Position numbers and translations under genes: made by a program | Source of the DNA: Promethearchaeota archaeon | GTDB lineage: Archaea > Asgardarchaeota > Lokiarchaeia > Sigyniarchaeales > SOKP01 | NCBI GenBank assembly: GCA_048940925.1 | Contig: JBHLOC010000033.1 | Span: forward strand, 1-56,020 | Direction: 5' to 3' | Length of the DNA stretch: 56,020 nt | In this document: one piece after another, positions 1-56,020 of the stretch | How positions within the stretch are numbered: position 1 is the first letter of the stretch | How the letters are laid out: each line of letters starts with the position of its first letter | Notes under the pieces: model-generated | What the model saw: the letters and a program-made list of their open reading frames with translations, nothing else | Databases searched by the model: none | What the model was told of the DNA's origin: nothing

Positions 1-2
1 TC

Positions 3-389
3 TCCTCAGGGTCACCATTTGAAGAACCCATAGGATTCTCAAGGGCATCGAGAATAGGAAATATAATCTCAGTCTCAGGAACTGCGCCAATCGCTCCAGA
101 TGGTACAACTGCGTATGTGAATGATATATATGGTCAAACTAAATATTGTTTAGAAATTATAAATAGAGCGATTAAAGAAGCTGGGGGCTCTTTAGAGGAT
201 GTAATTCGCACAAGAATAATGCTGAAGGATATCTCAAAATGGGAAGATGCTGCCAAAGCCCATGGAGAGTTCTTCTCAAAAATAAAACCAGCATGTACGT
301 TCGTAGAAGTTAAAAGATTTGTTGATCCTGATTGGTTGGTTGAAATAGAAGCAGATTGCGTTATTGAGAATGAAAATCAGAGAATTTGA
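3..389 (+). CDS. RidA/YjgF/YER057c/UK114 family protein (5' end outside window)
   Basis: Frame is open from base 3: SSGSPFEEPIGFSRASRIGNIISVSGTAP...; ends with the family-typical WLVEIEAD. Confidence 0.85.
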   Translation, partial: SSGSPFEEPIGFSRASRIGNIISVSGTAPIAPDGTTAYVNDIYGQTKYCLEIINRAIKEAGGSLEDVIRTRIMLKDISKWEDAAKAHGEFFSKIKPACTFVEVKRFVDPDWLVEIEADCVIENENQRI

Positions 390-580
390 AATTTTAAAAT
401 TGCGATAAATTGAATTATCTTTAAAAATTGACTTAGATTATAAACATAAATTTCAATCTAAAATTCTCCTTTTCATTATAACCATATCTATATGGCACCT
501 TCTATTTTAAAAGGAATACCTATTTCTATTTATCTTCGCATGTAATATCAATAGTTACTTAGCTAATAAACAATTTTTAA

Positions 581-1753
581 GTGATTATTTTGAAAAAAAA
601 ATTGATTTTAACATTTGCAGTAATTATTATTATTGTCGTAGGGATTGGTATCGTTTTTCTTTTAAGTTTTCAGAACAAATCCTCGAAAAGCTATGCCTAT
701 AAAATTCAAAATGCTTTCCCTAATTTAACTTTTAATAAGCCCGTTGGAATATATGATTCAGGAGATGGATCAAATAGACTATTTGTAGTTGAACAAGAGG
801 GCAAGATTATAGTATTTGAGAATTATGAACATACAAGTGAATCTCAAGTTTTTCTTGACTTACGAGATCGAATTTTATATGGAGGAGAAAGAGGTTTACT
901 TGGATTAACATTCCATCCTAATTATACCATGAATGGATATTTTTATGTGTATTATTCTGAAGCTGAAAAAGGAGACACTATACTTTCACGCTTTAAAGTA
1001 GATTCTGCAGATCCTAATATTGCAAACAAATCTAGTGAAACTATATTATTAAAAATATCACAACCATTTTCAAATCATAATGGTGGACAAATAGGCTTTG
1101 GTCCAGATGGATATTTATATATAGCTTTAGGAGATGGTGGATCGAGTGGTGATCCTTATGGTAATGGACAAAATCGAGGCACATTATTAGGATCCATACT
1201 TAGGATTGATGTAGATTCGTCTTTTCCGTATACCATCCCTAACGATAATCCATTCTACAATAATTCAGAAGGATGGGCAGAAGAAATTTTCGCTTTTGGA
1301 TTTCGAAATCCTTGGCGTTTTAGTTTTGACGTAAATACAGGAGAGTTTTGGGTTGCAGATGTGGGTCAATCAGCATGGGAAGAAATCGATATAGTAGAAA
1401 ATGGTAAAAATTATGGTTGGAACGCCAAGGAAGGGAATCACGATTTTAATCCAGGAACTAATGTATCTCAGATGATAGACCCTCTCTATGATTATAGTCA
1501 TAGTCTTGGACAATCAATTACAGGGGGATGTGTCTATAGAGGCTCAATTCTAACAGATTTAATTGGAAAATATATATATGCTGATTTTATCTCTGGGAGA
1601 ATCTGGGCATTGGAATATTCTGAAGGAGTCGTAGTAAACAATACAGAACTTATCAATACTGATTTACAAATCCCATCTTTTGGTATTGATGCAAATAATG
1701 AGTTGTATATCTGCGCGTTTGACGGAAATATATATAAACTCATTCAGATTTAA
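581..1753 (+). CDS. Membrane-anchored PQQ-dependent glucose/sorbosone dehydrogenase family beta-propeller
   Basis: N-terminal TM helix; GERGLLGLTFHP, NHNGGQIGFGPDGYLY, GFRNPWRFSFD and DVGQ motifs. Confidence 0.85.
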   Translation: MIILKKKLILTFAVIIIIVVGIGIVFLLSFQNKSSKSYAYKIQNAFPNLTFNKPVGIYDSGDGSNRLFVVEQEGKIIVFENYEHTSESQVFLDLRDRILYGGERGLLGLTFHPNYTMNGYFYVYYSEAEKGDTILSRFKVDSADPNIANKSSETILLKISQPFSNHNGGQIGFGPDGYLYIALGDGGSSGDPYGNGQNRGTLLGSILRIDVDSSFPYTIPNDNPFYNNSEGWAEEIFAFGFRNPWRFSFDVNTGEFWVADVGQSAWEEIDIVENGKNYGWNAKEGNHDFNPGTNVSQMIDPLYDYSHSLGQSITGGCVYRGSILTDLIGKYIYADFISGRIWALEYSEGVVVNNTELINTDLQIPSFGIDANNELYICAFDGNIYKLIQI

Positions 1754-2220
1754 CCCATTTTTTTTGATCTTTTTTTCCATAATCATCAATATAAAAATTC
1801 TCGAGGTCTATTTTAAATGCCAAGAATTTAAGTTTCTACAAATGGCTTTATGATATTACACTACGATCTAAATCTCTCAAGAAAAAAGATAGAAATAGAA
1901 CTTAATACCAAAAATCTTATTCATCTCTACAAGATGGACATTGGGATTTATTTTATATTCATGAAGAATTAATTAATTTTCAAAAGAAGGGAGAAGTTGT
2001 TAACCTTGGACTTCCAACCTGGGATCATTACCTTCCTATGATCTATACAATTACTCTACAAGAAAAAGAGGAATAAATTGAATTCATGCATGAGGGATAT
2101 TAACATGGTTCAGTTTCGATGAGATGCTTCCCAATCCAAAAAAGTTAATAATCTATCTAATTTTAACTTAAAATTAAGTAATATTTTTAATATTACTACA
2201 TACTATGAATTAGCAAAAAA

Positions 2221-2967
2221 ATGAAAATTATATTTTTAGGAACTAATGGCTGGTATGCTACAGATTTAGGAAATACTACTTCTACATTAATTTGTTCTGA
2301 TGAATTTAACATTGTATTAGATGCAGGTGATGGAATTTATAAGATTGATCAATATATTGATAATGAAAAACCAATTATTCTACTACTTAGTCATCTTCAT
2401 CTTGATCATGTAATAGGGCTTCATACATTTGGTAAATTCCCTTTTAATCAAAAATTTAATATATACGGTTATAAAGGGACAAAAACTCGCATTGATCTGA
2501 TTATAAACCATCCTTATTCCTCTCCATTCACAGAATTACCCTTAGAAGTTCAGACTCATGATTTAGATGAGGGAAGACATAATATTGGATTCCCAATTAC
2601 TTGTAGACTTCTTGTCCATGCAGATCCTTGTCTAGGATACAGAATTAAAATAAAAAATAAAATTATTACATATTGCACTGACACAGGGTTATGTCAAAAT
2701 TTATATTATCTTGCTAAAGATGCTGATTTGTTTATTACAGAATGTTCATATAAACCTGGTCAAGAAGAGTGGGGTTGGCCACATCTCAAACCTGAAGAAG
2801 CAGCTGATGTAGCACTAAAATCAAAAGTAAAACGCTTAATTCTAACTCATTTTGATGCAAGTTATTATAAAACTATTGAGGAAAGGAAAAAAGCAGAAAA
2901 AAAAGCAAAAATGCTATTTCCCGAAACAACTGCAGCCTATGATGGGTTAAAACTGATAATAGATTAA
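2221..2967 (+). CDS. MBL-fold metallohydrolase, RNase Z/BN-like
   Basis: IFLGT, LDAG, SHLHLDH (HxHxDH), YCTDT, H and LILTH motifs. Confidence 0.85.
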   Translation: MKIIFLGTNGWYATDLGNTTSTLICSDEFNIVLDAGDGIYKIDQYIDNEKPIILLLSHLHLDHVIGLHTFGKFPFNQKFNIYGYKGTKTRIDLIINHPYSSPFTELPLEVQTHDLDEGRHNIGFPITCRLLVHADPCLGYRIKIKNKIITYCTDTGLCQNLYYLAKDADLFITECSYKPGQEEWGWPHLKPEEAADVALKSKVKRLILTHFDASYYKTIEERKKAEKKAKMLFPETTAAYDGLKLIID

Positions 2968-3355
2968 CTATAATATCAAAGAAATTAATATTAAACCTAA
3001 TTAAAAAGTTAGAATACCTAATTAATACTCTATGATATTTTCTTTTATTAACAGAAATAATTTTCATGTATTAGTTTTACATAATTCAATTGTTTTCCCT
3101 ACTAAAGCATTATTATTTAAATATTTCAAGAATTCTTGAGTAGGCTCCCAAAATACTATTTTAATGTATTTTAAAATTTCTTCTTAAATAATACTTATTG
3201 ATGACTTTTTAACAGTTTTTTTAGATTTCTTCAAAATTTAAACCCCCTTTAGATATTATGTAACAAATAATTATCGTAAGATAGATTGTTATTTGCGTGT
3301 TTGACAGAAATATAAATTAGTAATTGTTTCAAAACTTTTTTCTAATTTAAATTTC

Positions 3356-4495
3356 TTAATTCAATAAATTTAGATCTTTTAATTTGGATTTAATCTTTTT
3401 AGATAACCATCTTGGAATAAGTTTGGAATTTTTAAACCATTTTGACAAATTCTTTTGAAATAGTGGATTTTCAAAGATCGTATTCAATTCTTCTTGAGTT
3501 AAATATTCCAAATAATTTTGGTTTATCAAGTATAAAACCACTGAAGGATAACCACTTTCAAGTCTCTGTGCAATCTCTTCTTTAAATACTTTTTTTGCCA
3601 TAAGATCCCCAGCTTTTATAAGAGCTTCCAACAATGGAAATGCTAAGTTTCTGTGTAATAAACGTGTATCGTAATTATGTTCATACCAAGCTTGAATATT
3701 TGAACAATGTCCCCAAAATTCAGTTTTAGGAGAGATATAATGCTTTTGGAATCCGATTCCATGCGTTGAATCACCGAGCTTTTCTGCTGCTTCATCAATA
3801 GATTCAATCTCATCATACTTTTTAAATTTATTAGGGTTGATATTTAATAATAAATACTTGCAATGATTGAATAATCTCCCTCCAACATATATATTAGTCC
3901 TATTATTTACCAATTTGAGAACTAAGTAATCATTTACCCTGAATTCTGGCCATTCTTTTATGTAGGGCCTTCTTTTTAATTCTAAATGTGGAGGTACTAC
4001 TATTACATCCTGAGAAATACCTTCAAGTAATGTTTCGGCCAAGTTCTCAAAAATTTTTTCAGCTTTTTGTATACTTTTTGATTTATCTATTTGTATTCCT
4101 TGACTTTTAGAAATTTCTTTATCATCTTCTACACATTTAGTTCCGATTATTATTATTGGAATGTCTCCAGCTTCTCGTCTTATTATCTGAACATTTTCAA
4201 GAATATGTGCTAAAGAATTTGCATCATTAATATCATATACTATTATGCCACCATTTGCACCTTTACAATACGTTGGAACCAAAAATCTAAATCTTTCCTC
4301 AGCCCCCATGTCCCATATTTGAAATTTAATATTTTTTCCAAGCATGGTTAGACTTTTAATTAAAAAATCTACGCCAATAATCATTTTTGTATCAGAACCA
4401 AAGAGATTATAGCAAAAATTCCTTGCAAAATATGATCTCCCTTCAGACTCATCACCAATAAGTACTATTTTAAAGGTATAATCATAAATCGCCAT
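3356..4495 (-). CDS. Rab-like small GTPase (degenerate P-loop) fused to C-terminal GHCSN domain
   Basis: FKIVLIGDESEGRS, IGVDF, FQIWDMGAEERF; C-terminal half carries SIDE...EFWGHCSNIQAW...FPLL. Confidence 0.85.
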   Translation of the reverse strand: MAIYDYTFKIVLIGDESEGRSYFARNFCYNLFGSDTKMIIGVDFLIKSLTMLGKNIKFQIWDMGAEERFRFLVPTYCKGANGGIIVYDINDANSLAHILENVQIIRREAGDIPIIIIGTKCVEDDKEISKSQGIQIDKSKSIQKAEKIFENLAETLLEGISQDVIVVPPHLELKRRPYIKEWPEFRVNDYLVLKLVNNRTNIYVGGRLFNHCKYLLLNINPNKFKKYDEIESIDEAAEKLGDSTHGIGFQKHYISPKTEFWGHCSNIQAWYEHNYDTRLLHRNLAFPLLEALIKAGDLMAKKVFKEEIAQRLESGYPSVVLYLINQNYLEYLTQEELNTIFENPLFQKNLSKWFKNSKLIPRWLSKKIKSKLKDLNLLN

Positions 4496-4634
4496 TTGAT
4501 AAAAAAGACCTACTTTTTAGAAGTTATATATCTTTAATTTCTTATTAAACTTACATTCCTTTTTACAAAAAAATAATTAATTAATCTAAATCTTAATACC
4601 CAACATACTACAAAGCAATACATGCTTATAAACC

Positions 4635-4648
4635 TCACAGTTCTGCCG
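4635..4648 (-). promoter_or_regulatory. Degenerate TGACA-N4-TGTNA box next to TATA of the Rab-GHCSN gene
   Basis: Minus strand reads CGGCAGAACTGTGA-GG-TTTATAAG; the surrounding region resembles the upstream regions at 36926-37090 and 42073-42240. Confidence 0.4.
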
Positions 4649-4758
4649 CTATTTCGCACGAAATAAATGAATTTAAAACATATAGTAAATTTAAACTTAC
4701 AATTAGTTTTTTAACAAAAAAGCTATATAAAAGCAAAATTAAGATATTTTAAGTTAAA

Positions 4759-5373
4759 TTATCTTTTCCTTAATTTTGGGAATAAAGCACCTGTATTCTT
4801 TTGATACTCCTTATATTTTTCACCGAATCGTCTAATAAGATCTTTTTCCTCATAGTAAATCATAATAGGGGTATAAATAATAATAAATAATGCAGAAATC
4901 AGAACTAAGAACCATGAATTGAGTGCGAAACTTAACGCAACAAATGTAGGAAATTCTCCAAGTGTTTGAGGGTGTCGAATATATTTATAGATTCCTCCAT
5001 ACATTTCCGTCTCTTTTGATGGACTAAGTGTTTCAGAACCAGCAGCTTTGATACCTAATAACATAAGAATTACACAGGGAATAGCAATACAGATTGCAAT
5101 AATAATTCCTATCCAAATATTGGTACTTATGATCCATGTTTCAAATAGAGGTATTGGGAACCAAATCCAAAGAATTAAACTAATTATAGAGATCAATTCA
5201 AATAAACCGCCAATTCCCCTTAATCTCTTGCATGTATCCCACGCCTTTTCACCATGCTTTTCTGACATTTTAACAGGTTGAATGCTCAGGAGGTATAAAA
5301 ATCCCATCAACAAGATTGAAATAATTAAAATACAAAAATTTATTATCACAACAATCATATTAACACTTCTCAC
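4759..5373 (-). CDS. Isoprenylcysteine carboxyl methyltransferase/PEMT family membrane methyltransferase
   Basis: Multiple TMs; GIYKYIRHPQTLG and EEKDL..RFG..Y..Y...T..LFP motifs. Confidence 0.8.
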   Translation of the reverse strand: MRSVNMIVVIINFCILIISILLMGFLYLLSIQPVKMSEKHGEKAWDTCKRLRGIGGLFELISIISLILWIWFPIPLFETWIISTNIWIGIIIAICIAIPCVILMLLGIKAAGSETLSPSKETEMYGGIYKYIRHPQTLGEFPTFVALSFALNSWFLVLISALFIIIYTPIMIYYEEKDLIRRFGEKYKEYQKNTGALFPKLRKR

Positions 5374-5446
5374 TCAAAAGATTGAATCAAAAATAGCTTA
5401 CCCATTTATATGAACAATGGTTTTAATAATTTTACTTGAAAATCAC

Positions 5447-6001
5447 TTAAATGGGTCTATTACTTTTTTGAAAATAATAACGTTCAAATAATAAAAAGAT
5501 AAACGCATATAAGCCATATATAGCAAATGCAGTAATAAACCATATCGGAAATCCAAAAATATTAACGACCGGAGGATTTCGATAATAGTAAAGTCCTAAA
5601 GCTGCTGCTGTTGGATCAACAAGGAGTTGAAACAGAACACCATATAACGTCACTACAAGGGAAATAACTACAACATCTTTAATAGATAAATCAGTTCCTT
5701 TTGGTTTTCTAAGAGAGAATCGCGCTAATTCAAAAATGACAATAAATATGGTAAATATTGAAACTGGATCTGAAAACCCAAATTCAGTTTCCCCTATTTT
5801 CAGTTTAGCAAATGGTGCGAATTCCAAATCTGCCGCAGAGTAAAGACCTGTGAAAATTAATGCGAACACTAAAGATGAAAGGCATATATTAGTGAGGATT
5901 GTCCCTTTTATACCATACGTTTTAATACAATAATAATAAACCGCTATTAGAAGGTAAATATGAATTACAAGGCTAATATAATGATATATAATCCCAACCA
6001 T
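5447..6001 (-). CDS. Polytopic membrane protein, possibly CruF/DUF422 (carotenoid biosynthesis) like
   Basis: About 5 TMs; DPTA..LG.YYY...GFPIW resembles the DP.a...G.W.W...GvP motif of this family. Confidence 0.45.
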   Translation of the reverse strand: MVGIIYHYISLVIHIYLLIAVYYYCIKTYGIKGTILTNICLSSLVFALIFTGLYSAADLEFAPFAKLKIGETEFGFSDPVSIFTIFIVIFELARFSLRKPKGTDLSIKDVVVISLVVTLYGVLFQLLVDPTAAALGLYYYRNPPVVNIFGFPIWFITAFAIYGLYAFIFLLFERYYFQKSNRPI

Positions 6002-6007
6002 ATTATA

Positions 6008-6166
6008 TCAAAACCTCTTCCTTTGAATTAGCGTTATAATTAGGGGGATTAGAGCTAATGGCCCTGAAATCAATAATACATCAAACCTATCCACTACCAA
6101 AAGAAAAATAAAATCTACAATAAGGATGACAGCATATCCGATTATTAAAAGATCAATTCTTTTCAT
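6008..6166 (-). CDS. Small 52-aa two-TM membrane protein (below ORF-track cutoff)
   Basis: ATG 6166 to TGA 6008: MKRIDLLIIGYAVILIVDFIFLLVVDRFDVLLISGPLALIPLIITLIQRKRF; in frame with, and 6 nt before, the next ATG. Confidence 0.55.
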   Translation of the reverse strand: MKRIDLLIIGYAVILIVDFIFLLVVDRFDVLLISGPLALIPLIITLIQRKRF

Positions 6167-6306
6167 AATTATAACAAATTTTAACTAATTCATATTTTAT
6201 TATAGTTTTTTCCACAAAATTGATTTATGTGATTTTTAAAGACCAATTTTTATTTTATAGTGAATAAAACTTTAAATAACAACTCATAATAATTATAAAT
6301 TGTATA

Positions 6307-8580
6307 GTGATTATGCGAAAATCAAATATGAATAAAAATATTGTTATAACCATAGTGGGTTTATCAATTTTCTTTTTAGTTATGTCTAATCAGAACACAA
6401 TTTCATTTGCTCAGAAGATTGATAATCCTTTACAAATTCCTTTAAATTTCAAAACTTTTGAATTCTCTGAGAAAAAAGATGCATTAAATAATATAAGTTC
6501 TATAGATATAGAATTACCCTCATCAACTTGGGATATCACATATATTGAAATGAATTTTACAGATATTGAATATGATAAAAGAGAGATAAAAATAATTGAA
6601 GGTAACCCTCTTAATGATGACTTATTTTTAAGTAAAAATAATATAGAAGAACTTGCCGTTCAAATTAAGCTCAACGATACTATAAAGATTTTTGGAATAT
6701 ACCTTGATATAAAAACAATTCTACCTCACACATTGGATGAGATATATCTCCAAATAAGAGGTTATAATACATCAATCAATGCCCCAAATAGTACAATCTA
6801 CGGAAGTGTAGATTTAAATCATACAATAGTAGATGGATGGAATTATCAGAATTTTACAACACCTATCACACTCCCTAAAGGTAATTATTCTTGTGTAATT
6901 GGGGGTTTTATTCAGGCAGCAGGAGAATATCATTGGTATTATAATGACTTAAATCCAAATTATCCAGATTTATATCGATCAGAAAATGATGGTACTGGTT
7001 GGATAAATGGTATTCAAGGATCGCCATTTTTATATAAATTAGATCAAGAGGTCAAGTACAATGATGTTTACCCCGAAGAATTTAATATGACCGCTGAAAT
7101 AAACGGAAACTCTTATAAAATCCTAAATAGTACACATATAGGTTCAGGTATTCTTAAGTTATCCGATATAGATATATCTCCTAATGATGAAATTTTATAT
7201 ATTGCTATTAAGCCTAATAAATTCTTCTTCACCACAAATTATCATCTTAAAATGAACAATCAATTCCTTTCTAATGCTTTTATTTATGTATCAGAAAAAG
7301 AAGATAATATCTGGAAAATTATTCCTGAAATTAATAGATGTAATTATAATTATTCTATTAAAATTGAATTGCCAAATAATTGGTATAATTTAGTCGTAAC
7401 TAAGGATCATATAGATATTACCACATCCGAAGATATCTTGATTGATGGAAATTTTTTAAGTATATTAAATAATTCTATTAATGCTGTTGCCTACTGGGAA
7501 ATTTCAGCCCAATCGCCAAAAATTGACTTTAGCTTAGATCTTAGTAGAGGGACTAAATTTAAAGTAGGTGAAGAATTAATATTTTCGACTATCGCTCCAA
7601 TTAGAGAAGGAAATTTCACTTTCATACTCTATAACAAACTTGGAGCAGAAATAGATAAAAGAATAATACCTGTAACTTCAGATGAAACTATATATTCTTT
7701 CAAGATCGCATCAAACGCCTCTCTTGGCACTTGGACGGCCAATATTTATTGGAATAGCCACAATGATGCCGGTGTTAAATCTCAAGATTTCACAATAAGT
7801 CCCACTCCTTTAGACAGTAATCTTATTCTAATAATCATAATAGGTGCATTGGTAGGGGGTGGGAGTGTAACAAGTTTAACTGTTTATCAAACAATTAAAA
7901 GAAAAAAGAGAAATATTGACTTAAAACTTAAAAGTATATCAAACAAATTTAAAGATATCCTCAGTCTAAATTATTTGATGATCTCAGATATCAAATCGGG
8001 AGTAAATGTATATGAACAATTCTTTATGGGAAAATTTATGGATCCGAGCTTAATCTCAGGCTTTCTAGATGCTATAAGAAACTTTGGAATTGAATTAACT
8101 GGTTCATATAAGAAATCAGAAACATTAAGTCTAGATTACGAAGATTCAATAATTTTAATGAATGAATCAGAAGATTTTAGGATAATTATTGTAATGTCGG
8201 AAAAACCTTCAGAAGAATTCACAAGTTTAATAACGAATTTAGCAAAAGACATTGAGGAAAAATATGGAGATCTACTTCGAAAGTTTAAAGGAGGACAAGT
8301 TACACAATTTGCTGGTTTGAGCGAATTAATTGAAAGGCATCTGAATGTTTCATTTGCTTCTCCTTTAGAGATTGTTTTCCAAAAGAAAGCTAAACTTAAT
8401 ACTGCTGAAAAATCAATTATAGAAAAGGCAAATGTAATTATGAACCAAACCAATTTAAATTATTTTTACACTTCACTATTAATGCCTGATCAAAAGTTTG
8501 ATCCAGATATGACAAAAGTAATATTCGGTTTAATTAATAAAAAAGTATTTCAACCAATTAGTTTAAATTTTGAAGAATAA
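6307..8580 (+). CDS. Single-pass receptor-like protein: signal/TM, large beta-rich ectodomain, TM, cytoplasmic longin-like domain
   Basis: Many NxS/T sequons; TM near aa 507-527; cytoplasmic LMISDIKSGVNVYEQ...DPSLISGFLDAIRNFGIEL longin-type pattern. Confidence 0.7.
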   Translation: MIMRKSNMNKNIVITIVGLSIFFLVMSNQNTISFAQKIDNPLQIPLNFKTFEFSEKKDALNNISSIDIELPSSTWDITYIEMNFTDIEYDKREIKIIEGNPLNDDLFLSKNNIEELAVQIKLNDTIKIFGIYLDIKTILPHTLDEIYLQIRGYNTSINAPNSTIYGSVDLNHTIVDGWNYQNFTTPITLPKGNYSCVIGGFIQAAGEYHWYYNDLNPNYPDLYRSENDGTGWINGIQGSPFLYKLDQEVKYNDVYPEEFNMTAEINGNSYKILNSTHIGSGILKLSDIDISPNDEILYIAIKPNKFFFTTNYHLKMNNQFLSNAFIYVSEKEDNIWKIIPEINRCNYNYSIKIELPNNWYNLVVTKDHIDITTSEDILIDGNFLSILNNSINAVAYWEISAQSPKIDFSLDLSRGTKFKVGEELIFSTIAPIREGNFTFILYNKLGAEIDKRIIPVTSDETIYSFKIASNASLGTWTANIYWNSHNDAGVKSQDFTISPTPLDSNLILIIIIGALVGGGSVTSLTVYQTIKRKKRNIDLKLKSISNKFKDILSLNYLMISDIKSGVNVYEQFFMGKFMDPSLISGFLDAIRNFGIELTGSYKKSETLSLDYEDSIILMNESEDFRIIIVMSEKPSEEFTSLITNLAKDIEEKYGDLLRKFKGGQVTQFAGLSELIERHLNVSFASPLEIVFQKKAKLNTAEKSIIEKANVIMNQTNLNYFYTSLLMPDQKFDPDMTKVIFGLINKKVFQPISLNFEE

Positions 8581-8627
8581 ATTATAAAATTAAATGAAAA
8601 AATATCAACTAATTTAAAGTTTAGAAA

Positions 8628-9086
8628 ATGGACGATATAATTTGGATTCACATCATTGATAGCTCCGGTGCAAATGTTTTTAGTTATGAAAATTATATCA
8701 AAGGCACTTCTGAAGTTAACCTTGCTTTATTATCTCATTTTATCTATGCGTTACAAGCAGTTGCTAAAAATATGGAAGCAGATGAAGTTAAAGAAGTTGA
8801 TATAGATAAAAATAAATTCTTTTTAATTAAGGAAAAACTAACTAATTTCCTCTTTATTATAAAAACTAAACCAAAAGCAAAATCTGATGCAATAACTATA
8901 ATAATAAAAAAAATTAAAGAAAAATTTGTTGAGAAATTTACGGGTCATTTCACATTGCCAGTTCAAGAAAAATTAGAACTTTTAAAAGCTTTTAAAGAAG
9001 ATGTAAAGAGAATAATTGAAGGGAAAAATCAGCGAATAGATTTAATAGATTCCCTCTCAAAGAGTAAAAGAATTACTCGAATTTAA
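8628..9086 (+). CDS. Stand-alone longin-like domain protein
   Basis: IWIHIIDSSGANVFSY...LLSHFIYALQAVA beta-beta-alpha-beta-beta-beta-alpha pattern; 47 nt after the receptor gene. Confidence 0.65.
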   Translation: MDDIIWIHIIDSSGANVFSYENYIKGTSEVNLALLSHFIYALQAVAKNMEADEVKEVDIDKNKFFLIKEKLTNFLFIIKTKPKAKSDAITIIIKKIKEKFVEKFTGHFTLPVQEKLELLKAFKEDVKRIIEGKNQRIDLIDSLSKSKRITRI

Positions 9087-9334
9087 AGAATAAGATAAAT
9101 TAGATTCTAAGAAGTGTGTACCTATTTTTTGTGTAGCTAACTTCTCTGAAGTAAACATTTTAGAATTTGGATTCTCCTATACCCAGACTATTAGATTCGG
9201 AGCTCCAATGTGGGAACATAGATACATTAAAAATTATAAGACTCCTAGAGGATGGTTCCCAGATGGCCTACCAGAATATAAAAAAACAGCTCTACTATAA
9301 ACTATTAAATACAATCTGCCGATTTTTAAGGTTT

Positions 9335-10030
9335 TTATTTGGAGTACTTATTAATAGCTTCTCGAATTTCCTCTGCAGCAATGGAAGGGTTTTTTGCACG
9401 AGTAATTCCTCCTCCTACAATAATAATATCCACGGGATGCTCCAATATTTTAGGAATATCTGTGACTCTTATCCCTCCTGCAATTGCTAATCGTGGAATT
9501 CCATGTAACCTTGCCACTGCTTCTAACTCAAACAAGGGAGCTCGACGTGACGCTCGGTGATCTAAACCACTATGGACGAGTGCATAATGTATTTTTGTGT
9601 CTTCATACTTGAGATCCATGAGACCTGCCAATGTGGTAACCGGTGATCGAGAAACGATCAAATCTGCCATTATTTCTACGTGAAAATCATGTGCGGCGCG
9701 TAAAGCCTCCTTAATCGTAACATCATAAGCATCCGCCAGCACTGTTATAATACTGGCTCCTGCTTGAGCAGTTAATTTTACTTCAATGTATCCTGTGTCT
9801 GTAGTTTTTAAATCTGCACACACCAGTTTGTCTGGATGCGCATCCTTTAAAGTTCGAATAGCGTGCACTCCTTCGGATATTATTAAGAGTGTTCCAACCT
9901 CAAAAATATCTACAAATGGAGCTACCTCCTTTGCAATTGCTAAAGCATCATCTAATATTTCAAAATCTAAAGCCACTTGTAAACGAGGCTTGTTTTGCTC
10001 CTTTTTATATGTTTGTGACAAAGTAATCAC
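9335..10030 (-). CDS. hxlA: 3-hexulose-6-phosphate synthase (OMP decarboxylase/HUMPS family)
   Basis: LQVALD, EVGT, ADLKTTD, HSGLD, IAGGI and IVGGGIT motifs. Confidence 0.8.
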   Translation of the reverse strand: MITLSQTYKKEQNKPRLQVALDFEILDDALAIAKEVAPFVDIFEVGTLLIISEGVHAIRTLKDAHPDKLVCADLKTTDTGYIEVKLTAQAGASIITVLADAYDVTIKEALRAAHDFHVEIMADLIVSRSPVTTLAGLMDLKYEDTKIHYALVHSGLDHRASRRAPLFELEAVARLHGIPRLAIAGGIRVTDIPKILEHPVDIIIVGGGITRAKNPSIAAEEIREAINKYSK

Positions 10031-10453
10031 TCCTTTTAATCATTATTTTCTATGCTTTTATAATACAAACATAGTTGTTTAAATATATAGTAAATAATTT
10101 TTATATAAACTATATCTTTTGTTTTTATTTGATATTATTATTGGAAAGATCAGTTATTTTGAACACTGTATTTTATTAAATAGTATTGGTTTTTTCATAG
10201 TATTAACATGAAATTAACTGAAGTTATCCAAGTTGAATATTCATTAAAATTATCGAAACTATGTCATTTAGCTAAGCATTTGTATAATTTACTCGTTTTA
10301 ACGGTCTAAAGCAATCTGAAGATAATCTTTAAGTATAAAAAATAGCCTCTTGAAATCTTATATTATTCATAAATTAACTATCTTATTTTTACAAACTTAA
10401 AAGAATAATAAAACCGTAAATAACAACTTTCTAGAATTTATTAATTAAGAGAT

Positions 10454-11008
10454 TTAACATGTTTCTTCAAGCTCAATTATTTTTCCTTCATTAACTGACA
10501 TGTTATTTAACATTAATCGTATCAGAGTTTCAAATATTAATTCAATATTTTCTCCCGTTTTGCTCGAACATTCAATAAATCCATGTAAACCCATTGATTT
10601 AGCAACTCTCGCTCCAACTTCTCGAGGAACTTCTCGAATAAAGTCTAAGTCCAATTTAGCACCAAGTAGAATGATTGGAAATTTTTGGTTTGTCTTTTCT
10701 ATTAATGTTAACCAATTATTAATATGAGAAAAAGACGAGTAATTTGTTATATCATATATCAAAATTCCTCCCAAGGCACCATATAAATATTCAGGAAACA
10801 TATAACGAAACCGTTTATTTCCGGCAAAATCCCAAATCATTAGTTTTATTTCCATTCCATTGAGTTTACTGTCTTTAGTTTGACAATCAACCCCAATTGT
10901 CCTAACGCAGTTTGGATCAAATATACTAGTTATGAATCTCTTTATCAAGGTTGTTTTACCGGAATTAGTTTCACCTAAAATGACAGTTTTTAAAATTGCA
11001 TCATACAT
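10454..11008 (-). CDS. Rab-like small GTPase with intact P-loop and C-terminal Cys
   Basis: GETNSGKT, TIGVD, IWDFAG, GAKLD, ECSSKTG; ends ELEETC. Confidence 0.9.
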   Translation of the reverse strand: MYDAILKTVILGETNSGKTTLIKRFITSIFDPNCVRTIGVDCQTKDSKLNGMEIKLMIWDFAGNKRFRYMFPEYLYGALGGILIYDITNYSSFSHINNWLTLIEKTNQKFPIILLGAKLDLDFIREVPREVGARVAKSMGLHGFIECSSKTGENIELIFETLIRLMLNNMSVNEGKIIELEETC

Positions 11009-11323
11009 TTTACTTTTAACTTAACCTTTCTTAATTCTTTGTTATGTATCTCCTTAAAAAGTAATGTTCCCTAATATGCCTTTTTGCTAAAATTGTATGC
11101 AATGCTACCCATACAAAGCCCCATATTTAAATATATTGGAGGATTATAATCAGTTTTTCATTTTTTTCATGGAAAATAATGGAAAATCATAACACTATGA
11201 AAAAGAGCAACTTTTTTCTTTTTTGTCCTATGAAAAGAAGGAAAAAATTTCTTTCTTACGGTGCCTATTAATAATTAGCAGCTTAACCGGATTAATTAGC
11301 TCATAAAAGAATTAAGAAATTCT

Positions 11324-12232
11324 CTAACCCAATGTTATTTTAAGTCGATTAAGCATAGTTATTACAAAATGAGATGACTCTTCCCTTATATAGAGTGTAT
11401 TCGTTATATAATCCTGAAGCATTTCTTTTAATTCTAAATAATAAAATTCTTTATCTAAAGCAAGAGGATCTTCCTCAATATTTGCTTTATTTAAATGAAG
11501 AGATGCCATTTGTTGAAAAATTAATTCCATTGTTAAATCTATATATGTTTTTTGTAAGAGATATTCATCTTTTTTGGTTAATTCATAATATTGGTCTACT
11601 GCTTTTTCTCGAATTTTAAGCAAACTTATTATATTCTCTTTTATCTCATATGGTATATACAATGCTCCAATCTTTGTCACCATGCTGTCTAAACCAACCG
11701 TAATCTTCATAGACGCAATGTACTTCTCTATATGTGATAAAAATCTTATTAAAAATTTGAATGAATCCATCTCAGAATCAGTCTTCCACATCTTATACAA
11801 AAATCCCCAGTCAGATAGAACTAACTCATCTAAAGCCTTTACAATCCTCTTTTTTAACTGGTTTATTAAGTCTTTATTATAATAATGAGCTTCCTTATAG
11901 GGTTTATCAAGATTATGGAACTTATATTCATAATGCTTTCCATTTTCTTTGAATTCTTTGAAATGTAGGAGGGATCTCGAATCTTGGTCTATAAACTCCT
12001 TTTTGCCCATTTCGGCTGCGAATTTAATAATATATTTACATTCGGGACACGTCGTGACCCACGATCGACTCACAATATTTGGAGGTTGAAACCCTCCGTT
12101 TGAACTCTTAAATTTGAATCTATTTACTATGTGAACAGGAGCAGTTACCTCGAAATTCAATTTCTCGAGATGAAAAAATCTTGGAATGAATTCAACACTA
12201 CATAAAGGACACTTTATTTTCTTGTTCTCCAT
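11324..12232 (-). CDS. Hypothetical protein with N-terminal zinc ribbon and helical C-terminus
   Basis: CPLC...CPEC pair; no family recognised for the remainder. Confidence 0.55.
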   Translation of the reverse strand: MENKKIKCPLCSVEFIPRFFHLEKLNFEVTAPVHIVNRFKFKSSNGGFQPPNIVSRSWVTTCPECKYIIKFAAEMGKKEFIDQDSRSLLHFKEFKENGKHYEYKFHNLDKPYKEAHYYNKDLINQLKKRIVKALDELVLSDWGFLYKMWKTDSEMDSFKFLIRFLSHIEKYIASMKITVGLDSMVTKIGALYIPYEIKENIISLLKIREKAVDQYYELTKKDEYLLQKTYIDLTMELIFQQMASLHLNKANIEEDPLALDKEFYYLELKEMLQDYITNTLYIREESSHFVITMLNRLKITLG

Positions 12233-12542
12233 GCTATTTGCTTAACACATTTTAAATTCATTTAACGCTTGTTATCCTATAATTAGCTCAATAATTCTAA
12301 AATATTAAAATATAATTATTATCGAAAAAACAATTAATGTGAATCTGAAGACTGTATCCTACCTCTAGTTCTCTTTTTTGATACTATTATATTTGAATAG
12401 AATATCTAATTGTTATGCAAGTAAATGGTTTTTTTTGAATTATCTTATTCATAAATTCACAAACTATATTTATATTCTCATGTGTAAGGTTATAAGCATC
12501 AACTTAGAGCCTAAAAACTACTTTTTTCATATTCTTCAATGC

Positions 12543-13250
12543 TTACTTAATTGTGATGGTGAAATCAAAAAAAGATTCTTCTTTTTTGTTAGTGACATAG
12601 ATTTGATCGACTTTACATAACACATCTCTATTTAATGCTTTTCTTAATATACCTTCAGATATACCACACATTATATATACATGATAAATGAAATCATCAG
12701 TATCTTCTAAAAATATTGAATTCTTGAATCTATACGTGGCATTTTTCCCTTCTGGATCAATTTTCAATATTGTTATTTCGATATTTGGTTGAAAAATATC
12801 ATAAGCAGAATAAAAAGCCTTAAAACTTTCTAAAAATAGTCTCGAAATGGGATGACTTTTTAAACCTCTCAATTGCTTCTGAATATTCGGTCCAAAAGAA
12901 AATTTAATATCATTTGCTGCTTCTCTTCCGATTTGTATTGCTACTTCCTCATTATTTGGTAAATACTTTTTAAATTTCGATAATAGAGCTTTATAATATG
13001 TTATTGCAGTTTCAAAAGGAATGAATTTTTCTTTTTTAGCAAAAAATAATTTATATGCTCCTACTTTTTTGCTGAATATCTGATTTTTAAGCTCAAGACT
13101 AAGCACATATTTAGAAACTGTGTTCCTTGAAAAACTAGTAATATTTACAATGTCTGAAGCAGTTATTCCTCCTGGATTATCTCTAATACATTCTAAAATA
13201 GCAAATTCATGATTTATAGTGTTCTTTTTGTTAGCCGTTGATCTTATCAC
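12543..13250 (-). CDS. wHTH transcription regulator with C-terminal V4R/H-NOX/Bet3-like ligand-binding domain
   Basis: ILECIRDNPGGITASDIV...SRNTVSKYVLSLE wHTH; HVYIMCGISEGIL...FDFTITI V4R-like end. Confidence 0.7.
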   Translation of the reverse strand: MIRSTANKKNTINHEFAILECIRDNPGGITASDIVNITSFSRNTVSKYVLSLELKNQIFSKKVGAYKLFFAKKEKFIPFETAITYYKALLSKFKKYLPNNEEVAIQIGREAANDIKFSFGPNIQKQLRGLKSHPISRLFLESFKAFYSAYDIFQPNIEITILKIDPEGKNATYRFKNSIFLEDTDDFIYHVYIMCGISEGILRKALNRDVLCKVDQIYVTNKKEESFFDFTITIK

Positions 13251-13333
13251 CTATAAAAAAGTATAGATATCTTTCAGTAACTAACAAAAGATATATTTAT
13301 ATATTAATCTATCAAAAATTTAATATATATATG

Positions 13334-13352
13334 TGATCATTATTCTTGATCA
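13334..13352. promoter_or_regulatory. Candidate operator TGATCA-N7-TGATCA
   Basis: Two palindromic TGATCA hexamers lie just downstream of a TATA-like tract, between the divergent regulator and the 13375 gene. Confidence 0.45.
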
Positions 13353-13374
13353 TTAATTATCAAAGTGATTAATA

Positions 13375-15543
13375 ATGTCTAAAAAAATCTTAGTTCTCTC
13401 TGCTTTGCTACTTACATTAGGATCAGGTTTAATACCTGGAGGTATTTTAATTGCGGATTACATAAATAATAGAGTTGCAAATTCTATTGATGAAGGTCTT
13501 TTAGGGATCGAAGAAGAAGCAATTCCGCTTATAGAACCCATGATTAAAGAGAAGGGAATTCCTCGATCTCTTAGAGGAATTAGAAATACAGCGATATCTG
13601 AAATTGAACCCATGATTAAAGAGAAGGGAATTCCACAGGCTCTTAGAGGTATTAGAGATGTAGGAATCTCATATGTAGAAGATATGGTAGAGGCTACATT
13701 TGTAGCTGTATTAATCGAAACAATGGCGGTGACTGGTGGATATGTTTCTCTTCTCGGTACATTCGTTGATCCTATAGGGATAGATCCTTTCTTCAATAAT
13801 GAGACTACTGGAGTTTGGGCTTATATTTTTTGGGGTGTATCAAGGTACCATACTGAACAACTTAATTTTACTGAAGATGCTCAAAATAGGATATTATTTG
13901 GCAATAGCACCACAATTTCAGGTTATATTCCTGGTATTCAAGGCTTTCTTAATGATACATCAACAGGAGCAGGAGTTGCAACATTTTTAGAACAGTATTC
14001 TGCCTCAAATTCAAGTGAAACTAATGAATTGAAGGAAATTATGCAAGAAAACTATAATTGTACATGGTATCAATTAACAAAATTATATGAATATGTATAT
14101 GATTACTTAATTGAATATATTATCCCTGATGTTATTATTGCTAATGAATTGCATGTAGATTATATGCCAGAATTAGCAGGACTTACTTCAGTCAATGCTA
14201 TTGCAAAAGCTCTTTTCATGGAACAGTGGGCTAATGGAACAATATTAGGTGAAGTCCAATATCCGGGAGGAATCGATTTTAGTGAAATGATTGAAGGTAT
14301 AAATGAAACTCTTGTTGGATTTGAAGTAGGGCGTATAACACCATCTAATATTACTCGAAAAGTAGCTCTAGCGCTCTTTGATGATATTAATTACACGAAT
14401 GCCCTGACAAACGATACTGGAATTGAGCAATGGATTACTGCTTATACTAATAATACTATTAAAGATACATTAATGAATGAATTCAATCTAACACAGACTC
14501 AGATGGATATGATCCTATATTGGTTATTCGAAGAGTCATTTAAGGACAATGTCGTTCCTGAACTTATGAAATTACCCCCTCCGGAGGGAATAGGTAAATC
14601 TGTATCTGAGTTTGCAAAAGAACTCCTATTGGAACAATGGGCTAATGGCACAATATTAGGTGAAATTCTATATCCTGGAGGAATTGATTTTAGTGAAATA
14701 CTCGAAGGTTTAGATGAAACTCTTGTTGGATTTGAAGTAGGTCGGGAAACACCCTCAGGAATTACGTTAATGTCTGCTTCGGCACTTTTTGACGAAAATA
14801 ATTATCCAGACGCTCTAACTAACGATACTGGAATTAAAAAATGGATTACGGCTTACAATAATGATACAGTTAAGGATGCATTAATGAATGAATTCAATCT
14901 AACGCAGACTCAAATGGATATGATACTATATTGGCTATTTGAGGAATCTTTTCAAGAAAATATTGTCCCAGAACTTATGAAACTACCACCTCCAGATGGA
15001 GTAGGTATGAATATCACAGAATATGCGAGAGTATTATTTTTGGAACAGTGGGCAAATGGCACTGCAGAAGGAAAAATTTTGTATCCTCACGGCTTTCCAC
15101 TCTCTTTAAAAGCTGGCACAATATATGGACTTGAAGTGGGATATCAGGGGCTAGACATGTCGGTATTGCCAACTAATATATCATTAAAATCAGCAGAATC
15201 TCTTTGGGACATTTCAAGCGAATTTTCAATAGTAAATAAAAGGGGTCTTAGTAAATGGTTGTCAGCGGTAAGTAATCCTACCTCCGATACAGCTGCAGAA
15301 TTACAATCTATTAATGACTTAGAAGATGATGAAATGAATATGATTTTAAGTTGGATACCAATGTTTAGAGACAAAGTCATGCCTTATCTTGCTCAAGAAG
15401 AAATGAATCTACCCTCAGATTCAACTACATATGCAAATTCAATCGAACTTGGAATGGTAATTCCCGGTGCAATTGCGTTTTGCCTTGGATTGGCAGGGGT
15501 AGTTAGTAATTTACTTGTAAAAAGAAAACTTAAATTGACTTAA
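13375..15543 (+). CDS. Doubly membrane-anchored glycoprotein with 137-aa tandem repeats
   Basis: TMs at both termini; EQWANGT...GFEVG repeat units; numerous N-glycosylation sequons. Confidence 0.75.
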   Translation: MSKKILVLSALLLTLGSGLIPGGILIADYINNRVANSIDEGLLGIEEEAIPLIEPMIKEKGIPRSLRGIRNTAISEIEPMIKEKGIPQALRGIRDVGISYVEDMVEATFVAVLIETMAVTGGYVSLLGTFVDPIGIDPFFNNETTGVWAYIFWGVSRYHTEQLNFTEDAQNRILFGNSTTISGYIPGIQGFLNDTSTGAGVATFLEQYSASNSSETNELKEIMQENYNCTWYQLTKLYEYVYDYLIEYIIPDVIIANELHVDYMPELAGLTSVNAIAKALFMEQWANGTILGEVQYPGGIDFSEMIEGINETLVGFEVGRITPSNITRKVALALFDDINYTNALTNDTGIEQWITAYTNNTIKDTLMNEFNLTQTQMDMILYWLFEESFKDNVVPELMKLPPPEGIGKSVSEFAKELLLEQWANGTILGEILYPGGIDFSEILEGLDETLVGFEVGRETPSGITLMSASALFDENNYPDALTNDTGIKKWITAYNNDTVKDALMNEFNLTQTQMDMILYWLFEESFQENIVPELMKLPPPDGVGMNITEYARVLFLEQWANGTAEGKILYPHGFPLSLKAGTIYGLEVGYQGLDMSVLPTNISLKSAESLWDISSEFSIVNKRGLSKWLSAVSNPTSDTAAELQSINDLEDDEMNMILSWIPMFRDKVMPYLAQEEMNLPSDSTTYANSIELGMVIPGAIAFCLGLAGVVSNLLVKRKLKLT
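14212..15400 (+). repeat. Intragenic 411-bp (137-aa) tandem repeat, about 3 units
   Basis: EQW codons start at 14221, 14632 and 15043 (exact 411-bp period). A separate 72-bp tandem duplication (IEPMIKEKGIP..LRGIR) lies at 13531-13674. Confidence 0.9.
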
Positions 15544-15703
15544 TAATTTTTTTTAAAATTTGGAGAAGAAGACTTTACAACTGCCGTTTATGGTTAACAA
15601 AAGCATAAAATAAAAAAATTTAGATTTATTCGATTATTATTTAATTATTAAGAATAATTCAATTATTTCATACTTTTTTAAGTATAATCACTGTGAAATA
15701 ATT

Positions 15704-16228
15704 ATGGAAATGCCATTATTTGATCAACTTAATAAAAATCAATTAAAAGAATTGCTTATAAAATGTTGGATGACTCACGATGGTGCATGGTTTTATAATT
15801 GCGTCCATGAATTAGGAGTCGATGTTGCTAATAAACTAAATAAGGCGGCTATTAAAACTCTTTCTGCAGTTGAAATGCAAAGAATAAAAAAGACAATGGG
15901 TTGGGAAAATGTGAGAATAAAATCGTTTAAACAAGTTAAAGAGTTTATTATTAATAGCTTTAGCGTATTAAAAGGGGATTTTATGGATTTTGACTATACT
16001 TTCCCTGAAAATAATCGGATGCATTGGGAAATGTCTCGATGTTTTGCTTACAATGGGATGAAAATGATTGGAGTTAATAAACAATATGAATGTGGTGTTA
16101 TATATCGTGTTAGTTGCTGGCTGGATGCTCTCGGTATAAATCATACAATTGAGCCTGAAATCGATAAATGTTTGTTAAATTTTCATGAAAAATGTTCTGG
16201 AGATTTCATTTTGAATCTTGAGGGCTAA
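15704..16228 (+). CDS. DUF6125 / ATC-hydrolase (V4R-like fold) family protein
   Basis: CWMTHDGAWF followed by conserved Cys residues (RCFAY, YECG, KC...C). Confidence 0.65.
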   Translation: MEMPLFDQLNKNQLKELLIKCWMTHDGAWFYNCVHELGVDVANKLNKAAIKTLSAVEMQRIKKTMGWENVRIKSFKQVKEFIINSFSVLKGDFMDFDYTFPENNRMHWEMSRCFAYNGMKMIGVNKQYECGVIYRVSCWLDALGINHTIEPEIDKCLLNFHEKCSGDFILNLEG

Positions 16229-16244
16229 TTAAAGTTAAATATGT

Positions 16245-17855
16245 TTATTTAGGAACTAGTGTATCTTGGCCATCTGTTAACCAAGCAATATCCACTTTTA
16301 TCAAAATTATAGATTCACGTAAATCATACTTCCCAGCTTCAAATAATATGCAAATAGTATAATCTGATAAAATTGCTATGGAAGAATAGGCTGAGGGTCC
16401 TTCATACACCTGCTTTGACACATTCCATGTTATTCCATCATCATAACTCATTCGGAGAGTTAAATGGCCTCGAGAAAAACCATTGGGATTGGAAAATAAC
16501 ACTCGAGATCGCTTATAAGTTGATGTATTAGTAAAACGAAATATGGATGCTTGAGTCCCAGCTTCAGGAAGATCTTCCTCGTAATAGTAGGGTTCCCAAT
16601 CTTCTCCACCATTATTACTCCATGCCATTATTCTATGTCCCCCACGAGCCGCACGACAATTTATGACAAGTGAACCATTAACACTTTCAAATACCTGTGG
16701 TTCTTCACCTTCTCCAACTTGGGCCCCCTTATGCCAAGATTTTCCATGATCATCACTAAACACAACACAAGCACCTCCAATTTCTGCTGGGATGATTAAT
16801 CGTCCATTTGACATTTGAATTCCATTACCTGGTCCTGTTGCACAGTATAATCCTTCAGCTTCTAACTCTTGCGTCAGTTCTCTTGGTTCTGTCCATGAAA
16901 CTCCAAGATTAGTACTATTCATAATAAATACCCTCTTATAATCTACACAGAATGGTAAAAATAATGTCTGAGTGATATTATCAAATAAAGGACACGGATT
17001 GTGCACAGTATGATCTCCTCTATTTTGTATAACTTGGATGCCGCCCCAAGACTCACCACCATCAAGACTTCTCTTCATTACAATATCAATGTCTCCCCAA
17101 TCCGCCATCGTATTCCATCGAGATTCACAAAATGCCAACATTACATCACCAGGTAATACAATTAACGCGGGAATTCGATATCCCCGACCAGCTGTGCTTC
17201 CTACAAATAACTTTTGTCGCTGAACCCCATCGGTCCATTGTGGATTCCAAAATGCCATTATAACTCCAAATGAACCAAACACAAAAAGAAATGCAATTCC
17301 TGATGCCATTAAACCCCTCATCAACCGGGGTTCCCTCTTCAATCGAAATTTTTCTAAAAAGAATTTGATGCTGCCAATTATAAAAAGGGCTCCGTATCCG
17401 AAAAAAGGTACACCAAGAATTACTATTAGGAATAGAGGTATCGCTTCCGCTGCTCCCATATAAAGTAGTCGAAATACGAGTATAAGTGCTATGGCTACAA
17501 ATATATCCCATATTGCCCAAAATAATATCCATGCTAATCTGGCATTTTTATTTGAGATTCTGCCAATTAATAAACCGCGCAATTTGCCTGATCTCTTACT
17601 TAATAACGTTATAACTACACTATATATAGGGCCAGCAATCAACAACGCGATAAACACATATAATATCCATTCATTCTCAGCAACAATTAAAAATTCACCC
17701 CCATACATCATAATAAAAATAAATGCGACGCCGGTTAATAGTACCGCAATAAAAAGTAATAGAATCCCTAAATACATATCCCTTTTATAAGTTTTATTTA
17801 CAGTTTGATTGGTTGGTTTTCGATTTTCTCCCTTAGATTGTTCTTCATTACCCAT
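16245..17855 (-). CDS. Exo-alpha-sialidase (GH33) fused to an N-terminal multi-TM anchor
   Basis: YRIP motif; Asp-boxes SLDGGESW, SDDHGKSW, SNNGGEDW, SYDDGITW; AYSS; about 5 N-terminal TMs. Start ATG 17855 is supported by the paralogous stub at 19836. Confidence 0.85.
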   Translation of the reverse strand: MGNEEQSKGENRKPTNQTVNKTYKRDMYLGILLLFIAVLLTGVAFIFIMMYGGEFLIVAENEWILYVFIALLIAGPIYSVVITLLSKRSGKLRGLLIGRISNKNARLAWILFWAIWDIFVAIALILVFRLLYMGAAEAIPLFLIVILGVPFFGYGALFIIGSIKFFLEKFRLKREPRLMRGLMASGIAFLFVFGSFGVIMAFWNPQWTDGVQRQKLFVGSTAGRGYRIPALIVLPGDVMLAFCESRWNTMADWGDIDIVMKRSLDGGESWGGIQVIQNRGDHTVHNPCPLFDNITQTLFLPFCVDYKRVFIMNSTNLGVSWTEPRELTQELEAEGLYCATGPGNGIQMSNGRLIIPAEIGGACVVFSDDHGKSWHKGAQVGEGEEPQVFESVNGSLVINCRAARGGHRIMAWSNNGGEDWEPYYYEEDLPEAGTQASIFRFTNTSTYKRSRVLFSNPNGFSRGHLTLRMSYDDGITWNVSKQVYEGPSAYSSIAILSDYTICILFEAGKYDLRESIILIKVDIAWLTDGQDTLVPK

Positions 17856-18151
17856 TACTTTAATCCTCTCGAGTTTGCCCCTATACAAGATTTTATATTA
17901 TTATTTAATATTTGTAATAAATATTTAAAAAGATGATTTTATCTATACAACTTCTTCTAAAAAAAGTAATAAAGGCTTATAAGAGATAGGAGGAAGGGGT
18001 TAGTATAGAAGGGAAAAAGTGTAAAATATATCTATCTCTTCGAATGAGCCTAAAGTGGTAGATTTTATACTATTTCTTCCTAATCCTCTTCAGATTTATC
18101 CTATTTTTTATATTTTTTTCCTAAATCCTCTAATACTTTCCCAATTCTTCT

Positions 18152-19420
18152 TTACCTATTTCTCTTTAACCAATAAAAAAGATATGCAATACCAATTAAA
18201 AAGCTAACTCCAATTGATACTCCTAAAAATATATAAGAAAGTTGTATTTTATTATGAATAGTTTCGTCAATTTTGGGATTATTTATATCAATAAAATATA
18301 GTTTATCTCCTATTAAAGTAATAATGTATCGATTATCAGAGGAAATTTGAAGTGATCTTAGAGCTTTATTAAATTCATGTTTCCATAAAAGTTCAGATGT
18401 ATTACTCTCAAATAAATAAATAAATCCCTCATCTAAATAAATACTACTACCAGCAATAATATATTTACCATTTTCTGATATAAATACTGAACCGATCCCA
18501 TCTTCTATTGAAGAATTCCAAAGTGGTTTTGAGTCTGTAGGATTAAAAAGATATACTCCATCGTGAAATCCTACAGTCATAAGTGTCTCATCCACTGAAA
18601 AAGAAATGGATTGTGCTCTCCCATACGGGTGATGGAAGTTCCATACCGATGTTTTATTTACGTAGGTCGATTTATTAAGTAAATAAAAATCATCATGTTG
18701 AGTTCCAGCGGCAATAAAATTACCCTCTGACGAAATAGCTAATGAACATATCCAAGCTGGAGTTGAAGATACACTCGGTTTAATTGTAAAATTCCACACT
18801 GGAAGAGAAAATGATGAATTAAAAAATTGAATTACTCCATCATCTTCTCTAAGTTCAGTTGCTATAAGATATTTACCATCTAATGATAAATCTACGGAAT
18901 CGCATCTCATCATACTATAATTTATTATTGGATTAGTTTCCTCAGATTTGAAAAGGTAAACTCGATTGAATGTACTAGCTGCTATAACCTTTCCATCTGA
19001 AGAAATTTGCACAAGACCTACTCTACGATCTAATTCATGAGTCCATATTGGAATGGGGCTTGATTTATTAAAAAGATATAGATCATTAACAGCACCTCCA
19101 GCTACGATATAATCACCATCAGGAGTTATATCTACAGACAAAATATCTTCATTTGCTATAAATGTCCCCAACGGCTCAGGTTCTTTTTTATTAAATAAGT
19201 ATAATCTTGTCTGCCCACTGCCCGCTACAATATAATCTCCATTATCTGATATAGCTAGTGGCCATATAATCTCTCCTTCATTATCTTTTAGAGTAAGACT
19301 CCAAGAACTAATTACAGTACTATTTATTACAATAAAATATGAAATTGTGATTATGTTTCCAAGAATTAATATACTTACGATTGAAAAAATAGCTACTTTT
19401 AATTTCTTTTCCATGATCAT
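18152..19420 (-). CDS. WD40/PQQ-like beta-propeller with TM anchors at both termini
   Basis: Repeated ISxDGxYIxAG...LYLFN....P.W units; hydrophobic termini. Confidence 0.8.
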   Translation of the reverse strand: MIMEKKLKVAIFSIVSILILGNIITISYFIVINSTVISSWSLTLKDNEGEIIWPLAISDNGDYIVAGSGQTRLYLFNKKEPEPLGTFIANEDILSVDITPDGDYIVAGGAVNDLYLFNKSSPIPIWTHELDRRVGLVQISSDGKVIAASTFNRVYLFKSEETNPIINYSMMRCDSVDLSLDGKYLIATELREDDGVIQFFNSSFSLPVWNFTIKPSVSSTPAWICSLAISSEGNFIAAGTQHDDFYLLNKSTYVNKTSVWNFHHPYGRAQSISFSVDETLMTVGFHDGVYLFNPTDSKPLWNSSIEDGIGSVFISENGKYIIAGSSIYLDEGFIYLFESNTSELLWKHEFNKALRSLQISSDNRYIITLIGDKLYFIDINNPKIDETIHNKIQLSYIFLGVSIGVSFLIGIAYLFYWLKRNR

Positions 19421-19710
19421 ATACCTCTCTTCAATAACATTAACTATTACAATAGATTTTTAATTTTAGTTTTTCTTTTTGCCTGTTTTTTCCCATTTTC
19501 CAAATTCTTTATCAAAAACATCATTATATTCTGTTATTTTTTTCTGGATTTGTTTTTTTTTTGATAAAATAATAAGAACCTGATACTATTAAAAATATAG
19601 ATAATTCCCATGATCTTTGTCTATATCTTCTATGATAAAAGATAATATAAATCTTTCTTAAAAAACAATAGTTTTTCATCTCTTATATATATTATAGGAA
19701 CTCTTCTCAT

Positions 19711-19920
19711 TTATGAGATTATAAAATTCTTGTTAATTAGTAGAATTCCTAAATACTTGCCCTGTTGATACGTATTAATTAAAGATTGATTACAGGTTTT
19801 TTGGGATCCTTCATTATATTGTGCTTCCCTGTCCATTCCATTAATCCTCTCGAGTATGTCATTATGAAAGTTGATTCATTATTATTTAATATTCGCACTA
19901 CACCTTTAAAAAGATAATTT
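19711..19920 (-). pseudogene. Promoter plus 5' stub (about 33 codons) of a sialidase paralogue
   Basis: MDREAQYNEGSQKTCNQSLINTYQQGKYLGILL aligns with MGNEEQSKGENRKPTNQTVNKTYKRDMYLGILL; the upstream ~80 bp (TTAATCCTCTCGAGT...TTTAAAAAGAT) matches 17860-17940. Confidence 0.7.
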
Positions 19921-20013
19921 CTAGGTAAAATCATTACCTAGCTTAAGAATATTTTCTATTCTTAATTACCCTTTTATCTATTTCCCTAAAATAGAAATAA
20001 AAAAATCAGTTTT

Positions 20014-20037
20014 TAACAAAAATGTGGATTTATATAT
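20014..20037 (+). promoter_or_regulatory. TGACA-N4-TGTNA-like box plus TATA upstream of the GHCSN-Rab gene
   Basis: TAACAAAAATGTGG-A-TTTATATA; it overlaps the ORF-track ATG at 20022, implying a downstream start. Confidence 0.45.
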
Positions 20038-20102
20038 TTGTATTTTCTTATCAATATATGGGATTACCAATAATAAAAAAAACTGGGCGAATTAGTATAA
20101 AA

Positions 20103-21176
20103 GTGGGATTATTCAAGAAAAGGAGAGAAAAGCCGGTTAAGATATTTAAGATAAATGATTTGGTGGACTTAAGATTAATAAATAACAGGACTCATATCTA
20201 TATCAAGAATGAACCATTCATTATTTGTGCCCACTTATTAATAAATATTCCAATTGAGAATATTCACAATTATGATGATATTAAATCTATTGATGAAACT
20301 ATAGAATCATTTAAATCAACAGAGAAAATCCAATATATGATATCTCCGGAAGAAGAATTCACGGGACATTGTTCAAACATTCAGGCATTTTTCGAGAACG
20401 GATTAAATACAGATATTTTGCATACAAATATTGCATTTCCGTTATTAAGAAAATTAGTAGAATTGAAATTCGAACCAGCCCAAAGAATCTTCAAGGAAGA
20501 AATAGTAATAAGATTTAATGAGGGCACTAAAAGTTCAAGATTTTTCTTAAGTACAGAAGGATATCTCAATTATCTCAATGAAGAAGAAAAGCAGGCATTG
20601 AGAGGTTATAAGACTTCTTGGTTTCAAAAAAAGGGCACTCCTGATTTTATGTTTAAAATAGTTATTGTAGGTGATGATAATGAGGGAAGATCAACATTAG
20701 TACTAGACTATTTAAACTCACGGAATTACAACCCTTTTTCCCCTATTGGAGTAAATTTTGCCACAAAAGACATAGTAATAAATAACATTGCTGTTAGATT
20801 ACAGATTTGGTTTCTTTCTAATCTTAAATTATATGAAAAGCTTTTTGAATTTTTTTTATCTGGAACTTTAGGAGCAATAATAATTTATGATATGACTAAC
20901 ATTAATTCTATGAATAGTGTCCCTAAATGGATCCAAATCATTAGAACAAATAAATGGATTCAATCCAGAGGATATATTCCGATAATCTTGGTAGGGAATA
21001 AATCTGATTTGGAAGAAAACCGTGTTGTATCAAAAGAAGAGGCAATAAAACTTAAAAATATGCAGAACATAACAGAATATATGGAAATTTCTTTGAAAAC
21101 AGGGGAAAATGTTGCTGAGATGTTTAATGAGATTACAAAATTGATATATCCGCATCAAAGGTCTGAGTCCCTATAA
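20103..21176 (+). CDS. GHCSN domain fused N-terminally to a degenerate Rab-like GTPase
   Basis: SIDE...EFTGHCSNIQAF...FPLL, then FKIVIVGDDNEGRS, IGVNF, LQIWFL, GNKSD, EISLKTG. Start re-called to GTG 20103 (MGLFKKRR); ORF track starts at 20022. Confidence 0.8.
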   Translation: MGLFKKRREKPVKIFKINDLVDLRLINNRTHIYIKNEPFIICAHLLINIPIENIHNYDDIKSIDETIESFKSTEKIQYMISPEEEFTGHCSNIQAFFENGLNTDILHTNIAFPLLRKLVELKFEPAQRIFKEEIVIRFNEGTKSSRFFLSTEGYLNYLNEEEKQALRGYKTSWFQKKGTPDFMFKIVIVGDDNEGRSTLVLDYLNSRNYNPFSPIGVNFATKDIVINNIAVRLQIWFLSNLKLYEKLFEFFLSGTLGAIIIYDMTNINSMNSVPKWIQIIRTNKWIQSRGYIPIILVGNKSDLEENRVVSKEEAIKLKNMQNITEYMEISLKTGENVAEMFNEITKLIYPHQRSESL

Positions 21177-21343
21177 AAATAATGATTTTTTTGCCCTTCT
21201 CCAATTAAAAATTTAATCACTAAAACTGTCGATATTAAACTTTTTAATTAGTAAGCTTCTTTTTTTTTAATTCAAAAATGTTTATAATTGATGTTGTCTA
21301 AAAATATGGTGAATCTTTAAATTATAAAAAAGGAGGGAAAAAA

Positions 21344-21931
21344 ATGGTAAGCAAACAAATATTGATGTTAGTTGGTGATTTTGTTGAAGATTATGAAGCC
21401 ATGGTACCTTTTCAAATTTTAACTATGGTTGGTCATACTGTTCATACTGTCTGTCCTGATAAAAAGGCTGGTGATACAGTTAAAACAGCAGTCCATGATT
21501 TTATTGGAGATCAAACCTATGCAGAATTTAAAGGACATAATTTCGCAATAAATGCTAACTTCGATGAAATTAAACCAGATGATTACGATGCGCTTGTTAT
21601 ACCGGGCGGAAGAGCTCCAGAATATCTTCGTTTGAATAATCGAGTACTTGAAATTACAAAGCATTTTGTTGATTCCAACAAACCTATTGCTGCTATTTGT
21701 CATGGACCCCAAATTTTGGCTGCAGCTGGTGTATTGAAGGATAAGACGTGTATCCCATATCCAGCTGTGGGACCAGAATGTGTTATTGCGGGAGCTAAAC
21801 TTGGCACTCCAAATGAAACTTTTTCCAATGCGATTACTGATGGGAATATTGTAACAGCACCAGCTTGGCCTGCTCATCCTGAATGGATGAAACAATTTCT
21901 AACATTGCTTGGATCAAAAATCGAGCCATAA
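21344..21931 (+). CDS. pfpI: DJ-1/PfpI family protease/deglycase
   Basis: GDFVEDYE, IPGGRAPEYLR, AICHGPQ; GGAGG RBS upstream. Confidence 0.9.
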   Translation: MVSKQILMLVGDFVEDYEAMVPFQILTMVGHTVHTVCPDKKAGDTVKTAVHDFIGDQTYAEFKGHNFAINANFDEIKPDDYDALVIPGGRAPEYLRLNNRVLEITKHFVDSNKPIAAICHGPQILAAAGVLKDKTCIPYPAVGPECVIAGAKLGTPNETFSNAITDGNIVTAPAWPAHPEWMKQFLTLLGSKIEP

Positions 21932-21960
21932 ATAAATCTAATCAAAAATGGTTTATACGG

Positions 21961-22332
21961 TTAATCTTGTAAGTCGAATACAACTATTATCACGATGATT
22001 GCTACTAGTCCTACTAAAAGTCCAATGAGGACATCGGGAAAGAAATATCGTAAAAAAAATGTTCCGAATCCTAAATTTAGGTTTCTAATTTCTACTATAT
22101 ACCAGTAGTGAATGCTCATGACTAAGACTGTTCCAAGTAAAGTGAATATAATTAACATGATTCCTCTAATTATCCAAAATCCTTTCTGCTTCATTCTTGA
22201 TTTAATTTTTTTCATAGTTTGCATTTGAATCTGATATTCTCGTTCACGTCTTAAACATTTTGAACACATTTTGTTGTAATTCTGAAATTGAAGCTCGGAA
22301 ATCTCCTTCCCACATTTTTGACAAAATGGCAT
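21961..22332 (-). CDS. Zinc-finger (CxxC...CxxC) two-TM membrane protein
   Basis: CQKC...CSKC followed by two hydrophobic helices. Confidence 0.65.
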   Translation of the reverse strand: MPFCQKCGKEISELQFQNYNKMCSKCLRREREYQIQMQTMKKIKSRMKQKGFWIIRGIMLIIFTLLGTVLVMSIHYWYIVEIRNLNLGFGTFFLRYFFPDVLIGLLVGLVAIIVIIVVFDLQD

Positions 22333-22518
22333 GAATAAATATTATCTCAAATTATATTTAAAAGTTCTATAAAGGCGGTGATTTTTCGAATAAATTAATT
22401 CTTAAAACAAATAGCTATAAACCCGATAAAGATAAAGTTAATTTTTGACAGTATCCTTCTGTTAGTCGGGAGTCATAATGAGTGATTAAAAAAGTTCGAT
22501 TCCCAACACTTTCTACTA

Positions 22519-24243
22519 CTAAAGTACCTCTTTCTGTCTAATAGATGTGTTTAAACCTTCATGTAAAAGGATTAAGCTTAACATTATAAGAAATATAAAA
22601 AAGCTTGGCCAAATGTTTACCCTAAATATCTCGAATTCTGCTCTACCATAAGAAAGGCTTGTCCCTAACTGAGCTGTTCTTTCATCAGCAAGCCCTATAA
22701 ACCCAAGAGATTGATATAACAAGATTGCAAAAGCCATTTCTAAAGGAATATATTTAATTATTCGCTTAGCCATATCAAGATAGTCAGTTCTATATCTTAT
22801 CGCATTAGCTATTATTTGAATGAAAATAATTACTAAAAAAATACCAATCCCAAACACTAATACTGCAACATTCCTATCAAAGACAGGACTGATTATTATA
22901 AAGAACCAAAATGCAGGGATTATAAAGAAGACAATCATAAAACCAATAATAATATTATATATATTTCCATGGAACTTACTTGCAAGAACTCCAAAAAAAG
23001 ATCCTCCGATCAATCCTATAAGGAGTACTAAACTTCCAAAAATAAAAGCATCTCGCGTTCCCCAAATTAATCTTGCAAGTAAGTCATATCCATATTTCGT
23101 AGTTCCTAAGGGATGCGCTTCCGAGGGGGAAGAAAATGGGGCTTCATCAGGAAAATATGGCTTGACTAACTCTTGTAATTTATAAGGAGTAAATAGTTGG
23201 GGGAATAGGGAGATAATAATAAAGAAAACTATTAATCCTAGTCCGACTATAGTATACGGATTTTTAACTATTGCCAATCCATAATTTTTTAATTCAATTC
23301 TAAGATTAACATCTCTTTTGGGTACCATTTCAGTTGGTTGATCGGGACGTGTTGATTGAAAATCATCTCTAATATGAAATAATTCAAATAATTTAGGTGC
23401 TTTTTCTCTAAGGAACTTATATCCAATGGGTACTAAGTTAGATAAAAATATAGTAAAAGTAAATAAAATGACAATTATAAAAATACTCGAATTGTTAACA
23501 AAAAGGTCTCCAAAATATATAGACATGATAAAGTTATACCCAAAACCAGGTAATTGAAATATGATTTCTAACAAAATAATCATGGCAAAAATGTATCCAA
23601 ACAGCTTCGCAGCAATGAATGAATTTGAGACAAATGCAACATTAGGATCTTTATTTTCTAAACTTATACAGGTTTGTTTTATTATAATAGCAATGAATAC
23701 AAAACTTAATGAAATTATAGCTAGTATATAATTTGAAATAGGCAAAGTGTCTTGAAATATATACTGCATTAGGTTACCAATAAAAAATATTGGGGTTGCT
23801 AGTGCTATTGTTGTAAATATTTGTATTATTTTTCCTTGGATTCTATCTGTTTTTCTAGCCCAAATCTTTCCTAGCTTAATCCCACCTACTCCTATTATTA
23901 TAGGGAATATAGCAATTACAATAGTATGAGAGAATGCATCACTTAGTAAGTCAATAGTTTTCATACCAGGGGCTACTACATATGAATTTCCCCAATCCCC
24001 TTTAAAGAAGTTAAGGAGATAATTAATAAACTGGATATATATAGGATCGTTAAATTTATAGTGTAATACTATTTCCTCATATATTATTCTATCTACACCA
24101 CCTTCTATTTTGTTCAAATATTGATTATCTATTCCTACATAAAAAAGAGTAAAGCTAATTATTAACCCGATAAACAAGACACATATCCCATAAATCAAAG
24201 AAAATGAAAAAGTTATTAATATTTTTTTTTGAGTTTCTTTCAA
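22519..24243 (-). CDS. DppB-DppC (Opp/Dpp permease) fusion lacking EAA coupling loops
   Basis: DP...QF..YL.....GDWG.S (DppB); HPLGT...G.D...RL.WG (DppC); no EAA-loop segment in either half. Confidence 0.75.
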   Translation of the reverse strand: MKETQKKILITFSFSLIYGICVLFIGLIISFTLFYVGIDNQYLNKIEGGVDRIIYEEIVLHYKFNDPIYIQFINYLLNFFKGDWGNSYVVAPGMKTIDLLSDAFSHTIVIAIFPIIIGVGGIKLGKIWARKTDRIQGKIIQIFTTIALATPIFFIGNLMQYIFQDTLPISNYILAIISLSFVFIAIIIKQTCISLENKDPNVAFVSNSFIAAKLFGYIFAMIILLEIIFQLPGFGYNFIMSIYFGDLFVNNSSIFIIVILFTFTIFLSNLVPIGYKFLREKAPKLFELFHIRDDFQSTRPDQPTEMVPKRDVNLRIELKNYGLAIVKNPYTIVGLGLIVFFIIISLFPQLFTPYKLQELVKPYFPDEAPFSSPSEAHPLGTTKYGYDLLARLIWGTRDAFIFGSLVLLIGLIGGSFFGVLASKFHGNIYNIIIGFMIVFFIIPAFWFFIIISPVFDRNVAVLVFGIGIFLVIIFIQIIANAIRYRTDYLDMAKRIIKYIPLEMAFAILLYQSLGFIGLADERTAQLGTSLSYGRAEFEIFRVNIWPSFFIFLIMLSLILLHEGLNTSIRQKEVL

Positions 24244-24416
24244 TTATTGATCGCCCACAAGAGTAATATTAGCTCAATTAAAGATTAATTTGAGAAAATA
24301 TAAAAATTTTACAGAATAACAAATTCTTTACCTACAAACTTGAATCTGACTTCTTCATTAAGCTTTAATATGATATGAATATCTGAATTTTTGTTTTATA
24401 CAGCTTTATAGAATTT

Positions 24417-24835
24417 TTATTTGTTCGTTTCTAATTTTATTTCTTTTCTGAGATCATCTAATTGTTTCTCTTTAAGTTTTATCGTATTTTCTATAATTTT
24501 CATTTGATTAATTTTTGATTTTATTTCCTTATCTTTCGATTTGAGGGATTTCTTTAAATTTTTTATTTGTTCATCTTTCTTTTCGATAGTCTTCCCTAAT
24601 TGTAGAATTTCTTTGTCTTTGGATTTTACTAGATCTTGTAAATTTTCGATTTGGTAATCTTTGTATACTATTGAATCTCTTACTAATGCGAATTCCAAAT
24701 TTTTGGTTTCTTTATAGATTATTACTTGCTCATTATATTCTAATTCACTAATTAATCCTTCTTCATAAAGTGTTTTTATAATCCTGAACTCATAAAAAGT
24801 ATCTGAAAAATCTTTTTCTGTTTCTCTTATAAAAA
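24417..24835 (-). pseudogene. 3' half of a paralogue of the 25446-26192 degenerate GTPase/coiled-coil gene
   Basis: FIRETEKDFSDTFYEFRIIKTLYEEG...DSIVYKDYQIENLQDLVKSK is nearly identical to the intact copy; the 5' part is missing. Confidence 0.8.
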
Positions 24836-24995
24836 TACTTAATTAGCATCATAGTGTTCAGTTATTAATAGAATCAAAATAATATTATTGAAATTCTCTA
24901 TTTTAAATTTATAAGACGAAAAAATTATTAAGGTAAAGGATAAAAATTTATACTTAATTAGCATCATAGTATTCAGTTATTAATAGAATTAAAAT
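24835..24995 (+). repeat. 46-bp direct repeat (24835-24880 and 24950-24995; 2 mismatches)
   Basis: ATACTTAATTAGCATCATAGT(G/A)TTCAGTTATTAATAGAAT(C/T)AAAAT; the first copy sits at the truncation point of the pseudogene. Confidence 0.9.
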
Positions 24996-24996
24996 T

Positions 24997-25359
24997 ATGA
25001 AGCGAAAAACTATACAGAATTTTATTTTGAAAAGTAAATACTATTTAGTTTTATTCTTCATTGGAATCATCATTCTCTTTAGCTTTATTATCCGGCATAA
25101 CCTTGGTGGTTTGCAGGAACAGCTTGAAATTATTCAGGAGAATCATAAATATGCCTCTATATATGGATCTTGGGAAGTCCAAACCGGTTCCGAAGAACAA
25201 ATTATTAAGGGAACAGATAAATATTATGAAGCCGTCTCTAAATACCTCGCATTAACCATTTCTACGGTATTTTCAATAATCCTAATTGTTATTTCAGTTT
25301 TGATAATTTTGTATCTAACTGTCTTCTTGATTTATAGTAAAAAATCATCTAAGCATTAA
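24997..25359 (+). CDS. Hypothetical two-TM membrane protein
   Basis: Two hydrophobic helices flanking a short loop. Confidence 0.6.
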   Translation: MKRKTIQNFILKSKYYLVLFFIGIIILFSFIIRHNLGGLQEQLEIIQENHKYASIYGSWEVQTGSEEQIIKGTDKYYEAVSKYLALTISTVFSIILIVISVLIILYLTVFLIYSKKSSKH

Positions 25360-25445
25360 ATTTTGAGAAATTGTTTAATCAAACAGGATTTGTGTACTGC
25401 TGTATCCCCCGTTAATAATACTTTAACTTTTATTGTATAATATAT

Positions 25446-26192
25446 TTAATTACTCTCTCTTAATTTTAATTCTTTTCTGAGATTATCTAATTGCTTCTCT
25501 TTTAGACTTATTGTATTTTCCATGATTTTAATTTGATTAATTTTTGATCTTATTTCCTTATCCTTCGATTTAAGAGATTCCTCTAAAATATTTATTTCTT
25601 CATCTTTCTTTTCAATAGTTTTCCCTAATTGTAGAATTTCTTTATCTTTGGATTTTACTAGATCTTGTAAATTTTCAATTTGGTAGTCTTTGTATACTAT
25701 TGAATCTCTTGCTAAGCTGAATTCCAAATTTTTAGTTTCCTTATAGATTATTTCTTGCTCTTTATATTCCAATTCACTCATTAATCCTTCTTCATAAAGT
25801 GCTTTTATAATCGTGAACTCATAAAAAGTATCTGAAAAATCTTTTTCTGTTTCTAATATAAAAACTCGATCTAGGCTTATTTTAGCTGATTTTACAGAAT
25901 TGATAAATTCTATGTTATTGCACGAATTCAGTTTTCTGATAAAAATTATGATATTCGCATTGCTATAATAACTTGGCTTGAGGCTTTTAAAGTCTTTATT
26001 TTGACTCAGAACCCACGCTTGAACTTTTATATTATGATTAAATAGCTTAAATTTTTTAAGATAAAACTCAGCACCAGTTGTTTTTGAACGAGAATCCAAA
26101 AAAATTGAATCTCCAATAATATTTGAAATGATTAGTCCATCAATAACAACCTTGAAAAGAAATTCAGATTGATTTGCCTCAATGACATTCAT
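25446..26192 (-). CDS. Highly degenerate Rab-like domain (P-loop lost) with C-terminal coiled coil
   Basis: FLFKVVIDG, TTGAEF, KVQAW, F..L.PSYY.NA.IIIF; heptad K/E-rich tail. Confidence 0.65.
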   Translation of the reverse strand: MNVIEANQSEFLFKVVIDGLIISNIIGDSIFLDSRSKTTGAEFYLKKFKLFNHNIKVQAWVLSQNKDFKSLKPSYYSNANIIIFIRKLNSCNNIEFINSVKSAKISLDRVFILETEKDFSDTFYEFTIIKALYEEGLMSELEYKEQEIIYKETKNLEFSLARDSIVYKDYQIENLQDLVKSKDKEILQLGKTIEKKDEEINILEESLKSKDKEIRSKINQIKIMENTISLKEKQLDNLRKELKLRESN

Positions 26193-26228
26193 AATAAAAA
26201 AATAAATAAAAATAATATATAAGAGTAT

Positions 26229-26242
26229 TTACATTATTGTCT
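26229..26242 (-). promoter_or_regulatory. TGACA-N4-TGTNA box upstream of TATA
   Basis: Minus strand AGACAATAATGTAA-ATACTC-TTATATA; a copy at 27488-27501 reads TGACAATAATGTAA. Confidence 0.5.
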
Positions 26243-26311
26243 TTAGTGAATTTTAAGTGATATTGATAACTTCAGTCCTGAAAAAATTTCTCGAAAATGA
26301 GTGGTTTAAAA

Positions 26312-26980
26312 TTATAAAACTGATTTCATATTATAAGTAACTATCCAAAAATAAGTTAAAAACTCAATTTTTAGATTTTTAACCCTTTTCCCAAGAATTT
26401 CCTCAAATGTTTGTTTTGTTGGATAATTCTTTAATATTTCATACTCCCTTCCATCTTGTAGTTTTCTTATCTGATATGTATTCCCCTCGTTATCAATGCG
26501 ACTTATTGGAGTACTGCTTCCCTCTATATGACAATTGTCTATAAAGATAACAAGAGCACCTGGTTGAAGCCGTGAATGAAAGACGTTGATGAAGTTGTTC
26601 AATTTAGATAATAATATATGAGACCACCACGAAAACGCAAATCCGGCTGTGAAATTATCTCGAATTTTTTTCAAAGAATAGGAATCATCTTGGATAAAAG
26701 TTACTTTTTTCAATTTATTTAGCTTATTTTTTGCAATTTTAAGAACTTCATTATTTATATCAGTAGCAGTAATAGATTTAGCAACGGAGCTAATAATTTT
26801 AGTCCAATACCCTGTTCCACATGCTACTTCAAGCACATGATGTTCATTGAGTAAATTCTTGAGCAGAGTGCGAATTGTTTTTAAGTCAGTTTGTCGTTCA
26901 GGTCTTTCATAGGTCAAATCATATTCCTTTGCTCGATCGGCATAGTATTGTTGAATGTCCTTCTCAATATCTCTATACAT
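26312..26980 (-). CDS. Class I SAM-dependent methyltransferase
   Basis: VLEVACGTGYWT, ATDIN, FSWWSHI, LQPGA motifs. Confidence 0.9.
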   Translation of the reverse strand: MYRDIEKDIQQYYADRAKEYDLTYERPERQTDLKTIRTLLKNLLNEHHVLEVACGTGYWTKIISSVAKSITATDINNEVLKIAKNKLNKLKKVTFIQDDSYSLKKIRDNFTAGFAFSWWSHILLSKLNNFINVFHSRLQPGALVIFIDNCHIEGSSTPISRIDNEGNTYQIRKLQDGREYEILKNYPTKQTFEEILGKRVKNLKIEFLTYFWIVTYNMKSVL

Positions 26981-27303
26981 TCAGTCTCTCCAAAACAATA
27001 CGATCAAAAATCGTTTACCGTTAATATACAAAATTTTTTTACTATTTAAATTCTACTTTTTTGCCAAAAATGACTGTAGTAAAGTAATATAATAGAACTT
27101 TACAAAAAGATAAGTGGTTTTTGAAAAATGTTAATAATTTAGTTAAAAAACTAATTCTTATATAACATGAGTAAAAATCCAATTAAAAAAGAAAAAAATG
27201 ATCAAGTTGCTTATTTTGGGATTATTAGAAGGTGAAAGTTATTGCAGAGTGCATTATTGTTCCCCTAGTTGAGGTTTTATTATCTTATTCAAGACTAATC
27301 GCT

Positions 27304-27520
27304 TTAATTTTTTTAAGCTAAAACTCAGCACCAGTTACTTTCCGAATGATAATCCAAAAAAAATTGAATCTCCTCCTATATTAGATTTGAATATTCCATC
27401 AATAACAACTTTGAAAAGGAATTCAGATTGATTTGCTTCTATGATATTTACTATAAGAAAATAAATAAAAATATTATATCAGAGTATTTACATTATTGTC
27501 ATTAATAAAGTTTTAAGTAA
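27304..27520 (-). pseudogene. Promoter plus decayed 5' stub of the 25446-26192 GTPase paralogue
   Basis: NIIEANQSEFLFKVVIDG...GDSIF matches the intact gene but has frameshifts and stops; the upstream ~70 bp matches 26193-26260. Confidence 0.8.
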
Positions 27521-27570
27521 ATCTTAAGAAGATTTTTTGGATTTATAGATAAAATTAAAAAAAAAATTGA

Positions 27571-29682
27571 TTAGATACTTAATAAGTCTAACGTAGCATA
27601 TAGAGCAGGATGGTCGGATTCAAGTCCACCAGTATAATGGATATATGTCACGGACTCATTTAATTGTGAAGAAATAAATATGTGGTCTATACTTTCATCG
27701 GGAATTGTACGATCACCAGGGAGATTAGGATCTACAACTGCATTAGCGGGATCAGAATTGAATACTAATTCCCAAGAATCATATAATTGAGCCACTGTTA
27801 TGTTATATTGTTCTGTATTAGGCTCAAAATTAAAATCTCCCATTAAAATAACATTCTCTTTTCCCGCAGTTACAGTTAAAATGTTCTCTTGTTGGACAAT
27901 CTGAGTTCTATCACCCAAAGTTGTATTTCTATAATTTCCAAGGTGAGTTACGAATATATTAAATATTTTCCCCTCTACAGTAATCTGTGCCCAAATCGTT
28001 GCAGTTTGTTCTTCTACGCATTCCATGTAAAATGTACGGGCTTTCATAATAGGATATTTTGATAAGAAAGCTATTCCATAAGTACCAGTCACGGTTTTAG
28101 GCCCATAATATGAATAATATCCCAATGTTGAACTAATGTACCGCACAAAATCATTATTTCCATTAGAAATCCGAGCTAAATCTGACTCCTGCAAACCAAT
28201 AATATCTGGGTTTAACTTCTCAATTACTGCACGCTGGCCCTCAAAATTCATAATTCCAACATCATCAGCACCTTGATGGACGTTGTATGTTAAAATTGAA
28301 AGCGTATTATTCTCAGCAGGAGGTCGTATATTTGGGAATTCAAGGAGGATACACCCCACAATTGTTCCTATGGAAATTAATATAATTGCACTAATAGTTT
28401 TAAAAATTTTCATCATGTTATCCCTAGATCTCTTAGAAAAAGTCATAGATTCTTTTTTAACTAATAAAAGAGGCCACACACAAAATACGCCAATAATCAA
28501 GTAAACAACCCAAATCATATCCTTAAATAGTGATCCAATTACTGGAATATAAGGCCATGTAGTAGTAAAGACTGCTGATAATATCATAAGAATGAGAAAA
28601 AAGCCCGATGCAAAAAAACCTACTCCCAGTTTACGTGTTGAAGGTTTGCTTTTTAATAATTCTCTTAGTAAAATTACAAAATCAATAAATGTAATTGGCG
28701 AAAGGAAAAGCATCAAATAAAGAATTATATGATGAAAGATTGTTGTTTCTGGTGCAAAATACGGATATTTTGTTATAAATGCAAATGGAATTTGATTGAT
28801 TCCTATAGTAAGCACAAGCATTAGTACGAATAATATATTCCATAGTAAAATACCCTTTGGAGGTATTTTATTGATTAAATCTGGTTTTACAGCAGCAATA
28901 ATAATAAAACTTGTTATTATTAAGATGAAAATTGTGATGATTGCTATGTAATTCCCTTCTGTCCACCTTTCAATAACAACAGGACTACTAAACGCAAAAT
29001 AATATAGAATTAATATAGTGAATATGCCCAAACATAAAGCTAGCACTTTCCATTTACTCCCTATCTTTCCTATATCATTCACTTTTTCTGTCTCTGCTTC
29101 ATTTCTGGGAGGGTTTAACAAGTTTATCATCAATATCGTAGCAATAATAGCAAAGATCCATCCAATCCACTGAAACCAAAAAGTTAATGCTAAATCAACG
29201 GAATAGCCGAGTGTTCGAAATAAAATTGATAGCGCTAATCCAAACCCTAAACTGATGCCTAATGATAATCCACTTCTTTCACTACTTTCTAATGATTTTT
29301 TTTGAAGATATGCAGGAAAAAAGAGTAGGAAACTTCCCATCCCAATTCCAGTAATTATCATTTCTATTCGTGGCTCAAAAAAAGGTTGTAAAATCCTACA
29401 TACTATCGTAATTTCACCAAGTATAATCATCGATTTTTTAGAAAGACCTTTTTTGAAAAACAATAAAAATATTGGAGTCAATAGGAATAAAACTGCGGCT
29501 ACATTTTCATTTAGTCCCTCGACAATATAGTTTAAAAGATAAATAGCTTCGATAAATTGTGTTAACTGTTCGAAAAAGAAGAAAAACACTATGCTAAGAA
29601 GTATTATTTCAGAATAATATCTGCTTAAATATTTTTTATAGATTTCCATAATGTATAATTTACTCACATTATATTTAAACAT
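27571..29682 (-). CDS. Multi-TM protein with C-terminal EEP (endonuclease/exonuclease/phosphatase) domain, CWH43-like
   Basis: More than 10 TMs; TYNVHQG, PDIIGLQESD..R...GN.D, YGIAFLSKYPI, MGDFN, IDHIF, SDH. Confidence 0.8.
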   Translation of the reverse strand: MFKYNVSKLYIMEIYKKYLSRYYSEIILLSIVFFFFFEQLTQFIEAIYLLNYIVEGLNENVAAVLFLLTPIFLLFFKKGLSKKSMIILGEITIVCRILQPFFEPRIEMIITGIGMGSFLLFFPAYLQKKSLESSERSGLSLGISLGFGLALSILFRTLGYSVDLALTFWFQWIGWIFAIIATILMINLLNPPRNEAETEKVNDIGKIGSKWKVLALCLGIFTILILYYFAFSSPVVIERWTEGNYIAIITIFILIITSFIIIAAVKPDLINKIPPKGILLWNILFVLMLVLTIGINQIPFAFITKYPYFAPETTIFHHIILYLMLFLSPITFIDFVILLRELLKSKPSTRKLGVGFFASGFFLILMILSAVFTTTWPYIPVIGSLFKDMIWVVYLIIGVFCVWPLLLVKKESMTFSKRSRDNMMKIFKTISAIILISIGTIVGCILLEFPNIRPPAENNTLSILTYNVHQGADDVGIMNFEGQRAVIEKLNPDIIGLQESDLARISNGNNDFVRYISSTLGYYSYYGPKTVTGTYGIAFLSKYPIMKARTFYMECVEEQTATIWAQITVEGKIFNIFVTHLGNYRNTTLGDRTQIVQQENILTVTAGKENVILMGDFNFEPNTEQYNITVAQLYDSWELVFNSDPANAVVDPNLPGDRTIPDESIDHIFISSQLNESVTYIHYTGGLESDHPALYATLDLLSI

Positions 29683-29959
29683 TTAATGCTTTGATGACTA
29701 AAACAGCACTCTTATGCTATTTAAGATTGTATTTGCCTTTTTTTCACGTTTATCTAATGATTCCATGAAATGAATAACATCTTGGCATCATAGTCCGTTT
29801 TAGACTGGATTTCATTTATTTACAGCATACATATTATAATTCATAAAAGGAAGGAATGATTCATACAATAATTTCAAATCATATTTAAGCTAAAAATAAG
29901 TATTTACAAAAATCATGAAATTGAAGAAAATAGTTGAATGAATTTCAGTCTTCTGTTTC

Positions 29960-30859
29960 CTAATTATCTTCCTCTTCTTCATTTATTTCTTTACCGTTAA
30001 CTTCTCCCTTTAAAACTTTTTTTATCTCTTTTTTGCTTTCTTGGGCATCAGTATCCAATTCTTCTTCTGTGAAAAATAAACCAGTTTCATCTTCAATATC
30101 AAGCTTTGTCATTTTTTCTATGTATCCTTCATATAAATCATCAATGATTATATTTAAATTTGAAATCGAATCTCTGATTTTAGAGTTCTTTTTCAGAGAA
30201 TCTTCGCTTAAACTAATCTCTTCACTGATTTTCTTCACCTCTCTTAACATTTTTTCCAAAGATTCAAATATATACCGGTCATTTAATATTGATGTTATTT
30301 TCCCTTCTTCTGAGATTTTTCTTGTATCCTCCCTAATTTCCCAATATAAATCCTGTATCCAATCTTTGATTAAGGTATCGTTTTCTTTTATACGTTCTTT
30401 ATCACTTTCATCGTACTTTTTTATTTCCTTTATATGGAACCCAGTAAAAATGTCCTCATTCGCTTGCATCTTTTCTGAAAATTTTTTAGCTAAATAAGAT
30501 ATAGTCTCTTCAATCTCAGGGGAAATTTCCAGAGTAGTCATTATTGAAAGCATCAACATTTCTACAAAACCACGAGCCCAATCTGAGTAAATTTGAAAAT
30601 AATAATTTATTAATTTCAAATTTTCGAATGATTGCGTTAAATATTCTTCCTTCTTCGGTTGATTCATAAGATCGAATATTCTATCTGCTATTTCTTTATC
30701 CACCTGAGATTTAGGAAATGAATAAAATATTGATGGCCCTATTTTTGTATGAAAATATGACAAAATTACATTCGTTTTAAACCACGCTCCACTTCCTTCT
30801 ACTCTAAGAATACATAAGAAAATCTCAAAATATAAATTCATAACTATATTCATTTTCAT
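29960..30859 (-). CDS. uDENN/longin (NPRL2/FLCN/SMCR8-like) domain with coiled, acidic tail
   Basis: VILSYFHTKIGPSIFYSFP...FQIYSDWARGFVEMLMLS; start uncertain. Confidence 0.7.
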   Translation of the reverse strand: MKMNIVMNLYFEIFLCILRVEGSGAWFKTNVILSYFHTKIGPSIFYSFPKSQVDKEIADRIFDLMNQPKKEEYLTQSFENLKLINYYFQIYSDWARGFVEMLMLSIMTTLEISPEIEETISYLAKKFSEKMQANEDIFTGFHIKEIKKYDESDKERIKENDTLIKDWIQDLYWEIREDTRKISEEGKITSILNDRYIFESLEKMLREVKKISEEISLSEDSLKKNSKIRDSISNLNIIIDDLYEGYIEKMTKLDIEDETGLFFTEEELDTDAQESKKEIKKVLKGEVNGKEINEEEEDN

Positions 30860-30992
30860 TTTTCAAGACAAATTCAAAAATATCTATCTTACGACAATTA
30901 AGAAGGGACTGACAATAAAATAAGCTAACGTCTATATATTTATTTAAATTTAAGCCTTCTATTTTCTTCATATCTTCTTACTTCCACAAAAT

Positions 30993-31514
30993 TTAATTCC
31001 TTAAATTAATAATTCTACGAGCTAGTTCACAAAATGCCTCTTCAACAATATCTTCATTAGTAGGAGACATTTCAATATAGATGCCTCCCTCATTTCTGGC
31101 AAATTCATGAGCTTCGTCTCGGATAACTGGAATACCTGTCAGTTCAAATAACTGAACATTATCTCCAATTAAAATGAAAGGAATAGGACCAGCTGATTGT
31201 CTAATTTCAGTAAGTAACTTTTTTGTCTCATTATATGTTTGTTCTCGTGTTAAATCAAAAATTAATATAACTCCAGCCGCTCCTTTATAAAATGTATTGC
31301 GAATAAACTCAAAACGTTGCTGTCCTCCTAAATCCCATATGCTTAGAGTCGCAATTTCTCCCTGAGTATATTCTACATCCTTAGTAAGAATATCTACACC
31401 AACAGTTAGCTTGTAATTTGTTTGAAACCTATTTTTGATAAATTGTTGAATTAAGCTGGATTTGTCCACTGCAATATCACCTGCCAATAATACTTTTAAT
31501 TTAAAACTTGACAT
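30993..31514 (-). CDS. Rab-like small GTPase with degenerate G1/G4
   Basis: GDIAVDKS, TVGVD, IWDLGGQQRF, FYKGA; G4 replaced by GDNVQ. Confidence 0.85.
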   Translation of the reverse strand: MSSFKLKVLLAGDIAVDKSSLIQQFIKNRFQTNYKLTVGVDILTKDVEYTQGEIATLSIWDLGGQQRFEFIRNTFYKGAAGVILIFDLTREQTYNETKKLLTEIRQSAGPIPFILIGDNVQLFELTGIPVIRDEAHEFARNEGGIYIEMSPTNEDIVEEAFCELARRIINLRN

Positions 31515-31579
31515 ATATTTACACTAATGTCCTAATAAGATTAAATCCCTTTTTAAAGATTGCATAAAAATTTTGTTGA

Positions 31580-32830
31580 TTATATAATGACAGGGACAGC
31601 GATCATTCCTTTTTTAGGCCCTCCTCCCCCTCCAGGAGGTTTAAATATATATGGAAAAGGAAAAAATCCCCCTTCATCATCATCTTTTTTATGTCCGCAC
31701 CAATCGCAAATGTCTTGCCCTTTTCGTAGGACTCTCCAACAATATGAACATCTTGATTCTTTCCTCCGAATTTGTTCTAAAATCATCTGTTTGAGTAATT
31801 TTTTTTTTTCATCTAATTCACCCAATAACATATTATTTAGATTATTGAAAATTATAGCTTCTCTTACGTCTAAAATACCTCTCCTTGGTAAATCCGGTAA
31901 AATTATTTCCTGTCCTGTAATCTTATTTTCAATTACAAGAATACAATCTATAATATCTTCATCCATTTTTTCACTAACATGTCTGAGAAGATTTTCTAAT
32001 GCAGTTTTAAGACTAAATAATAATCGGGGATTCGATCTATAATAGGGTCTCAAAGATGGCATTCTAGATTCTGCCGAAATACTCGAAATTATGATATTTT
32101 TTCCTTCAGGAAGCTTTAGAATTTGTAAAAGAATATCCTCCAGTAAAGTTGGAAACTTAGGAATACAAGATGATAAAAACCGAGACAATATCTTGGGATC
32201 AGATGAGAGCCCTTTAATAAGTTCAGTTGACTCTATTATTGTTTTGAACTCTGAAGGAGTAAAATATTGTATATATCCTTGATTAAGGAGATACTGGACT
32301 ACTGAAGGATATCCGCTCTCGAGTCTTAGAGCAATCTCTTCTTTAAATATTTTACTTGCTAGGGGATCTCCTGCTCTGGTCAACTCTCTTAACAAAGGAA
32401 ATGATATATTACTCATTAATATCCTTGTATCATAATCATACTCTACCCATGCTTGAATATTAGAACAATGCCCCCAAAACTCCTGTTCGGGAGTAATATC
32501 ATGTCTCTGGTTTGGTACAAGAGCTGCCATAGGCCCCCTTACGATTCTATTTTGGAATACATGTTTACTATACAATTTCGCTGCCTCATCTATAGAATCA
32601 ACCTCATCATATAAGGGGACATCTTCTTTCGGGATGTTTAGGATTAAACGAATACACTGGATGAACCTTTTGCCATTTACATAGATAAAAGTCTTTCCAC
32701 GCTCCAACTTGAGTGTGATATATTGATTAATATTTTTTTCGATTGTTGGAGTTGATTTACCTATATCATACCCAGCTATATTGGCATTTAACCAATCAGC
32801 ACCAAAATCATTCTTATCCTTAAATTTCAT
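31580..32830 (-). CDS. GHCSN-domain protein with C-terminal zinc ribbon and FPFPYIFKPP tail
   Basis: SIDE...EFWGHCSNIQAW...FPLL; CSYC..CDWC; DDDEGGFFPFPYIFKPPGGGG. Confidence 0.75.
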   Translation of the reverse strand: MKFKDKNDFGADWLNANIAGYDIGKSTPTIEKNINQYITLKLERGKTFIYVNGKRFIQCIRLILNIPKEDVPLYDEVDSIDEAAKLYSKHVFQNRIVRGPMAALVPNQRHDITPEQEFWGHCSNIQAWVEYDYDTRILMSNISFPLLRELTRAGDPLASKIFKEEIALRLESGYPSVVQYLLNQGYIQYFTPSEFKTIIESTELIKGLSSDPKILSRFLSSCIPKFPTLLEDILLQILKLPEGKNIIISSISAESRMPSLRPYYRSNPRLLFSLKTALENLLRHVSEKMDEDIIDCILVIENKITGQEIILPDLPRRGILDVREAIIFNNLNNMLLGELDEKKKLLKQMILEQIRRKESRCSYCWRVLRKGQDICDWCGHKKDDDEGGFFPFPYIFKPPGGGGGPKKGMIAVPVII

Positions 32831-33032
32831 ACAAGTTCTTTCGCTTATGTAATTTGATTATTATTTCTCTTTCAAGTGCGGATTCCTGAAGATTTGACAT
32901 TTTTCTTTTCCAAAGATTGACAAAAAAATCCAACTATATATTTTTCACATTTGATGCTTTTAGACTAAAATTTCTTTATTAATATCAAGCAATTATAGTT
33001 GAATAAATTAGTAAATTTATTGTTATCAATCT

Positions 33033-33467
33033 TTATTTCTCTTTTCTTAAAATTCTTGATATTTCATGCGAAGTGCGCTCACATTCATGGAAAATCAACC
33101 CTAATTTCACTTTTTCTGTGGTTGAAACTGCTAAAACAGCAGGTTCTGCTTCAAAGACTAATAAATAACCATCATTTCCTTTGATATATAGTTGATTGAA
33201 TTCCCCAATATCCATATCTATAACCGTTCTTTCAGATAAGGAGAGCAAAGTAGCTACCATTGCAGAAAGCCTAGTCTCATCATATCTTCGGGGTAATATT
33301 GAAAGAATAGGGAGTCCTTCCATAGAAGTAATTATCGCAATTATTATATTAGGGTTATTTTTTAGCAATTTTTTTAGAACAAATTCTAAATTTTCCATGC
33401 TATTATTTTCTCCAACCATAATAACTTCTATCTCCTTTTCTATTTCAGACTTTATTCCAACAAGCAT
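33033..33467 (-). CDS. Roadblock/LC7 (MglB/LAMTOR-like) protein
   Basis: AIITSMEGLPI...LSAMVATLLSLSER...YIKGNDGY...KLGLIF; the true start may be the ATG at 33419. Confidence 0.85.
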   Translation of the reverse strand: MLVGIKSEIEKEIEVIMVGENNSMENLEFVLKKLLKNNPNIIIAIITSMEGLPILSILPRRYDETRLSAMVATLLSLSERTVIDMDIGEFNQLYIKGNDGYLLVFEAEPAVLAVSTTEKVKLGLIFHECERTSHEISRILRKEK

Positions 33468-33495
33468 ATAACAAAATTAGTACTTTAATAAAAAT

Positions 33496-33666
33496 TCAAT
33501 GTATATTTTTTTCTATGTTTCTTAACTTAGCTATTTGCTCACGATTTATTGGCAAATCTTTATTTGGGTTGCATTTTTTAAAAATTCTTATTAAATCCCG
33601 GCATAGATCTAAAAGGAAATCTATATCATCCGGAATTTGCAGATTTTTAACTTCTCTCCCATTCAT
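33496..33666 (-). CDS. Small 56-aa hypothetical protein upstream of roadblock gene
   Basis: MNGREVKNLQIPDDIDFLLDLCRDLIRIFKK...; ATG start; co-oriented with the roadblock gene. Confidence 0.4.
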   Translation of the reverse strand: MNGREVKNLQIPDDIDFLLDLCRDLIRIFKKCNPNKDLPINREQIAKLRNIEKNIH

Positions 33667-33685
33667 GGTTTTTCGCTATCAGTCT

Positions 33686-33808
33686 GTATATTAAAGTATA
33701 TTCCTCTGTATATTAATTGTATATTTACATATTTAAATCTTTGTGTTAAAGTATTATTTATAAGTATATCCCTCTATATTTATATATGAGAATATACAAA
33801 TAATATAC
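33686..33808. repeat. Phased GTATATT heptamer array in divergent promoter
   Basis: GTATATT at 33686, 33696, 33708 and 33719; near-copies at 33764 and 33774; inverted AATATAC at 33791 and 33802. Confidence 0.65.
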
Positions 33809-33952
33809 AGATTAAATAAAAAACAAGAAAATATCACTATTATTAAGAAGTAATTATAAGCACATACTAAGCAACTGAGATTGATATTTACAATTGTTAT
33901 ACATTATTCGAGATGGATCAATGAAGAAAACTACAGTTAAGGGTGAGTATTA

Positions 33953-34807
33953 ATCACTTTAAATTCTGAAGAGGGGCTAAGCAATAAGGATCGTATATTA
34001 AACCTTCTCAAAACTACATCATTAACTAGTAATGAAATCGCAAATAAGCTCAAGTTAAGCAAACAAGATACACGTACTTATCTTCTACGCCTCAAAAGAG
34101 AAGGAAAAATTAAAACTCTTGGAAAAAGAGGAAGACAATATATTTACACCATTAAAACCCCTTTTGATACAGAAAAATCTCATATAGATACTGAAAAAAC
34201 TCAAATTGATGCAAATAAGTTAGTGGAAATTTTAAAAGATTATCTTGAGTTTAAACCAAGCTTTAAAACTGAAATTAACCAGAAAATTGCTGAACTCGAA
34301 GCAAGGGTTAATACCGTAACTTCTAAAACAAATAAAACTTATAAGGATTTAGAAGAAGAACTTGAAATGTTACAATACATTGAACCCTCTGATAATCAGA
34401 GCCTTAAATCTCCATACTTCTTATCAAGAGAAATGTTTCAATCTTCTGTTTTAGAAAACCTTGATAAACTCTTAGGGAAATTTATAAATACCATTCCAGA
34501 AGTAAAAGCTGCAACTGTTGTTTCCACTGAAGGGGAAATAATAGCTTCGGCTCTTCCTCAGGATGTTGATGAGGCAACAATTGCTGTAATGACTGCTGCA
34601 CTTCTCTCATTAGCTGAAAGTGCCATAACTATGATAAAAAGTGGTGAATTTGAATATTTATTTATCAAGGGAAGAGATGGATATCTACTAGTTCTACAAG
34701 CAGGACAAAACGCTGTATTGGCCATCTCTACATCTAAAGATGTAAGACTTGGATTAATTTTTCTCGATTGCAAGCGGACTGCTGAACAAATTGCGAAATT
34801 GATTTAA
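33953..34807 (+). CDS. wHTH - coiled coil - roadblock/LC7 fusion (ORF track misses the wHTH)
   Basis: Frame is open from 33947: NKDRILNLLKTTSLTSNEIANKLKLSKQDTRTYLLRLKREGKIKTLGKRGRQYIY; C-terminal AATVVSTEG...IKGRDGY...RLGLIF. Start inferred at ATC 33953. Confidence 0.75.
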   Translation: MTLNSEEGLSNKDRILNLLKTTSLTSNEIANKLKLSKQDTRTYLLRLKREGKIKTLGKRGRQYIYTIKTPFDTEKSHIDTEKTQIDANKLVEILKDYLEFKPSFKTEINQKIAELEARVNTVTSKTNKTYKDLEEELEMLQYIEPSDNQSLKSPYFLSREMFQSSVLENLDKLLGKFINTIPEVKAATVVSTEGEIIASALPQDVDEATIAVMTAALLSLAESAITMIKSGEFEYLFIKGRDGYLLVLQAGQNAVLAISTSKDVRLGLIFLDCKRTAEQIAKLI

Positions 34808-34863
34808 TTTTGTTCTTATTAATCAATTTGAGATTAATACTAGGATTTTTTTTATTCATAAAA

Positions 34864-35574
34864 CTACTGGAAACATACTAAAACGGATAAAAAAACCGAT
34901 AAAAAAATAACGATAATTGCTGATAAAATAGCTAAAAGTATTACTTTTAGATCCGATACCTTCATTGGTTTTGATTGAATAAATTGTCCATATTGTCTAA
35001 CCATAATTGGAGAGATAATTTCTCGAGGTACTAACCTAAACTCATTCTCCTCTATTTTTTTTCCTAGTATCATTTCTGCTAATTTCATAAACATTTTTTC
35101 CACATTTTCACCTGTCTTTAAAGAGATCTCTATTGATGAAGATACATTATGAGATTCTTTAATCCTCTCTAATTGATCTTTAAATATATCTCTATTATCT
35201 TCCAAATCTAATTTATTTCCTACTAATAAAATCGGACAAGAATAATTCAAATTATCCTTTAGTATTTGCCAACTCTCAGAAATCCAATTTAAAGTATCCT
35301 TATTAGTAATATCATACATCAATATTACACCATTAGTTCCCTTAATGTACTGGTCCCAAATGAATTTAAATCGTTCTTCGTTTTTAGACAACCAAGTTTG
35401 TACTTTTACCTTTTCTCCATGAATTTCTAATGTTATACTAAAAAAATCAACCCCAATAGTCAAGCTCCAATTTTCTTCATGCAAAAATCCTCCTAAATAT
35501 TTATCTACTAATGTTTTTTTCCCTACATTTTCCATAGCTAAAATACAAATTTTAAAGGTAGAGTCATATCTCAT
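34864..35574 (-). CDS. Tail-anchored Rab-like GTPase (degenerate G1/G3)
   Basis: AMENVGKK, TIGVDF, QTWLSKNEERF, GNKLD, EISLKTG; C-terminal TM ending VCFQ. Confidence 0.8.
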   Translation of the reverse strand: MRYDSTFKICILAMENVGKKTLVDKYLGGFLHEENWSLTIGVDFFSITLEIHGEKVKVQTWLSKNEERFKFIWDQYIKGTNGVILMYDITNKDTLNWISESWQILKDNLNYSCPILLVGNKLDLEDNRDIFKDQLERIKESHNVSSSIEISLKTGENVEKMFMKLAEMILGKKIEENEFRLVPREIISPIMVRQYGQFIQSKPMKVSDLKVILLAILSAIIVIFLSVFLSVLVCFQ

Positions 35575-35647
35575 TATATCAAATTACCTTATTCTCAAAA
35601 TTTTTATCTCTATTCTTTGATTCTAATAAAAATCTTGGTATTTAATT

Positions 35648-36925
35648 CTATATACCAGACAATTCGTCAATTATGTCTGTATAACAGAGTTCACATATCA
35701 TCGGTTTTCCATTTAGAAATTCATGAATCGAAGTTTGTGATACTTTAGAGCCACAATAAGGGCATTTCAACTCCTTTAATTTCGCTTTAATTCTTTTAGT
35801 TAACCATCCTGGAATAAGTTTAGAATTTTTAAACCATTTTGGTAAGTTTTTTATAAATTTTGGTTTTTCTAAAATGGTATTTAATTCGTCGCTATTCAAA
35901 TATTTCAAATACCCTTCATTTATTAAATACCAAACAACAGAAGGATAACCATTTTCAAGCCTTAGAGCAATTTGCTCTTTAAATACTTTTTTCGCACGTT
36001 TATCTCCTACTTCAACAAGAGCTTTCAAAAGAGGAAATGCTAAACTCCTATGCAAAATACGAGTATCATAATTGCATTCATACCATGTTTGTAAATTGGA
36101 ACAATGTCCCCAAAATTCAGTTTCAGGAGATATATATTCATTTGGTCTACTTCTTTCCATTGATCGATCTAATTTCACTGCAGCTTCGTCTATTGATTCA
36201 ATATTATCAAAACGTTTAAAATTATCACGAGGTAAATTTAACAATAAATATTTACATCGATTAAATAATCGCCCTCCAACATATATATTTGTTTTAGCAT
36301 TTTCTAATCGGAGTTTTAAGTAATCGTTAACTATGAATTCAGACCTAATTTTTCTATCTGTGGATTTTAATAATTTTGGGGGGTCTGCTAGTTCTATTCT
36401 GTCTGATGATAACCTTTTAATTAGTAGATCTCCTAATACTTCGAAAACTCGATCCACATTCTGCCCAGTTTCCGGACATATTTCTGCAAACGCAGAGAGA
36501 TCATTTTTTTCTGCCGCTATAACTCCTTCTTGTTTAGAAACTGCTCGAGATTCTCCTGAATAAAGTTTTGATCCTACCAACATAATTGGGATAGGTCCTC
36601 CCTTCGCTCTTACAATATTCGTCCATTCTGAAATGTTATCTAAAGTAGAAGGTTTAGTAATGTCATACATAAAAATAGCTCCATTAGCACCTAAACAATA
36701 TGTAGGAAGTAGAAATCTAAATCTTTTTTCGCCACCTACATCCCATATTTGTAATTTAATACGTTGGTTATTTAACTCAATGGTTTTGACATGAAAATCA
36801 ACTCCAATTGTTAATCTTTCACTCAAGTTGAAAATGTTATAGCAAAAGCGCTTTGTGAAAGATGTTTTTGCCGCAGGATCATCTCCGAGGAGCAATACTT
36901 TCCAAGTATAATCATAAGTTGACAT
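35648..36925 (-). CDS. Rab-like GTPase - GHCSN domain - zinc ribbon fusion
   Basis: GDDPAAKT, TIGVDF, LQIWDVGGEKRF; EFWGHCSNLQTW; CPYC..CELC. Confidence 0.85.
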   Translation of the reverse strand: MSTYDYTWKVLLLGDDPAAKTSFTKRFCYNIFNLSERLTIGVDFHVKTIELNNQRIKLQIWDVGGEKRFRFLLPTYCLGANGAIFMYDITKPSTLDNISEWTNIVRAKGGPIPIMLVGSKLYSGESRAVSKQEGVIAAEKNDLSAFAEICPETGQNVDRVFEVLGDLLIKRLSSDRIELADPPKLLKSTDRKIRSEFIVNDYLKLRLENAKTNIYVGGRLFNRCKYLLLNLPRDNFKRFDNIESIDEAAVKLDRSMERSRPNEYISPETEFWGHCSNLQTWYECNYDTRILHRSLAFPLLKALVEVGDKRAKKVFKEQIALRLENGYPSVVWYLINEGYLKYLNSDELNTILEKPKFIKNLPKWFKNSKLIPGWLTKRIKAKLKELKCPYCGSKVSQTSIHEFLNGKPMICELCYTDIIDELSGI

Positions 36926-37029
36926 TTTATCAATAAGACCTACATATTCACATTTTTTTGAATAAAACTAATGAGTAATTCTAAACCTCTCAATCCCAAA
37001 TAACAATAAGAAATATAGCAATATAAGTT

Positions 37030-37043
37030 TCACATTTCTGTCA
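37030..37043 (-). promoter_or_regulatory. TGACA-N4-TGTGA box abutting TATA
   Basis: Minus strand TGACAGAAATGTGA-AAC-TTATAT. Confidence 0.55.
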
Positions 37044-37235
37044 GTTTTTCACATGACATAAAGGAATTGAATTAAATTATAGAAAATTAGTTCAGAATAA
37101 TAGTGTATTTCATTAGGGAATAAATAATGTGTTTACTAACTTGGAATTGATATTTTCATTAAACTTTTATACCATATTATTATCTGAATTTTTGTGTTTT
37201 ACAGCTTTATAGATTTTAATCTCATTCATGAGTCT

Positions 37236-37263
37236 AATGAACCAAAATTTAAATTGGTTCATT
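37236..37263. promoter_or_regulatory. Perfect 10-bp inverted repeat AATGAACCAA-N8-TTGGTTCATT
   Basis: Lies about 50 bp upstream of the 37313 GTPase, in the divergent intergenic region. Confidence 0.5.
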
Positions 37264-37312
37264 TTATTATTATTCTGTATAACAAAAATCTATTCAAGCA
37301 TTAACAAAATAA

Positions 37313-37906
37313 ATGACAAAAAAAGTCATATTTGAATCTGAAAAACCAGTATATATATTCAAAATCTGTTTGATTGGTAGTGCTGGAGTGGGAAAGACAT
37401 CTATAGCACAGAGATTATGTTGTGATACATTTGATGCTGGGACGAAATTGACTATTGGAATAGATTTTTATACGTACGATCTGCCAATAATAGTAAATGG
37501 GGAAAATACATTTGTAATGGTTTCAATTTGGGAGTTTGGAGAGCAAAGACAATTTAGAAAATTATTTCCCTACTATATTTGTGGAGCAAATGGAATATTT
37601 TTAGTGTTTGATTTAACACAGATGCAGAGTCTTATCAATTTAGATTGGTGGTATGACAGGTTAGAAGAACATAATATGTTAAATCACCCGAAAACTTTAA
37701 TTGGTACAAAACTCGATTTAGTTGATGAAGAGAGTAATCAATTTAAAGTTAATGAATTGAATATTGAGGAATTCCTTAACAACCATGATGAAAAAGATTT
37801 TATTAAGACTTCTGCGATGAAAGATATCAACATTCGAGACAGCTTTAAAAAGATGATCAAAAAGGTATTAGATTTTAATAACCTTGATTACCAAAGAATA
37901 CCGTGA
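37313..37906 (+). CDS. Rab-like small GTPase with intact P-loop
   Basis: GSAGVGKT, TIGIDF, IWEFGEQ, GTKLD, KTSA. Confidence 0.88.
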   Translation: MTKKVIFESEKPVYIFKICLIGSAGVGKTSIAQRLCCDTFDAGTKLTIGIDFYTYDLPIIVNGENTFVMVSIWEFGEQRQFRKLFPYYICGANGIFLVFDLTQMQSLINLDWWYDRLEEHNMLNHPKTLIGTKLDLVDEESNQFKVNELNIEEFLNNHDEKDFIKTSAMKDINIRDSFKKMIKKVLDFNNLDYQRIP

Positions 37907-38098
37907 GTATTCTTTCGAAAAAATGGTTAAGGATATAACAAAAATGATACTTAAAAGACCACATTATTTTTAACTCTACAATGATATCAGAAGTAATAAA
38001 GTTTAAAATCTGTTAGGACTTCATAATGTTTATATCCTAATTAGACATTTATGTACTTTAAGACGATAATTCTAGGTCTAAAATATTAAAGGTGAAAT

Positions 38099-40036
38099 TT
38101 GATTTCTAATTTAATCAAAAGTTATGCAAATATAAAAGTAATTTATAGACATCTAATTTTAACACTTCTTATAGCAATTTCAAGCCTATTCATAGGTTCG
38201 ATGATAAGCTTTATGCTTATTAATTTGTTACCTGGAGATCCTGTAGCAGCTTATCTTGCTGCATTAGGACAACATAACCCTTCCATAAGTCTTTATCAGC
38301 AGACGAAATGCCAACTTGGATACTGTGATCCTTTAATAGTGCAATATTTTCGATATATAGGAAATATATTTACTGGTGATTGGGGTAGTTCTGTCTCAAT
38401 TACTCGAGGAGAACTAGTTTCTGACTTAATTAAAACACGACTCCCTCCAACAATCGAGTTAAGTATATTACCTATGATAATTGGAATAGGATTAGGAATC
38501 GATCTTGGCAGAATATCATCCATAAAAAAAGGTACTTGGTTAGACAGATTTATTCAAATATTCTGTGGTCTTGGTATCTCAATCCCAGTTTTTTTTTTAG
38601 GAATGCTATTACAATACAATCTCGGTTATAAAGAACAATTATTTGAACCAACAGGATATTTGAGTGCTGAGCTTGAATTTCCGCCATTTGAGACAGGATT
38701 CATAATACTAGATGCTATATTGGCTGGGCAATCTAATTTGATTTGGGATTACCTATGGCATCTGGTCTTACCTGGATTTTGTCTATCAATCGCAACGATT
38801 GCAACAATTACATGGCAAACACGTGCTTATATGTTAAGGAAATCACATAAAAAGACAATCGTATCAAATACAATTATAACAGGAATCAATTTTGGGTTCA
38901 TATTAATGTTTATTATATTATTAGAGACTACATTTGGTCTAGCAGGATTTGGTAAACTCTTTGTAGATGCTCTACATTTATATGATTATTTTGTTATAGC
39001 TGCAATTCTAGCTACAATAATAATAATGTTTATTATCATAACTCTAATTTCAAATTTACTCTTTATCCTTTATAATCTCTTAAAATCCAAGTATTTTGAT
39101 AAAAAATCAGAATTTAGAGTTGAGGATAAAAGAAATAAAGAATATAATAGCGTTACAAACAATTCTGAAGATACTTTAAAAGAGTATTTATTACTCAGAT
39201 TAAAATCTCCTTTATTTATCTTAGGTGCAATTTTCGTTAGTATCTTTATTTTTATTTCACTATTTCCAGAAGTAATAGCAACGCAATCTCTGACAGAAGT
39301 GATGCGAGATCATGCCGGTTCATGGGAAACTCCATCCTCAGAACATCCCTTAGGACAAACAGCAAGCGGAGGTGATGTTTTTTCAAGAACCATTTGGGGT
39401 ATAAGTGATGCGATGCTTTTTGGATTTCTAGTTGTACTTATAGGTTTGATTGGAGGAATTATATTCGGATTTTTCGCTGGTAAATATAATCGCTGGGGAT
39501 ATAAGATTATTATGGGATTTATGTTATTTTTCTATATTTTCCCAGGATTGGTCCTTGTGTTATTATTTCTTGATATTTTTGGACCATATATTATAATTGC
39601 ATTACCCATTATTGGAATATTATTAATTCCTAACTTCACAAGAGCAATTGCTAATACTATGTCGGGAGAGATTGATATCAATAGAATAGTAAAAACAATT
39701 ATTAGGCAGATTCCATTAAATTTTGCAATTGCTATTTTACTCTATTCATCAGTTGGCTTTTTAGGATTTTTTAAAGGAACAATAGTCTCATTAGGTAATG
39801 ATATAAATAGAGCTAGAGAGAATCCATATGAAGCACCTTGGGCTAGTCTATGGCCAGGACTAACAATTTTTGGGATAGCATTCAGTCTTATTATTTTCCA
39901 TATAGGACTGCAAGATTATGATTTGAGAGCTAAGGAATTAAGGAAGAAAATATTGAGAAAAAAATTTGAAATTTTTAAAAAAAAGGGAAAACAAATTTTA
40001 AGAAAAATAAAAAGAAGCCAATTAAAAATAAGTTAA
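38099..40036 (+). CDS. DppB-DppC permease fusion lacking EAA coupling loops
   Basis: LLPGDP, QYFRY....TGDWGSS, HLVLP (DppB); HPLGQT..G.DV.SR..WG, PW..LWPG (DppC); EAA segments absent. Confidence 0.8.
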   Translation: MISNLIKSYANIKVIYRHLILTLLIAISSLFIGSMISFMLINLLPGDPVAAYLAALGQHNPSISLYQQTKCQLGYCDPLIVQYFRYIGNIFTGDWGSSVSITRGELVSDLIKTRLPPTIELSILPMIIGIGLGIDLGRISSIKKGTWLDRFIQIFCGLGISIPVFFLGMLLQYNLGYKEQLFEPTGYLSAELEFPPFETGFIILDAILAGQSNLIWDYLWHLVLPGFCLSIATIATITWQTRAYMLRKSHKKTIVSNTIITGINFGFILMFIILLETTFGLAGFGKLFVDALHLYDYFVIAAILATIIIMFIIITLISNLLFILYNLLKSKYFDKKSEFRVEDKRNKEYNSVTNNSEDTLKEYLLLRLKSPLFILGAIFVSIFIFISLFPEVIATQSLTEVMRDHAGSWETPSSEHPLGQTASGGDVFSRTIWGISDAMLFGFLVVLIGLIGGIIFGFFAGKYNRWGYKIIMGFMLFFYIFPGLVLVLLFLDIFGPYIIIALPIIGILLIPNFTRAIANTMSGEIDINRIVKTIIRQIPLNFAIAILLYSSVGFLGFFKGTIVSLGNDINRARENPYEAPWASLWPGLTIFGIAFSLIIFHIGLQDYDLRAKELRKKILRKKFEIFKKKGKQILRKIKRSQLKIS

Positions 40037-40165
40037 TAAAACAACTATTAAAGAATTAAGATTTGTATCATCAAAAAAAATTTTCGATATGTAATCTCTT
40101 AAAATGTATTTTAATACATATTTGACGAGATTGAAACAGAAAAGAAATTATATAAGATAGATTAT

Positions 40166-41506
40166 ATGACAGAAGACAAATTCTATAAAAAAGGTATTTA
40201 TTTCTATAATAAGAAGAAGTACAGGACAGCATCAAGAAATTTTGAAAAAGCCATTCAAAGCAAACCTGAATTTGAAAAAGCTTGGCTTTACAAAGGCAAA
40301 TCGCTTTATGCCCTTGAAAATTATGGAGAAGCAAAAGTATGCATAGATAGGGCTATAGAATTAAATCCCACATCAGTGGATTCATTACTCTTTAAAGTTG
40401 AATTATCTCTTAAAATTGGTACTTATGAAGAAGCATTAAAATATTGTAATGAAGCCCTAAAAATTCATCCTAATAAATATTGGCTTCAAATGGCCTACAT
40501 TCACGAACGTTTTAAGAATTTTAAAGAAGCCCTAGAATGTATTGAGAAGGCTCTGACTTATAATCCAAATAGTAAAAAACTATTGAGATTAAAATTGGTC
40601 ATGCTCAATGGTTTAGAATATGGAGACAATTATTATATACCAGTAGCAAGATCTTCATTACTTAAGATAATTCCCCCAGAAGATGAGATTATTTATAGCA
40701 CAAATCTTTGTATAACTTGGAAGATTAGACCAGAAGATCAAGAAAGGGCATCTGCTTTAACAGTTCTTAGTGCTTTAATACATCCTTTATTGGCTTCGAT
40801 GGAAATGATTATTCATATTGAGCAAGATAAAGGAACCTTTTTTACAGATGCTTTAATAACTTATGAAGGTTTGGCTTTGCTTATGCCCTCTATTTTTACA
40901 AACGAACCTGATTGGAAGCCAAAACCTCCAAGCTTTAAATATTTACACTGGAATAAGGTATCATTGTCAAGTGGAGGCGAGATGACACTAGGTAGTGTCT
41001 TAAGATGCAACTTAAATCCTATATGGTATTATGAGCCAAGAGAAATATTTGAAAGGAGGAAAAAATTTTTTTACTCTTATATTACAAAGAGAAGATATTA
41101 TTACACAAAAAATTGTTTAGAGAATGCTAAATCATGTACTCAGCGTGAAGAAAATGAGAAAGCAATGCAATGGATTAAAAAGGGATATAGAAGTAATGTG
41201 TATCATCACAAACTTGATTTGAACGATGAATTGATAGCAATTGAAGGCTCAATACACAGGAAAAAAAGATTCGACAAAAAGAAAATGGTTGAAGAGATTG
41301 ATGTCATTTTGACTAATTATTTAAAAAAAAATGAGGGTAAAGCATTTACATCTCATAGTTTATTAGAGAAATTAGACAATGTTATTGAAAATTCTGAAAT
41401 ATTGGAACATTTACAAGATAATATCGAGGGTATATTAAATAGGCTATTATTCAATGGGAAAATTCATTCTAATCGACATGAAGGAAAGGTGTATTATTTC
41501 TTGTAA
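40166..41506 (+). CDS. TPR repeat - PH-like - TPR - wHTH protein (copy A)
   Basis: About 4 N-terminal TPRs; IIPPEDEIIYS...TDALIT.EG..L...YL.W.KV (PH-like); C-terminal GKAFT...ILNRL..NGKI.S....GKVYY wHTH. Confidence 0.7.
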   Translation: MTEDKFYKKGIYFYNKKKYRTASRNFEKAIQSKPEFEKAWLYKGKSLYALENYGEAKVCIDRAIELNPTSVDSLLFKVELSLKIGTYEEALKYCNEALKIHPNKYWLQMAYIHERFKNFKEALECIEKALTYNPNSKKLLRLKLVMLNGLEYGDNYYIPVARSSLLKIIPPEDEIIYSTNLCITWKIRPEDQERASALTVLSALIHPLLASMEMIIHIEQDKGTFFTDALITYEGLALLMPSIFTNEPDWKPKPPSFKYLHWNKVSLSSGGEMTLGSVLRCNLNPIWYYEPREIFERRKKFFYSYITKRRYYYTKNCLENAKSCTQREENEKAMQWIKKGYRSNVYHHKLDLNDELIAIEGSIHRKKRFDKKKMVEEIDVILTNYLKKNEGKAFTSHSLLEKLDNVIENSEILEHLQDNIEGILNRLLFNGKIHSNRHEGKVYYFL

Positions 41507-41616
41507 CACACTAATAAACTTAATATAGAAAGTTGTTAGAACTATAAATATAAAAAATCTCAATTTTTAATGAAAGAAATCATAGTATTGTTCGGAATGA
41601 TTGATTTTCTGCGAAA

Positions 41617-42072
41617 TCATGAATGATATGAAAAAAGAAAAGCAAAATTATAGTTTTTTACCACTAGTATTCCATCATCTCTTGAAACTTCTCTATACTC
41701 TTTTAAATCTAATTTGGATCTAATTAATACTATTGGAATATCTCCAGCATTTTCTCTGATTATCTCTATCCATTCGGAGACGTGGTTCAATGAGGATTGA
41801 TCAGTAATATCATACAAAAAAAAAGCACCATTAGCACCTTTACAATATTGGGGTAGTAGGAGCCTAAATCTTTCTTCTCCTCCAACATCCCATAATCGTA
41901 ATTTACATCGCTTGTTGTCTAATTCGACCATTTTAACATGAAAATCAACACCTACAGTCAATCTTTCACTTGGATTGAAAATGTTATAACAATAACGTTT
42001 TAGGAAAGCGATCTTTATTGCGCTACCATTACCAAGTAGGATTGTTTTGAATGAGTAAACAGGTAGAGTCAT
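41617..42072 (-). pseudogene. 3'-truncated Rab-like GTPase
   Basis: Close paralogue of the 35648 G-domain (CYNIFN.SERLT.GVDFHVK, WDVGGEERF) but stops before G5 and the last helix; no frameshifted continuation seen. Confidence 0.7.
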
Positions 42073-42179
42073 TTTATCAATAAAGCCTTCATATTTACTT
42101 TTTTTTTTTATAAATCTTTAATTACTTATTGTAAGTCTCTCAATCCCAAATAAAAATTAAAAATATATCAAAATAAATT

Positions 42180-42193
42180 TCACATTTCTGTCA
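42180..42193 (-). promoter_or_regulatory. TGACA-N4-TGTGA box abutting TATA-like element
   Basis: Identical 14-mer to 37030-37043, within a homologous upstream region. Confidence 0.55.
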
Positions 42194-42481
42194 GTTTTTC
42201 ATGCGATAAAAATGAATTTAGTCATAGTATAGTAATCTACCTTCATGTTAAGTTATTGTGAAGGATTTAAGCAGTCTACTGTGCTTTAGGAAAGTCAATC
42301 AATTGGCATCTTTGATCTCCATATTATTAGGCATATTAATGCTTCTTCTTATTTTTTTAGATATAATTTCTAATTTATTTCTTATATAAATGTTAAATAT
42401 TTTAGTAGTATTATTAATAGTACATTTCGATACATATTTGGCGAGATTGAAACAGAAAAGAACTAATATCAGAAAGATTAT

Positions 42482-43786
42482 ATGACCGAAGACAAATTCT
42501 ATGCAAAAGGTGTTAATTTCTATAATAAGCAGAAGTATAGGGCAGCATCAAGAAATTTTGAAAAGGTCATTCAAAGCAACCCCGAATTTGAAATGGCATG
42601 GCTTTACAAAAGTAAATCGCTTTATGCTCTTGAAAAGTATGAAGAAGCAAAACTATACATAGATAGAGCCATAGAATTAAATCCCACATCAGTGGATTCA
42701 TTACTCTTTAAAGTTGAATTATCTCTTAAATTTGGTTCTTATGAAGAAGCATTAAAATATTGTAATGAAGCCCTAAAAATTCATCCTAATAAATATTGGC
42801 TCCAAATGGCCTATGTTCACGAACGTTTCAAGAATTTTAAAAAAGCCCTAGAAATTATTGAGAAAGCTTTGACTTATAATCCAAATAGTAAAAAGCTCTT
42901 AAGAATAAAATCGGTTATTCAAAATGGATTGGAATATGGAAATAATTATTATATACCAGTAGCAAGCTCTTCATTACTTAAGTTAATTCCCCCAGAAGAT
43001 GAGATAATTTATAGCACAAATTTGCGTTTAACTTGGGAGGTGGGAACGGAGCTCAGCTTTACTCGCGCTGGAGCTGGGTTATTAGAACCTCATTCGTCGG
43101 ACTCCATTTTTATTGGGCACACTGTGACATTTTTTACAGATGCTCTAATAACTCATGAAGGTTTGGCTTTGCTTATGCCTTCTATAGCTACAAATGAACC
43201 TCCTAGCTTTAAATATTTACCTTGGTCTAAAGTATCATTGTCAAGAAAAGGTAAGATGATACTAAGTAATGGTATAACATGTGCATTAAATCCTCTATGG
43301 TATTATGAACCAAAAGAGATATTTGAAGAACGGTTGAAATTTTTTTACCCTTTTATAATAAATAGAAGATACAATTACACAAAGGAATGCTTAGAGAAAG
43401 CTAAATCATTTGCAGAGCTTGAAGAGAATGAAAAGGCAATACAATGGATTAAAAAAGGATATAAAAGTAATGTATTCAGTCCTAGATTTGATTTGAAAGA
43501 TAAATTAATGACCATTGAGGGCTCAATACACACGAAAATAAGAGTCGACGAAAAGAAAATGATTGAGGAACTTGATGTCATGTTAATTAATTTTTTAAAA
43601 ATTAATGCGGGAAAAGCATTTGCATCTCATAGTTTACTAGAAAGATTAGAGAAAGTTATCGAAAATTCTGAAATGTTGGAATACTTACAAAATAATATCG
43701 AGGGTATCCTAAACAAACTCTTATTCAATGGGAAAATTCAATCTAATCAACATGAAGGAGAACTGTATTATTTCTTGGAGTTATAG
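42482..43786 (+). CDS. TPR repeat - PH-like - TPR - wHTH protein (copy B)
   Basis: Close paralogue of 40166-41506, including about 60 bp upstream; unrelated central insert. Confidence 0.7.
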   Translation: MTEDKFYAKGVNFYNKQKYRAASRNFEKVIQSNPEFEMAWLYKSKSLYALEKYEEAKLYIDRAIELNPTSVDSLLFKVELSLKFGSYEEALKYCNEALKIHPNKYWLQMAYVHERFKNFKKALEIIEKALTYNPNSKKLLRIKSVIQNGLEYGNNYYIPVASSSLLKLIPPEDEIIYSTNLRLTWEVGTELSFTRAGAGLLEPHSSDSIFIGHTVTFFTDALITHEGLALLMPSIATNEPPSFKYLPWSKVSLSRKGKMILSNGITCALNPLWYYEPKEIFEERLKFFYPFIINRRYNYTKECLEKAKSFAELEENEKAIQWIKKGYKSNVFSPRFDLKDKLMTIEGSIHTKIRVDEKKMIEELDVMLINFLKINAGKAFASHSLLERLEKVIENSEMLEYLQNNIEGILNKLLFNGKIQSNQHEGELYYFLEL

Positions 43787-43829
43787 TTATATTTTATTTT
43801 AATCAAAATCAATAACTACTATGTTGAGA

Positions 43830-44630
43830 TTATATAGAAACGCTAATTCCTGATCTAGCAAGCATTAGTCTTGTTAACGCTTCGAAAGTTTCTTCTACAT
43901 TCGCACCTGTTCTTGGATTACACTCCGCAAAACCATCTACACCTCTTGATTTCGCTATTTTAATTCCTACTTCTCCTGAGATTAGCCTTTCTTCTTCTAA
44001 TTCTGGTATTATTCCTACAACTATAATTGGGAATGCATCTTGCTCTGATTTCATTTCTTTTCTAACAACAAATAACCAATCATCGATGTGTATTAAGGAG
44101 CTATACTTTGCAGCATCATAAATGAATATGGCTCCATTTGCGCCCCGAACATAAGTAGATAATAAAAATCTAAATCTTTCTTCTCCACCAAAATCCCAAA
44201 CTTGTAATTTTATCCTTTTATCATCAACGTCAAGACTCTTAACTTCAAAATCGATGCCTATTCTCATTTTAGAATCTGATCTAAACAAATTAGTTAAAAA
44301 TCTGTGAGTTAAATTAGTTCTTTCTACTCCGGGGTCACCGAACAGTATAACTTTATATGTTGCATCATAGTGTCCCCAATAATGTGACCTATAGATCAAT
44401 TTTTTAGCATCAGGAACTACTTCTTGTTTAGGTAAATAATGTGATCTATAGATCAATTTTTTTGCAGGAGGAACAATTTCTTTTTTAGGATATTTTCTTT
44501 TAATAACTTTAATACTAACACAGATATCCTCATAAAAACTTTTAAGTGAGTTATATAAATGCTCATAAATAAACTCTGCTGGAATGTATCTTAACTTTCT
44601 CTTTTTCCTCCGCTTTTTTAATAACCCCAT
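43830..44630 (-). CDS. Rab-like GTPase with polybasic N-terminal extension and broken P-loop
   Basis: MGLLKKRRKKRK; tandem V.P.AKKLIYRSHY repeat; GDPGVERT, IGIDF, VWDFGGEERF, G4 GIIPE. Confidence 0.85.
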   Translation of the reverse strand: MGLLKKRRKKRKLRYIPAEFIYEHLYNSLKSFYEDICVSIKVIKRKYPKKEIVPPAKKLIYRSHYLPKQEVVPDAKKLIYRSHYWGHYDATYKVILFGDPGVERTNLTHRFLTNLFRSDSKMRIGIDFEVKSLDVDDKRIKLQVWDFGGEERFRFLLSTYVRGANGAIFIYDAAKYSSLIHIDDWLFVVRKEMKSEQDAFPIIVVGIIPELEEERLISGEVGIKIAKSRGVDGFAECNPRTGANVEETFEALTRLMLARSGISVSI

Positions 44631-44737
44631 TTCTATGCTAAAATTCTCCGCTTATAAGTTCTAAAATTAAATATGTTCGTAGCAGGATTCTATTCCTTTT
44701 CCTTCTAGTTATATTATGTACTTCAAAAATATAAGTC

Positions 44738-44751
44738 TTACATTATCGTCA
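44738..44751 (-). promoter_or_regulatory. TGACG-N4-TGTAA box abutting TATA
   Basis: Minus strand TGACGATAATGTAA-GAC-TTATAT, upstream of the 43830-44630 GTPase. Confidence 0.5.
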
Positions 44752-44982
44752 TTATTATTTCTATTTATAAGAAAAAATAAAGTCTCTATATCTAAAGATT
44801 TGAATTCTTCTAATTCTGCTTCTAAATCTTTTTCTGACGCTTTTTCATGACTTAAATGAATTTACATTGAATGATAATATTTCTGCCATTTTGTTTAATT
44901 AGCAGCTTCTCTAATTTTAAAATTTAGTTGTTTTATTTATAATATCTATATATAGAGTAGAAGGATTTGCATCTATTTCATT

Positions 44983-45771
44983 TTAAATTTTCCTATATCT
45001 TTTCATTCTTTTTCGTCTTACTTTTTTTATATTTTTACCCCAAATGTATTCCTTCTGTAATCTATGGGCATATTGTTCAATAAGAGATATAATTCCATAG
45101 GCAGTACGTTGACGAAAATCTAACTTATTATGAAATCCAAAAGTAGAAAGAAAGCCATTTTTTCCATAGAAGTTCATAATGTAAACAGTCTTACTAACTA
45201 GATTTACCAGAGATTTTCCATATCGTTTCCTATCGCTCCAATATTTAGATTTATATATTTGAACTGTTACAACCCCAGACCATTGAATTTGAAAAATTGG
45301 TTTATCTGGAATCTTTATTTTAATTGATTGGTCAGATATAGTAAATGTTCTTGGCTTATCTGCTCCTCTATAATTTTTTAAAATTAGAAAAGTAATACAA
45401 AGCATCATTAGAATGATAAAAATAAAGAAAAGACCCAATATCGTTGTCACAATAGTTACTGCTAACGTGTCTTCACCAGAAGAAGGATTAGAGTTCATAA
45501 GACCAAAATAACCTACTCCAAATAATACTGCTAATAGTGTAAAGCATGACAACGAACCTCCTAGATGTCTATATTTAGATCCTGTAAGCGTTTCAGTTAT
45601 TTCCTGCTTATTCGTCTCTGAAGTAGCGGAGATTGGTTTCACATCTGCTGTTTTAGATTCGACCCTTTCTATTGTAGCTCCACAGAAAAGACAATAATTG
45701 CTTTCCTTCTTATTTACTTGATGACATGAAGGACAAATTTTTTTGTCTTCTAATTCACTTTCCATTTTCAA
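44983..45771 (-). CDS. Zinc-ribbon, two-TM, PH-like domain membrane protein
   Basis: CPSC..N....NYC.FCG; two TMs; FTISDQSIKI....QIQWSGV (bPH-like). Confidence 0.65.
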   Translation of the reverse strand: MKMESELEDKKICPSCHQVNKKESNYCLFCGATIERVESKTADVKPISATSETNKQEITETLTGSKYRHLGGSLSCFTLLAVLFGVGYFGLMNSNPSSGEDTLAVTIVTTILGLFFIFIILMMLCITFLILKNYRGADKPRTFTISDQSIKIKIPDKPIFQIQWSGVVTVQIYKSKYWSDRKRYGKSLVNLVSKTVYIMNFYGKNGFLSTFGFHNKLDFRQRTAYGIISLIEQYAHRLQKEYIWGKNIKKVRRKRMKRYRKI

Positions 45772-46042
45772 TCCACCTAAAATTACTATTTATTGAATCT
45801 TAATTGAATATTCAATTTAATCAGTTTATACATTAAATTTCTTAACGTGTAGTATTAAGAATATAGATCTATATAAATCTTATGCACTCCGAGACAATCA
45901 CAGAAAGTCTCAATCTAAATTATTTTGTATAAGTTTCTGTAGAAAATATCCGACACCTAAATAACTTATTTCTATAGAACTTTCCTTATTATCTTCAGGA
46001 TTAAGATAAAGATTAAGCACAGAAACTACTTACTTTTTTTCT

Positions 46043-46996
46043 CTATATAACTTTCTTTCTGCATACATGACAGATTGATTGCCCTTTTGGGAGTTCGGCT
46101 CCACAATATTTACAATAAAATTCTTCCTCTGGAACCTTTTCTGTTGGGGGGTGTTTTGCTATTGGCTCCCCTACTATTCCTAGATCTTCAGGTAGAGTAG
46201 GTGGTTTAAAAATGTAAGGAAATGGAAAATTTTCATCTTCATCACCGGTGATTTTTTTCATTTTTATAACATTACCGATAACGTTAGTTAAAATGCCGTT
46301 ATACCAAAGATATAATGTAACTGATCTTTTAAAAATTGGAAGTCCATCATCCTGAGAGATTTCTAATAGCTCAGCACTGAATATTTCCGGAAGATATTGT
46401 CTCTCAATTGTTAATTCATTAACGGATTCTTTTTCCATCGCACTTTCGATTTTATTTATTGCTGATTCCATAGATTGTTCGAATTTTCTATTTATCTCTA
46501 AAAATTCTGAGAGTAATGCTTTTCTAAAGATTTTAATGTATAGTTCATCTAACCATGTTTTTATCAGAGCTTCATTCTTTATTACGGTATCTTTATCATT
46601 TTCATGATAATTTAAATCTTTTATATAAAAAGCAGTGAATATTTCTTTATTGGATTGTAATCGCTCGGAAAATTCTTTACATAAATTTGATATTTTTTCT
46701 TCTATTTCTGGAGATAAGTGCTGATCAACAATTGTAGAAACCATTAGCATTTCCTTATTCCCACGAGCCCAATCGGAATGAATCTCAAAATAATAATTCA
46801 AGGATCTTAAATTTTCGAAAGATTGTGTCAAAAATTCTTCCTTCTTCGGTTGATTCATAAGATCAAATATTCTATCTGCTACTTCTTTATCCACCTGAGA
46901 TTTTGGAAATGAATAAAATATTGATGGACCAATTTTAGGATGAAACCATGACAAAGCCACGATTGTCTTCAATAACTGAGGTGTGGTGGGTTCCAT
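46043..46996 (-). CDS. uDENN/longin (NPRL2/FLCN-like) domain + FPFPYIFKPP motif + zinc ribbon
   Basis: VALSWFHPKIGPSIFYSFP...FEIHSDWARGNKEMLMVS; DEDENFPFPYIFKPP; CKYC..CHVC. Confidence 0.72.
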   Translation of the reverse strand: MEPTTPQLLKTIVALSWFHPKIGPSIFYSFPKSQVDKEVADRIFDLMNQPKKEEFLTQSFENLRSLNYYFEIHSDWARGNKEMLMVSTIVDQHLSPEIEEKISNLCKEFSERLQSNKEIFTAFYIKDLNYHENDKDTVIKNEALIKTWLDELYIKIFRKALLSEFLEINRKFEQSMESAINKIESAMEKESVNELTIERQYLPEIFSAELLEISQDDGLPIFKRSVTLYLWYNGILTNVIGNVIKMKKITGDEDENFPFPYIFKPPTLPEDLGIVGEPIAKHPPTEKVPEEEFYCKYCGAELPKGQSICHVCRKKVI

Positions 46997-47061
46997 AGAA
47001 CTCGAAATTCGTATTATTTAGTTTTTTTTTATATTATTAACCTTTCTTTATCCTTCATTTA

Positions 47062-47172
47062 TCATTCAATATATTCATGTTCAAGCATTTTTTTAGTGAG
47101 TAATTCGAAGACTTGTACCCCATTAGGTCCAACTTGAGAGGTTATTTCTGTAAATTTGTACTTTTCATTCAT
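47062..47172 (-). pseudogene. C-terminal remnant of a Rab-like GTPase (G5 and last helix)
   Basis: KYKFTEITSQVGPNGVQVFELLTKKML resembles AFAEICPETGQNVDRVFEVL and similar C-termini; a GTPase-type box lies upstream at 47253-47266. Confidence 0.45.
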
Positions 47173-47252
47173 TTCTATTAATAGATTGAGATAACATTCA
47201 TTTTTTCATTGATTTTTATCGCTCTTGAGAAGATTAAGTTAAAGAGGATATT

Positions 47253-47266
47253 TAACCTTATTGTCA
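47253..47266 (-). promoter_or_regulatory. TGACA-N4-GGTTA box upstream of Rab remnant/uDENN gene
   Basis: Minus strand TGACAATAAGGTTA-AATA. Confidence 0.4.
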
Positions 47267-47428
47267 TATTCCTTAATGTTATCTTTTATAATATTTAATC
47301 AAATCTAATAATTAGATCTCTGACAATTTCCAAGAAGATTTAAATAATAGCTCTTTCATAATTGAGGTAGATCTTAGTTTACAAAAAAAATATAATCAAA
47401 TTTAAAATCTTTTTAAAGGTGAAATCTC

Positions 47429-48388
47429 ATATCAAATTGGTTTTCTCTAATATTTTTTGCGATTGGAGTATTAATTTTAATTTTAATTATAAGATACATA
47501 ATCATTACGACCAGATGTTCTAAATGGCCAGTTGTCGTTGGCGAAGTTATTTCGTCCCAATTAGAACCCAAATATAAAAAACTAGCTGAATTTGCTGAAG
47601 AAAGCCACATGGTAATTTCTATCTATCGCCCAAATATCACTTATACCTATGAAATTGAGGGAGAAAAATATGTTAATAATAAAGTAAGACCCGTCGGAAG
47701 AAATGTTTATAAGGAAAAACCTCAAGTGCAACGGGTATTAAACCTGTTTCCAGAAGGCTACAAAGTCTACATTCATTATAATCCCCAAGATCCTCAAGAT
47801 TCAGTATTAGATCCTTGGATGCGCTTTTCTCCAATAGCCATCACGATACCTACAGCCTCAATTTTCCTAGGTTTGGGTTTTGCATTTAGTGGAATTAATA
47901 TTTTAATTCAATTGGGGATAAACTTTATTTCAGTCCCCGTATATATTGCATCTCTCCTTATCATCGGACAAAACTTTCGATATCTTGTGAAAGTGTTGAA
48001 AAGCAAAAATTGGCCATTTGTCGAAGGAGTAATAGAAAAAGTAATGGTGTATGGAAAATTAACAACAGATAGTGAAACTTATAACGTAGATGTAACCTAC
48101 ACTTATGATGTTCAGGGACAGAAATATACTAATCACCAAATAAAACTCGATTTCGTGCGTGGAGCTCGAACTTTTGTTCCTAAAATCTTTGCTATGATGA
48201 AAGCAGAACAATATGAAGAAGGAAACAAAGTTAAGGTGTTCTTTGATCCTCGAAACCCTAATCAATCAATTTTAGAAAAAGGCTTAAGATACTTCACTTT
48301 TTTCCTGATGTTTATCGTAGGTTTTGGATTACTTTTCTTTGCCATTTTTGGAATTCAACCTATGATATATACAATCCTAAATTCTTAA
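47429..48388 (+). CDS. Tandem DUF3592-like membrane protein (two repeats)
   Basis: Two TM-(K/N)WP.V.G.(V/I)...Y.Y...G..Y...V.YnP.dP..S.L units. The first unit lies upstream of the ORF-track ATG 47609 in the same open frame; start inferred at ATA 47429. Confidence 0.7.
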   Translation: MSNWFSLIFFAIGVLILILIIRYIIITTRCSKWPVVVGEVISSQLEPKYKKLAEFAEESHMVISIYRPNITYTYEIEGEKYVNNKVRPVGRNVYKEKPQVQRVLNLFPEGYKVYIHYNPQDPQDSVLDPWMRFSPIAITIPTASIFLGLGFAFSGINILIQLGINFISVPVYIASLLIIGQNFRYLVKVLKSKNWPFVEGVIEKVMVYGKLTTDSETYNVDVTYTYDVQGQKYTNHQIKLDFVRGARTFVPKIFAMMKAEQYEEGNKVKVFFDPRNPNQSILEKGLRYFTFFLMFIVGFGLLFFAIFGIQPMIYTILNS

Positions 48389-48527
48389 ATTCAGATCTTT
48401 CATATTTTTTTTTAGAATCATAAACTAGATTTTACTTATATATCCTTATCAGCATATACATCTTTCAATCATTCTAATAAGTCGAGCTCCGAATGTTTTA
48501 AAAAAAAATTAGCAATAATATAGATCT

Positions 48528-48962
48528 TTACTCATCATCATCTAAAAAATCAAGATCCACCACAATTTTCTTTTTCTGTGGATTTTTTTTCAAAGTTGTC
48601 CCATTTTTTCCTAATTCGTCAATATTATCAAATTTAATATCAGAAACAAACATATTCATTAAATCCATCTCATCTTGAGAACCTTGCTTAAATAAATCTT
48701 CAAATTCTCCCAGTTGGTCTTGAATATTTCCAAGCTTTTTTGATGCAACTTTCCCGACAACGTTCTCAAACCTGTCTTTAATTTTATCCATGAATTTTGG
48801 ACGACCAATTCCTTTTGATTTCCGTCGCATACGTAATTCTTTCTGGATGTATACACTCCACTGATCTCGCGGAACTCCCATCAATCTGAGTTCATCCTTC
48901 ATTTTCTGGATTTGTTCTTTTTCTTCCTTTGAAAAAGAGTGTTTGGTCTTTTTTTTACTCAT
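48528..48962 (-). CDS. Hypothetical charged helical protein
   Basis: 144-aa ORF; no family recognised. Confidence 0.55.
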   Translation of the reverse strand: MSKKKTKHSFSKEEKEQIQKMKDELRLMGVPRDQWSVYIQKELRMRRKSKGIGRPKFMDKIKDRFENVVGKVASKKLGNIQDQLGEFEDLFKQGSQDEMDLMNMFVSDIKFDNIDELGKNGTTLKKNPQKKKIVVDLDFLDDDE

Positions 48963-49223
48963 AACACTATAGATAATGATTTGAAAGTTTTAAACGCTCG
49001 TAAAATGTAATTTGGATTAGGAAATTCAAAAAATGTCCTAAAATGGTCCATGAACATAAAAACGATCTCTTAAACTATTTTCTTTAAAGGAATTAAACCA
49101 AACCCCAAATGGAGTAAAAGATCCCGCTTTCTGAATTTTAAATTTTATAAACTTGAGAAATTGGAATTTAAATAATTAAGCTGAAAGGAAAATCTTATTA
49201 ATTCTGATAAAATATAAAAAATA

Positions 49224-49886
49224 ATGCAGAATAGTGAATTGGATAAGCAATCAAATAAACCAAATATCAACGCGACAAAATTAGAAGTTTCATCATTCGG
49301 TGTGATCGGGGGATTGATTAGCATCGAACATGGTATCTTTGAAACGGCTCAAGGGAATGTTCCCACTAATGGAATAATAATAAATGCAATAGCTCCAGGA
49401 CATTGGTATTGGAAAGAAGGGGGTGAACTTGCTATGACAATAATTCCAAACTTTTTAATTACCGGAATAGTTGCCATAATCATTGGTATTATGGTAATAA
49501 TTTGGTCAATTAGATTTGTCTCAGCAAAATACGGAGCTCTGGGGTTGTTTACTCTTACTATATTAACCTTATTATTCGGAGGAGGAATTGCTTTTTTGAT
49601 TATAGGGATTATAATCTCTATTATCGCAACACAAATTAATAAATCTCATACATGGTGGGATAAACATCTTTCAAATAATGTAAAAAAGTATTTTACTAAG
49701 TTGTGGCTTTCATTATTTAGTATTTCAATTATAGTATTAGGATGTTTAGTCTTAGGTGGAATATTTGGTGTATGGTTCTTAAAGCCAAATAACGCTATAA
49801 TCTTATTAAGCAATGTCGGTTTAATATCAATTGGATTGATTATCTTTACTATTATCTTTGGTCTTATACATGATATTGAGGTATAA
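49224..49886 (+). CDS. Hypothetical polytopic membrane protein
   Basis: About 6 TMs; GL..IEHG.FE..QGN motif. Confidence 0.65.
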   Translation: MQNSELDKQSNKPNINATKLEVSSFGVIGGLISIEHGIFETAQGNVPTNGIIINAIAPGHWYWKEGGELAMTIIPNFLITGIVAIIIGIMVIIWSIRFVSAKYGALGLFTLTILTLLFGGGIAFLIIGIIISIIATQINKSHTWWDKHLSNNVKKYFTKLWLSLFSISIIVLGCLVLGGIFGVWFLKPNNAIILLSNVGLISIGLIIFTIIFGLIHDIEV

Positions 49887-49966
49887 TTCCAAACACCTTT
49901 AATTTTAAAATATCTTTTTTTTATCCTTGAACGTGCAAGAGAATATGAAGATCAAGTTATAATAAT

Positions 49967-50530
49967 TCAATTTCTTTTGTTTTCTATATTACTTATATTA
50001 ATTCCAAGTTGATACGCTTCTTCTAAATGATCTTTACACATATTAATTGGAATATCTTTTTGTTCATCTTTATCATAAGTACAACATGTAATTATGAATA
50101 ATTTGATGTTAAAAAATGGCGCTATCCGCTCAAAAAATGCAACTGTTGATTCACAGTGATGTCGATAAGTAATTATAACTACAAATGTTTTATTTCCAAA
50201 GTCTTCCCAAGCAAGGGCTTCCATTCTGTCGAACACAGTTTTTAGTTGAGCTGTCATATACCCCCAATACATAGGAGTGGCAAAAACTATCGTGTCTGCT
50301 TTCTTATATGCTGAATAAATTGTTTCCATATCATCTTTTATGGCACAGCTATGATTTATTGATGTCGCACATGTAAGGCAGCCTTGACATGGTTTAATAT
50401 TTAATTCGTTAGTGTAAAAATGTTCTACTTCCTTAACTCCATTACTATTCAATCCTCTTATGAAGTAATTAACTAACGTGTCTGAGTTTTGATTTTTTCT
50501 TGGACTACCATGGATTACTATAGCTTTCAT
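49967..50530 (-). CDS. Iron-sulfur flavoprotein / flavodoxin-like FMN reductase
   Basis: GSPR, PCQGCLTC-x6-C, ATPMYWG...LKTVFDR. Confidence 0.85.
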   Translation of the reverse strand: MKAIVIHGSPRKNQNSDTLVNYFIRGLNSNGVKEVEHFYTNELNIKPCQGCLTCATSINHSCAIKDDMETIYSAYKKADTIVFATPMYWGYMTAQLKTVFDRMEALAWEDFGNKTFVVIITYRHHCESTVAFFERIAPFFNIKLFIITCCTYDKDEQKDIPINMCKDHLEEAYQLGINISNIENKRN

Positions 50531-50776
50531 ACCAATAAACCCTCTTTCTAAAAATAGTTTTATTATTACCTATATTTTTGCTTATTTATAAGAATTTGTT
50601 AGTAAAAAGTGAAATAAACAAGATATTATGGAAAAATCATAAAATTTCCTACAAACCTTCTCTATAATTTATAGCCCCTTCAACTAAGAATTTTCACTTT
50701 TTTCAAAATTTCGTAGTCCCTTGTAGATTTTCATCCTTCTCTACGGCCTTTTTGAATTTTAAAAGAAGGAGAGAGG

Positions 50777-50923
50777 ATGCTGATAATGTTCAATTATTTA
50801 ATACATATTCCAGAAAATGAGCAAAACAAATTTTTAGAAGTCTGTAAAGAAAATGGGGGATTTTGCGATTGCGAAATCTTGATGAATGCCGCTCGCTTTC
50901 CTTTAGGAGAAGAAACTCCGTAG
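50777..50923 (+). CDS. Short DUF2695-like protein or remnant (48 aa)
   Basis: ...CKENGGFCDCEILMNA..LGEETP; a more decayed copy (CNCKI.NA..LGEET) lies at about 51530-51580. Confidence 0.5.
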   Translation: MLIMFNYLIHIPENEQNKFLEVCKENGGFCDCEILMNAARFPLGEETP

Positions 50924-51023
50924 TAAAAAGAAGAACTCTTGTGGTAATAAAAAAGTAGTTTTATATTTCTTGCTCTTCTTGCTATAATCTAGTATTGCCT
51001 TTTTCTCTATTCTTATTTATTCC

Positions 51024-51455
51024 TTATTTGGAATCTCTAATCTTATCAAGCATACCAGACATTTTTTCTTGTAGAAATCTATCTCTAGCACCTAGTATGG
51101 ATCGTCCTATAGGCATTTCGGGATTTCTATAAGGTAAACAGGTTGGAAATGCTCTTAAAAACGTAGATCTAGCGAATTCCTCTTCTCCATCCATGAGAAG
51201 TCTTCTAACATCCTCCAAACTCTCTGTTTGGTCCTCATTTACTGCAAGTTCTAAATTACTTAGAGATAATACTTTGGTTAATGCATTAATAACCTGAGAA
51301 ATCTCAAGTCCAATAAATTGTTTAAAAAAATCAAATTGCCTTCCACACAGTTCTATCACTTTATTGCCATTTGGTCTCTTAGGAAATTTACCCCCAATCA
51401 TAGTTTGTAACGTTTGATTCTTTTTCTCCTTAGCCTCGAATTTAATATTCATCAT
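51024..51455 (-). CDS. Hypothetical protein
   Basis: 143-aa ORF; no family recognised. Confidence 0.5.
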   Translation of the reverse strand: MMNIKFEAKEKKNQTLQTMIGGKFPKRPNGNKVIELCGRQFDFFKQFIGLEISQVINALTKVLSLSNLELAVNEDQTESLEDVRRLLMDGEEEFARSTFLRAFPTCLPYRNPEMPIGRSILGARDRFLQEKMSGMLDKIRDSK

Positions 51456-52077
51456 TTTTTTTTCTAAATTTTTGTCAAAAATATTTTATACTCTACATAT
51501 CAATATTTACTTTTATAATTAATTATGAAATTGCAATTGTAAAATTCACAATGCTTATCTTTTAGGAGAAGAAACCCATGGCAACTTAATTTAATGAAGT
51601 AATAATGAGAAAATACAGTGTTTTAATTCTTCTCATAATGGTAATTCCTCTCGACATGGAATTATGCTGTTATCAATTATTTTTCGAAGCTCTTGTATGA
51701 TTTGAAAAAAAAAAATTATTAGTTATAAATAGATTTCCGATATTATTCCAATTGATACTTTTTAAACCCATCCTAGAGGATAACCCTTACTCCAACCATA
51801 AATATAGAACCAAAATGTTGGTTTGGTGATGTATCTTTTCTGACAATGTATTATATCATAAGTGAAAGTGGGGTCATAAATGAAATAAATGAAATTTCCC
51901 AATATATTAGAAAATCACTTGAACTGAGAAGAAGAGCAAGATGATTTGAATGACATAAATTTGGTATTAGTTTATATCAAATTTAATTTGAAATATCAAT
52001 AATAAAAAAAAGGTAACTTCTTTACTACCATAGAAGATTATATTGTGTTTAAAAGGTTTCAAGTTCTCAAATCCTAA

Positions 52078-52944
52078 TTAGTCGTTTAATTTGGCAATGG
52101 AAAAGACTGTGTACCCATAATCACTATAGCCCCAAATATATATTGGATATGGGGTACCCTCATATTCCGGATTTATATACACCTCTACCAGGGCTCCCTT
52201 AGAAAGGTAAACAATTTCTGTTAAGTCTACAACGAACAACAGATCATCAGGATTTAAAGCATAACTGCACCTCATGTGATAGTAGCTGTTTATCATATAA
52301 TAGATGCTTCCCAAGCGAATTTGGGAAGCAAAATTTCGAAGGAAAACTGAAGTCATTATCAGATAAGTTCCATCTTCAGGAACCGTGTATCCATTAGCTG
52401 CTAGATCAAAACTATTAGTAGTATCATAACTTTTGTGATTAAAATTGAGACGAATATTATCAAATACTTCATATGACCCTTCGTAATAAACTCTTGTTCT
52501 GGGAGTAGGACCGGGATTATTTAACACATATACCATAATCTCATCCTGAGCAATATTACTTTCAGTATCTATAGCTTTCACTGAGACATTATACCATCCG
52601 TCGCTAACGAGTGTTGTATTCCATACCCAAGGAACACTAGTTGCATTTAAAGTACCATTAATAAATACATTCACTGAGCATGTTGACGAATTCCAGAGGA
52701 GTATTCGAACCTTTACTAGCCCTGAGACAATTTCATAATGATCAGGATCTAATATTCCTACTTGTAATCCTACTATATCCTGTCCATCTTGCCCATCTTG
52801 CCCTCCAGTACCATCTATTCCATCCTCTCCTGGAGGTCCCTCAATGACTTGAAAATTCACCACTGAAAATACTCCAACTCCTAAACCAGAGGCTCCGATA
52901 ATGAGGGCTATAATCCCAAATAGTGAACTTTTATTTTCAACCAT
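52078..52944 (-). CDS. Membrane-anchored collagen-repeat / Ig-like / C1q-like surface protein
   Basis: N-terminal TM; GPPGEDGIDGTGGQDGQDGQD; WNT..V.DGWY.V.V.A.D (Ig-like); LNF....YD..NSFD....YTVPEDGTY...YLSKG..VEVY (C1q-like). Confidence 0.7.
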   Translation of the reverse strand: MVENKSSLFGIIALIIGASGLGVGVFSVVNFQVIEGPPGEDGIDGTGGQDGQDGQDIVGLQVGILDPDHYEIVSGLVKVRILLWNSSTCSVNVFINGTLNATSVPWVWNTTLVSDGWYNVSVKAIDTESNIAQDEIMVYVLNNPGPTPRTRVYYEGSYEVFDNIRLNFNHKSYDTTNSFDLAANGYTVPEDGTYLIMTSVFLRNFASQIRLGSIYYMINSYYHMRCSYALNPDDLLFVVDLTEIVYLSKGALVEVYINPEYEGTPYPIYIWGYSDYGYTVFSIAKLND

Positions 52945-53299
52945 ATTTTCACACCTCTATTTTTAGAAATTAATAATTATATAAATTTAACACATTTGTC
53001 AATTTAAATATATATTAAGTAACATTAAAAGTGGAAAATAGATGTGTCCTAGCAAAAAATAATTTGGAACTAAATTACTGAGTATTTTTCTTAAAAATGG
53101 TTCCTGAAAAATTTGGAGACTCTTTCTCATGCCTAGTCTCCCCTAAAGACCGTAAACTATACAGTCCATTAAAAAGTGAGACTAGCTTTGAAGATATCGA
53201 GCCTCTTCCCCTAAAAAATGATGATTTAGTTTTACTTAGGTATTCCCTTAATTATTAATTTCAAACAGGAGAATTATTATCAGATTATTCTCCTTTCAT

Positions 53300-53610
53300 T
53301 TTCCTTAAGGATTTTAACTGACTTTTCAAATTTTCCCTTATTTTGTAGATATAATTTTTGTCTTCTTTAAATTTCAACAATAATTTTTCATCCTCTCGTA
53401 AGGTTTTTTCAAGCTCTTCACGTTTTATGGGAAAATACCAATATTTTTTCTGCTTTTGTTTTTCTCATCTTCCTCTGGAATAAGAGCTTCTAATCTCATA
53501 ATTATTTCTTCAAGTTCTCAAGTTCCATCACGATAAACATTGATTTCTTTTTTTTTGCTTAGTTCTTCCTCTAATTCTCTGATTCGAGCTTTTAATTCAT
53601 CTTCACTCAT
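53300..53610 (-). pseudogene. Decayed coiled-coil protein gene
   Basis: MSEDELKARIRELEEELSKK, then frameshifted LEEIIMRLEALIPEEDEK; stops follow. The 3' boundary is approximate. Confidence 0.45.
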
Positions 53611-53813
53611 AATGAAAAATCATTTTTCGCCAAAAAATGTATAGACTATAATGTAAAATATTTTAATTATATAAATGATTATATAAATCTTGAAATTATT
53701 TTACCTAAAAAATGTTAAATTTCATTTTATTAATTAAAATGTACTAACTAACGTTTTAGCGAAATCAAGTAAGAAATTTAATATTAGACAAAAAAAATAT
53801 AAGAGGAAATTAA

Positions 53814-55141
53814 ATGAAAAAGAAATTTGTCTTTATACCTATATTTATAATTTTTTTTGCTTTTTGCTTTGCTCAAGTAAAAGCTCGATCTTTTTCCAAT
53901 ATTCCACAGATCAATTCTTCGAATTCTACCAATATATTAATTGAATGGAATATAACATGGGGTTGGTCGGCTTATGAATGGGGAGATGATATAGCAATAG
54001 ATGAGAACGATAATCTATATCTTGCTGGAACTACAGACAGTTTTGGGGCTGGTGGAGACGACGTTTTTATTACAAAATATGATTTAGAAGGCAATCAACA
54101 ATGGAATACTACATGGGGTGGTTCTGATCATGATTGGAGTCAAGCTATTGCAGTAGATAATAAAGGTGGTGTATATGTTGTTGGGCGATGTGATCGATAT
54201 TGGGATGCTGGCGATATGTTCATTGCAAAATATAATGGTAATTGATCCTTGGAATGGGACCAAAAGATATCATGGTATGAAGAAGAAACATGGTTTGATG
54301 TGGTTGTGGATAAATATGGTGGGTATATGTTGCGGGAAAAACATCAAGCTATGGTGCTGGGAGTTCAGATGGGGTTATTGCCAAATATGACGGATCAGGT
54401 AATAATCCATGGATTTATACGTGGGGTTACGATGAATATGAATCAATTACAGCAATTACAGTAGATAATTTAGGATACATCTATATAACTGGAGTTACAA
54501 ATAGTTCGGGAGCAGAGAAATTCGATGGATTTATTTTTAAGCTTGATGCTGCGGGTTATTGGATATGGAATAGGACTTGGGGTAGTTTAGATAATGATAT
54601 TCCCCAGGGAATAGCTGTTGACAATAATGGTAATATATATATTGATGGATTTTCTGAGAATACAGAAACTGGTGAAAGTGATGTTTTCCTAGTAAAATAT
54701 GATGATGAAGGTAATCAGATATGGAATAAATTCTGGAGAACATCAAATGATGATTATTCTACAGGTGTAGTTGTAAGTAACGATAATAATATTTATGTTT
54801 GTGGTTATACTAATGGTTTAGGAGCAGATGGATATGATATATGCTTAATAAAGTTTGATGATGCTGGAAATGAATTATCGAATCAAACATGGGGCGGAAA
54901 TGATGATGATTGGACAGGGGATATCACGATAGACAATGAGGATAATATCTATATTGCAGGTTCGACTATGAGTTTTGGACCAGGCGGACTTGATGCGTTC
55001 ATTATAAAATATAGTACTACCACCGTCAAAAAAAAGTCTGTAATAGAAGGTTATCCTTTTGGTGCTTTTATTTTGATTTTTATAGTTTCAATTGAGATTT
55101 TGATTTATAAACAATTTAGAACAAAGAAAAAAAATTCATAA
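53814..55141 (+). pseudogene. SBBP-repeat beta-propeller surface protein with Loki-CTERM-like tail, disrupted
   Basis: IA.D...N.Y..G.T...G.G..D.F..KY...GN..W..TWG repeats; TGA at 54243 in a Gly position and a 1-nt deletion near 54322; the frame resumes to IEGYP-TM-KKKNS with stop at 55141. Confidence 0.75.
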
Positions 55142-55420
55142 AATCTTTCTTTTTTTTTTTAAATAAGTTTAATAAATTTGAAACTGTAAATTTAAAAGCT
55201 AATTTCTGGATTGAAATGCCAGAATGCATTGAAAGATTAAAGGAGCAAGGGCTTCAAATTATTTTATAACTGCAACTTGTAACTCTTATAAACCTAAGAA
55301 AAATATCTAAATTCATTACAAATAGGACAGTAATAAAATCCAGCCTTTTCTTTTTCTATTTCAAACCCACAAATATTACAGCACACTTTCATAACATGTT
55401 CATTTCTTAAAATTTAATAC

Positions 55421-56020
55421 TCAAATTCTTATTGGATTATAAAGTTCAGGTCCTACTACTTTTATATTTGTGTTATCGAATATCTTGCCAAAAAATTCTG
55501 GATGCTCGGTATGGATTGGAACTAAATATCGAGGATTAACTTCAATTATAAAGTTTATAAGATCATGGGGGATTACATGCCCTGACGCATGAATCCGATA
55601 ACTCGGAATTCCATATTTCTCCAATTTTTTCCCGATGGTTTTAGTGTTATCATAAAATTCCTCCGAGTAGGGGTCAATGCTTGAAGAAAGGAATAGTCCT
55701 TTAAGATTAAAATTAAGATTATCAACCAGGGCTGGATGCAAACGAGTTATATAAATGAAAAAATTCTTTTCTAAATCTTTTAAATCTCGATATTCAAGAA
55801 AGCGATCCCCTTTTTGATGTTTAAACATAATCTGGCGAATCTTTTCTTTCCATGGATATCTCGCAGCACCTCTTTTCAAGATATAAATGTGATCGTCATT
55901 CAGAATATTAGGATCTCGCATAGTTTCATAGAGGGGGTCTTTATTTAATAGATAATAGAAATAAGCTTCCTTTTCAGTAATAATATACTTCCACCCATAC
56001 TTTTTTGCGATATGTGAGAA
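55421..56020 (-). CDS. Beta-CASP/RNase J-like MBL hydrolase, C-terminal part (5' end outside window)
   Basis: IHASGH and PRYLVPIHTEH RMMBL motif; frame open to the window end. Confidence 0.8.
   Translation of the reverse strand, partial: FSHIAKKYGWKYIITEKEAYFYYLLNKDPLYETMRDPNILNDDHIYILKRGAARYPWKEKIRQIMFKHQKGDRFLEYRDLKDLEKNFFIYITRLHPALVDNLNFNLKGLFLSSSIDPYSEEFYDNTKTIGKKLEKYGIPSYRIHASGHVIPHDLINFIIEVNPRYLVPIHTEHPEFFGKIFDNTNIKVVGPELYNPIRI

Follow-up and report, generated by a model that had tools for sequence, protein, structure and literature searches.

The 56,020-nucleotide stretch of Lokiarchaeial DNA analysed here (the window) contains four copies of a domain of ~160 aa, hereafter GHCSN, a cytoplasmic module that lacks annotation and makes up a very large protein family, confined in the genomes sampled to one Lokiarchaeial family. 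Our results show that GHCSN is usually N-terminal and forms the constant part on variable protein-binding scaffolds. The best explanation, held tentatively and at somewhat less than an even chance, is that this constant module bears a pocket that would link the scaffolds, and platforms of pseudo-GTPases and Roadblock proteins, to a common partner or signal.

Three of the four copies are fused to a Ras-like G domain and one is a separate gene, and both orders relative to the G domain occur. These genes and their neighbours are:

3356..4495, minus strand: P0001 (ORF, translation), a degenerate Ras-like G domain (~4001-4495; Pfam Ras E 3.7e-26) fused to GHCSN (3470-3946, residues 184-342; profile match 1.7e-76), with a basic amphipathic C-terminal stretch
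20022..21176, plus strand: P0004 (ORF), the reverse order, GHCSN (20142-20603, residues 41-194) and then a degenerate Ras-like G domain (20634-21173; Pfam Ras E 7e-31)
29960..30859, minus strand: 299-aa protein (ORF), next gene of the same-strand run, its membership being positional only; no match in a Pfam search
30993..31514, minus strand: Rab-like G-domain gene (Pfam Ras E 1.9e-37), 65 bp downstream of P0003
31580..32830, minus strand: P0003 (ORF, domain profile), stand-alone GHCSN protein (domain at residues 31-200), with head (32408-32740), first helical repeat unit (32231-32407), helical extension, zinc ribbon (31697-31750) and acidic FPFPYIFKPP-Gly tail (31583-31696); no match in Pfam or NCBIfam searches
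33033..33467, minus strand: Roadblock/LC7 gene directly upstream of P0003 (Pfam Robl_LC7 E 2.9e-13)
34223..34807, plus strand: second Roadblock/LC7 gene, near P0002, 194 aa with an N-terminal extension (Pfam Robl_LC7 E 1.1e-17)
34864..35574, minus strand: degenerate Ras-like protein (Pfam Ras E 1.3e-29; motifs AMENVGKK and WLSKNE) with a hydrophobic C-terminal TM tail anchor, 73 bp downstream of P0002
35648..36925, minus strand: P0002 (ORF, domain profile), degenerate Ras-like G domain (36401-36925), GHCSN (35867-36340, residues 196-353), basic amphipathic stretch (35750-35842) and zinc ribbon (35684-35764)
37313..37906, plus strand: near-canonical Ras-like GTPase gene (Pfam Ras E 1.4e-29; GSAGVGKT, TKLD), divergent from P0002, the tie to which is positional only

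The first-pass annotation had located the four copies correctly, since the reading frames, the domain orders and the split gene upstream of the Rab-like gene were all found. Its reading of P0004 as GHCSN followed by Ras also stands, but the start given, 20103, is an internal GTG, and the longest ORF begins at the ATG at 20022. Over the domain, the four copies are 39-52% identical in pairs, and the motifs said to be common to them recur in the alignment, where 45 columns are invariant (including FxxC, SID(E), P..EF.GHCSN.Q, FPLL, FKE and R). This similarity is far above chance: with the profile made from the window copies, 12 members are recovered in the genome (E 1e-90 to 1e-10), and public databases yield 2,803 cluster representatives at 50% identity.

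GHCSN was found in 23 of 25 genomes of one Lokiarchaeial family and in none of 126 genomes from 26 other families of a same-phylum sample. Overall, it occurs in 36 of 40 genomes of the family, a single genome having as many as 23 copies, and the matches in the ESM Atlas are to Promethearchaeota clusters only. The domain had been described as uncharacterised, and it is: the best Pfam match (E 0.024) is far below the cut-offs, NCBIfam and PADLOC give none, the best hit of a profile search against PDB sequences has E 0.78, and there is no clear fold match. GHCSN is one of the biggest families without annotation in a Lokiarchaeial family.

Two parts make up the composite ~160-aa unit, a unique head of ~100 aa and, after it, the opening copy of an alpha-helical tandem repeat with a period of ~72 aa. 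The head is laid out as a four-stranded beta-meander, the SIDE helix and the GHCSN helix. Profile columns ~100-159 recur as tandem units in P0125 (seven units, period 72) and in P0009 and P0019 (4-7 units), and hhalign aligns these repeats with columns 102-161 of the domain (probability 99.6%, E 3.9e-24). Their motif is FPLL..L...GD..AKK.FKEE..R..G......YL...YL.Y...EE, and in many members the helical repeat goes on beyond the first unit. Among paralogues, the head is far better conserved than the repeats. The AF2 model puts the His-Cys pair in the middle of a helix (87-103) and Cys32 at the end of strand 4, with moderate quality in these parts and low confidence around SIDE (pLDDT 39-52).

Polar residues of the head are 93-98% conserved in 249 copies, and ~20 of them are near-invariant across hundreds of paralogues. 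In degenerate copies, Cys30, Glu76, His80, Ser82, Asn83 and Gln85 (profile numbering) are lost jointly, in at least 4-6 separate lineages, while scaffold residues survive (IYV, W..N.YD, FPLL, GD). Such copies are often the second of a two-copy protein; this genome has two, one in fusion with a rhomboid-like domain. Because the scaffold persists without the polar cluster, the latter is not needed for the fold, and its joint loss indicates a functional pocket. The residues involved suggest a candidate pocket of Cys30, Ser50/Asp52, Glu76, His80, Ser82, Asn83 and Gln85, in which Glu76 and His80, spaced i, i+4 on one helix, are conserved and lost along with Cys30. The likeliest occupant of the predicted pocket would be a metal ion; otherwise the pocket would bind one shared small ligand or partner. 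An early proposal of a Cys/His functional centre is indirectly supported: it fits Cys30, His80 and the residues lost with them, but not Cys81 of the His-Cys pair, which is mostly retained when the others go.

Among the best 120 longer members, the commonest partner of GHCSN is LRR (58/120, ~48%), in line with the link to Loki LRR proteins made in the first-pass annotation, followed by Ras (23/120, ~19%), the rest being TPR, WD40 or other domains. Members are also joined to helical repeats and membrane anchors, and Ras-like G domains are attached in ~15-20% of them. GHCSN is N-terminal in 24 of 30 loci, usually with solenoids after it, and one locus (L056) combines Ras, GHCSN, TPR and LRR in a single chain. 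Several features point to a cytoplasmic, membrane-proximal location. The P0003 orthologues P0194, P0212, P0208 and P0200 retain ribbon and tail, and three of them gain N-terminal TM helices; in orthologues of this TM type, the helices and then a Lys cluster come ahead of the domain. The tail-anchored Ras and the basic amphipathic stretches lie nearby in the window.

Fusion of GHCSN to Ras-like domains arose at least five times, as the G-domain tree needs five or more fusion or loss events (11 by parsimony), with P0004 as a separate fusion lineage; in 28 of 32 fusions, GHCSN comes after the G domain. In the P0003 branch, a Ras gene adjoins the orthologues at L013, L014 and L049 and is fused to the one at L052; the Ras protein beside the L014 orthologue (L014ras1) groups with the fused G domains, inside their main clade. 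The annotation's claim of recurrent joining, in both orders and as split genes, is thus well founded. In this genome, a Ras domain lies less than 1 kb from 4 of the 12 GHCSN copies, against 4.6% expected, but these four share one 56-kb Ras-rich island, so the enrichment is local and does not represent four independent events.

By Pfam profile the partner domains are of the Ras fold (Ras in each of the four, E 3.7e-26 to 1.9e-37); their G1, G3 and G4 motifs, taken together, are not those of a small GTPase. The P-loops of all four window partners had been called non-canonical and are so: GDESEGRS in P0001, GDDPAAKT in P0002, GDDNEGRS in P0004 and GDIAVDKS in the 30993 product. P0001 has DMGA at G3, and NKxD is missing from it and from P0002. 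P0004 lost DxxG (WFLSNL) and is the only one of the four with NKxD (NKSD), and DxxGQ is kept in the 30993 product only, of which G1, G4 and G5 are degenerate. More broadly, a canonical P-loop (GxxxxGK[ST]) is found in 1 of 33 linked G domains and in 71 of 82 unlinked ones, a contrast that largely reflects shared ancestry. Independent contrasts on the P-loop are too few for proof: of 6 pairs only, ~3.7 go in the expected direction, ~0.1 in the opposite one and the rest are tied (median p 0.125); G4 shows no trend. Closely related paralogues offer ready sister pairs for comparison. The 30993 product is 70% identical to a canonical paralogue on contig C87, and the changes from GxxxxGKT to GDIAVDKS, NKAD to DNVQ and SAK to SPT occurred in the 30993 copy only, which has a branch length of 0.43 against 0.07. 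The nearest stand-alone paralogue of P0002, on contig C74, is canonical (GDASVGKT, AKID, SAK). By their motifs, the linked G domains look degenerate and are possibly non-switching.

Two GHCSN sub-branches, both present in the window, retain their own Roadblock neighbour. The window genes appear to form two cassettes, one of Roadblock, GHCSN protein and degenerate Rab (33467 to 30993, minus strand), and the other of degenerate Ras-GHCSN fusion, tail-anchored degenerate Ras and Roadblock (36925 to 34223). The Roadblock-P0003 order recurs in a same-genus genome (L016/L049), and a Roadblock gene adjoins the P0002-type fusion here and at four other loci (L041, L042, L046, L047); the 34223 Roadblock is 58% identical to the one directly upstream of the P0002-like fusion P0120 (L041). 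Conservation of Roadblock beside the G-domain gene is confined to these two sub-branches and absent from the other loci examined, and only 2 of the 12 copies of the genome have a Roadblock gene nearby.

How can these observations be explained? In the favoured reading, the predicted pocket of the constant module would connect its different scaffolds to a single shared partner or signal, and would do the same for membrane-located platforms of pseudo-GTPases and Roadblock proteins; the attached G domains would then be constitutive interaction modules rather than GTP switches. The annotation had instead proposed a dedicated GTPase-coupled effector. In that case GHCSN would be an effector, GAP, GEF or GDI-like partner of the adjacent or fused G domain, and LRR-linked members would bind GTPases encoded elsewhere. 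The independent fusions in both orders, the conserved neighbourhood and fused orthologue of the P0003 branch, the placement of L014ras1, the position of GHCSN after the G domain, as COR after Roc, and the presence of Roadblock proteins, which are known GTPase regulators, all fit such a role. Yet LRR is the commoner partner and most members lack Ras: in other genera, 3 of 46 loci are Ras-fused and 3 Ras-adjacent, and around 8 of this genome's 12 copies no Ras domain lies closer than 9 kb. Rather than working GTPases, the linked G domains appear to be degenerate, and as they mostly lack the motifs of the GTP/GDP switch, they may offer a partner no nucleotide state to sense or control. Finally, the full-length AF2 model of P0002 shows no confident packing of the G domain on GHCSN (pTM 0.48, disordered linker). 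We thus regard a dedicated GTPase partner as improbable.

The high conservation of many polar residues would equally fit an enzyme whose active site uses Cys/His(/Glu) or a metal and whose LRR, TPR, WD40 and pseudo-GTPase parts recruit substrates, as repeats do in NEL/IpaH ligases, CHAT/caspase-like proteases, and U-box and F-box ligases. Enzymes are typically targeted in this way, by joining a constant domain to variable repeats that bind substrates, and loss of the polar cluster from an intact fold is what pseudo-enzyme duplicates show. But GHCSN resembles no enzyme family in sequence and none clearly in fold, its head is small, no substrate can be named and Cys81 does not follow the co-loss. 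Moreover, in papain-like and other Cys-His hydrolases the catalytic Cys starts a helix or sits on a nucleophile elbow and the His is on a neighbouring strand, whereas the AF2 model, of moderate quality in this part, has the His-Cys pair mid-helix. An enzyme is accordingly rather unlikely. Alternatively, the head could be an N-terminal cap or folding nucleus of the helical-repeat and LRR solenoids, with conserved residues that are purely structural. Solenoids commonly need caps, the last third of the ~160-aa unit is one of the tandem helical repeats, and the head usually precedes solenoids. Against this, degenerate copies keep the scaffold residues without the polar cluster, the head is much more conserved than the repeats it would cap, and in the stand-alone and Ras-fused forms a single repeat unit leaves nothing to cap, which makes a cap very unlikely.

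Ras-like GTPases, Roadblock/longin proteins and LRR proteins are numerous in Asgard archaea, and GHCSN appears to link these three classes physically. Should a specific partner, ligand or activity be assigned to its head, this would provide a shared handle for the dozens of LRR proteins per genome that have no assigned function. If the linked G domains are indeed scaffold pseudo-GTPases, this eukaryotic theme would also be present in the closest archaeal relatives. More specifically, the head might be a metal-dependent hub-docking or catalytic element of a signalling network peculiar to one Lokiarchaeial family, to which we give a small chance. In each cell, dozens of LRR/TPR/WD40 receptors would then share one partner with receptor-like proteins of the membrane and with the pseudo-GTPase/Roadblock platforms. 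Such a hub, if real, would be an independently invented prokaryotic counterpart of the constant-adaptor and variable-repeat logic of eukaryotes (F-box, BTB, RhoBTB, Roc-COR).

Several known systems share parts of this organization. Like other alpha-solenoids, P0125, P0009 and P0019 repeat the same unit head to tail, but they differ from ARM/HEAT-type solenoids by the period of ~72 aa, their own motif and a head that has no counterpart there; none of the Pfam repeat models match. Roadblock genes beside GHCSN-linked G domains in two sub-branches recall MglB-MglA, Ragulator/LAMTOR-Rag and the Asgard Roadblock/longin-GTPase modules, the architectures of which were treated by Tran et al. 2024 (PMC10933270), who also reported MK-D1 small GTPases fused to 'various domains of unknown function'. 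GHCSN differs from these modules in being a third, undescribed component that is seldom near Roadblock, and its G domains are Rab-like by Pfam, not MglA or Rag.

Roc-COR of ROCO proteins (LRRK2, bacterial Roco) also has a G domain followed by a constant non-catalytic domain, often with LRRs. Pfam Roc scores on the GHCSN-linked G domains, and the L056 chain has a similar composition. However, Ras outscores Roc on these domains, COR has no Pfam match at the thresholds used in P0001, P0002, P0004, L056 and P0081, most GHCSN proteins lack a G domain, the G domains present are degenerate, and the repeats come after the G domain, not before. The likeness to F-box-LRR/WD40, BTB-Kelch and RhoBTB proteins is a functional analogy; no similarity of sequence or fold to F-box, BTB or U-box was found. 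As in the first two, a small conserved domain sits on interchangeable LRR, WD40 or TPR scaffolds and, as in RhoBTB, where an atypical Rho domain accompanies BTB, one GHCSN branch carries an atypical G domain with impaired motifs.

Our results identify the GHCSN domain, an unannotated unit of about 160 amino acids, as a new domain family, set among Asgard signalling components of an already known kind. The four open reading frames in which the first-pass annotation had recognised it are all present on translation, in a window of 30% G+C:

3356-4495, minus strand: P0001, N-terminal Ras-like domain, then GHCSN domain
35648-36925, minus strand: P0002, Ras-like domain at the N-terminus, then GHCSN domain
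20022-21176, plus strand: P0004, reverse order, GHCSN domain and then Ras
31580-32830, minus strand: P0003, GHCSN domain close to the N-terminus
30993-31514, minus strand: Rab-like gene (173 aa), 65 bp downstream of P0003

The copies are 39-52% identical, with 45 invariant columns that include FxxC, SID(E), P..EF.GHCSN.Q, FPLL, FKE and R, which bears out the claim of one domain common to the four genes. Pfam finds Ras in every partner, and fusion in both orders (P0001 and P0002 versus P0004) stands together with the split form, P0003 adjoining the Rab-like gene. The domain is also uncharacterised, as had been stated: Pfam matched none of the four copies, searches of Pfam, NCBIfam, PADLOC and PDB sequences gave no match for the domain, and Foldseek searches with its head against PDB, VIA wide and ESM Atlas gave no informative one. 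We found no description of it in the searchable portion of the literature; the nearest statement, on MK-D1, mentions fusions of its small GTPases with 'various domains of unknown function' (PMC10933270).

The domain is composite. AF2 modelling of P0003 from residue 28 to 205 (pLDDT 77) gives a beta-meander of four short strands, the last of which ends at Cys32; the SIDE motif lies at a helix start, inside a poorly modelled segment, and is followed by a variable loop, a 17-residue helix carrying E-F-W-G-H-C-S-N-x-Q-x-W at its middle, and five more helices. Profile columns of about 100-159 reappear elsewhere as tandem arrays of a unit with the motif FPLL..L...GD..AKK.FKEE..R..G......YL...YL.Y...EE, with a period of 72 and seven units in P0125, and four to seven units in P0009 and P0019, all family members. 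Because of this recurrence, and because hhalign matches the repeat profile to domain columns 102-161 (probability 99.6%, E 3.9e-24), the domain consists of a unique head of about 100 amino acids and, behind it, the opening unit of a helical repeat for which there is no Pfam model. Descent of the GHCSN helix from the repeat's 'LNHSKLL' helix, as a diverged copy, is unsupported, since the hhalign alignment starts only at FPLL.

Within the head, 249 full copies conserve Asn6, Cys30, Ser50, Asp52, Glu76, Phe77, His80, Cys81, Ser82, Asn83, Gln85, Trp87, Glu89 and Tyr92 (profile numbering) at 93-98% each. Deviant copies replace Cys30, Glu76, His80, Ser82, Asn83 and Gln85 as a block, while they retain the scaffold residues IYV, W..N.YD, FPLL and GD and, mostly, Cys81. 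Several lineages show such block loss: one clade of TPR proteins with two copies (the other copy being intact), P0056, P0016 and P0137, and two copies of the window's own genome, on contigs C67 and C5. Since the polar cluster is lost while the scaffold stays, the fold does not depend on it, which speaks for a functional pocket. A single helix carries Glu76 and His80 at i, i+4 spacing, and the sheet contributes Cys30; this placement would be compatible with either a metal site or a centre of Cys, His and Glu. The C67 copy (locus L010, C67:63751-64851, minus strand), a degenerate GHCSN-like head that retains the scaffold but nothing of the polar cluster, is fused to a multi-TM domain with a rhomboid-like GASGAIFG motif.

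The family is large and, among the genomes sampled, confined to one GTDB family. In the window's own 4.8-Mb genome, a profile built from the copies has 12 hits, including five further strong copies (three with LRR, two with a helical extension), and a nine-sequence profile matches 2,803 representative clusters (1,807 below 1e-30) in a 50% identity clustering of 1.8 billion proteins. Carriers make up 36/40 sampled genomes of the own family, with 1 to 23 copies each; in a phylum-wide sample they were 23/25 genomes of that family and 0/126 of those searched from 26 other families. Named relatives are Promethearchaeota/Lokiarchaeota MAGs, and some NCBI records name matches Thor-, Hod- or Heimdallarchaeota. 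Short remnants with only the beta-meander and SIDE part of the head, such as locus L011 of the own genome (contig C43:40771-40998, minus strand), with similar ones in genomes G008, G019, G022 and G024, often have in-frame stops and suggest that family members arise and disappear quickly.

The partner counts show the GHCSN domain to be a promiscuous constant module, whose link to G domains is real but a minority one. Precomputed Pfam assignments for the best 120 members above 313 aa in length give LRR partners in 58, Ras in 23, TPR only in five and no Pfam partner in 28; WD40, DUF4240, Rad51-like and SAP/Rho_N partners are single cases. Local HMMs find 32 Ras fusions among 231 members (28 Ras-then-GHCSN, three reversed, one with two Ras domains before GHCSN). 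The 30 loci from four further genera comprise 16 with LRR, 12 of other kinds and two Ras-fused; a Ras gene lies within 1.5 kb in three, and the domain starts at most 60 residues from the ORF start in 24. The own genome has 85 Ras-domain ORFs, and 4/12 GHCSN copies have such an ORF within 1 kb, compared with 4.6% of random positions. These four are all in the window; of the remaining eight, six are more than 9 kb from the nearest Ras domain and two are on contigs without Ras.

The Ras-GHCSN link is a recurrent one. In a tree of 112 G domains, to be read with caution as it comes from FastTree alone, 23 fused G domains, P0001 and P0002 included, form one well-supported clade that also holds four unfused ones; the remaining fusions (P0004, L018, P0081 with L022, P0109, P0144 and P0229) are scattered. 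Parsimony counts 11 changes between fused and unfused states, and supported branches force at least five. Among seven loci examined in the P0003 branch, a Ras gene is directly downstream in three (window, L013 and L014) and 1.5 kb downstream in L049, L052 is Ras-fused (555 aa), and two have no Ras in range. The Ras adjoining P0212 sits within the main fused clade, L013ras (adjoining P0194) and L014ras2 (the second Ras of L014) group with fused P0144, and the window's 30993 G domain belongs to a different clade, which implies at least one replacement of the neighbouring gene. Complex prediction, with alignments, of the 30993 product and the P0003 domain gave an ipSAE of 0.01, below the mark, which in a run without controls gives no verdict. 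Full-length AF2 prediction of P0002 with 25 fused homologues modelled the domains confidently, with a disordered linker and pTM 0.48, so that no interface is readable and no packing confident.

The linked G domains are degenerate. A canonical P-loop is found in 1/33 GHCSN-fused G domains versus 71/82 other Ras domains of the own genome, DxxGQ in 0/33 versus 45/82, and [NT]KxD in 4/33 versus 55/82. Set against its paralogue on contig C87 (70% identity), the 30993 product is altered exactly at the motifs G1 (Gly to Asp), G4 (NKAD to DNVQ) and G5 (SAK to SPT). P0002 shows the same kind of difference from its canonical paralogue on contig C74 (67% identity), which is itself conserved across the family. 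With phylogenetically independent pairs, 'GHCSN-linked' against 'degenerate P-loop' yields only six contrasts (median p 0.125), about 3.7 in the expected direction and about 0.1 opposite, and G4 shows no trend; the tie between P-loop degeneracy and linkage is suggestive, its repetition unproven. Ras-like paralogues are also clustered in the window, an island that holds 10 of the 85 Ras-domain ORFs, most of them degenerate at G1, G3 or G4, and 5 of the genome's 11 non-canonical unfused P-loops:

34864-35574, minus strand: degenerate tail-anchored Ras-like gene with C-terminal TM, downstream of P0002
41617-42072, minus strand: degenerate G domain by motif comparison, an unfused member of the main fused clade
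43830-44630, minus strand: degenerate G domain by motif comparison
25446-26192, minus strand: truncated Ras-like ORF whose P-loop does not align
40166-41506 and 42482-43786, plus strand: paralogous TPR proteins (446 and 434 aa) interleaved with the degenerate Ras genes 41617 and 43830, with no GHCSN domain detected

Other features concern Roadblock neighbours and the membrane. A Roadblock gene precedes P0003 in the window (33033-33467, minus strand) and in one same-genus genome. A second, near P0002 (34223-34807, plus strand), is 58% identical to one directly upstream of a P0002-like fusion at L041. A Roadblock gene or domain lies within 3.5 kb in L042, L046 and L047, and none within that distance in L043, L044, L045 and L048; small ORFs upstream of the P0003 orthologues in L013 and L014 were rejected as Roadblock. 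In the own genome, 2/12 GHCSN copies have a Roadblock gene no more than 2 kb away, compared with 1.8% of random positions. P0003 orthologues have N-terminal TM helices and then a Lys cluster, which puts the domain on the cytoplasmic side. Just behind the domain, P0001 and P0002, both without lipid anchors, share a basic amphipathic stretch, KWFKNSKLIP.WL.K.IK.KLK, which may be a membrane-binding helix:

3356-3460, minus strand: stretch in P0001
35750-35842, minus strand: stretch in P0002

A PGAP2IP-like EEP (endonuclease/exonuclease/phosphatase) gene (27571-29682, minus strand) ends the same-strand run Roadblock-GHCSN-Rab-299-aa gene, and another lies behind the P0002-like fusion of L041 (5830-7335); the own genome has just two such genes. 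Identity between these two neighbours is a low 24% over 186 aa, and an EEP gene is absent from the other loci, leaving a weak lead. Twice in the window, acidic residues are followed by the motif FPFPYIFKPP: at 31634-31660 (minus strand), behind a zinc ribbon in the P0003 tail, a tail that orthologues conserve, and at 46199-46225 (minus strand), within an unrelated 317-aa ORF (46043-46996); it is possibly a portable docking motif.

We tentatively favour, at somewhat less than an even chance, a cytoplasmic head-plus-repeat module whose conserved pocket would take a metal, a small ligand or a common partner. The module would connect variable scaffolds to one common element and, in some branches, tie pseudo-GTPase/Roadblock platforms at the membrane to that same element. 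An enzymatic head, targeted by its attached repeats, could use the same Cys, His and Glu residues, and the fold searches named no enzyme; we consider this unlikely. The original proposal of a dedicated GTPase partner is less likely still: the coupling survives in recurrent fusion and neighbourhood, but 'dedicated' does not, LRR partners exceeding Ras by 58 to 23 in the best 120. A purely structural cap is at odds with the scaffold outlasting the cluster; it is the most doubtful of these readings.

New here are the composite anatomy, the co-loss pattern, which marks out a candidate site, the number of times fusion arose independently, and the degeneracy of linked G domains with canonical sister paralogues usable as controls. 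By architecture, GHCSN proteins work most like Roc-COR and RhoBTB-type proteins, and like the F-box/BTB-type 'constant adaptor plus variable repeat' proteins, although the lack of a sequence or fold match means that they are members of none of these. One arrangement, in L056 (526-2853, minus strand, genome G004), is a single 776-aa Ras-GHCSN-TPR-LRR chain in which Pfam found no COR domain; it resembles ROCO, but with GHCSN where COR would be.

Follow-up and report, generated by a model that had tools for sequence, protein, structure and literature searches.

Coupling helices are treated as obligatory in type I ABC permeases. The window analyzed here (56,020 nucleotides, the entire contig C11 of genome G000, which has 4.8 Mb and 29.6% GC) encodes a fused DppB-DppC peptide permease without either helix, downstream of a Rab-like GTPase gene. 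An affinity of G000 with Promethearchaeota/Lokiarchaeota is indicated by named homologues and Atlas clusters. What may such a protein do, and does the GTPase have a part in it? A sequence-only reading had proposed a peptide transceptor that signals to small GTPases, with the Roadblock and FLCN/NPRL2-like genes of the window completing a nutrient-sensing circuit. We examine in turn the fusion, the family to which it belongs, its two faces, and its neighbors.

The fused gene and its product

The gene (copy 2) encodes a DppB-like half followed by a DppC-like half, and its protein has 12 hydrophobic segments. The AlphaFold model (pLDDT 83.8, pTM 0.84) has the BPD_transp_1 fold with two six-helix halves, and the C half superimposes on E. 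coli DppC (8z1w_B) with a Z of 27.3 and an rmsd of 2.2 over 251 residues. The protein scores under every NCBIfam equivalog cut-off. The double deletion quoted in the sequence-only reading is borne out, with both strings found at the TM4-TM5 junctions (Table 1), and the PGDP, GDWGSS, and HPLG outer motifs are all present as well. An independent contig from run X2 covers positions 37904-39841 with nine differences and no gaps. It spans both deletions and the B-C junction, so neither the deletions nor the fusion are assembly errors.

Two further EAA-less copies occur in this genome. Copy 1, in the window, is 33% identical to copy 2, and copy 3 sits on contig C84. Both are missing most of the second outer loop in the B half.

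Table 1. Coordinates of the Rab-like gene, the EAA-less fusions, and the parts of copy 2 within the window
Feature	Position	Strand	Remarks
Copy 1, same two deletions	22519..24243	-	Outer loops nearest the C74-class canonical paralogue, 34-59% in four of five loops
Rab-like small GTPase ORF, altered G3 (ExxE for DxxG)	37313..37906	+	192 bp upstream of copy 2, same strand
EAA-less DppB-DppC fusion (copy 2)	38099..40036	+	645 aa, 12 predicted TM helices
First outer loop, B half, aa 44-112, scoop-motif region	38228..38434	+	70% identity to C3 DppB
Second outer loop, B half, aa 171-222	38609..38764	+	63% to C3 DppB
TM4-TM5 junction, B half, 23-aa EAA/coupling-helix deletion	38816..38872	+	By alignment
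Third outer segment, B half, aa 276-299	38924..38995	+	79% to C3 DppB
Cytoplasmic B-C linker, low model confidence, in place of the DppB C-terminal DPR motif	39074..39199	+	
First outer loop, C half, HPLG, aa 390-432	39266..39394	+	58% aa, 72-78% nt to C3-class DppC
TM4-TM5 junction, C half, 22-aa EAA/coupling-helix deletion	39635..39700	+	By alignment
Last outer loop, C half, aa 556-588	39764..39862	+	32-nt run (about 39812-39843) identical to own canonical dppC
Polybasic cytoplasmic tail, 39 residues, net +14	39917..40033	+	Not a family feature

Distribution and selection

In 48 related genomes there are at least 74 EAA-less ORFs, distributed over 57 loci. They are mostly fused, some are split, and they are often in tandem. 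They were collected by searching 135 genomes of the family with a profile. From the best 150 of 257 matches, 58 regions were fetched, and 57 of them contain EAA-less genes. Among 38 homologue matches, 35 are members of the EAA-less family, and the register of the B-half deletion is identical in all 35 of these fused proteins; the set of loci shows this register too. A sister family within the order (G270, G272, and G276) has fused EAA-less genes as well. Loci fetched from G264, G277, G303, G383, and G384 encode unfused permeases of normal length, and the phylum search took three candidates per genome, so absence outside the order is weakly supported. The protein P0177 had no match in 400 genomes of the phylum at 1e-75.

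The median dN/dS is 0.25 in inner segments and 0.42 in outer segments (30 close, non-independent pairs). Inner values are below outer values in 29 of the 30 pairs and below 1 in all of them; outer values are at or below 1 in all 30. Judged by these ratios, the EAA-less family is under purifying selection, and the earlier argument from two intact copies against decay holds for a conserved family. A few members are split or seemingly frameshifted.

We found no fused cytoplasmic signaling domain in the 32 long or divergent members scanned, and a weak search among longer proteins also returned no signaling-domain fusion. The members of 760-830 amino acids have an N-terminal membrane domain; its identity with a small protein encoded upstream of canonical dppB was rejected (probability 0.8%). 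A search for related loci returned only one canonical operon. One syntenic clade adjoins GlnA-like (11 genomes) and Lrp-like (9 genomes) genes, and at the 57 loci no neighboring gene recurs from one clade to another. The names of the neighbors (GlnA, NadE, CarB, Lrp, and Vps4) are those that we presume from sequence.

Loss of the ATPase-facing parts

Alignment with the intact permeases of the genome (six DppB and six DppC) shows what has been lost. Between the TM4 and TM5 anchors the B half has 44 residues, compared with 67 in intact DppB, and the C half has 48, compared with 70 in intact DppC; thus 23 and 22 residues are missing. In the AlphaFold model TM4 is linked to TM5 by short turns, and neither half contains the EAA motif or the coupling helix of a type I ABC permease. 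A study of E. coli DppBCDF describes the coupling helix, with its EAA motif, as making each permease-ATPase (TMD-NBD) contact (PMC12136057).

Because the canonical sets were picked with an EAA regular expression, EAA counts are circular, and other cytoplasmic motifs were counted separately. D.R[IV] is found in 0 of 68 EAA-less and 70 of 70 canonical sequences, RQ[TS]R[SA] in 0 of 68 and 67 of 70, and G[DE]GLRD in 0 of 71 and 45 of 53. The H-containing motif that precedes TM5 of the C half is present in one of 71 members, compared with all 53 canonical sequences.

Within TM4-6, the alignment places bulky residues where canonical permeases have glycine (B267, B271, C509, C548, and C601). B271 is glycine in 100% of canonical sequences and F (45%), S, or Y in the EAA-less family; C601 changes from 100% glycine to H or Y, C548 from 60% glycine to L or I, and C509 from 68% glycine to 79% L. 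Other inner residues are conserved in a family-specific manner, including K532 (90%), P539 (97%), S318/N319, and H/Y601. No invariant new charged residue was seen in TM4-6 of the EAA-less alignment.

Genes for DppD/F or a binding protein were found at none of the 57 EAA-less loci of other genomes, and none adjoin copy 2. Apparent ATPase neighbors at some loci proved to be MsbA-type exporter pairs (one checked) and UvrA. Copy 3, which lies outside the 57 loci, is 1.1 kb from a convergently oriented binding-protein gene. DppD/F are kept elsewhere in 50 of 51 carrier genomes, and so the canonical systems persist. G000 has 13 binding-protein loci compared with four DppD/F pairs, and its DppA has an N-terminal membrane anchor predicted from sequence. 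The C3 DppA is encoded at C3:5241-7094, and the DppA at C77:151760 has 53% identity with it. The absence of both coupling helices and of DppD/F from the loci supports the earlier view of a permease separated from its ABC ATPase. We conclude that copy 2 is very probably uncoupled from an ATPase.

An outer face shared with canonical permeases

By sequence, copy 2 keeps the outer loops, scoop motif included, with which canonical permeases contact the binding protein. The E. coli study reports that this TM1-adjacent motif contacts the DppA cleft and unloads DppA (PMC12136057). In a comparison that left out three short fragments, the five outer segments of copy 2 share 58-79% identity with the genome's own C3 DppBC, compared with 17-36% for TM1, TM5, and TM6; the inner segments of copy 2 share 43-73% with copy 3.

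This mosaic extends to the family. Trees of the inner (membrane and cytoplasmic) segments place the EAA-less genes in one clade (support of 1.0 and 0.997, one label change). In trees of the outer segments they are interspersed with canonical genes of three classes, at 3 and 7 label changes. When the sister family and EAA-intact fusions are added there is still one clade (0.972), with long branches that may attract.

Many members also resemble the permeases with which they reside. Against 70 DppB and 53 DppC canonical sequences, a partial set selected on scores against the fusion profile, in a sample that includes non-independent kin, the best outer match is in the member's own genome for 17 of 51 B halves (13 genomes; mean of 1.7 and maximum of 8 in 2000 label shuffles) and for 11 of 49 C halves (9 genomes; mean of 2.0 and maximum of 9). 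The best inner match is in the own genome for one of 51 and one of 49, a soft control near saturation (31-32% identity). One ancient duplication with vertical inheritance thereafter would not be expected to favor the own genome.

One locus suggests how the match may arise. L068 of genome G043 contains a 342-nt tract that is 81% identical to its own dppC, with an exact run of 65 nt, after which the gene is of the EAA-less type again; the tract also takes in the N-terminal cytoplasmic stretch of DppC as well as TM1. By this pattern of identity the tract is gene conversion. Its 81% identity argues against a chimeric assembly, which would be near 100%. Copy 2 and the C3-class genes of G000 share DNA tracts centered on outer loops (67%, 72-78%, and 78-85% identity), of which the 67% tract also spans TM2-3. 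Fourfold-site identity in the outer loops is near background (41% within the own genome compared with 36% in others), so most exchange is probably old and held by protein-level selection, or else the loops are convergent. Exact runs of at least 24 nt occur for two of 58 genes within the own genome, compared with three of 2320 cross-genome pairs. The near-background fourfold sites and the rarity of exact runs lead us to reject widespread recent gene conversion.

The resemblance is uneven. The outer motif G.WG.S is present in 35 of 66 EAA-less and 68 of 70 canonical sequences, WG.[DE][IV] in 0 of 71 and 51 of 53, and some members are without entire outer loops. A complex prediction with the C3 DppA and a partial chain of copy 2 (residues 22-440) had a score of 0.02 (mark 0.32), a value that counts neither for nor against docking. 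Taken together, the patterns of identity make it likely that the outer face binds the same ligand as the canonical permease.

The neighboring GTPase

The upstream GTPase gene was described in the sequence-only reading as an intact Rab on the same strand. Its position is as described, and the claim of intactness fails at a broken G3 motif. The G1 and G4 motifs are matched and there is a G5-like SAM in the translation. G3 reads WEFGEQ (EFGE), compared with WDFGGQ (DFGG) in all 15 related ORFs matched (9 of 11 loci). Ten of the genome's 95 Ras-family matches are on this contig, so adjacency to a Rab is unremarkable here.

Across the family, a small GTPase gene is found at four of the 57 other EAA-less loci and is adjacent at one (L077, 69 bp). 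An apparent fifth was identified as IF2, which lowered the count from 5/57 to 4/57. For comparison, G000 has 1874 long ORFs, of which 443 are within 8 kb of a Rab-like gene and 77 within 500 bp; locus flanks are often shorter than 8 kb and the baseline of the other genomes is approximate (39-92 first-look candidates each). Association of GTPases with EAA-less loci is at or below background, and the neighborhood statistics proposed earlier as a check on the circuit thus reveal no association in other genomes, one of the outcomes named there as refuting it. Conversely, no permease lies within 1.5 kb of a relative of this Rab in any of 11 loci.

The other parts of the proposed circuit have a similar distribution. 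No Roadblock gene was found at the 57 loci and no NPRL2-like gene in the fetched EAA-less loci. The NPRL2/FLCN-like assignment of the gene at 46043 is itself backed by its predicted structure (TM of 0.63-0.68), and this gene has eight relatives in G000. The polybasic tail is real in copy 2 and is not a family trait: the median tail is 9 amino acids, and a net charge of +8 or more is found in one of 71 members. P0002 has a basic tail that is shorter than that of copy 2. With GTPase genes at 4/57 loci, Roadblock at 0/57, no NPRL2-like gene, and a tail that is not shared, the idea of a circuit between permease and small GTPase is not sustained, and the Rab at 37313 looks like a chance neighbor of copy 2.

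Predicted function

We propose, tentatively and at somewhat less than even confidence, that copy 2 is an ATPase-free and probably non-translocating dock for DppA binding proteins that tunes uptake. A Dpp permease pair would have lost ATPase coupling once, in an ancestor from which two or more families of a single Promethearchaeota order descend, and would have kept the 12-helix fold after the coupling helices were lost together with the remaining conserved cytoplasmic motifs. The outer loops would have been held matched to a canonical DppBC encoded in the same genome, with gene conversion as the means at one locus or more. Since selection keeps the outer face and drops the motor face, the simplest common ligand is DppA, and comparison of the sequences makes membrane-anchored DppA the likely ligand of both outer faces. 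Lack of a motor and the bulky TM5 residues suggest, more weakly, that the dock does not translocate. By holding or unloading DppA, it would compete with or buffer ATP-driven peptide uptake, and a brake of this kind may benefit the host. Counter to this proposal, the own genome supplies the top outer match for just a third of the B halves and a fifth of the C halves, the role of the glycines in the pore is taken from alignment, and the conserved inner residues could equally serve signaling or transport. We slightly favor a non-transporting modulator over a receptor or facilitator, which would share the same dock and differ in output.

A receptor (transceptor) is somewhat unlikely. Liganded DppA would dock, the helices would shift, and an unlinked cytoplasmic protein would read the change. 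The outer-face evidence (trees, own-genome matches, and conversion tract) suits a receptor as well as it suits a dock, and the stronger constraint on inner segments in 29 of 30 pairs, the family-specific conserved residues, and the one syntenic clade beside GlnA-like and Lrp-like genes are all in its favor. However, clades have no neighbor in common, tails are short with no fused signaling domain found, and GTPases are no more frequent than background. A regulator of small GTPases could be the protein that reads the change, although nothing points to the Rab at 37313. In its broadest form, which we hold to be no more probable, the membrane domain of an ABC importer in Asgard archaea would have become a dedicated receptor or regulator that needs no ATPase and serves binding proteins loaded with peptide. 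Outer loops copied from the resident canonical permease would retune its specificity, and the inner face would serve a new cytoplasmic partner.

By analogy with the logic of TRAP transporters, DppA could feed an ATP-independent importer, a facilitator or ion-coupled carrier with the ABC permease fold. Both halves are kept and usually fused, the fold is intact, and copy 2 retains the scoop region, by which the E. coli permease unloads DppA. We consider this unlikely, as small TM5 residues have become bulky, no new invariant charged residue was seen in TM4-6, and 50 of 51 carriers retain the ATP-driven system.

It is very unlikely that the protein is a decoy for a virus or toxic peptide that recognizes the outer face of the working permease. 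The outer loops do evolve faster than the inner segments and track resident permeases, and tandem copies are frequent; yet the neighbor clusters have no defense-island context, outer dN/dS does not exceed 1 in any of the 30 pairs, and DppA binding is a simpler account of the same pattern. It is highly improbable that the protein is still an ABC importer whose rebuilt interface accepts DppD/F in trans. The genes are available in nearly all carriers, and the orphan canonical B and C genes of G000 must already make use of them, but both helices that would make the TMD-NBD contacts seen in E. coli DppBCDF (PMC12136057) are gone along with the flanking motifs, leaving short TM4-TM5 turns in the model. 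The occasional split or seemingly frameshifted member might suggest a decaying pseudogene or an assembly artifact, which the independent contig, the 74 ORFs in 48 genomes, and inner dN/dS below 1 in 30/30 pairs make extremely improbable.

Relation to known systems

The family shares with DppBC/OppBC (TC 3.A.1.5; E. coli PDB 8z1v/8z1w) the BPD_transp_1 domains, the 6+6 helices, and the scoop region. It differs in the absence of both EAA helices and the cytoplasmic motifs, in the usual fusion of B and C, and in the lack of an ATPase or binding-protein gene in the EAA-less locus, whereas G000 has both elsewhere. Ordinary DppB-DppC fusions (P0036, P0130, and P0139) likewise join B and C in a single chain but keep both EAA motifs and fall outside the EAA-less clade.

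SLC38A9-Rag-Ragulator involves a transporter-like sensor whose fold is unrelated to that of copy 2. The likeness is limited to the idea of such a sensor, even with Roadblock and NPRL2/FLCN-like genes in the window; unlike the SLC38A9 transceptor, the family lacks a cytoplasmic signaling extension, and its loci are not consistently linked to genes for GTPases, Roadblock, or NPRL2-like proteins. TRAP transporters use a binding protein without ATP and have a different fold. In PstSCAB-PhoU and BceAB-BceS the ABC membrane part takes part in sensing, and ATPases and coupling helices are kept.

A literature search in which subscription journals were mostly outside the scope did not find a paper on DppBC without EAA motifs or on Asgard fusions of this kind. 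Transporters of Asgard archaea have been surveyed, with abundant TC 3.A.1.5 systems reported, and EAA is absent from the main text of that survey (PMC7997004). The EAA-less family is a real and conserved variant of the ABC peptide permease, and apparently an undescribed one.

Implications

A selected, multi-copy family without the coupling helix implies that the permease fold has been kept for a motor-free job, be it dock, brake, receptor, or facilitator. The mimicry of the outer face is the more surprising finding. Because the mosaic points each copy to a likely binding partner, the question can be tested directly in vitro. Automated annotation calls EAA-less genes ordinary permeases and may thus overcount peptide importers. 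If the proteins were ATP-independent importers, they would save ATP in energy-poor sediment. The occurrence of the family in peptide-eating Asgard archaea bears on how a transporter may change into a sensor near the origin of eukaryotes.

Unusual EAA-less and related fusions

Among the DppB-DppC fusion permeases that lack both EAA coupling helices (EAA-less), members of 759-829 amino acids from related genomes (loci L039, L040, L042, L045, L048, L063, and L066) carry an N-terminal membrane domain. This domain represents a multi-copy family with 9 matches in the Promethearchaeota archaeon genome (G000), and at 4 loci it also occurs as a separate neighboring gene. The homologue P0177 is a deep-branching fusion of 895 amino acids; its B coupling helix is degenerate and its C coupling helix is deleted. 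One EAA-less clade (L073, L074, L076, and L080-L083) is located near a gene cluster in 6-7 genomes that, judging by sequence, is ESCRT-III/Vps4-like.

Canonical dpp operons and orphan genes

Most canonical operons of these genomes have a gene for a small membrane protein between dppA and dppB (e.g., L108:3171-3614 and 23 others among the matches listed, some of which are duplicates of G000 loci). The protein has no NCBIfam match and may be an extra subunit. G000 also encodes orphan canonical dppB, dppC, and dppBC genes with no ATPase genes nearby (contig positions C84:29812, C45:16996, C77:106983, and C58:11076-13138), and many orphan binding proteins, one of them inside a 1225 amino acid protein (contig C55).

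Predicted longin-like, TPR, and Rab-like genes in the window

Features of the window discussed in this section
Position	Feature
3356-4495	Recurrent domain fused to Rab-like domain
6307-9086	Secreted-type protein (757 aa), then small ORF
20022-21176	Recurrent domain fused to Rab-like domain
25446-26192	Rab-like, P-loop or G4 altered
29960-30859	NPRL2/FLCN-like paralogue
30993-31514	Rab-like, P-loop or G4 altered
31580-32830	Recurrent domain, no Rab domain
35648-36925	Recurrent domain fused to Rab-like domain; P-loop or G4 altered
37313-37906	Rab-like, ExxE at G3
40166-41506	TPR paralogue
42482-43786	TPR paralogue
43830-44630	Rab-like, P-loop or G4 altered
46043-46996	NPRL2/FLCN-like paralogue

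The NPRL2/FLCN-like paralogues are predicted to have a longin fold and have 8 relatives in G000; similar domains are fused to small GTPases in the Atlas listing. The secreted-type protein has one transmembrane segment and a C-terminal cytoplasmic domain, and the small ORF after it appears longin-like by eye; this region has no match in Pfam or NCBIfam. The recurrent domain, without a Pfam match, is joined N- or C-terminally to its Rab-like partners.

The TPR paralogues alternate with Rab-like genes, which suggests local tandem duplication. The P-loop and G4 changes were read by eye, and one of the four ORFs that have them ends in a long coiled coil. Relatives of the ORF with ExxE form tandem clusters (e.g., on G000 contig C21), and this ORF is possibly a pseudo-GTPase.
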